DNA from: Candidatus Hermodarchaeota archaeon
GTDB lineage: Archaea; Asgardarchaeota; Hermodarchaeia; Hermodarchaeales; Hermodarchaeaceae
Length of the DNA: 21,141 nucleotides
NCBI GenBank assembly: GCA_016839805.1
Contig: JAEOTO010000029.1
Location: 1-21,141 of the forward strand
Reading direction: 5' to 3'
In this document: one piece after another, positions 1 to 21,141 of the stretch
Layout of the letters: every line of letters starts with the position of its first letter
How positions within the stretch are numbered: position 1 is the stretch's first letter
Notes under the pieces: generated by a model
The model's input: only the letters and a program-made list of their open reading frames with translations
What the model was told of the DNA's origin: nothing
Database searches by the model: none
Position numbers and translations under genes: made by a program

Positions 1-502
1 CCTTCTTCGTAATGGATTCTTTATTCGTGCCAGCACACACAATTCGACCACTACTAAAGAGGAGAAAAACAGCCTTTGGCGTCTTCATCCGGTAGATGAG
101 CCCGGGAAAAACTTCGGGTTCGTAAAGGCAGCGTTCTAGCGTCATTTGAGCCAGGTCCAGATCGATGCGGTTGTGAAGGTCACCACTGGCCACAATATTC
201 TGGATAGTAATTTTGGGCTTGCCAGTGACGGTAATGCCAGCTTTTCGAATCTTGCTAATGACTTTTTCAACAGCTGCCTCTGCCTCAGTCTCTCTGCGTA
301 ATCCGGTGATAACCATTTTGCCACTGCTAAACACGAGGATGGTGGCTTTCGGATTCTTAATCCGAAGCATCAACCCTGGAAACTGTTCAGGGTTATATTC
401 CGCATCTTTTTGCTTACGAGCCAACAGGTTAAGGTCGATTTTTGCAACAACTTCTACGCTTGCTACTACATTCTCAATTTTAAACTTTGGACGTCGGGGC
501 AT
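1..502 (-). CDS. tbp: TATA-box binding protein (3' end runs off the window)
   Basis: Manual translation of the minus strand from ATG 502 gives MPRRPKFKIENVVASVEVVAKIDLNLLARKQKDAEYNPEQFPGLMLRIKNPKATILVFSSGKMVITG, then a second repeat CLYEPEVFPGLIYRMKTPKAVFLLFSSGRIVCAGT. A GGAGG RBS lies upstream. It is absent from the ORF track because there is no stop in the window. Confidence 0.97.
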   Translation of the reverse strand, partial: MPRRPKFKIENVVASVEVVAKIDLNLLARKQKDAEYNPEQFPGLMLRIKNPKATILVFSSGKMVITGLRRETEAEAAVEKVISKIRKAGITVTGKPKITIQNIVASGDLHNRIDLDLAQMTLERCLYEPEVFPGLIYRMKTPKAVFLLFSSGRIVCAGTNKESITKK

Positions 503-722
503 GAGTCAGCCTCCTGCACGCGTTGTCTCGCAAATCAATTACATACAGTCGTCTTAACAATTTCGTATAGTATGAAAATATTGAAGATATTCACTAGTTG
601 CTGGAAAAACGAACCTGAAGACAACCTGAGCAGCCCTGCAAAAGTTATGTACACTAAAAACATTAAACGTTCTATGGGATTTACATTTAGAACGATTATT
701 TTTTCATGTTCTTGGTGGTTTC

Positions 723-1802
723 ATGATTAAGACGCGGATTTGTGACATGTTAGAAATTGAGTATCCAATTATTCAAGCGGCTATGGGTCCATTTGATACT
801 AAGGATCTCGCAGTAGCGGTGGCATCTGCCGGAGGCTTCGGAATGGTAAGCCATCCAGCTCCTCGCATTGAGGATGGCCTTTTTGAAGCCATTCAAGATG
901 AAAAAGCCAAACAGAAGGCCATTGAGAATGTGAAAGAGCGGATGATGGTTGCGGTCCGAGAAGTGGGGCAAAAGGCACAAGGGAATTTTGGGGTCAACTT
1001 TCGTGTTGCGCCTGAGCAGCCTGATGTACCCTTTTTACTGGACGCGCTTCTTGAAGAGCGAGAGAAGGATCCTAATCTCCAGAAGAAGCTAAAAATGGTG
1101 CTCTGCTCAGCAGGTGATCCGACTCAACCTTATCTGAAAAAGATCCAAGAGGCGGGGATGCTTCGCTTCCACACGGTTCCCAGTGTCTATCACGCCAAGA
1201 AAGCCGAAAAGTCAGGGGTTGACGGTCTGATTGTCACGGGGTATGAGGCAGGAGGACACGTAGCCTATGAGCCCCTTCACACTTTTGTTGTGGTTCCGGA
1301 GGTCGTGAAAGAAGTCAATGTTCCGGTCATTGGCGGTGGCGGTGTGTGTGATGGATCGGGTCTCGTTGCCATGTTGGCTTTTGGAGCATTGGGCATCTAT
1401 GTGGGAACCCGATTTATTGTCACTAAAGAGTGTGAATTCAATGACAAGGTTAAGGAGGCAATTATCACCTCGTCAATAAAATTTCCCAAAGAGGCGGCAA
1501 CAATAGTCACTCAAGGTGTCTATGGACCGTTAAGACACCTGAAAAATCCCTATTCACATAAACTCTATGAACTCACACAAAAAATGCAAAGCGGTGAGAT
1601 TTCGATGTTGGATGTTTTGCTTTATGAAACAGAGGGTACCTACCGGGCTAAAGGCACGGAAGGGAATGTTGAAGATGGCGCTATATGGGCGGGACAGGCG
1701 GCTCTGAGAATACACGAACTTATGACCTGTAATGAATTGATATCTGACATAATGCATGAGGCACAGGAAATTCTTAAGGACTTTGCAGAGAAATACACCT
1801 GA
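723..1802 (+). CDS. Nitronate monooxygenase / enoyl-ACP(CoA) reductase II (FabK/IpdC-like) FMN TIM-barrel protein
   Basis: Motifs IEYPIIQAAMG, LAVAVASAGGFG, GYEAGGH, VPVIGGGGVCDG, GIYVGTRF and WAGQ are typical of the NPD/FabK family. Confidence 0.88.
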   Translation: MIKTRICDMLEIEYPIIQAAMGPFDTKDLAVAVASAGGFGMVSHPAPRIEDGLFEAIQDEKAKQKAIENVKERMMVAVREVGQKAQGNFGVNFRVAPEQPDVPFLLDALLEEREKDPNLQKKLKMVLCSAGDPTQPYLKKIQEAGMLRFHTVPSVYHAKKAEKSGVDGLIVTGYEAGGHVAYEPLHTFVVVPEVVKEVNVPVIGGGGVCDGSGLVAMLAFGALGIYVGTRFIVTKECEFNDKVKEAIITSSIKFPKEAATIVTQGVYGPLRHLKNPYSHKLYELTQKMQSGEISMLDVLLYETEGTYRAKGTEGNVEDGAIWAGQAALRIHELMTCNELISDIMHEAQEILKDFAEKYT

Positions 1803-1902
1803 ATCTTCAGTTTTGTGGTTGAATTGAATCTCAAAAACTAGTTAAGGTTAGAGATGGAATTCTCCTCAATCCCAAACAGAAACGATAGGATGTACGAGTT
1901 TT

Positions 1903-2373
1903 ATGGACGAAAAACGCGTTGAAATCACAACGGGTTTTGTTCAAGCAGAATATAATTTCTGGGTTGGCAAATACATGGACAAATTTTACGATGGGTTACT
2001 AACAAAAAAGATAATTGGCAATAAATGTCCGACCTGTGCAAAAGTTTTCGTTCCTCCCAGAAAGATTTGTGGCAAATGTTTTGAGACTATAGATTTTGAT
2101 AATCATTGGGTAGAACTTGATGGAATCGGAACGTTACTCAATTTCACGACAACACCCTATATGATAACTGAAGCGGGGAAGGAAAAAACATCAGAGACGA
2201 CTCTGATTGGAATGGTCCGATTTGAGGGAAGTGATACTGCTGTTGTATATAAGATTCTGGGCGTTGAAGAACAGGGTCTGAAAATTGGGCTGAAGATGCA
2301 AGTCGTTTGGAATGATTCCTTGAAGGGGTGCCCCTCGGATATAAAGGGCTTTACACCATTCAGGGGGGCATAA
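1903..2373 (+). CDS. DUF35 family Zn-ribbon/OB-fold protein (thiolase/aldolase partner)
   Basis: CPTC-x(10)-CGKC with VFVPPR, G-x-L-x-NFT and a C-terminal KIGLKMQVVW OB-fold pattern. It sits next to thiolase-fold genes. Confidence 0.92.
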   Translation: MDEKRVEITTGFVQAEYNFWVGKYMDKFYDGLLTKKIIGNKCPTCAKVFVPPRKICGKCFETIDFDNHWVELDGIGTLLNFTTTPYMITEAGKEKTSETTLIGMVRFEGSDTAVVYKILGVEEQGLKIGLKMQVVWNDSLKGCPSDIKGFTPFRGA

Positions 2374-2375
2374 TA

Positions 2376-3521
2376 TTGGACAAGGTAGGAATTGTCGGGT
2401 ATTATCAAGTACAGCCCTCTTTAAATCTAAACATGGGACGGTATGAAATGATTTTCAATACCGTCAGAGGGGCCCTTGATAGTGTGGGTTTGAAGAGAAA
2501 GGACGTCACGTCCGTGGTAAGTGCTACGAATGATTACTATGATGGACGGACTATTTCCAATTGTTTTACTGTTGAAGCGGGCGGAGCGTACTTGAAGGAT
2601 GAATCAAAAGTGGAAATGGATGGCGCCTATGCCGTCTACTATGGTCTTCTACGTGCCCTATCCGGGCATCACAAATTAGTACTAGTGTGGGGTGGAAGCA
2701 TGCCTTCCTGTTTTCCCTATAGTTCCTCCACCCTTCTTTCAACGGATCCGACTTTTGAAAGACCTCTTGAAATAATTAACGATCTCACTGCAGGGGGGCT
2801 TCAAATGAGAGCATATATGAACAAGTTTGATGTGCCCGCAGAAGACATTGCACAGGTTGCCGTAAAGAATCATAAAAACGCCGCTAAGAATACCTCATCT
2901 TTACCTGAATCACGAATGCCTGATATTTCAACAGAAACCGTCCTTAATTCGGATGTGCTCAGTTCTCCGGTCACCGAGTTGATGTACTCCCAACCATGTG
3001 ACGCGGCAGCCTGCATATTATTAGCTCCCGAACAACAGGCATTAAAGATTCGAGATGATCCAGTGTGGATAACCGGGGTTGGTTATTCTCAAGAAACCTA
3101 TTACCTTGGAGACAGAGATCTCAGTCGAAGTCAATCTATGCAAGATGCAGCTCAAATGGCGTTTCGGATGGCAGGAGTTAAAGATGCGAAAAAGGAAATT
3201 GATGTTGCCGAATTGTACGAGCATTTTTCGCATGAAGAGTTAATTTTCGCCGAGGCTCTTGGCTTCTGTGACCCCGGTCAGGGACCATCCTTATCAACTG
3301 AAATCAGTGGCGGAATACCCATCAATCCATCGGGTGGGGGCATGAGTGGAAATGCACCTTGTGCCACTGGAATCATTCGGCTTATCGAAGCTATCAAGCA
3401 GATTACCGGGGAGGCAAAGGGGTATCAGGTCAAGGATGTTCAACGTGCTATAGCGTCCGGTCAAAACGGGTTTTGTGCGCAAACTAACATGCTCTTTGTA
3501 TTGGAAGGGGGTTCGAAGTAA
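2376..3521 (+). CDS. SCP2-thiolase-fold protein, Ltp4-like (no catalytic Cys)
   Basis: ESKVEMDGA replaces the thiolase nucleophile region. Other motifs are PCDAAAC, DVAELYEHF and INPSGG. The likely start is TTG 2376, just after the DUF35 stop, rather than the ORF-track start at 2328. Confidence 0.85.
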   Translation: MDKVGIVGYYQVQPSLNLNMGRYEMIFNTVRGALDSVGLKRKDVTSVVSATNDYYDGRTISNCFTVEAGGAYLKDESKVEMDGAYAVYYGLLRALSGHHKLVLVWGGSMPSCFPYSSSTLLSTDPTFERPLEIINDLTAGGLQMRAYMNKFDVPAEDIAQVAVKNHKNAAKNTSSLPESRMPDISTETVLNSDVLSSPVTELMYSQPCDAAACILLAPEQQALKIRDDPVWITGVGYSQETYYLGDRDLSRSQSMQDAAQMAFRMAGVKDAKKEIDVAELYEHFSHEELIFAEALGFCDPGQGPSLSTEISGGIPINPSGGGMSGNAPCATGIIRLIEAIKQITGEAKGYQVKDVQRAIASGQNGFCAQTNMLFVLEGGSK

Positions 3522-4774
3522 TGGGTGACCGGCAAGTGGCGGTTGTCAGTGCAGGATTCTGTGAGCACGCTTCAAAACGATCTGATGTGAATATGGCAGA
3601 GCTGGTCAATGAAGCCGTTCACAACTGTTTGAACAACGCTAATTGTGACATTGATGCCGTTGATGCCATCGTAGCTGGGAATATGCCCGCATTTGAAGGC
3701 GCGAATCTTCCCGAATTATGGATGACTGATTGGTTAGGCGCTCGAAACAAACCACTTATGAGAGTAACCACAGGAGGGTCGACCGGGGGATCGGTTGCCA
3801 TAGCCGGTTATTATAATGTCGCAGCGGGGCTTCCTGGGATAGAGACGGTGTTGACTGTTGCTTTCGAACAGCAATCCTGTGGAAATACAAGCGTTGGACT
3901 TTCCTCAGTGGCCTTGGGAGAGATTTCAATCGTGAACGCGCTGGGTTTACCTGCTGAGAGTGCCATGAGAATCTTTGGGGCGGGGGCCGCTATTGGCATT
4001 GCATCATATCAGGCAATAAACTACATGAACCGCAGTGGCTGTACAGAGGAAGACCTCGCCCGAGTCGTTGTTCAGAATCGACGGAATGCCGCGAAGAATT
4101 GGTGGACGCATCTGAAAATGCCCGATTATACAATCGAACAAGTGATGGCCACACCCTATATCTCCTACCCGTTACGATTTGGGATGGTCACACCGGCATC
4201 AGATGGGGCTTGTGCTATGTTATACACAACCGAAGAAAAAGCCAAAGACTTTGCCGATATCCCCGCTTACGTCAATGGAGTAGCGAGCGTGAGTCATGAA
4301 ACAGCGATTTTAGGTGTCGGTGGTGCAGGCGCTGGTCAACTTGATCCCTGTGAACAGGTGGGCGCGGTCGAATCAGCAAAATTAGCCTATGCGCAAGCGG
4401 GAATCTCCTTTCCCGAAAAAGAAATTGATTTTGCAGAGGTCTATTCGCCATTTCCCAATCAGGAACTAATGTGGTTAGAAAGACTGGGATTATTCGAAGA
4501 AAACACGGCCCATCTTCGATATCGAGATGGAACCACTGCGCCCAATGGAGAATTACCTGTAAACTGTTCAGGAGGCGTAAATTCAACGAATGCGATCGGA
4601 GCCTCAGCGCTTGAACGTGTCGCTGAAGCGGCTCTGCAGATTATGGGGAAGGCGGGAAATCAAGTCCCCAAAACCGTGCATTCTGCCATTGGGCACGGAT
4701 GGGGCGGGTGTATCAATTTGGTCACCTTGACCGTATTAAGCGATCAACCACGAAGAAAATGGAGGGCGCACTAA
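3521..4774 (+). CDS. SCP2-thiolase-fold protein, Ltp3-like (no catalytic Cys)
   Basis: Motifs PLMRVTTGGSTGGS, SDGACA, AEVYSPF..ELMWLERLG, VNCSGGVNSTNAIGAS and QIMGKAG. It overlaps the upstream stop (TAATG). Confidence 0.87.
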   Translation: MGDRQVAVVSAGFCEHASKRSDVNMAELVNEAVHNCLNNANCDIDAVDAIVAGNMPAFEGANLPELWMTDWLGARNKPLMRVTTGGSTGGSVAIAGYYNVAAGLPGIETVLTVAFEQQSCGNTSVGLSSVALGEISIVNALGLPAESAMRIFGAGAAIGIASYQAINYMNRSGCTEEDLARVVVQNRRNAAKNWWTHLKMPDYTIEQVMATPYISYPLRFGMVTPASDGACAMLYTTEEKAKDFADIPAYVNGVASVSHETAILGVGGAGAGQLDPCEQVGAVESAKLAYAQAGISFPEKEIDFAEVYSPFPNQELMWLERLGLFEENTAHLRYRDGTTAPNGELPVNCSGGVNSTNAIGASALERVAEAALQIMGKAGNQVPKTVHSAIGHGWGGCINLVTLTVLSDQPRRKWRAH

Positions 4775-4775
4775 C

Positions 4776-5288
4776 ATGGTGCGACTTGAATATATCAAAA
4801 AGGAATATGAGAAAACCCGTCAGATGCCCGGGAAGTGGTATTTAACGTCTTGTCGCTACAAATTTAATATTACTCGCTTCCAGCCATTTCTTTCAGCCTT
4901 AAAGGAGAAACGCTTGATTGGTTTAAAATGCCGGAGCTGTAATACGGTAAGTTTTCCCCCAAAACTGGTGTGTGGAAAGTGCCTAACGCGCCCCGATCAG
5001 TGGGTTTCGCTTCGTGAAACGGGAATCGTGGCTACTTTCACTGCCAATTACATGAAAGATGAAACCACGGGGGAGGCGAATGCATTTCCTGTGATTGCAG
5101 TTCGGCAAGATGGGGCTGACACGACATATCTGACTCAACTCAATCCTAAGGTCAAATTTGAGGATGTCTATGTTGGCATGCCCGTGAAGATCAAATGGAA
5201 GGATAACACCGAAGGCAATCTAAACGACATTGACTACTACGACTGTATAGACGATCCAACTCAGAAGATGGATTCACTCACTAAGTAA
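4776..5288 (+). CDS. DUF35 family Zn-ribbon/OB-fold protein
   Basis: CRSC..SFPPKLVCGKC, GIVATFT and VYVGMPVKIKW. Confidence 0.92.
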   Translation: MVRLEYIKKEYEKTRQMPGKWYLTSCRYKFNITRFQPFLSALKEKRLIGLKCRSCNTVSFPPKLVCGKCLTRPDQWVSLRETGIVATFTANYMKDETTGEANAFPVIAVRQDGADTTYLTQLNPKVKFEDVYVGMPVKIKWKDNTEGNLNDIDYYDCIDDPTQKMDSLTK

Positions 5289-5332
5289 GATTGGTTGAGG
5301 TCCCTACTACTGGCAAGTACCTATAGGAAGTA

Positions 5333-6901
5333 ATGATGGTGACTTTAGGTAAATTAGTTGAAAAGCAAGCCCAGAAATATCCGGAGAAAATCTTCCTTTA
5401 CTGGCAAGAAGAGACTGTGACATATTCTCAGTTCGATGAACTAACTAACCAAATAGCAAACATGTTGTATGATTTAGGGGTTCGAAAGGGGAATGTAGTC
5501 AGTGTTCTGCTCCCAAATATGTTAGAGTATGTTTACTTCTACCTCGGTATTCCCAAACTTGGTGCGATAGTGGGACCAGTGAATGCGTCATTCAAGGCGC
5601 GCGAGGTTCAATTTGTTGTCAGTCATTCTGAGGCAATGGTGCTCATTACGACTCCACAGTTCATGGAACTCGTTGATGCCATTCGAGAAGATCTCCCCCA
5701 ATTGAAGCATGTGGTAGTGATTGGAGAACCAACACCGGGTACTTTGAATTATCAGGACTTAATGATGAAAGCAGCAGTCACGCCCCCACCACGTGTCCCG
5801 ATAGATGAAAGGGAGGATCCCGCCGCGATACTCTATACGTCCGGAACCACTGGGTTTCCTAAGGGTGTGTTACAGACGCACTTTAATATTAAACGAAACG
5901 CTGAGATGATTATCAACCATCTTGATGTAAAAACCGAAGAGACCCATCGATTCATGCTCATTTTACCACTCTTCCATGTTAATGCCCAAATTGTCACCAT
6001 CATGACCCCTCTCAGCATGGGCGCCAGTACCATTTTAACACCAGGATTTTCCGCAAAGAAACATTGGGAAACCGTCGCAAAATACCGAGCCACTACTTTT
6101 AGCGCGGTTCCTACTATTCTCTCGATCTTACTAAGAATGCCCCACAAGGATTTAGATCTGTCCTCAATAAAGTGGATTATTTGTGGCGCCGCCCCTTTGC
6201 CTGTTGAAGTGATGAAAACCTTTGAATCGACATTCAACTGTAGCATAGTCGAAGGGTACGGGCTCACAGAAGGAACCTGTGCTTCATCCTGTAATCCATT
6301 GCCCTCGGAGACAGAAGATAAACGAAAAGTTGGAAGCATTGGTGTGCCATTACCCACTACAAAAATGAAAATTGTCAATGATCAAAGCAAGGAGGTTTCC
6401 ATAAATGTGACTGGAGAAATCCTTTGCAAAGGTGATCACATCATGAAGGGGTATTTTAAGAATCCCGAGGCCAATGCCGAGACTCTCAAAGAGGGCTGGC
6501 TTTACACAGGAGATCTCGGTTATGTCGATGAAGATGGGTTCTACTACATTGTAGGTCGCAAAAAAGACCTGATTATTCGCGGTGGCGAGAATATCTATTC
6601 CCGGGAAGTTGAAGAAGTTCTCTATACATATCCAGGCGTATTAGAAGCCGCGGTTATTGGAGTGGAAGATGAAATCTATGGAGAAGTTCCAAAGGCATTT
6701 ATTGTGATGAAAGACGGCCACACCGCTACTATCGACCAAATCATCACGCATTGTAAAGAAAATGTAGCTGATTTCAAAGTCCCCCAATACGTTGAGTTCC
6801 GTAATGAGTTACCTAAGAATCCAACTGGAAAAATTATGAAGCGACCACTCCGCGAAGAGGAAGAAGCCAAACAGACAAACTTACAACCAACCAGACGTTA
6901 G
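5333..6901 (+). CDS. Long-chain fatty acid/acyl-CoA ligase (AMP-forming, FadD-like)
   Basis: AMP-binding motifs LYTSGTTGFPKG, EGYGLTEG, WLYTGDLG, RKKDLIIRGGENI and LPKNPTGKI. Confidence 0.95.
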   Translation: MMVTLGKLVEKQAQKYPEKIFLYWQEETVTYSQFDELTNQIANMLYDLGVRKGNVVSVLLPNMLEYVYFYLGIPKLGAIVGPVNASFKAREVQFVVSHSEAMVLITTPQFMELVDAIREDLPQLKHVVVIGEPTPGTLNYQDLMMKAAVTPPPRVPIDEREDPAAILYTSGTTGFPKGVLQTHFNIKRNAEMIINHLDVKTEETHRFMLILPLFHVNAQIVTIMTPLSMGASTILTPGFSAKKHWETVAKYRATTFSAVPTILSILLRMPHKDLDLSSIKWIICGAAPLPVEVMKTFESTFNCSIVEGYGLTEGTCASSCNPLPSETEDKRKVGSIGVPLPTTKMKIVNDQSKEVSINVTGEILCKGDHIMKGYFKNPEANAETLKEGWLYTGDLGYVDEDGFYYIVGRKKDLIIRGGENIYSREVEEVLYTYPGVLEAAVIGVEDEIYGEVPKAFIVMKDGHTATIDQIITHCKENVADFKVPQYVEFRNELPKNPTGKIMKRPLREEEEAKQTNLQPTRR

Positions 6902-6902
6902 G

Positions 6903-6950
6903 AATACTTGTCTTCGAAACTCAGCTGAATGGCACATAGCGCACGGAAAA
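6903..6950 (+). repeat. Dispersed repeat, right-hand box only (GTCTTCGA at 6910)
   Basis: GTCTTCGA-N14-GCACATAGC-N5-GAAAA aligns without gaps to the right half of the full copies at 14038 and 21030. It begins just after the ligase stop. Confidence 0.6.
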
Positions 6951-7247
6951 ATGGTCTGCTCTAGCCTTAAAAAGAAACATTTTCCTCCCAAAGCTACAGC
7001 ACGCCTTCTAACTATATTTACAAATCCTACAACAAGTTAGTCTAGCGGTATCTAGGTGGCAGGGTGCAGAAAATTTGTCGGTACTTGCTAATAGTGAGGA
7101 CAATACCTAAACATGTTGCGTATTAGTAACCGGTTCCTCATGCCTTCATCGGTTCACCACAATTTTAACTTATATTGTACCCCTATGCAAGCAAGGTGCA
7201 TTAAAACAGAGCCTGTTCGTACAGTATGAACAATAGGATGGAGGTGA

Positions 7248-8534
7248 TTGAAGTTGGAGCTATGGCTGCTGGTTTTACTAATTTTTCTCTTGACTGTGTT
7301 GCTGATTGTGACACGTATGGTACATTATACGACGGCTGCGATGATTGGGGCGGTGTTGGCATCGATTGCGCTCATAACGCGGGGGGTACCGGGCCAAGAG
7401 ATTTTGGCAATGGTGCGCTTAGAGCCAATTCTTGTTATTACCGCGATGACAGTCGTAGCCGAAGTGATACGGGGTGCAGGGGTGTTTCAGTTTCTCGCCG
7501 TCCATTTCATCCGACTGACTCGAGGCGATCCGAAAAAGCTCTTCGTCTTATTTTGCTTACTTACCGCGGGCTTGTCGACGGTGCTTATGAGTACGGTGGT
7601 AATCTTAATAATGGGATATTTGACGATTTTAACATGTCAGGCTCTAAAACTAAAACCCCATGCGTTCTTACTGGGAGAGATGTTAGCAGTAGGTATTGGT
7701 GGAGCCTTCACCCTAATTGGAACATCGTCAAATGTAATCGTTGCAAATTACGCAGGATTTGATTTTGTCTACTACATCCTGCAATTTGCGGGGTTGGCAA
7801 TAATAGTGCTGATTGTGACGCTAGTTGCAGTGTTTTTAATTATTCGGAGCCAATTGGTCACAGTGGATAAAGAGGTGTTTGAGCTAGTAATGGATTTTGA
7901 TCCATGGATGATGGTTCCGAATCGCCGATTATTTTGGGTGTATGCCGGTCTCTTTGGCATACTTATCGTGGCATTTGCAATATTTCCTCAGGTATATGTA
8001 GTGGCGCTTGCTGGAATGATGGTTTTTATGATTGTAAGTCAGGCTGACCCACGGACGAGTCTACGCGACGTAGAATGGGCCATCATCTTTTACATCGGCG
8101 GTCTCTTCATTCTCTCAGGCGCCTTAGAGTATGTAGGCATTCTCAGAGTCATTTCAGAAGGGATCTTACAAGCGAGTGGCGGACAATTGATACCAGCTTC
8201 ATTGATGATGTTATGGGTAACATGGCTCGGCGCCTTCGTCATTGGAGGGTCACCCATGACAACCACATTTGCACCACTTGCAGTCGAAATGGCGACAGTA
8301 ATGGGTTGGACTATAGGGATACGGGACCCCCTTTTCTGGGGGATAGGATTTGGGGCCTCCTTGGGCGGAACAGCAAGTCCCTTTGGAACGGTACCCATGT
8401 TAATTGTTTCAATGACGAATTTCAAGAATTCCAAGATGTCCATACGCGCTTTTCTCATTATCGGGATACTCGTGAACATCATCTCGATTGTTTTGTGCTC
8501 ACTCTATATCTTGCTACTAGTGCCGCTTGTCTAA
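7248..8534 (+). CDS. ArsB/NhaD/SLC13 (ion transporter superfamily) permease
   Basis: About 11-12 hydrophobic segments with motifs GVFQFLA, IGGAFTLIGTSSNVIV, VEWAIIFYIGGLFIL and GASLGGTASPFG. A GGAGGTGA RBS precedes the TTG start. Confidence 0.85.
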   Translation: MKLELWLLVLLIFLLTVLLIVTRMVHYTTAAMIGAVLASIALITRGVPGQEILAMVRLEPILVITAMTVVAEVIRGAGVFQFLAVHFIRLTRGDPKKLFVLFCLLTAGLSTVLMSTVVILIMGYLTILTCQALKLKPHAFLLGEMLAVGIGGAFTLIGTSSNVIVANYAGFDFVYYILQFAGLAIIVLIVTLVAVFLIIRSQLVTVDKEVFELVMDFDPWMMVPNRRLFWVYAGLFGILIVAFAIFPQVYVVALAGMMVFMIVSQADPRTSLRDVEWAIIFYIGGLFILSGALEYVGILRVISEGILQASGGQLIPASLMMLWVTWLGAFVIGGSPMTTTFAPLAVEMATVMGWTIGIRDPLFWGIGFGASLGGTASPFGTVPMLIVSMTNFKNSKMSIRAFLIIGILVNIISIVLCSLYILLLVPLV

Positions 8535-8540
8535 GACTTC

Positions 8541-8575
8541 GAGAAGACCCCGTCCTTCAGGTCGGGGTAGTTCAC
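8541..8575 (+). mobile_element. IS200/IS605-family right-end remnant (subterminal hairpin + TCAC)
   Basis: GAGAAGACCCCGTCCTTCAGGTCGGGGTAGTTCAC contains an ACCCCG/CGGGGT stem with an inner CC-TTCA-GG and ends in GTAGTTCAC, the typical IS605/IS1341 right-end pattern. No transposase or tnpB is attached. Confidence 0.75.
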
Positions 8576-8738
8576 TTACTGAGTGTAATGTGAAAATGTG
8601 GATGATGATTGTTTGTTGGTGTTTGGCTTGGAGGGAAGTACTATAAGGCAGTCCAATCTCAAATCCAATATACTGATAGAAACAACAAAGCGGCATAATC
8701 TAAGAAAATAAAAAAAACTTCAAGATATGACAGGGCTT

Positions 8739-8770
8739 GTTATCAAACCTGCTAAAACGCTCGAAGACTC
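8739..8770 (-). repeat. Possible inverted right-hand box of the dispersed repeat
   Basis: The minus strand reads GTCTTCGA (8768-8761)-N17-ATAAC, versus N18 in the forward copies at 8803 and 17332. Confidence 0.45.
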
Positions 8771-8794
8771 AGAAAATTGAGGTCAGAATAAATC

Positions 8795-8843
8795 ACAATT
8801 ATGTCTTCGACATCTTGTAAAGCGTCTAATAACACAAAGAAAA
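8795..8843 (+). repeat. Dispersed repeat, right-hand box only (GTCTTCGA at 8803)
   Basis: ACAATTATGTCTTCGA-N14-TCTAATAAC-N5-GAAAA, located between convergent genes. Confidence 0.65.
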
Positions 8844-8902
8844 TCAGGTTACAGCAACACTTTGCTGCTTATTTTTTTAAGAATTGGTCGGAGTTGCCTG
8901 GG

Positions 8903-9511
8903 TTAAGATGTTGGGCTCGATTTCGTAGGTTTCTTACCTAGCTTTTCAAGACTAATTTTTTCTTCCTCTAGGTGCAATTTTGTATACTGATGTAGAAGCG
9001 AAAGATAAAGAAACTTAGCCTGATCTTCGCTATTGGCTTCGCCTTCATCGATTCTTTTCTCTATAGTTTCTGCGATTTCTTGAGCGTATTCATCGATTAA
9101 CGGATTTACGAGCTTATGGAGATCAAGGTCTTTGTCTCCAATCTTTCCTAAAAGGTATCCCCAAAGAAAGGTCTTGATTGGGAGCAACTGGGCTTCCTGT
9201 TCGGCTGGAGAGAGGGACCTCAGTTTCGGTACTTGCAGCGGGAAAACGGCGCGATAGAATTTCCGGATTCCGCCACGGTAGTATTCCTCCCGCGTCTTGG
9301 TGATTAGGTTCTCTTCTTCAAGGCGCTTTAAGTGGTAGCTGATTCGGCTTTTGCTTAGGCCCAACATCTTTGCTAATTCACCGAGGGAGTGCTCTTCTTC
9401 GGTTAAATGCCGTAGAATGCTGGCGGTAATAGGACGAACCAGCATAGACGCTGACTTGGGCTGGATGATAGATCGAGCCTGTGTGTTAGGGGGATTTCCC
9501 AGGGTCTTCAC
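8903..9511 (-). CDS. ArsR-family winged-helix transcriptional regulator
   Basis: ILRHLTEEEHSLGELAKMLGLSKSRISYHLKRLEEENLI helix-turn-helix with a GGIRKFY wing. It is divergent from the opine DH/B12 operon. Confidence 0.88.
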   Translation of the reverse strand: MKTLGNPPNTQARSIIQPKSASMLVRPITASILRHLTEEEHSLGELAKMLGLSKSRISYHLKRLEEENLITKTREEYYRGGIRKFYRAVFPLQVPKLRSLSPAEQEAQLLPIKTFLWGYLLGKIGDKDLDLHKLVNPLIDEYAQEIAETIEKRIDEGEANSEDQAKFLYLSLLHQYTKLHLEEEKISLEKLGKKPTKSSPTS

Positions 9512-9570
9512 ATCCGCGATTTTGTTCTGTGTTTATAAAAGTTATAAAGGACTGCAAAATACTTATATCT

Positions 9571-9626
9571 AATACAGTTAAATTTTTGACGGTTAAAAAT
9601 TTGACGGTCAAGAATTTGACGGTTAA
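9571..9626. promoter_or_regulatory. Tandem palindromic operator array (TTGACnGTYAA x3 plus one degenerate copy, 15-bp period)
   Basis: TTGACGGTTAA at 9586, TTGACGGTCAA (perfect palindrome) at 9601, TTGACGGTTAA at 9616, and degenerate AATACAGTTAA at 9571. TATA-like TTTATAAA (9532) and CTTATAT (9562) are adjacent. Confidence 0.75.
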
Positions 9627-9731
9627 ATACTCTCGAGTTTACCTCAGAGGCTAGTTTGAGTGCAGGGCTAGAATTTTACTCCACACGAAATACAGCCCCT
9701 TCAACCCCTCTGTGACTTACCCCATCAGGAG

Positions 9732-10886
9732 ATGAATGCAATGTCTGCCAAACTGGCAATATTAGGCGCGGGACACGGAGGCCAAGGGCTAGCAGCCTAT
9801 CTTGCCCTTGCTGGTCACGAAATATGTCTTTACAATCGATCAAAATCCCGACTACTTCCAATACAAAAGCAAAATGGGATCCATGTTGAGGGAGTTGTTA
9901 ATGGGTTTGCTAGGTTAGCCAGTTGTACCTCTAACATTCGAAAAGCGCTCTCCGATGTGAATTTAGTTTTTCTTGTGGTTCCTGCGTCCGCCCATCGTGA
10001 TATCGCCCAACAATGCGCTCCCAATCTTACACCCGAACAAGTGATTGTACTTATTCCAGGACGAACAGGTGGTGCATTAGAGTTCTCTGCCATTGTGGAG
10101 AGTCTCACTGGTTGGCGGCCAATTATTGCAGAGGCACAGACATTTCCCCTTGTAAGTCGAGTGATAGAGTCTGGAAACGCTTATGTCTCGGCTATTAAGT
10201 CAGAACTTCCCGTAGCTGCTTTTCCAGCAAAACAAACCAAAATGATCTGCGACTTGATTTCGTCCGTTCTCCCAGGTGTCCGGGAGGCCGAAGATGTACT
10301 CGAAACGGGTCTTACCAATATTGGTTCCGTATTTCATCCCGCGCCATTGCTTCTCAATATTGGACGAGCCGAAACCACCAACGGCCAATATAACCACTAT
10401 CTCGAGGGCGTCTCACCTTCGATTGCGCGCTTCATCGAGCATATTGACGCAGAAAGGGTTGCTGTCGGGCACGCCCTTGGTAAGGATATCCTTTCTGCGG
10501 TTGAATGGTTACATAAAGTCTACGACTCAAAAGGAAACACCTTGTATGAATCCTTGCACACGACTTCCTGTTACCAAGGATTGGGAGCCCCAAATTCGCT
10601 AAACCATCGATATATCTTCGAAGATGTGCCAACCGGGTTGGTTCCAATTGCTGCAATTGGTGAATTAGTTGGCGTACCCACTCCTACAATTCAAGCAACA
10701 ATTACCATGGCATCACAATTATGTGGTCGTAACTTCTGGCGGGAAGGACGTAACGCAGAAAATCTTGGTATTACGGATCTCTCTCCAACTGAATTACTGA
10801 TGTATGTCTGGGAGGGGTCTCTTGCAGCCCTCGAGGTCGCTGGCGAACTGGCCTTGGTCACAGAAGAAATGGAGGAGGCTGATTGA
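9732..10886 (+). CDS. NAD/NADP octopine/nopaline (opine) dehydrogenase family protein
   Basis: Rossmann motif ILGAGHGG, plus PGRTGGALEF, LTNIGSVFHP, IDAERVAVG and HRYIFEDVPTGLVP of the opine DH C-terminal domain. Confidence 0.9.
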   Translation: MNAMSAKLAILGAGHGGQGLAAYLALAGHEICLYNRSKSRLLPIQKQNGIHVEGVVNGFARLASCTSNIRKALSDVNLVFLVVPASAHRDIAQQCAPNLTPEQVIVLIPGRTGGALEFSAIVESLTGWRPIIAEAQTFPLVSRVIESGNAYVSAIKSELPVAAFPAKQTKMICDLISSVLPGVREAEDVLETGLTNIGSVFHPAPLLLNIGRAETTNGQYNHYLEGVSPSIARFIEHIDAERVAVGHALGKDILSAVEWLHKVYDSKGNTLYESLHTTSCYQGLGAPNSLNHRYIFEDVPTGLVPIAAIGELVGVPTPTIQATITMASQLCGRNFWREGRNAENLGITDLSPTELLMYVWEGSLAALEVAGELALVTEEMEEAD

Positions 10887-12634
10887 GAATGACCAAAACG
10901 CGCAAACCAACGAAAGCGAACAAACACATTCTGGGCGCGTGTTTAGGGAATTGTGTCCACGTTGCAGGGACGCTAAATTTCTTACAATTGGCAAAGGCCA
11001 AGGGATATTCCACGAAGTTTCTAGGACCTGCGACACCCATCTCCACGATTCTCGATGAAGTGGAGGAAACCAGTGCTCCGATTATTGGGTTAAGCTACCG
11101 GCTTACACCGGCAGCGGCATATCGCCTTGCACAGGAGCTTAAAAAAGAAGTACACGACCGTGGGCTTACTAATCGAATTTGGATCTTTGGAGGAACAACC
11201 CCTGTTACCGAGAAAGTGCGTGAAGTGGGATTCTTTGACTTTTACTTCGATGGTAATTCAACCGATGAAGACGTACTCATGTTTTTGGACGCTGACTGTG
11301 ACCCGCAACAGTTGGAGGAAAGGGTTCAGAGCTTAGATCGTGCCGCCCATGCCACGACTTTATTGGAACGGATGGCTGAACGGAAGCCCTGGCCTGTCAT
11401 TCGGCATCATTTTGGAGTACCAAGTTTAGAAGAGACGATTCAAGGAATCGCGAAGATTGCTGACGCCAAATGTTTGGATATCCTCTCTATTGGTCCCGAT
11501 CAAAACGCTCAACAGTTCTTCTTTCGCCCCGACGCAATGAAAGACACAGTAGAAGGCGCGGGTGGTGTCCCGATTCGAACCGAAGAGAATCTTCGCGCCA
11601 TATATGATGCCTCACAGCGGGGCAACTATCCTCTTCTACGATGCTACAGTGGCACCCAAGACCTCCTGAAATGGGCTAAGCTTCTCCACAAGACCATCAA
11701 CAACGCGTGGGGAGTGACACCCATCAACTGGTATAGCGCTCTTGATGGGCGAAGCACTCGACCCCTGGCGGATGCCATCCAAGAGAACATGAAAAACATT
11801 ACCTGGCATGGCAAACAGGGTATTCCTGTTGAAGTGAATGAGCCTCACCATTGGAGCCTACGGCAGGCCCATGATACCATTGCAGTTGCATCGGCATTCT
11901 GGTCGGCGTTTATCGCCAAGTCCATGGGAGTACAGCATTACATTGCTCAACTAATGATGAATACCCCACTAGGCACGTCTCCTGCTATGGATCTTGCGAA
12001 AATGTGGGCCAAACTCGCCTTGGTCGAATCATTACAAGATGATTCATTCAAGGTAATTCGGCAAGTGCGTGCTGGGCTCTTCAGCTTTCCCGTCGACCTC
12101 GATGCGGCCAAGGGTCAATTAGCAGCCTCTGCGTATACCTCGATGATGTTAGAACCTGCGATAGTCCATGTCGTGGGGTTCTGTGAGGCCGATCACGCTG
12201 CTACGGCTGATGATGTCATAATGAGCTGTAAAATTGTCCGGCAAGTTATCAAAGAGTGTAGAAGGGGCGTACCCAACCCACGGCTGGACCCACAGATATT
12301 CGCACGAAAGGATCAGCTCGTTAGCGAAGCGAGTCTGCTTCTGAGGGTCTTAGCAGAGCTTCCTGACGATAAATCGCTTCATCCGTTGTTGAATCCAGCA
12401 ACCTATGTGCTGGCTTTGAAGCAGGGAATTTTGGATGCGCCTGGCTTGAAAGGCAATCCCGCTGCTCGTGGACAACTTCAAACTCAGATGATCGATGGAG
12501 CCTGCTATGCCGTTGATGAAAATGGTAAAATTCTCTCCGAGTCGAACCGTCTTGAGGTAATCATTCCCAAGGAATTAGAAGCTTCAGAGAAACGACCAAA
12601 AATAAATGAAAAGTTGGAACAGCAAAATGCTTGA
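10883..12634 (+). CDS. Cobalamin-binding domain protein fused to a large uncharacterised catalytic (probably barrel) domain
   Basis: N-terminal B12-binding motif variant GNCVHVAG ... IGLSYRL ... FGGT. The ~430-aa C-terminal domain has RHHFG, RCYSGT, EPHHWSLR and HVVGFCEADHAA. It overlaps the upstream stop (TTGA), with an alternative ATG at 10889. Confidence 0.8.
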   Translation: MRMTKTRKPTKANKHILGACLGNCVHVAGTLNFLQLAKAKGYSTKFLGPATPISTILDEVEETSAPIIGLSYRLTPAAAYRLAQELKKEVHDRGLTNRIWIFGGTTPVTEKVREVGFFDFYFDGNSTDEDVLMFLDADCDPQQLEERVQSLDRAAHATTLLERMAERKPWPVIRHHFGVPSLEETIQGIAKIADAKCLDILSIGPDQNAQQFFFRPDAMKDTVEGAGGVPIRTEENLRAIYDASQRGNYPLLRCYSGTQDLLKWAKLLHKTINNAWGVTPINWYSALDGRSTRPLADAIQENMKNITWHGKQGIPVEVNEPHHWSLRQAHDTIAVASAFWSAFIAKSMGVQHYIAQLMMNTPLGTSPAMDLAKMWAKLALVESLQDDSFKVIRQVRAGLFSFPVDLDAAKGQLAASAYTSMMLEPAIVHVVGFCEADHAATADDVIMSCKIVRQVIKECRRGVPNPRLDPQIFARKDQLVSEASLLLRVLAELPDDKSLHPLLNPATYVLALKQGILDAPGLKGNPAARGQLQTQMIDGACYAVDENGKILSESNRLEVIIPKELEASEKRPKINEKLEQQNA

Positions 12635-12782
12635 AGAATTAGATCAAACAAATGACCAAGTGTGTCAATGTGGATTTCCGTTACACCCCGAAGATGATAT
12701 CTGTATAGCATGTCTGCCTCCCCAATTTCGAATGACCCTTGGTCGCCAAACAAATATGTATCATCTTCTAGAAATCAATTAA
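12627..12782 (+). CDS. Small Cys4 Zn-finger-like protein (51 aa, below the ORF-track cutoff)
   Basis: MLEELDQTNDQVCQCGFPLHPEDDICIACLPPQFRMTLGRQTNMYHLLEIN contains CxC-x10-CxxC. The ATG overlaps the end of the B12 gene by 8 nt. Confidence 0.6.
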   Translation: MLEELDQTNDQVCQCGFPLHPEDDICIACLPPQFRMTLGRQTNMYHLLEIN

Positions 12783-12878
12783 AGATGAGCACACCTAGAT
12801 TTGGATTAATCTTCTCTTATTTTTTCCCTTCAAAAACCAAAGTTTCGGAGAACGGTTTTCTCACAGTCAAGAACACAG

Positions 12879-12918
12879 GTAGATATGTCTTCGACACTTG
12901 CACAGGTCTGCAGATAAC
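12879..12918 (+). repeat. Dispersed repeat, right-hand box only (GTCTTCGA at 12887)
   Basis: GTAGATATGTCTTCGACAC-...-GCAGATAAC (spacer one base longer than most copies), located between convergent genes. Confidence 0.65.
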
Positions 12919-12927
12919 CCCATAATC

Positions 12928-13140
12928 CTATGGCTTCTTTATAATGCCCCACTCTATTCGTTGGAAGATGCGTTCTAAGACATAGTAAAGAATGGTTTTT
13001 ACAAGGTTAGCGATAAGTGCAATCATGATCGACGTCTCGATGCTCCCTGTAAATAACAATGCGATCAAATATGTGACTGACAAGGCGATTGCTCGCCAAA
13101 TCAATGACTTGACTAATGAACGAGTTCTTGTCTCTTTCAA
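12928..13140 (-). CDS. DUF2061 family small membrane protein
   Basis: ETRTRSLVKSLIWR..., two TM segments and LYYVLERIFQRIEWG. An AGGTGGAG RBS precedes the TTG start. Confidence 0.85.
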   Translation of the reverse strand: MKETRTRSLVKSLIWRAIALSVTYLIALLFTGSIETSIMIALIANLVKTILYYVLERIFQRIEWGIIKKP

Positions 13141-13380
13141 CTATCTCCACCTAGCTCAGGATTAAATCGAAAGTTTTGTTAACAAGTAATTTGTATAAAT
13201 GTTTGCCTCTAAAATGGTCCACAGCTTGATTTTTTTTGGTTTTTCTGTCACTACTCGCTCTCTTGCAATACTGGAATAACTAAAGCGTTCATACCAATTA
13301 GTGATTATACTTATAGATGCATGCATAAGTAAATAAGTGTGTTCACCGAAATATGCTCAAAATATCCTATTAACTCTGTG

Positions 13381-13932
13381 ATGGCAATGGCTTTCAATTC
13401 CAAAAACTTTGGACGGTTAATCGAAGGGTATACAATCATAATCGGGATCGGAGTAGTCATCGCCATAGCTAGCATTATAGCTTTTGGCATTCTGCTTATG
13501 CTTGGCTTCCCTGGGTTTTCTGTTCCTCTCATTTTTCTGTTCATTGGTATGTGGATTGCTGCAAGCCAATGGAATGAACTTGGTAGAATGAAAATTGTAG
13601 CTGGCTTTGTTGCCTCAGTTACTTACTCAACGCGAATTTCCACAGCCAGCAATTTACTCAAAATGAAAACCCACGAGTTCATTCATTGTGTAACCAAGCT
13701 AATCACACGCGGTGTCACTGAAATCGACTTATTCCCTGAAGTTGATGCCTTTGGCCCAAAGGGGTCGAAACGACCGCAATCACTTCCCCAAGCCTATCGC
13801 CCAAGTGCTATTACACCATTAAATCCTTATCAACGAATCACTACCATCCTTCAATGGATTGGACTTATTGGCACACTCATTGCCATCATTTACCATATCT
13901 TCGCACTATTTCGCATTCTTGGAACAATCTAA
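13381..13932 (+). CDS. Hypothetical membrane protein (2 N-terminal TM, soluble middle domain, C-terminal TM)
   Basis: Long ORF with clear hydrophobic segments. The start is uncertain (13339, 13381 or 13387). Confidence 0.65.
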   Translation: MAMAFNSKNFGRLIEGYTIIIGIGVVIAIASIIAFGILLMLGFPGFSVPLIFLFIGMWIAASQWNELGRMKIVAGFVASVTYSTRISTASNLLKMKTHEFIHCVTKLITRGVTEIDLFPEVDAFGPKGSKRPQSLPQAYRPSAITPLNPYQRITTILQWIGLIGTLIAIIYHIFALFRILGTI

Positions 13933-14037
13933 GCATCGTCAGATACACAATAACGATAACATAGGTTTCAATAGACTGTTTACTAGGCTGAAATGAAGGA
14001 TTTTTAATTCTATGAAATTCACCCTCTCCTCCAAGAC

Positions 14038-14130
14038 TACGATGTGAAACAAATCATCTTTCACGTCATTCGTAAGAAATCGCATATATGTCTTCGACAC
14101 CTATTCGAATAGCGTAAAACCCATGGAAAA
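14038..14130 (+). repeat. Dispersed bipartite repeat, full copy 1
   Basis: TACGATGTGAAACAAATCATCTTTCACGTCATT-N11-GCATATATGTCTTCGA-N14-GCGTAAAAC-N5-GAAAA. Confidence 0.9.
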
Positions 14131-14204
14131 AACCTACTACAAGAAACACTCCAGTAAACATTTCTCTTCCGAAAATAGATTACTATATAATTTAAACAGG
14201 TGAT

Positions 14205-14912
14205 GTGATTTTCATGGTCAATATCGGACGAAGACTTCTTCTCCTCTTAATTGGACCCATTCTTTTCGCCCTGGGATTAGTCTTGGGGCTAGTTATCCTG
14301 ATTTTTATTATGTTTCCTACTTTGATGATCCTCTTCTACATCGGACTGCCAGCCATCATTGTGGTCACCGAATTACTATTTCTCTACATCGTGTACAAGT
14401 TTCTCCACCAAGAATCGTCATCACTGTCAGAACTAATAGGCTATGACCGACAAACACTTAGCCAAGATGTTGTGTGGATCGTTGTAACCTTTGGTATCTT
14501 CTATTTGACATTCTGTGCGGGGTTCCTTGTATTATGGCTCATCAATCCCCCGTATTATGCCATCTATATCTCTTATTTTCGCACACCGCTACCGCTCTTC
14601 TCCATGCTGTTCTACACCATCGTTGTATCCATCACCGCAGGCATAGCCGAAGAAACAATCTGGCGTGGATACGCCATCACTCGCCTAGAAAAGGTTACTT
14701 CCAGACGATGGCTAGCTGTCTTTATTGCTGCCCTCTCTTGGAGCCTTTTTCATTTTGACCCCTTCAAAACACCAGTCACCCTCATTAGCGGAGTAATTCT
14801 CGGCAGCCTCTATCTAAAACTTCAACGGGCTTTTCCTCTTATAGTCGGACACACGCTATTCAACATCATTGGCTATGCCGTTCCCTTCCTCCTCTTCATC
14901 TGGCTCCCTTAA
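14205..14912 (+). CDS. CPBP (Abi/CAAX type II) intramembrane glutamic endopeptidase
   Basis: AEETIWRGY, WSLFH and GHTLFN motifs in a multi-TM protein. Confidence 0.92.
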   Translation: MIFMVNIGRRLLLLLIGPILFALGLVLGLVILIFIMFPTLMILFYIGLPAIIVVTELLFLYIVYKFLHQESSSLSELIGYDRQTLSQDVVWIVVTFGIFYLTFCAGFLVLWLINPPYYAIYISYFRTPLPLFSMLFYTIVVSITAGIAEETIWRGYAITRLEKVTSRRWLAVFIAALSWSLFHFDPFKTPVTLISGVILGSLYLKLQRAFPLIVGHTLFNIIGYAVPFLLFIWLP

Positions 14913-14963
14913 CTCTTCTTCAAAGGTAAATATCCTGTATTGAGAAAATCGCTTAATCGAATA

Positions 14964-14996
14964 TTAATTACGAAACACATCATCTTTCACATCATT
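14964..14996 (+). repeat. Dispersed repeat, palindromic site only (left arm degenerate)
   Basis: TTAATTACGAAACACATCATCTTTCACATCATT has an intact right arm and a core with one substitution. There is no downstream GTCTTCGA box, and it lies between convergent genes. Confidence 0.8.
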
Positions 14997-15056
14997 GTAT
15001 TCGTCACAAACGATTTGAAAGATTTTTTTTAGGTTCATTGGGATGGAAAAAGCTAA

Positions 15057-15572
15057 TCAATCGTGTCCACTGTTAAGTTTTCTCAGCTGCTGTACGAGCT
15101 CCTTAAAAATCGGTATAGCTTGATTTAATGTCTTTTCCAGCTGTTCTAATTGTTGTGCTAACAATTGGACTTCTGTTATCTTTGATTCATTCAGTCGAGA
15201 ACGATCCAACCTGCGAGCAGACTCTGCCAATGAAACAATGGGCTCATGAACTCGTTCAGCGATAATAAGCCAACGTTCAATTGCACTTACAAATAGTGAA
15301 GTCATGGACGTTCCAATTTGATAGAGATAGCTCCGGTGGCCCGGTTCTTTGAATCGCCGGACTGAACCTAAATTTACTAATTGGTCTAAAGTCCGGCTGA
15401 CGGCTGAAATACTATAGCCTGTCCATTGAGCAATACTCTTTTGACTACGTGGTTGTGGAGCCAAGAAAAGACTGGCGAGAATCCGACCATGAATTGGCTT
15501 GAATCCTCTTTCTTCAGCAATTTGTTCTAGCAATTGAATGAACTGGGTGCGTACAGATTGGAAATCAGACAC
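15057..15572 (-). CDS. GbsR/MarR-family transcriptional regulator
   Basis: GFKPIHGRILASLFLAPQPRSQKSIAQWTGYSISAVSRTLDQLVNLG HTH with a C-terminal coiled coil. The likely start is GTG 15572, because the ORF-track start at 15734 overlaps the divergent gene. Confidence 0.85.
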   Translation of the reverse strand: MSDFQSVRTQFIQLLEQIAEERGFKPIHGRILASLFLAPQPRSQKSIAQWTGYSISAVSRTLDQLVNLGSVRRFKEPGHRSYLYQIGTSMTSLFVSAIERWLIIAERVHEPIVSLAESARRLDRSRLNESKITEVQLLAQQLEQLEKTLNQAIPIFKELVQQLRKLNSGHD

Positions 15573-15614
15573 GATGGATACCGTAGTAAATGTTGTAATG
15601 CAAAGATTTATATA

Positions 15615-15643
15615 TTTTGTTAATTTTGCATAATTTGACAAAA
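15615..15643. promoter_or_regulatory. Imperfect inverted repeat, candidate operator in the divergent promoter
   Basis: TTTTGTTAATTT-TGCAT-AATTTGACAAAA lies immediately after TATA-like TTTATATA (15607-15614), between the regulator and yip1. Confidence 0.45.
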
Positions 15644-15656
15644 ATAGCAAAAATTG

Positions 15657-16265
15657 GTGATTAAATTGCCTATAAAAACCGACTTTACAAAAGCTTGGAA
15701 AATCATTGTACACCCAAAGGAGCTCTTCAGCCAAGAGCGGGATATCAAAGGTTATTGGCCTGTGCTCCGATTCTATCTATTATTAAATGTAGTACTCGCA
15801 GTACTAACGCCCGTTGTCAACTGGTTTCATGTTCCCAGCGACATCGTGCACGCAGGCACTAATGCACAGATGGGAGCCTTCATTGTTGCTCCTTTCCTCG
15901 AAAGTAGTACAGGTATTAGCCGCTATGTTTGGGTTGGTTTACTGACCTATGCAGGGAATATATTCAAATTCCCAATTCTAGGTCTTATCTTTCATGGCTT
16001 TGCCAAGATTCTTCGTTGTCGCGGGACCTTCTTAGACTCTTTCAAAGTAGGCGTGTATTCAACTGCACCCATGTTATTATTCGGATGGATCCCCTTCTTT
16101 GGACTCATCTCAGGATTATGGGTCGGTTACCTCTATGTGGTCGCATTGAACCAGCTCCACGAAGTCTCCTTTGGCCCCGCAATCGCGCTCATTAACCTAA
16201 TGATTGGTGTACAGCTTGTTTGGGCATTCCTGTTTGGCTGGATTGGAAGTCCTATCCCATGGTAA
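15657..16265 (+). CDS. Yip1-domain membrane protein
   Basis: WKIIVHPKELFSQ, ~5 TM segments, GTFLDSFKVGVYSTAPMLLFGWIP and LWVGYLYVVALNQLH. The start is uncertain (15654-15667). Confidence 0.82.
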   Translation: MIKLPIKTDFTKAWKIIVHPKELFSQERDIKGYWPVLRFYLLLNVVLAVLTPVVNWFHVPSDIVHAGTNAQMGAFIVAPFLESSTGISRYVWVGLLTYAGNIFKFPILGLIFHGFAKILRCRGTFLDSFKVGVYSTAPMLLFGWIPFFGLISGLWVGYLYVVALNQLHEVSFGPAIALINLMIGVQLVWAFLFGWIGSPIPW

Positions 16266-16661
16266 AAAGAATCCACCTAATTACAGTCTATTCATTTGTT
16301 CAGTTTTTTTGCACACGATAGCTGTTATTCTTAGTTTAGTAACTTCGATAGGAATAAACGTACTAATTCGTCGTCGAAAACTGCAGGTTCGAGTTAAACG
16401 TATCAAAGATAAATCTCCCCTTCCTTGCCAAATGCCGGATCACAGACAACAAACAGCCCTCCAAACTTTCTAAGGTTTCCAGACAAATATACTACTTTAG
16501 GGATGACGTAGGAAATACCGGGTGCGGAACGATGGTATGCCTACTCTGTTCAAATCTAAATGTCACATATTCTACCATAGAGTCTCTACCCCATCGCAGT
16601 TATACAGATATTTCATTTTTGCATCATGATTTAATTAGTAAAAAGTTGCATAGATTGCTCT

Positions 16662-16859
16662 ATGTCATCAGAAGGAATAACTGCAACGAAAGTCTTTCAA
16701 TTAATCCTGGTTCTGATTAGCATGATCCTTGGTATTACAGCGGTGGTCGTCTCATATTTTGGCTTACCACCCCCTTATGATGCTGAGCCACTGTTAGGAT
16801 TTGGATTATTCCTCCTAGCTCTGGCTGGCTTAATTGGTGCTCTAAAGAAAAAAACCTAA
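16662..16859 (+). CDS. Small two-TM hypothetical protein
   Basis: 65 aa, ATG start, two hydrophobic helices and a basic C-terminus (KKKT). Confidence 0.65.
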   Translation: MSSEGITATKVFQLILVLISMILGITAVVVSYFGLPPPYDAEPLLGFGLFLLALAGLIGALKKKT

Positions 16860-16930
16860 GAATGACCATAGACTTTCCGGGTTTGCTAATCGTAGCAGGA
16901 TATTTACAGAACTCTCGATAAGGACCTCGC

Positions 16931-17279
16931 TCAGAAAAAAATAGTTGATATGCCTGAGGCTAATTCGAGCAAGTTCAAGCGAATGGGGGATGTAGAAGCA
17001 TATACACCTAATTTTGATTTAATCTGTTCATTCGCCATTGAAAAACAATAGCCTTTTCTTTCATCATTAACTATTGTTTTACTTTGGGGGGAGTTATATG
17101 CCGGTGGGAAAAGTGCCACTTTAAGCTCATTTCCGATATCTTTCTCTATGAATTGGATTAAATTTGATAAGCTTTCACTGAGTGTTATCTTTTTAGACCA
17201 GTAATGGGTGATGTCCGCTTTACTGAGATTTTGAGAGTAAAAGAGAAAGGATCGTTCTCTCCAGAATCTGATTAGAACC
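16931..17279 (-). pseudogene. Probable 3' gene fragment running into the repeat
   Basis: A ~115-codon, protein-like, AT-rich open frame whose only upstream ATG lies inside repeat copy 2. Confidence 0.35.
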
Positions 17280-17371
17280 AATGACGTGAAACAAATCATC
17301 TTTCACATCATTAGTAAGAAACAGCATCTACGTCTTCGAATTCCATCAGAAGAGCGCATAACACCCGAAAA
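17280..17371 (+). repeat. Dispersed bipartite repeat, full copy 2
   Basis: AATGACGTGAAACAAATCATCTTTCACATCATT-N11-GCATCTACGTCTTCGA-N14-GCGCATAAC-ACCC-GAAAA. Confidence 0.9.
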
Positions 17372-17434
17372 AACGGAGTGCTCTATCCTTAATAAGCACC
17401 AGGCTCTTGGACTTAGTTGTGAGGTGATGCACAT

Positions 17435-18472
17435 ATGCCCCGTCTGTTTCGAAGACGATCAAAAGCAATTGGGCTTCCACCTGGAACGCCAGTTTATGTT
17501 GGTGAGCAGCGACCCAGAAAAACAGTAATCAATATTATTGATTACAATGAAGATTCCTTCCAAGAGAAAGAAATCGGGGATGTCGCAGAATGTTCTGATT
17601 TTACCGACCGTCCAACTGTTACCTGGATCAAAGTCGAAGGTTTTAACAACCTTGAGATGCTTAAAAAGCTCTGTGAAAAATACGCACTACATCCATTAGT
17701 CGTTGAGGATATATTGAATACCACCCAGCGACCCAAAATCGAGGATTTCGGCGAATACGTCTTTATTCTGCTCAAAATGCTCAACTTCTCGGATGAAAAA
17801 GGCCTGATGGTCGAACAGATTAGCATTATTCTGAGCCAAAACTACGTTATCTCCTTTGAAGAGGGCCACGGCGAAACGTTTACTCCCATTCTAGAACGAA
17901 TACAAGTGGGAAAGGGAATCATTCAGAAAATGAAAAGTGATTACCTCGCCTTTTCCCTTTTGGATGTCGTGGTTAAAAACTACTTCAAAGTCATCGAGAA
18001 GGTAGAAAACAGAATTGAATTCTTAGAGGATAACCTAGTAGAAAATCCCACAACTGAAACTCTGCAAGGCATTCAAACCCTAAAAGAGCAGGTAACCTTA
18101 TTACGCAAATGGATTTCGCCTTTGCGGGAGGTCACCAGTCGGCTAGAACGTGGTCGTATTTCTCTCATAAATCAACCAATTCTCGTATACTTTCATGATG
18201 TATATGAAAATGTAATCCAAATCGCCGAAGCGGTAGACACTTTCCGTGATAAAATTCCAGTCATGCTTGATATCTTCTTTTCCAGCATCAGTTACCACTT
18301 AAACGAAGTTATCAAAATCCTTACGATAATAGCCACCATCTTCATCCCGCTTTCTATACTCACAAGCATTTTTGGTTTGACCATATATCTCCCCCCTCTC
18401 ATTTCAATACCAATAATTATCGCTCTAATTATTCTAATGATGTTATACTTCCGGAGGAAAAAATGGCTCTAG
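17435..18472 (+). CDS. corA: CorA-family divalent cation transporter (GMN signature replaced by GLT)
   Basis: GLPPGTPVYVG, LHPLVVEDILNTTQRPKIEDF, EQISIIL, YFHDVYE, LNEVIKILTIIATIFIPL and YFRRKKWL. A GAGGTGA RBS is present. Confidence 0.93.
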   Translation: MPRLFRRRSKAIGLPPGTPVYVGEQRPRKTVINIIDYNEDSFQEKEIGDVAECSDFTDRPTVTWIKVEGFNNLEMLKKLCEKYALHPLVVEDILNTTQRPKIEDFGEYVFILLKMLNFSDEKGLMVEQISIILSQNYVISFEEGHGETFTPILERIQVGKGIIQKMKSDYLAFSLLDVVVKNYFKVIEKVENRIEFLEDNLVENPTTETLQGIQTLKEQVTLLRKWISPLREVTSRLERGRISLINQPILVYFHDVYENVIQIAEAVDTFRDKIPVMLDIFFSSISYHLNEVIKILTIIATIFIPLSILTSIFGLTIYLPPLISIPIIIALIILMMLYFRRKKWL

Positions 18473-18484
18473 CTGAAACTCAAG

Positions 18485-18533
18485 TCATGTAAGTCTTCGA
18501 AACATAGGAGAACGGCATAAAATATAGGGGAAA
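18485..18533 (+). repeat. Dispersed repeat, right-hand box only (GTCTTCGA at 18493)
   Basis: TCATGTAAGTCTTCGA-N14-GCATAAAAT, located between convergent genes. Confidence 0.6.
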
Positions 18534-18601
18534 CCCCCCGGTTCCAGAAGTAAAATCGTCGAAAAGGCACTGCTTCATGATTTCTCGAAGGACAATTCTG
18601 C

Positions 18602-19064
18602 TCAGAAAATAAACGGTGGACCACTGGCAACCACGGTTAAATGCCCCCTAAAATCATTCCATGGGTATCCTGATGAAGATACCAGTTGAATGTTACATCC
18701 CCCGGGAACTGTAAGAAAGGGGGTTGCATGGCTTTCTGCAGAGTACGCTAAATAACTGTAAACCAGGTTGTCATTCAGGTCAGTGACTTGAATCCCCCAG
18801 TAATCCGTCACATACGTCACATGAACTGAAATCTTCACTCCGGTATGGGGAACAGTTAAAGTGATATTCGTGAAATCGCTAATATCGGGGAAACCAAGAA
18901 GCTCAACGGTTCTAGAAAAACGACCCGTGGTGCCGCCATCCCTGAATAGAAGGAGACGCCACTAAACACCACAATCAACACCACTACGACAGCAATCGTC
19001 TTCGCATTGGCCCTGATCTTTGTCGCGGTTTTTCACGTTTCTTCCTGGATCTCGTCTTCGCCAA
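18602..19064 (-). pseudogene. Membrane-anchored beta-rich protein split by two -1 frameshifts
   Basis: An AGGAGG RBS and TTG 19064 begin MAKTRSRKKREK, continuing as TATKIRANAKTIAVVVVLIVVFSGVSFYSGMAAPRVVF and then SRTVELLGFPDISDFTNITLTVPHTGVKISVHVTY...PPFIF. The frame switches are best placed at 5-mer homopolymers (19029-19033 and 18916-18920). Confidence 0.65.
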
Positions 19065-19206
19065 GACCAGTCCTCCTACAATAATCGAAAGTTAAGATCC
19101 TTCTAGTATAAAGTTGTTAAAAAGAAAGAGAAAGGCATCCAATTTCTCGAAGTTCTTGCTTGTCTTTATTAAAAAAAGTAATCTCAACAACGAGGTAAGG
19201 ATTACC

Positions 19207-19301
19207 TATGATGTGAACCAAATCATCTTTTACGTCATTGGGAAAAAACAGCAGCTACGTCTTCTACAATCATTCATGCGAACATATAACGCACCCGAAA
19301 A
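19207..19301 (+). repeat. Dispersed bipartite repeat, full copy 3
   Basis: TATGATGTGAACCAAATCATCTTTTACGTCATT-N11-GCAGCTACGTCTTCTA-...-ACATATAAC-GCACCC-GAAAA. Confidence 0.88.
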
Positions 19302-19553
19302 CCACTTAGAAAATCCAATCGTGTGCAAAACTACTGCTACAGGCAGGGAAGAGAAACACCTATAAACACTCTCGGACTTCCCTCTTGTTGTTAGCAAATA
19401 GGATTTAGTTTCTCTTTTTGAAGAGCTTTAGCTTATCATGCTAGGCAGCTATTCCCCGGAATTGCATTCTTCGGAACAGCACGGTTGCGTGACACAGCCA
19501 CCTATCTCTGAGAGATAACCCCATCTCAACTCAAGCAAATCGAGGTGAACACT

Positions 19554-19748
19554 ATGGTAAAAGGCACAATCAAATGGTTTAATCCCGACCGCAACTACGG
19601 CTTCATCGAACGTGAAACCGGTAGCGACGTATTCGTGCATGGCAGCGAAGTCGAAGGCGCCCACTTACTCAAAGAAGGCGACAAAGTCAGCTTCAAAATC
19701 GAAGAAGGCGATCGAGGTCTAAAAGCCACACAGGTCGCAGTAGAATAA
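19554..19748 (+). CDS. csp: Cold-shock domain protein (CspA family)
   Basis: KGTIKWFN, RNP1 NYGFI, RNP2 DVFVH and LKEGDKVSF. A GAGGTGA RBS precedes ATG 19554. Confidence 0.95.
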   Translation: MVKGTIKWFNPDRNYGFIERETGSDVFVHGSEVEGAHLLKEGDKVSFKIEEGDRGLKATQVAVE

Positions 19749-19878
19749 ACCACCCAATCACCCCGTGACCCAATCCAATCTCAGTACACCCATTTCACAC
19801 TGATTATTATCAAACTCAGTCGAAACAAGACACTGTGTTTGACCCTAGACCCCCATACAATGAAGGAGATGATAGAAT

Positions 19879-20061
19879 ATGAGCGAAGAAACCAATAATG
19901 AAAAACAAGCTGAAGGACGCGTGATGCGAGATTTGCAGCGTCGACCACGATCACGTAAGAACCGTGAATACGTCCTCATATCCGGTGAACGCGTCAAGCG
20001 AACAGATATCGGGCGGACCGAAGAAGACGAAACAGAAGAAGCTGAACGCAAAAAAACTTAA
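19879..20061 (+). CDS. Small charged hypothetical protein
   Basis: 60 aa, ATG with an AGGAG RBS upstream, Arg/Glu-rich. Confidence 0.5.
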   Translation: MSEETNNEKQAEGRVMRDLQRRPRSRKNREYVLISGERVKRTDIGRTEEDETEEAERKKT

Positions 20062-20078
20062 TTGCAAAACTCTAATCG

Positions 20079-20258
20079 ATATTCCTTAGCTGGTTTTGGT
20101 CTCTTGTAGTATCGCACAGCCTGTTGACGGTTTGCTGAATAGAGCCTAACCCCTCTTTCTCCCCGAAGGAATCGTTGGAGGTTATCATATTCAGCTTCCA
20201 AGATAGCTCTCTTTCTCTTAGTGAGTCTGACAACGCCACATTTGACGGTCAACCTCAC
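20079..20258 (-). pseudogene. tnpB: Truncated TnpB (IS200/IS605, Cas12f-like) N-terminal fragment
   Basis: RLTVKCGVVRLTKRKRAILEAEYDNLQRFLRG..LYSANRQQAVRYYK..KEY resembles the N-terminus of archaeal TnpB. There is no RuvC or Zn-finger domain, and an IS left-end hairpin lies directly upstream. Confidence 0.7.
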
Positions 20259-20305
20259 CTGCTTACTAGTGAGTTTACAGCTTTTCTTAAAAACCCTCAA
20301 AATCT

Positions 20306-20355
20306 AATTCATCCACCGATTGAAGTCGGTGGTCTTCTTGGATAGATTTGATAAA
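20306..20355 (-). mobile_element. IS200/IS605-family left end (hairpin) with putative TTTAT target motif
   Basis: The minus strand reads TTTAT|CAAATCTATCCAAGAAGA-CCACCGA-CTTCAA-TCGGTGG-ATGAATT, a perfect 7-bp stem upstream of the tnpB fragment. Confidence 0.7.
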
Positions 20356-20414
20356 GTATTACTCGTTTTTTAGTCAGTAGCTTGGGTCTAAAACTATATA
20401 AAAAAAGAGATTTT

Positions 20415-20987
20415 TTACGCAAGTAGAAAGTTTAGTACGATGTGCACAATCAATACGATGTATAATCCACTTATGAGACTCAGGTGGAGCATCCTGTTAG
20501 TATGAGGTTGAAGCTTTTTTCCACCTTTCAATGTAATGGGATTATATCTATACAAATATCCAGTGGCAACTAGGATAGCGACGAGAATATAGAGCGCTAC
20601 GCCACCACCGAGATCAGGATAAAATTGGAGTGGGCGACTCAGTTGTCCGGCCAAATGGATGGACACTAATAAGAAAGCGGTAGTAAACCCGAATATATGG
20701 AGGTTTAGCAGAATTTTATATCGCTGGGGGAAACGACGTTTCAGTATATAATATAATGGTGCGAAAACCAGGATAAAAGCAGACCCTATTATCCCCATCC
20801 AGTGAGAAAAGCGATATGGGCCGAGGAAAAATCCTGTATCAACAAAATCAAGTACAACTAATATGGTAACGATGATGATTGTGATGATATAGATTGTTTC
20901 TAATAAAAAGGCCTTATTCCTCAGTAAATTTTCTTTATCCTCAATTTTTGGAGATTGCGTCATAGACCATAGTGATATTGGAGTCAA
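20415..20987 (-). CDS. Five-TM membrane protein with intramembrane histidines (cytochrome b/ferric-reductase-like TM domain?)
   Basis: His residues in or near TM segments: SHWMG, NLHIFG, SIHLAG, MLHLS and IVHIV. The start may be 20966. Confidence 0.55.
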   Translation of the reverse strand: MTPISLWSMTQSPKIEDKENLLRNKAFLLETIYIITIIIVTILVVLDFVDTGFFLGPYRFSHWMGIIGSAFILVFAPLYYILKRRFPQRYKILLNLHIFGFTTAFLLVSIHLAGQLSRPLQFYPDLGGGVALYILVAILVATGYLYRYNPITLKGGKKLQPHTNRMLHLSLISGLYIVLIVHIVLNFLLA

Positions 20988-21029
20988 TTTAAATTTTGCG
21001 AGAAAAGTTCCTATTTACTACTGATAGTG

Positions 21030-21122
21030 AATAATGTGAACCAAATCATCTTTCACATCATTGATTAGTAATTGCACTTATGTCTTCGACTTCCTGTAAG
21101 GTGGCGAATGACAACTTGAAAA
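21030..21122 (+). repeat. Dispersed bipartite repeat, full copy 4
   Basis: AATAATGTGAACCAAATCATCTTTCACATCATT-N11-GCACTTATGTCTTCGA-N14-GCGAATGAC-N5-GAAAA. Confidence 0.9.
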
Positions 21123-21141
21123 TAAAACTGCAGCAATATCA

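Follow-up and report, generated by a model that had tools for sequence, protein, structure and literature searches.

A probable cassette array in a Hermodarchaeum genome, with exchange at the core of a composite repeat

Described cassette and module systems

Integrons are, to our knowledge, the only well-understood platform for the stockpiling and reshuffling of single-gene cassettes, and they were long held to be bacterial. In pdif modules and in tandem IMEX arrays, as on Acinetobacter plasmids and in the Vibrio cholerae TLC-CTX arrays, integrase-less modules are bounded by dif-like sites for a host recombinase (XerC/XerD); the pdif site is a 28-bp sequence of 11-6-11 structure, found in alternating orientation, with exchange in the 6-bp centre between the two inverted 11-bp arms. 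Tyrosine and serine recombinases normally require inverted arms flanking the core. In lambda attP x attB, cer/psi and TrwC oriT recombination, a long site with protein elements can recombine with a near-minimal partner. Integron cassette arrays have been described in archaea, with CALINs enriched in Asgard archaea and two attCs in one Hermodarchaeum MAG (Ghaly et al., 2022; PMC9668308). The archaeal dif site is also of the 11-6-11 form (PMC2958812).

The window analyzed here is a stretch of 21,141 nucleotides from a Candidatus Hermodarchaeota archaeon (assembly GCA_016839805.1, contig JAEOTO010000029.1). It is probably a fragment of a chromosomal cassette array whose upkeep and rearrangement depend on site-specific recombination at an undescribed type of site. 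As in integrons and CALINs, arrays of co-oriented sites lie between unrelated small gene units and exchange takes place at a short core; sites are alike within the lineage, cassettes are shuffled and shared, and assemblies break in the arrays. Of the features that mark integrons, co-oriented sites, variation in order and a fixed exchange point were observed here, whereas an IntI with its additional domain and cassettes made up mostly of single, promoterless, co-oriented ORFs were not. Unlike in integrons, no IntI, attC boxes or folded-strand signature were found, no attI/Pc-type entry point was seen, genes lie in either orientation (often with their own regulator), and the cassette pool is largely genus-wide. 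The Hermodarchaeum site looks duplex, with a palindrome, a core 20 nt away and then a tail. No publication on arrays of this repeat type was found in the literature.

The repeat, its distribution and its cargo

The repeat unit observed is about 120 nt long and consists of a 33-bp palindrome (A) with 11-9-11 (or 13-7-13) geometry, a 19-nt spacer, the core TAYGTCTTCGA and a tail of about 60 nt (B). The core is near-invariant and is the best-conserved stretch of the unit (1.4-1.9 bits per position, n = 114 copies), the tail is module-specific, and good similarity among copies spans the 60-75 nt of palindrome, spacer and core. The core has no dyad symmetry and no flanking inverted arms. When 53 copies were folded with RNAalifold, 0 consensus pairs and no conserved fold were obtained. 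Covariation in the palindrome (12 bp) was likewise absent, with 79.2% of positions paired against 79.7% in shuffles and no excess of compensatory changes. From this it follows that the sequence is conserved and not a fold. It is proposed that the palindrome acts as duplex DNA to which a dimeric protein binds, and not as a hairpin.

These properties bear on whether the region is a CALIN, in which divergent attC sites act as folded single strands for an IntI encoded elsewhere. Co-oriented sites separating unrelated genes would fit such an array, as would the Asgard enrichment of archaeal CALINs and the two attCs in one MAG (PMC9668308). However, RYYYAAC ... GTTRRRY boxes were absent from every repeat copy and from the consensus, and the single occurrence of the pattern on each strand of the window, at 12271-12394, is off any copy. 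The lack of a conserved fold and of covariation also speaks against this reading, as do ORFs facing both ways, the missing IntI (XerA reaches 148 bits against 265) and a crossover that lies mid-site at GTCTTCGA and not at GTT. Indirect evidence comes from JAEOSK and JAEOUH, which carry long arrays and are absent from the attC-positive genomes of PMC9668308. A CALIN is thus scarcely tenable, and the difference from integrons that an earlier note on this DNA had claimed is borne out.

A profile built from full copies (nhmmer, E <= 0.01) recovered, on the + strand, eight of the nine copies that the earlier note had described as co-oriented and intergenic, and the ninth (12887) is supported by its exact core and by the start of homology there (Table 1). 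The existence, shared direction and intergenic position of all nine were thus confirmed. The same note was right that no copy lies in 1-6901 (profile search) and that four copies are located between convergent gene ends. In the 2.31-Mb MAG assembly to which the window belongs, the profile found 34 copies on seven short array contigs and zero elsewhere, all co-oriented within their contig. These contigs are C1, C19 (the window), C20, C39, C25, C42 (5.4-6.4 kb) and C38 (0.6 kb). For the motif TAYGTCTTCGA, 19 occurrences were counted in this genome, with about 2 expected by chance; 17 of the 19 lie within repeat copies (16 of these on the five main array contigs and one at C38:653). The array system, of which the window is a single fragment, measures at least 45 kb and is split among about seven contigs. 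Since all genomes compared were MAGs and the arrays are located at the ends of contigs, assembly may have affected some of the adjacencies.

In all, 210 copies were counted on 41 contigs drawn from at least 11 genomes and metagenomes, and 209 of them have the same direction; the repeat family is confined to one Hermodarchaeum genus. REP/BIME and MITE sequences are also short, conserved intergenic repeats with a palindrome, but they occur genome-wide in both orientations, whereas this repeat is array-confined, polar and placed at synteny breakpoints. The view that it is neither genome-wide nor randomly oriented was hence upheld, as was the view that it is not a known IS end: none was matched, and Rfam covariance models gave zero matches in the window up to E = 1. 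The arrays resemble pdif modules in being integrase-less, but the palindrome has a different geometry from the pdif site, the crossover lies outside it, and module-flanking sites are direct here and inverted there.

Table 1. Features of the window. Strand is marked with a dot where a unit is not assigned to one strand.
Feature	Coordinates	Strand	Evidence
Array-associated TBP paralogue and upstream region (gene 2-502, off the contig start)	1..624	-	Pfam TBP
Core block outside the array	713..6901	+	Pfam
Repeat, core (GTCTTCGA at 6910-6917) and tail only	6909..6973	+	nhmmer E 5e-9, profile positions 61-125
Cassette 1, ArsB-like/CitMHS permease (7248-8534)	6910..8802	+	Pfam PF03600
Repeat, spacer, core (TATGTCTTCGA at 8800-8810) and tail, without palindrome	8790..8858	+	nhmmer E 8e-6
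Cassette 2, ArsR, opine dehydrogenase, B12-binding protein, small ORF	8803..12886	.	Pfam
ArsR regulator (cassette 2)	8903-9511	-	Pfam
Opine dehydrogenase (cassette 2)	9732-10886		
B12-binding protein (cassette 2)	10883-12634		
Small ORF (cassette 2)	12606-12782		
Worn repeat, exact 11-nt core (TATGTCTTCGA at 12884-12894) and tail-like stretch	12884..12950	+	Below profile threshold; core match
Cassette 3, DUF2061 (12928-13140, -) and membrane protein (13339-13932)	12887..14089	.	Pfam PF09834
Full repeat: palindrome, spacer, core (14087-14097), tail	14033..14139	+	nhmmer E 2e-26
Cassette 4, CPBP/Rce1-like (14205-14912), MarR-like (15057-15734, -), Yip1 (15654-16265), small ORFs	14090..17331	.	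Pfam
Palindrome-only relic, no core after it	14972..14997	+	nhmmer E 0.008, profile positions 18-43
Full repeat: palindrome (17280-17312), core (TACGTCTTCGA at 17329-17339), tail	17276..17396	+	nhmmer E 7e-30
Cassette 5, CorA Mg2+ transporter (17435-18472)	17332..18492	+	Pfam PF01544, E 5e-51
Repeat, core (TAAGTCTTCGA at 18490-18500) and tail only	18486..18551	+	nhmmer E 6e-4
Cassette 6, short ORFs	18493..19258	.	No Pfam family match
Full repeat, core TACGTCTTCTA at 19256-19266	19202..19308	+	nhmmer E 5e-21
Cassette 7, cold-shock protein (19545-19748, +) and His-rich membrane protein (20415-20987, -)	19259..21081	.	Pfam CSD E 3e-21
Full repeat, core at 21079-21089, at the contig end	21025..21137	+	nhmmer E 5e-24

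The cassettes are small (median spacing of repeats, 1450 nt). Among 157 segments, 81 hold one ORF and 73 two or more. Orientation of the genes is unlinked to that of the repeat: across the arrays, 169 ORFs share its strand and 172 lie on the opposite one, in line with the claim that cargo genes face both ways. Pfam annotation also agreed with the placing of regulator-target pairs within one unit and with the cargo names given earlier (ArsB-like/CitMHS, ArsR, opine dehydrogenase, B12-binding, DUF2061, CPBP/Rce1-like, MarR-like, Yip1, CorA and Csp); the exception is a TnpB remnant, which Pfam did not confirm among the ORFs tested. Cassette 4 is possibly two cassettes fused at the palindrome relic.

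Cassette 1 is 96.9% identical over 1939 nt to G006:C58:17018-18950, whereas core genes are 74-78% identical. The cassette 2 block is found at 81-82% identity with other neighbours in G006:C9, G009:C12 and G014:C32, cassette 3 in other contexts in G005, G006, G007 and G014, and cassette 5 as a 77% match in a different context in G009:C12. Cassette 7 is present at 76-92% identity in G003, G005, G006, G008, G012 and G013, with different left neighbours. The TBP paralogue at the contig start is 89-93% identical at the nucleotide level to array-internal copies in G006, G009, G013, G014 and contig C20 of the same genome, while the core TBP of this genome (C4) is only 74-76% identical to it. The core block, which encodes a nitronate monooxygenase-like protein, a ChsH2-like protein, two thiolase-like proteins and an AMP-binding enzyme, has a syntenic counterpart of 74-78% identity at G006:C39:72659-78722, and no copy of the repeat is found within 20 kb of that locus.

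Exchange at the core of the repeat

Comparison of 114 junctions yielded 60 pairs with a common flank, of which 19 shared the left flank only, 40 the right only and 1 both. As 59 of the 60 related pairs share a single flank, the modules have been shuffled, and the predictions that synteny breaks at the repeat and that module order differs between species were met. When metagenome contigs were added, pairs below 95% identity with both flanks in common numbered zero in three of four bins and 3 of 51 in the 85-90% bin. At 98% identity or above, both flanks were common in 40 of 47 junction pairs, so within one species order is mostly stable and events are rare. Across species, identity reaches 97% for the ArsB-like module (G000 vs G006) and 92% for the modules with TBP and the His-membrane protein, against 65-78% for syntenic core genes. 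Cassette families recur across the genus and the cargo pool is largely common. The data demonstrate shuffling and exchange between species but not the capture of foreign genes, so that of the "gene-capture and shuffling platform" suggested by the earlier note only the second half is shown.

The breakpoints are precise. Left-sharing alignments stop at or before core position +9, right-sharing ones begin at -3 to 0 of the core in 11 cases, and excess identity over background, first seen in left-sharing pairs, passes to the right-sharing ones between -1 and +6. Exchange thus maps to the 8-11 nt core, downstream of the palindrome by about 20-30 nt; the palindrome itself was rejected as the crossover point. 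Because the crossover lies mid-site, the 5' end of each cassette is formed by the tail and the 3' end by the palindrome. The same boundaries are visible in the window. The first copy, which comes straight after the AMP-binding enzyme gene and its stop codon, is the left array edge in this contig, and the 97% homology to G006:C58 begins there at 6909. At the second copy, identity of 97-98% to G006 stops at core +7 and homology of the following module to four genomes begins at 8794-8802. At the worn copy, homology to four other genomes sets in, and that of the DUF2061 module to G007, G005 and G014 begins at 12884-12888. At the copy in 19202..19308, right-flank sharing begins at -3 to +12 of the core, and the tail of this copy accompanies the Csp module in five further genomes. 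The assembly breaks at the last copy.

Recent events were observed in near-identical environmental contigs, where module presence or absence changes at the repeat, as had been anticipated. Contig L087 is 99.9% identical over 14.4 kb to G006:C58, from a sister MAG, except for the exact loss of 47271-50906, which amounts to two cassettes. In contig L060, 11.2 kb of sequence 99.4% identical to G006:C9 give way to a different cassette, a replacement. At both chimeric junctions the sole possible crossover interval is TATGTCTTCGA(A); one parent site lacks the palindrome and any further homology. The L087 event is the one instance in which a full site was seen to recombine with a core-plus-tail site, which suggests that the donor-type site is complex and the target minimal. 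This is like lambda attP x attB, cer/psi and the TrwC relaxase at oriT, although no arm-binding integrase, relaxase or HUH enzyme was detected here and the palindrome shows no hairpin constraint.

The same data make it unlikely that the repeat is passive, acting as a terminator, insulator or punctuation mark between modules that move by homologous or microhomology recombination without a dedicated enzyme. That no recombinase was found would agree with this, the stretch of 60-75 nt that is similar among copies could support homologous exchange, and the cassette pool is genus-wide. However, the breakpoints fall in the 8-11 nt core and are not spread throughout the conserved 75 nt, and the L087 parents have no more in common than the 11-nt core and tails of about 60% similarity, one of them lacking the palindrome. 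Co-orientation and confinement to arrays are also unexpected for a passive repeat, and its orientation is not linked to that of the genes.

Recombinase candidates and proposed mechanism

No recombinase gene was found in or beside any array searched, on genome or metagenome contigs, which is what the earlier note had predicted. PF00589 matched only XerA and one strain-specific enzyme in the window's own genome, and nothing on the array contigs of six genomes. XerA scored 266 bits with NF040815 (cut-off 220), whereas the integron-integrase model TIGR02249 gave 148 bits (XerA) and 51 bits against a cut-off of 265. Since the MAGs are 72-91% complete, absence of IntI is not proven. HUH transposases (PF01797, PF04986 and PF14214) gave zero matches in five genomes, the latter two models being silent in control genomes too. 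IS200/IS605, IS91 and Helitron-like HUH elements, in which subterminal hairpins guide cleavage, were rejected on this result and on the lack of hairpin covariation.

The strain-specific tyrosine recombinase (C24:288-1367) has no orthologue in 18 relatives. At the far end of its contig, a part of the palindrome made up of the left arm plus AAATCAT is followed by unrelated DNA. Together with att-like direct repeats bounding the modules, this enzyme and contig end would suit integrase-less remnants of mobile elements, accreted at one att site and moved in trans by the integrase of a mobile element. Such an origin is nevertheless quite improbable: the small cassettes carry housekeeping-like transporters and regulators and no element backbone, arrays are genus-wide while the extra integrase is not, and crossovers fall at the core and not the palindrome.

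XerA is the only conserved recombinase candidate of known type in these genomes. It is inferred, tentatively, that the enzyme, encoded outside the arrays, may be this conserved, single XerA-family tyrosine recombinase, possibly with an accessory protein on the palindrome; otherwise, it would belong to an unrecognised family. In the preferred explanation, site-specific recombination, each cassette runs from the core through the tail (B) to the gene or genes, in either orientation and with their own signals, and on to the palindrome (A), spacer and next core. Strand exchange occurs inside TAYGTCTTCGA, whose asymmetry would keep all sites co-oriented. Recombination of two direct sites would remove the intervening cassettes, presumably as a circle with one complete A-spacer-core-B site, and this circle could then be inserted at any other core, whether in its own genome or in a different one of the genus. 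Both the circular intermediate and its reinsertion are inferences, and no circular junction was seen in the contigs compared. The fuller proposal of an integron-independent system, in which a composite duplex site is served by a recombinase of an unrecognised family or by XerA redirected by an accessory protein, and in which a pool of transporter, regulator and even TBP-paralogue cassettes, shared among species, makes up about 2% of the genome, has in our judgement an even chance of being correct.

The array follows integron logic with a different site, no integron integrase and self-regulated cassettes, in the archaeal group closest to eukaryotes. If the proposal is true, it would add a second, mechanistically distinct route to gene-cassette exchange, and the 11-nt core with its 33-bp protein site would offer a handle on a new recombinase, or on XerA in a new role, as well as a potential site-specific tool for archaeal genetics. 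It would also explain part of the accessory-genome turnover of Asgard archaea and of the gaps in their MAG assemblies. With cargo that includes transporters for metals and ions, regulators and also a TBP paralogue, the arrays suggest a route by which the physiology of sediment archaea may be tuned.

Structure and distribution of the repeat

The repeat family was recovered directly from the window by a repeat finder. Nine forward copies had been claimed in the earlier note, and eight of these were matched at E ≤ 0.01 by a profile made from full copies; the ninth (12887) has an exact match to the 11-nt core, TATGTCTTCGA, and marks the edge of homology to four other genomes. The claimed absence of the repeat from positions 1-6901 was confirmed, with zero copies found there by the profile search. 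Further scanning of the assembly (a 2.31-Mb MAG of 50 contigs, 87% complete) found 34 copies, which are not genome-wide but confined to array contigs, with a single orientation per contig. The family is limited to contigs C1, C19 (the window), C20, C39, C25, the first 6.4 kb of C42 and the first 0.7 kb of C38, and small satellite clusters also exist, such as two copies in C42. Contig ends were found to overlap: a duplicated TBP paralogue links C1 to C19 or to reversed C20, and reversed C20 joins C39. Therefore the window is one piece of an array system that spans 45 kb or more and that the assembler left unresolved.

The site was described from an alignment of 70 full copies from at least eight genomes and a position table of 114 copies. 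It is a unit of about 120 nt with four parts. Part A is a 33-bp palindrome, ATGAYGTGAAA + CAAATCATC + TTTCACRTCAT, whose asymmetric centre is nearly invariant. It is followed by a spacer of about 19 nt (consensus TAAGAAAYAGCAYNTAY) and by the core GTCTTCGA, the best-conserved block (1.4-1.9 bits per position), which mostly has TAY before it and AA after it. The tail, B, spans about 60 nt and contains the conserved islands GC..ATAAC, GAAAA, and GCTTGCT, the remainder being module-specific. Among 123 matches, 71 were full, 32 lacked the palindrome, and 11 were relics with the palindrome alone. A distal-tail hairpin (TGCT..AGCA), found in no more than 9 of the 138 distinct copies, is a subfamily trait and not a general feature. 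The core resembles a palindrome half-site with four added bases (AYGT-GAAA in the arm, AYGT-CTTC-GAAA in the core), which could reflect one protein recognizing both or could be a coincidence.

An RNA gene was also considered, and was rejected based on the lack of an Rfam match and of a consensus fold, no consensus pairs being found over the whole unit with RNAalifold. No hairpin constraint was detected on the palindrome, where 79.2% of cells pair compared with 79.7% in column shuffles, and the arms assort freely at its variable Y/R position (U-G 16, U-A 13, C-G 8, unpaired 16). Given these absences, the palindrome resembles a site bound as duplex DNA by a protein dimer, an interpretation made from sequence alone.

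A 21-nt pattern from part A (at most two mismatches) is present in 11 of the 14 sister species of the genus and absent from 26 further genomes belonging to the family and phylum. When 185,579 prokaryote species, each represented by one genome, were scanned for exact matches, the pattern was confined to MAGs of Hermodarchaeota/Promethearchaeota and a single MAG labelled 'uncultured archaeon'. A metagenome scan yielded 27 true array contigs. On the 41 contigs with at least two copies, 209 of 210 copies lie on the majority strand. The sole opposite-strand copy belongs to a pair of pieces that may be an inversion scar (table). Copies are spaced at a median of 1450 nt (interquartile range 1031-2304), and 168 of 197 are clear of predicted ORFs. 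The ORFs between copies lie on both strands (169 vs 172), with one ORF in 81 of the 157 segments, two in 32, and three or more in 41. Arrays of at least 50 kb were found in three of the genomes compared (G006:C58, G012:C42, and G008:C66).

Coordinates of features in the window (contig C19), on other contigs of the same MAG ("own"), and in the compared genome G006; L numbers are handles of loci or contigs
Feature	Contig	Position (strand)	Remarks
Array-linked TBP gene	window	1-624	
Core block	window	713-6863	collinear with G006:C39, 74-78% identity
ArsR/opine-dehydrogenase/B12 block	window	8800-12763	also in G006:C9, G009:C12, G014:C32, 81-82% identity
Genes of this block	window	9732-12782	opine dehydrogenase overlaps 583-aa B12-binding protein and tiny ORF; ArsR regulator divergent
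Conserved array flank	own C2 (L056)	26000-35320	older paralogues, 72-75% identity, of Csp module, ArsB-like gene, DUF2061
Worn inverted repeat copy	own C2	26030-26070	in this flank
TnpB zinc-ribbon fragment	own C2	33819-34040	in this flank
Ordinary TBP gene	own C4	6995-7482	74-76% identical to its orthologues
Single-gene cassette	own C20	6203-6509	between two full repeat copies; best own match (74.6%) of the 123-aa gene
Array-linked TBP gene	own C20	9088-9712	
Tyrosine recombinase	own C24 (26 kb; L054, L106)	288-1367 (-)	strain-specific, at one end; no orthologue in 18 relatives
Partial palindrome	own C24	last 17 nt	other end; left arm + AAATCAT, then unrelated DNA
123-aa gene among core genes	G006:C39	71527-71833	
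Sole opposite-strand copy	G006:C58 (L011)	13854-13975	palindrome-only piece (+), 15 nt from tail-only piece (-)
Two cassettes absent from L087	G006:C58	47271-50906	

Position of the exchange

In G006, the match of the core block sits in a 30-kb repeat-free stretch that is collinear with own contigs C50 and C17. Array modules in other species are flanked by different neighbours. The Csp module, found in six genomes, lies immediately before the ArsR block in G006 and is separated from it by four units in the window. The opine dehydrogenase/B12/ArsR block itself is conserved and moves as a single cassette in at least four species. The ArsB and DUF2061 genes are adjacent in the own C2 flank and in G014:C21, and are split by the ArsR-B12 cassette in the window. 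A 'circular permutation' signal of the Csp-TBP cassette was ambiguous, since Csp-like genes are multi-copy.

Junctions were compared all against all as 1-kb segments centred on the core (114 junctions). Synteny was found to break at the repeat, as the earlier note had anticipated: 59 of 60 flank-sharing pairs have one common flank only (the left in 19, the right in 40), and both are common in a single pair. Alignments of left-sharing pairs stop at or before +9 of the core, and eleven of those of right-sharing pairs begin between -3 and 0. Identity measured in 6-nt windows stays above background until -1 in left-sharing pairs and is above it from +6 in right-sharing pairs. Crossover at the palindrome, as in a lox- or dif-like site, was rejected. 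Three junction pairs have alignments that reach into the palindrome, but their spacers are only about 65-70% alike vs 93-97% for the tails, and the overrun was attributed to conserved sequence that lengthened the match by chance.

Among junction pairs with flanks at least 98% identical, both flanks are common in 40 and one only in 7, and just two recent events could be resolved to the nucleotide. In the first, a deletion is observed directly: contig L087 (Ga0209636_10004393) is 99.9% identical to G006:C58 over 12,017 and 2,391 nt, and lacks exactly two cassettes. Its junction follows the left parent through ...CACATATGTCTTCGA and the right parent from TATGTCTTCGATACATG..., which leaves a crossover interval of 11 nt (TATGTCTTCGA). 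At the right parent site the palindrome is missing and the left side is otherwise dissimilar. In the second, a replacement is observed: contig L060 is 99.4% identical to G006:C9 and L070 for 11,207 nt, after which it runs into the cassette of L098 (98.9%), with TATGTCTTCGAA as the crossover interval. The repeated use of eleven identical nucleotides argues for a site-specific reaction over general homologous recombination, with the caveat that every genome is a MAG and the arrays sit at contig ends.

Known systems and the search for a recombinase

A REP or MITE family is ruled out by the confinement of the repeat, its polarity, and its link to breaks in synteny. Nor is the array of the pdif type: the orientation of pdif sites alternates, and the dif sites of archaea and bacteria have an 11-6-11 layout (PMC2958812).

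The classical integron reading was also rejected. As the earlier note had expected of the site, it is not an attC: the RYYYAAC/GTTRRRY boxes are absent and there is no conserved fold. Unlike in integrons, exchange in the array is mid-site and its ORFs have no polarity. Moreover, no IntI was found in the own genome, where both tyrosine recombinases fall far below the integron-integrase cut-off. On all these counts, the array falls outside the definition of an integron. Archaeal genomes were previously screened for attC sites, and one Hermodarchaeum MAG was listed with two attCs only (Ghaly et al., 2022; PMC9668308). Assemblies JAEOSK and JAEOUH, with dozens of repeat copies, are absent from that list and sister assemblies of the series are present, which is indirect evidence that attC models are blind to this site. 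No published description of such polar arrays in Hermodarchaeota or other Asgard lineages was found.

The earlier note had placed the recombinase outside the arrays. None was found within them, and the responsible enzyme was not identified. The own tyrosine recombinases are one XerA (315 aa; NF040815, 266 bits vs a cut-off of 220) and one divergent 359-aa enzyme. Five other genomes have one XerA each and at most one further PF00589 match (in three of the five), and their array contigs contain no PF00589 match. No serine recombinase, Y1/Y2 HUH enzyme, Helitron-like Rep, or SSV-type integrase was found in five genomes. An IS110 transposase is present in only two of five genomes, and the second own tyrosine recombinase is strain-specific. 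A scan of about 45 proteins from arrays and their flanks detected nothing recombinase-like, nor did such a protein turn up on the 27 metagenome array contigs, and the xerA neighbourhood contained nothing telling. A 471-aa family that recurs in arrays is a repeat-rich surface-anchored protein and not an enzyme candidate.

The roughly 45 array and flank proteins are cargo. They include permeases (CitMHS/ArsB-like, CorA, FTR1, GDT1, Na+/H+ exchanger, MscS, and ABC ATPase), the regulators ArsR and MarR, and CBS, PIN, LRR, old yellow enzyme, luciferase-like, C13 peptidase, and surface proteins. The sole conserved enzyme of a known recombinase class is XerA; its role as the array recombinase can only be inferred and is a real possibility, though less likely than not. 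The core has no inverted arms; XerA would therefore need help, for instance from a palindrome-bound protein.

Contig C24 has a strain-specific tyrosine recombinase at one end and part of the palindrome at the other (table), where it may carry a hybrid site from integration into the palindrome. Its genes occur in relatives piecemeal and reordered, some on array contigs, and no other repeat family was found on it.

Proposed mechanism and probable cassette exchange between species

Exchange within the asymmetric core of two direct sites would delete the cassettes between them. The excised DNA is inferred to be a circle, presumably with one complete A-spacer-core-B site, and its reinsertion, also inferred, may take place at any core. 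Re-entry at a core would keep polarity, and would put the tail at the 5′ end of the cassette and the palindrome at the 3′ end. At a core-only target, a tail-only copy would be left on one side. A tail-only copy is seen at the array edge (6910), as predicted by this model; its core comes immediately after the stop codon of a core gene whose G006 orthologue lacks such a site.

The TATA-binding protein (TBP) gene of the window, which identifies the contig as archaeal, is of a second class that is tied to arrays. The two own copies are 93% alike, and copies in arrays of G006, G009, G013, and G014 are 89-93% identical. A general transcription factor borne on a cassette is unusual. The 123-aa gene found among core genes in G006 has its best own match in a single-gene cassette, and it is possible that a core gene was recruited into the array.

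High identity between species is observed for several modules. The ArsB-like module and its counterpart in G006:C58 share 96.9% identity along 1939 nt that begin with the G of one core and end with the GA of the following one; outside this stretch the DNA is unrelated. The TBP and His-membrane-protein modules are 92% identical between species. Syntenic core genes reach only 65-78%, far below these values, which points to exchange of cassettes between species. One array flank, which adjoins hydrogenase/complex-I-like genes, shows synteny across three species: at the tail of own C2, in G006:C58 from 59.3 kb onward, and in G012:C42 from 46 kb onward. Judged from this shared flank, the arrays are chromosomal and old.

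Follow-up and report, generated by a model that had tools for sequence, protein, structure and literature searches.

What is the function of a 33-bp dyad that recurs along 21,141 nt of Hermodarchaeota DNA (hereafter the window), and is it the place at which that DNA is exchanged? The initial annotation described a lox/dif-like site, with 11-bp inverted arms around a near-invariant asymmetric core, and took the core to be the crossover of a tyrosine recombinase. A search of the + strand of the window with this pattern returned exactly four full matches, with 0-2 mismatches each, and 100 dinucleotide-preserving shuffles of the window returned none; the four full copies are confirmed, as is the left-degenerate one at 14964. 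The core CAAATCATCT is the same in 4/4 full copies while arm positions differ among them, as had been described. In copies 1 and 3 the arms mismatch as T.G, in copies 2 and 4 as C.A or A.C, and copy 1 has a further outer C.A; the strand on which such mismatches could form wobble pairs therefore changes between copies, again as first stated. The left-degenerate copy differs by one change in its core, and neither a linker nor GTCTTCGA follows it.

The dyad belongs to a junction repeat

The dyad is the 5' part, the first third, of a one-directional repeat of ~110 nt that marks the joints between gene cassettes in a single Asgard genus (Hermodarchaeum-type). The order of the repeat is dyad, 19-nt linker, an invariant GTCTTCGA box and a B module that finishes with ATAACAC and a run of A. 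These exact motifs are kept across 12 species, and the sequence between them is variable. In the window, the array begins with a GTCTTCGA box 8 nt past the stop of an acyl-CoA synthetase gene (Table 1). The dyad is absent from about one third of junctions, which still behave as cassette boundaries; it must therefore be dispensable for at least one partner. The cassette to the right of one weak dyad-less junction (12878..12923) is preceded by a full repeat in another genome (G006:C142).

Table 1. Dyads, junctions and the CorA cassette in the window.
Feature	Positions	Strand	Found by
Dyad copy 1, TACGATGTGAA-ACAAATCATCT-TTCACGTCATT	14038..14070	+	pattern search
Dyad copy 2, perfect fit to the initial pattern	17280..17312	+	pattern search
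Dyad copy 3	19207..19239	+	pattern search
Dyad copy 4	21030..21062	+	pattern search
Dyad-only junction: left arm degenerate, core CACATCATCT, right arm intact	14964..14996	+	
Full junction repeat: dyad, linker, GTCTTCGA at 14090-14097, B module	14036..14136	+	nhmmer, alignment
Full junction repeat, GTCTTCGA at 17332-17339	17279..17385	+	nhmmer
Full junction repeat, box variant GTCTTCTA at 19259-19266	19205..19308	+	nhmmer
Full junction repeat, GTCTTCGA at 21082-21089, reaches contig end	21029..21135	+	nhmmer
First junction of the array, without dyad, GTCTTCGA at 6910-6917	6909..6963	+	nhmmer
Junction without dyad, GTCTTCGA at 8803-8810	8788..8856	+	nhmmer
Weak junction without dyad, GTCTTCGA at 12887-12894	12878..12923	+	nhmmer
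Weak junction without dyad, GTCTTCGA at 18493-18500, right end of CorA cassette	18486..18544	+	nhmmer
CorA cassette	17332..18492	+	

A cassette often comprises more than one gene, with both orientations represented; wHTH regulators are frequent, and the cassettes appear, as judged by eye, to carry promoter-like motifs of their own. No tRNA genes were found at the array borders, and neither xerA nor any other recombinase gene was found in or beside the arrays. A repeated end of homology at window position 21006 was considered as a further cassette border and rejected, being an indel or divergent stretch upstream of a 190-aa gene.

Mapped exchanges lie mainly at the GTCTTCGA box

Where are the cassettes cut and joined? 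Between strains that are 98.7-99.9% identical, three exchange events were placed in the GTCTTCGA box, which lies 20 bp to the right of the dyad. Apart from an indel of 3.7 kb that comprises two cassettes and has both ends within TAT-GTCTTCGA, the contig L099 (14.4 kb) is 99.88% collinear with G014:C58. L084 switches from G014:C9 to L105 inside TATGTCTTCGAA, a strain-level replacement. The CorA cassette recurs with 98.7% identity in contigs from two runs of another study, and the matches run only from 17332, or from 17356 where a contig starts, to 18502, that is, from box to box. The partner joints of such clean strain-level exchanges can be dyad-less.

Comparisons across species were based on homology measured >130 nt from the repeat, which separates cassette linkage from a right-extended subfamily of the repeat. 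About 11 of 16 right-flank families begin at the GTCTTCGA box, and right-flank homology never extends to the right arm or the linker. In 18 families, the homology of the left flank runs out inside or at the dyad; in one pair, rare variants of both arms go with the left flank, which places the breakpoint to the right of the dyad. Two strain-level comparisons (L083 with L087/L104, and L094 with L098) are identical through x = 16-21 and then unrelated, which leaves their breakpoints anywhere from the core to x = 21, and no donor sequences were found for either of these dyad-side events. A minority of exchanges lies within the dyad or at its right edge. A given packet recurs beside different neighbours, and the homology stops at the repeat, as in a gene-cassette array; directly repeated copies do bound exchangeable gene packets. 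The proposal that the core is the crossover is not supported, since the resolved exchanges lie at the GTCTTCGA box or the right edge of the dyad and none of those mapped resolves to the core. On this mapping, the dyad is not the main crossover, and packets are mostly cut and rejoined at GTCTTCGA.

Within the repeat, the 8-bp GTCTTCGA shows a much sharper break than does the invariant run of the dyad, which is longer (19 bp). Linkage between the linker and the B module is low (r = 0.05 vs 0.41 within B), and the linker assorts independently of both its flanks, so one fixed crossover is insufficient as an explanation. No recognisable recombinase arms flank GTCTTCGA; a candidate third Xer-like arm beside it shares only the tetranucleotide AYGT and was unconvincing.

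The dyad is probably a double-stranded site with Xer-type arms

If the dyad is not the main crossover, what is it? Among 111 distinct dyads, compensatory double changes number 0-4 per arm pair, the exception being a polymorphic Y/R pair with 13. The two sides of that pair are independent (CG 13, CA 23, TG 25, TA 41; Fisher p = 1.0). Uncompensated left-arm changes are frequent, and left-arm and right-arm variants assort almost freely. At E <= 1, no part of the window matched an Rfam family. Single-strand folding of the whole repeat is weak and inconsistent (z -3.9 to +0.9 over six strands), and only the short dyad stem folds. Because the arms do not covary, the folds are weak and Rfam is empty, we read the dyad as a double-stranded protein site, in keeping with the earlier view that no RNA strand is favoured. 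A structured RNA was rejected for want of strand-specific compensatory changes and of a known family match, and attC-like folding on the same stem, z values and missing covariation.

The central region of known tyrosine-recombinase sites spans 6-8 bp. Here, the centre between the 11-bp arms is 9 bp, CAAATCATC, and a 13-7-13 reading of the dyad leaves the 13th pair mismatched. The centre is the best-conserved portion of the dyad across 12 species and is canonical in 72 of the 111 dyads: well kept, as the initial annotation held, but not invariant in this larger sample. A 1-nt insertion gives a 10-bp centre in 9/111, a variant that is kept in 8 species and occurs in the window's own genome (C20:6681). 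With centres outside the 6-8 bp range, monomers bound to the two arms may not cooperate. The lox/dif-like architecture thus holds for the inverted arms, the asymmetric centre and the dif-type arm identity, and breaks down in the length of the centre.

Which protein might bind these arms? A free-spacer search (ATGAAGTRAAA-N6-TTTYACTTCAT; reversed control 0-1) of 15 genomes of the genus detected dif-type 11-6-11 dyads, one or two per genome, in 12 of them. Their consensus arms, ATGAYGTGAAA / TTTCACRTCAT, are the arms of the junction-repeat dyad, which thus has two inverted ~11-bp arms matching dyads linked to xerA; the reference for this comparison is the genus's own xerA-linked dyads. In 5/5 genomes checked (G000, G007, G008, G012, G014), the 11-6-11 dyads lie 2-7 kb from xerA on the same contig. 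The XerA gene scores above the NCBIfam archaeal XerA cut-off (266 bits vs 220); in the window's own genome its ORF is on the minus strand at L019:1429-2376. The dif-type dyad at C28:27968 has conserved arms in the free-spacer search and an unconserved spacer, and an exact search found it not conserved together with that spacer. XerA, 11-6-11 dyads and the junction repeat are all absent from the four genomes of the sister genus; as a comparison of arm co-evolution this is a contrast of presence and absence only, because too few units are assembled in G003, G005 and G010 and their xerA contigs are short. The recombinases found in the window's own genome are two, both of the tyrosine type, and no serine recombinase or Y1 HUH transposase was found there. 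Arm identity, gene neighbourhood and this one phyletic contrast suggest that the dyad probably serves the cell's XerA as a docking site. Of the proposed tyrosine-recombinase site, then, the arms are supported and the core as main crossover is not.

Alternative explanations

Could strands nevertheless be exchanged in the core? In a loxP/dif-like site, the recombinase would occupy both arms and exchange strands within the matching asymmetric centre, leading to excision or integration between direct repeats. The arms shared with the xerA-linked dyads, a centre better kept than the rest of the dyad, the free assortment of left-arm and right-arm variants, left-flank homology that ends within or at the dyad, and the L083 and L094 breakpoints, which permit a core crossover, are all consistent with such a site. 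We consider it unlikely, given a centre of 9 bp (10 bp in the variant of 8 species), the lack of any event resolved to the core, the pair that breaks to the right of the dyad and the clean exchanges at dyad-less junctions; right-flank homology would, moreover, have to enter the right arm or linker. It is improbable that no dedicated enzyme takes part and that the repeat is a dispersed homology patch, rearranged by gene conversion and by recombination, either general (RadA-type) or through microhomology, with ends in the longest invariant runs, the dyad being retained by conversion or for another reason. A repeat that is a mosaic of independent segments (dyad, linker alleles, B module) broken at conserved blocks, in arrays without a linked recombinase gene, would be expected of such a patch. 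However, the conserved blocks measure merely 8-20 bp, the sharpest break is not in the longest invariant run, and the one-directional order, the motif conservation in 12 species and the arm identity point to protein recognition.

Protein recognition need not imply recombination. A transcription factor bound to the dyad could control or separate cassette genes as an operator or insulator, and the double-stranded, non-covarying dyad would suit it, as would the wHTH regulators in cassettes, the position of the window dyads, always upstream of a + strand gene, and that of the own genome's two dif-type dyads, C28:27968 and C37:1571, 50-80 nt upstream of gene starts. Yet dyad position is fixed to the cassette joint rather than to gene starts, the flanking genes point in both directions, TATA-like and Shine-Dalgarno-like motifs (by eye) follow the complete repeat at 100-300 nt from the dyad, and same-arm sites accompany xerA in every genome checked; we regard a purely regulatory role as quite improbable. 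A folded single strand, whether an RNA hairpin serving as small RNA, terminator or stability element or a DNA hairpin of the attC type, has in its favour that the 11-bp arms are able to pair. The independent Y/R pair, the scarcity of compensatory changes elsewhere, the frequent uncompensated left-arm changes, wobble-type mismatches on opposite strands, the empty Rfam scan, the inconsistent z values and the absence of a T run after the dyad make it very improbable indeed.

Comparison with known systems

Archaeal XerA/dif sites (Pyrococcus abyssi, Sulfolobus) likewise have two inverted 11-bp arms, but they are single-copy, have a 6-bp centre and serve dimer resolution (PMC2958812, PMC3646895). 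Each of the present genomes, in contrast, holds ~20 copies of the repeat; the centre is fixed at 9 bp (sometimes 10 bp), ~75 nt on one side of the dyad are conserved as well, and the exchanges map outside the dyad. Integrons and integrase-less attC clusters (CALINs), including archaeal ones, share with these arrays the chromosomal location, the co-oriented repeats with one per joint, the accessory packets whose order and content differ among strains and among species, and a crossover at one end of a longer site (Ghaly 2022, PMC9668308). As in Vibrio VCRs, repeats are more similar within a lineage. Unlike in integrons, no IntI was found in the genome (87% complete): both tyrosine recombinases fall below integron-integrase cut-offs (XerA scores 148 vs 265), and an acyl-CoA synthetase gene heads the array. 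The R'' (RYYYAAC) and R' (GTTRRRY) boxes are not conserved in an alignment of 71 repeat copies, and, in contrast to attC, there is no folded bottom-strand hairpin and there are no extrahelical bases. The frequent multigene cassettes with genes in both orientations, and their apparent promoter-like motifs (by eye), are a further difference from integrons.

Acinetobacter plasmid pdif modules also use host Xer arms without a recombinase of their own and are shuffled as accessory modules between replicons, but their sites are plain 11-6-11 XerC/XerD, of alternating orientation and plasmid-borne (PMC6449649, PMC13141974), whereas ours lie in one orientation on the chromosome and are composite sites in which the centre is 9 bp and the crossover box is separate. 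The cer/psi sites and IMEX (CTX-phi, TLC-phi) resemble the junction repeat in having, next to a Xer core whose centre is non-standard (8 bp in cer), accessory sequence on one side, which sets the direction in cer/psi, and in the tandem, integrase-less elements that IMEX form between repeated Xer sites; there, strands are exchanged at the core with the accessory proteins ArgR, PepA and ArcA (PMC5357621), while here the resolved exchanges lie 20 bp from the dyad.

A model for cassette exchange

How might such a junction work? The reading that we favour, and to which we assign an even chance, is that the dyad of the repeat is bound by protein, most likely XerA, and that exchange takes place chiefly in GTCTTCGA and less often at the dyad or its right edge. 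The dyad is one module of the repeat that joins gene cassettes in a chromosomal array of one Asgard genus and would act as double-stranded DNA, probably with one XerA monomer per 11-bp arm. Cassettes would be gained, lost and swapped mainly by breakage and rejoining inside GTCTTCGA, with a less-used exchange within the dyad or at its right edge. The dyad may recruit or position the recombination machinery for the adjacent box, or may itself be a second, less-used exchange site. The fixed 9-bp centre may keep array sites compatible with one another and incompatible with the 6-bp-centred dif-type sites, so that the array would not recombine with dif. Tentatively, and with more doubt than confidence, we suggest that this is genus-specific gene capture built on a housekeeping enzyme: XerA would dock on the dyad, which has dif arms and a 9-bp centre that could not be exchanged with dif, and GTCTTCGA, 20 bp off, would be cut and rejoined by XerA in an unusual geometry or by a partner enzyme.

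The textbook system for gene collection and shuffling is the integron, which needs a dedicated integrase and folded attC sites. Here, in a lineage near the root of eukaryotes, arrays tens of kilobases long behave like integrons at the level of both strain and species, and their junctions combine the arms of a chromosome-resolving recombinase with a separate 8-bp crossover box. To our knowledge, such a dock-and-remote-box architecture has not been described for any tyrosine-recombinase system. The mapped exchange points also correct an intuitive reading, as the most palindromic element is not where most of the mapped exchanges lie. If XerA or a partner that it recruits drives the exchange, the arrays would represent a second, independent route to gene-cassette systems, and XerA-based gene capture would be an integron analogue of independent origin. 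It would provide a new site architecture for recombinase engineering and a concrete mechanism for the turnover of Asgard accessory genomes.

Structure of the junction repeat

Both a repeat finder and 15 aligned copies from the same genome show the 33-bp dyad to be the opening third of a one-directional ~110-nt repeat. In each unit the dyad is followed by a 19-nt linker (consensus tgTAAGAAAcaGCAtgTAc), an invariant GTCTTCGA(A) box and a B module containing GC..ATAACAC and an A run. Information content is highest over GAA-CAAATCATCT-TTCA and over GTCTTCGA, and the right arm is far better conserved than the left. The initial annotation correctly placed four plus-strand dyads with 0-2 mismatches in the window (none in 100 shuffles) and a fifth, degenerate copy that keeps the right arm and, with one change, the core but not the left arm. 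The core CAAATCATCT is the same in all four full copies, and the arm mismatches are as described, T.G in copies 1 and 3 and C.A or A.C in copies 2 and 4. The near-invariance ascribed to the core holds in part: it is canonical in 72 of 111 distinct dyads, but nine, from eight species including the window's own, carry a 1-nt insertion in the centre (CAAATCTATCT). This variant shares arrays with the canonical form and on contig C20 lies 505 nt from a canonical copy; if the centre matters for exchange, such variants would constitute a second compatibility class. The spacer, 6-8 bp in known tyrosine-recombinase sites, is 9 bp when measured between the 11-bp arms. The same few discrete linker alleles (TAAGAAACAGCATGTAC, TAGGAATTGCACTTAT, AAAGATTCCTGCATGTAT, TTCGAGATAGCATTTGT) turn up in different species, and their assortment is independent of the cassettes on both sides, even in the sole pair of junctions sharing both flanks.

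Positions of junction elements, dif-type dyads and xerA hairpins (x, counted from the first A of AAATCATCT; G000, the window's own genome; other G numbers, genomes of the same genus)
Feature	Position	Strand	Sequence
Left arm	x -13 to -3		
Core	x -2 to 8		
Right arm	x 9 to 19		
Linker	x 20 to 38		
Box	x 39 to 46		GTCTTCGA
Full dyads, window	14038, 17280, 19207, 21030	+	
Left-degenerate dyad, window	14964-14996		
Dyad-less junctions, window	6909, 8788, 12878, 18486		
Box at window junctions	6910, 8803, 12887, 14090, 17332, 18493, 21082	+	GTCTTCGA
Box variant, window	19259	+	GTCTTCTA
Linker examples (x = 20-38), window	17313-17331, 21063-21081		
Insertion-variant dyad	G000:C20:6681-6572	minus	CAAATCTATCT
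dif-type dyad	C28:27968		ATGAAGTGAAA TGCTTA TTTTACTTCAT
dif-type dyad	C37:1571		ATGATGTAAAA CAGAAG TTTCACGTCGT
xerA hairpin	G000:C28:23993-24021 (L080:1993-2021)		
xerA hairpin	G005:C189:125		
xerA hairpin	G014:C16:7292		
xerA hairpin	G012:C12:28133		
xerA hairpin	G010:C124:8104		

Arrays of exchangeable cassettes

A profile search of the assembly (2.3 Mb, 87% complete, the window being one whole contig, C19) detected three kinds of junction: ~20 full units, ~15 dyad-less junctions that begin in the linker, and four dyads alone. They are clustered in the same direction at 0.5-4 kb spacing on contigs C1, C19, C20, C39, C42 and C25. The window's array starts 8 nt past the stop of an acyl-CoA synthetase gene, after a block of housekeeping genes at which no recombinase gene was found. 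Genes between junctions lie in both orientations and are mixed in function: a citrate transporter, ArsR-type and MarR-type regulators, an octopine-type dehydrogenase, a CPBP protease, Yip1, CorA, a cold-shock protein and small membrane proteins. TATA-like and Shine-Dalgarno-like motifs were seen by eye downstream of the repeat. Three tandem 15-nt repeats resembling ACGGTTAAAAATTTG (9574-9627), possibly operator sites, separate the divergent ArsR-type regulator (8903-9511, minus) and octopine-dehydrogenase-like (9732-10886) genes; a fourth copy (13404-13420) lies within a 197-aa ORF.

Pieces of the window's right half occur in all 15 genomes of the genus, in differing order. Contig G014:C9 has the 190-aa-gene segment before the cold-shock segment, and G006:C142 carries the cold-shock cassette, then a unit, then the cassette whose window copy begins at 12887. 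The cold-shock gene and the next ORF, 60 aa and rich in lysine and glutamate, form a conserved pair (19545-20061) present as a cassette in nine species; a second copy, 75% identical, lies outside the arrays at G000:C2:26194-26861. In genome G001, the distance from a TBP gene to a junction unit and the cold-shock cassette is ~570 nt (L070, that is G001:C204, 3262-4454, against window 1-625). This position in G001 thus lacks the window's 6.2-kb NMO-thiolase-acyl-CoA-synthetase block (723-6901), which may be a large insert in its own right.

The profile gave 224 hits on array contigs of 11 species plus 26 metagenome contigs; these hits were grouped by flank homology taken well away from the repeat. 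Sixteen families share a right-hand cassette and 18 a left-hand one; only one pair has both flanks in common. Junctions thus bound exchangeable gene packets, and the directly repeated copies among them support this part of the initial reading.

Location of exchange

Where in the junction does exchange occur? In right-hand families, homology begins at GTCTTCGA in ~11 of 16; in ~4 of 16 it starts where the B module ends on the right, and in none of the 16 does it reach the linker or dyad. Segment linkage among 64 full units breaks sharply between linker and B module (r = 0.05, z = 0.9, versus r = 0.41, z = 10 within the B module); links across dyad and linker are weak (0.18-0.20). Three strain-level events at near identity narrow the location further. 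The compared contig L099 and G014:C58 are 99.88% identical over 11.5 kb, apart from a 3.7-kb indel of two cassettes. Identity on its left extends to x = 46 and on its right begins at x = 36, placing the joint in TAT-GTCTTCGA; a dyad is missing from one of the two partner junctions. Contig L084 tracks G014:C9 (99.3%, 9.6 kb) through dyad and linker and L105 (98.9-100%) from x = 48, so crossover took place within TATGTCTTCGAA. The window's CorA cassette, whose right end has no dyad, recurs at 98.7% identity in contigs from two runs of another study. The match begins at 17332, which is the G of GTCTTCGA, or at 17356 for one contig that starts there, and stops at 18502, where GTCTTCGAAA ends; those contigs then continue into a different B module.

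In left-hand families, homology enters the dyad and is gone by x ~20. One pair, G006:C325 and G012:C40, has rare variants of both arms in common and then differs, which puts its breakpoint at the right edge of the dyad and not in the core. Exchange therefore has at least two zones: most of it falls at GTCTTCGA, a smaller share within the dyad or on its right border.

Relation to XerA

With the spacer allowed to vary from 5 to 13 nt, a search for the two arms across the window's own genome returned the units and two further sites, both intergenic, with 6-nt centres. The C28 dyad was found with fixed spacer in no other species. Once the spacer sequence is left free, one or two such 11-6-11 dyads are found in 12 of 15 genomes (reversed control, 0-1); their consensus arms, ATGAYGTGAAA / TTTCACRTCAT, are exactly those of the unit, while their centres vary between species. 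In five genomes (G000, G007, G008, G012 and G014) a tyrosine recombinase gene shares their contig at a distance of 2-7 kb. Its product, of 313-315 aa, scores above the NCBIfam cut-off for the archaeal XerA equivalog (266 versus 220 bits) and fails integron-integrase models. Four sister-genus genomes (80-83% complete) yielded no XerA, no 11-6-11 dyads and no unit, a single contrast that is weak alone. The window's own genome, 87% complete, shows just two tyrosine recombinases, and neither a serine recombinase nor a Y1 transposase was found in it. The second tyrosine recombinase, divergent, 359 aa long and below all NCBIfam cut-offs, lies at one end of contig C24 (288-1367) and shows no linkage to arrays in other species; the contig's other end is a partial dyad (G000:C24:26187-26215) and probably abuts an array. 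In five species a GC-rich hairpin, GGAGAGCTAGG-N7-10-CCTAGCTCTCC, lies ~100 nt past the end of the xerA catalytic-domain match. Its stem changes are compensatory (CTAGG/CCTAG versus CTAGAG/CTCTAG) and its loop is variable; the hairpin probably serves xerA as a terminator or RNA element.

Interpretation and comparison with known systems

The best-supported reading of these sequence comparisons is that XerA, or a protein of the same specificity, would dock on the dyad inside a composite junction, and that DNA exchange occurs mostly at the GTCTTCGA box beside it. The most probable of four alternatives is the crossover in the core that was initially proposed. Two strain-level pairs, identical to x = 16-21 and unrelated beyond, allow it, their crossover interval running from core to dyad edge, and no donor sequence narrowing it was found. 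Yet none of the mapped exchanges resolves to the core. Less probable is enzyme-free shuffling, in which packets would move via conserved patches, and less again that the dyad serves as an operator.

The least probable alternative is that the dyad acts as a folded strand. The only strongly polymorphic arm pair among the 111 dyads, left-arm Y with right-arm R, is independent (CG 13, CA 23, TG 25, TA 41; Fisher p = 1.0), in agreement with the earlier observation that no RNA strand is favoured, and one-sided changes at other pairs very rarely have a compensating change opposite (0-4 per pair). Folding the whole repeat as a single strand gives inconsistent results, and Rfam gave no match. Together these results speak against an RNA or attC-like hairpin and in favour of a double-stranded site where each arm takes one protein subunit.

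For a XerA-type docking site, the long fixed centre would separate the array's sites from dif-type ones with their 6-bp centre, and the conserved sequence on one side is reminiscent of cer and psi, whose accessory sequences make Xer reactions directional. The arrays work like sedentary chromosomal integrons or CALINs, and archaeal integrons are on record (PMC9668308), but every defining feature of attC/IntI that was tested fails here. Acinetobacter dif modules and IMEX elements likewise use host Xer arms; unlike them, the present sites are co-oriented and chromosomal, with a 9-bp dyad centre, a separate crossover box and a composite junction. In full-text literature searches, neither this repeat nor any Xer-type cassette array of Asgard archaea turned up, and the strain-level mapping of exchange to GTCTTCGA is new here. 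The main interest of these arrays is that the point of exchange is separate from the recombinase-type dyad.
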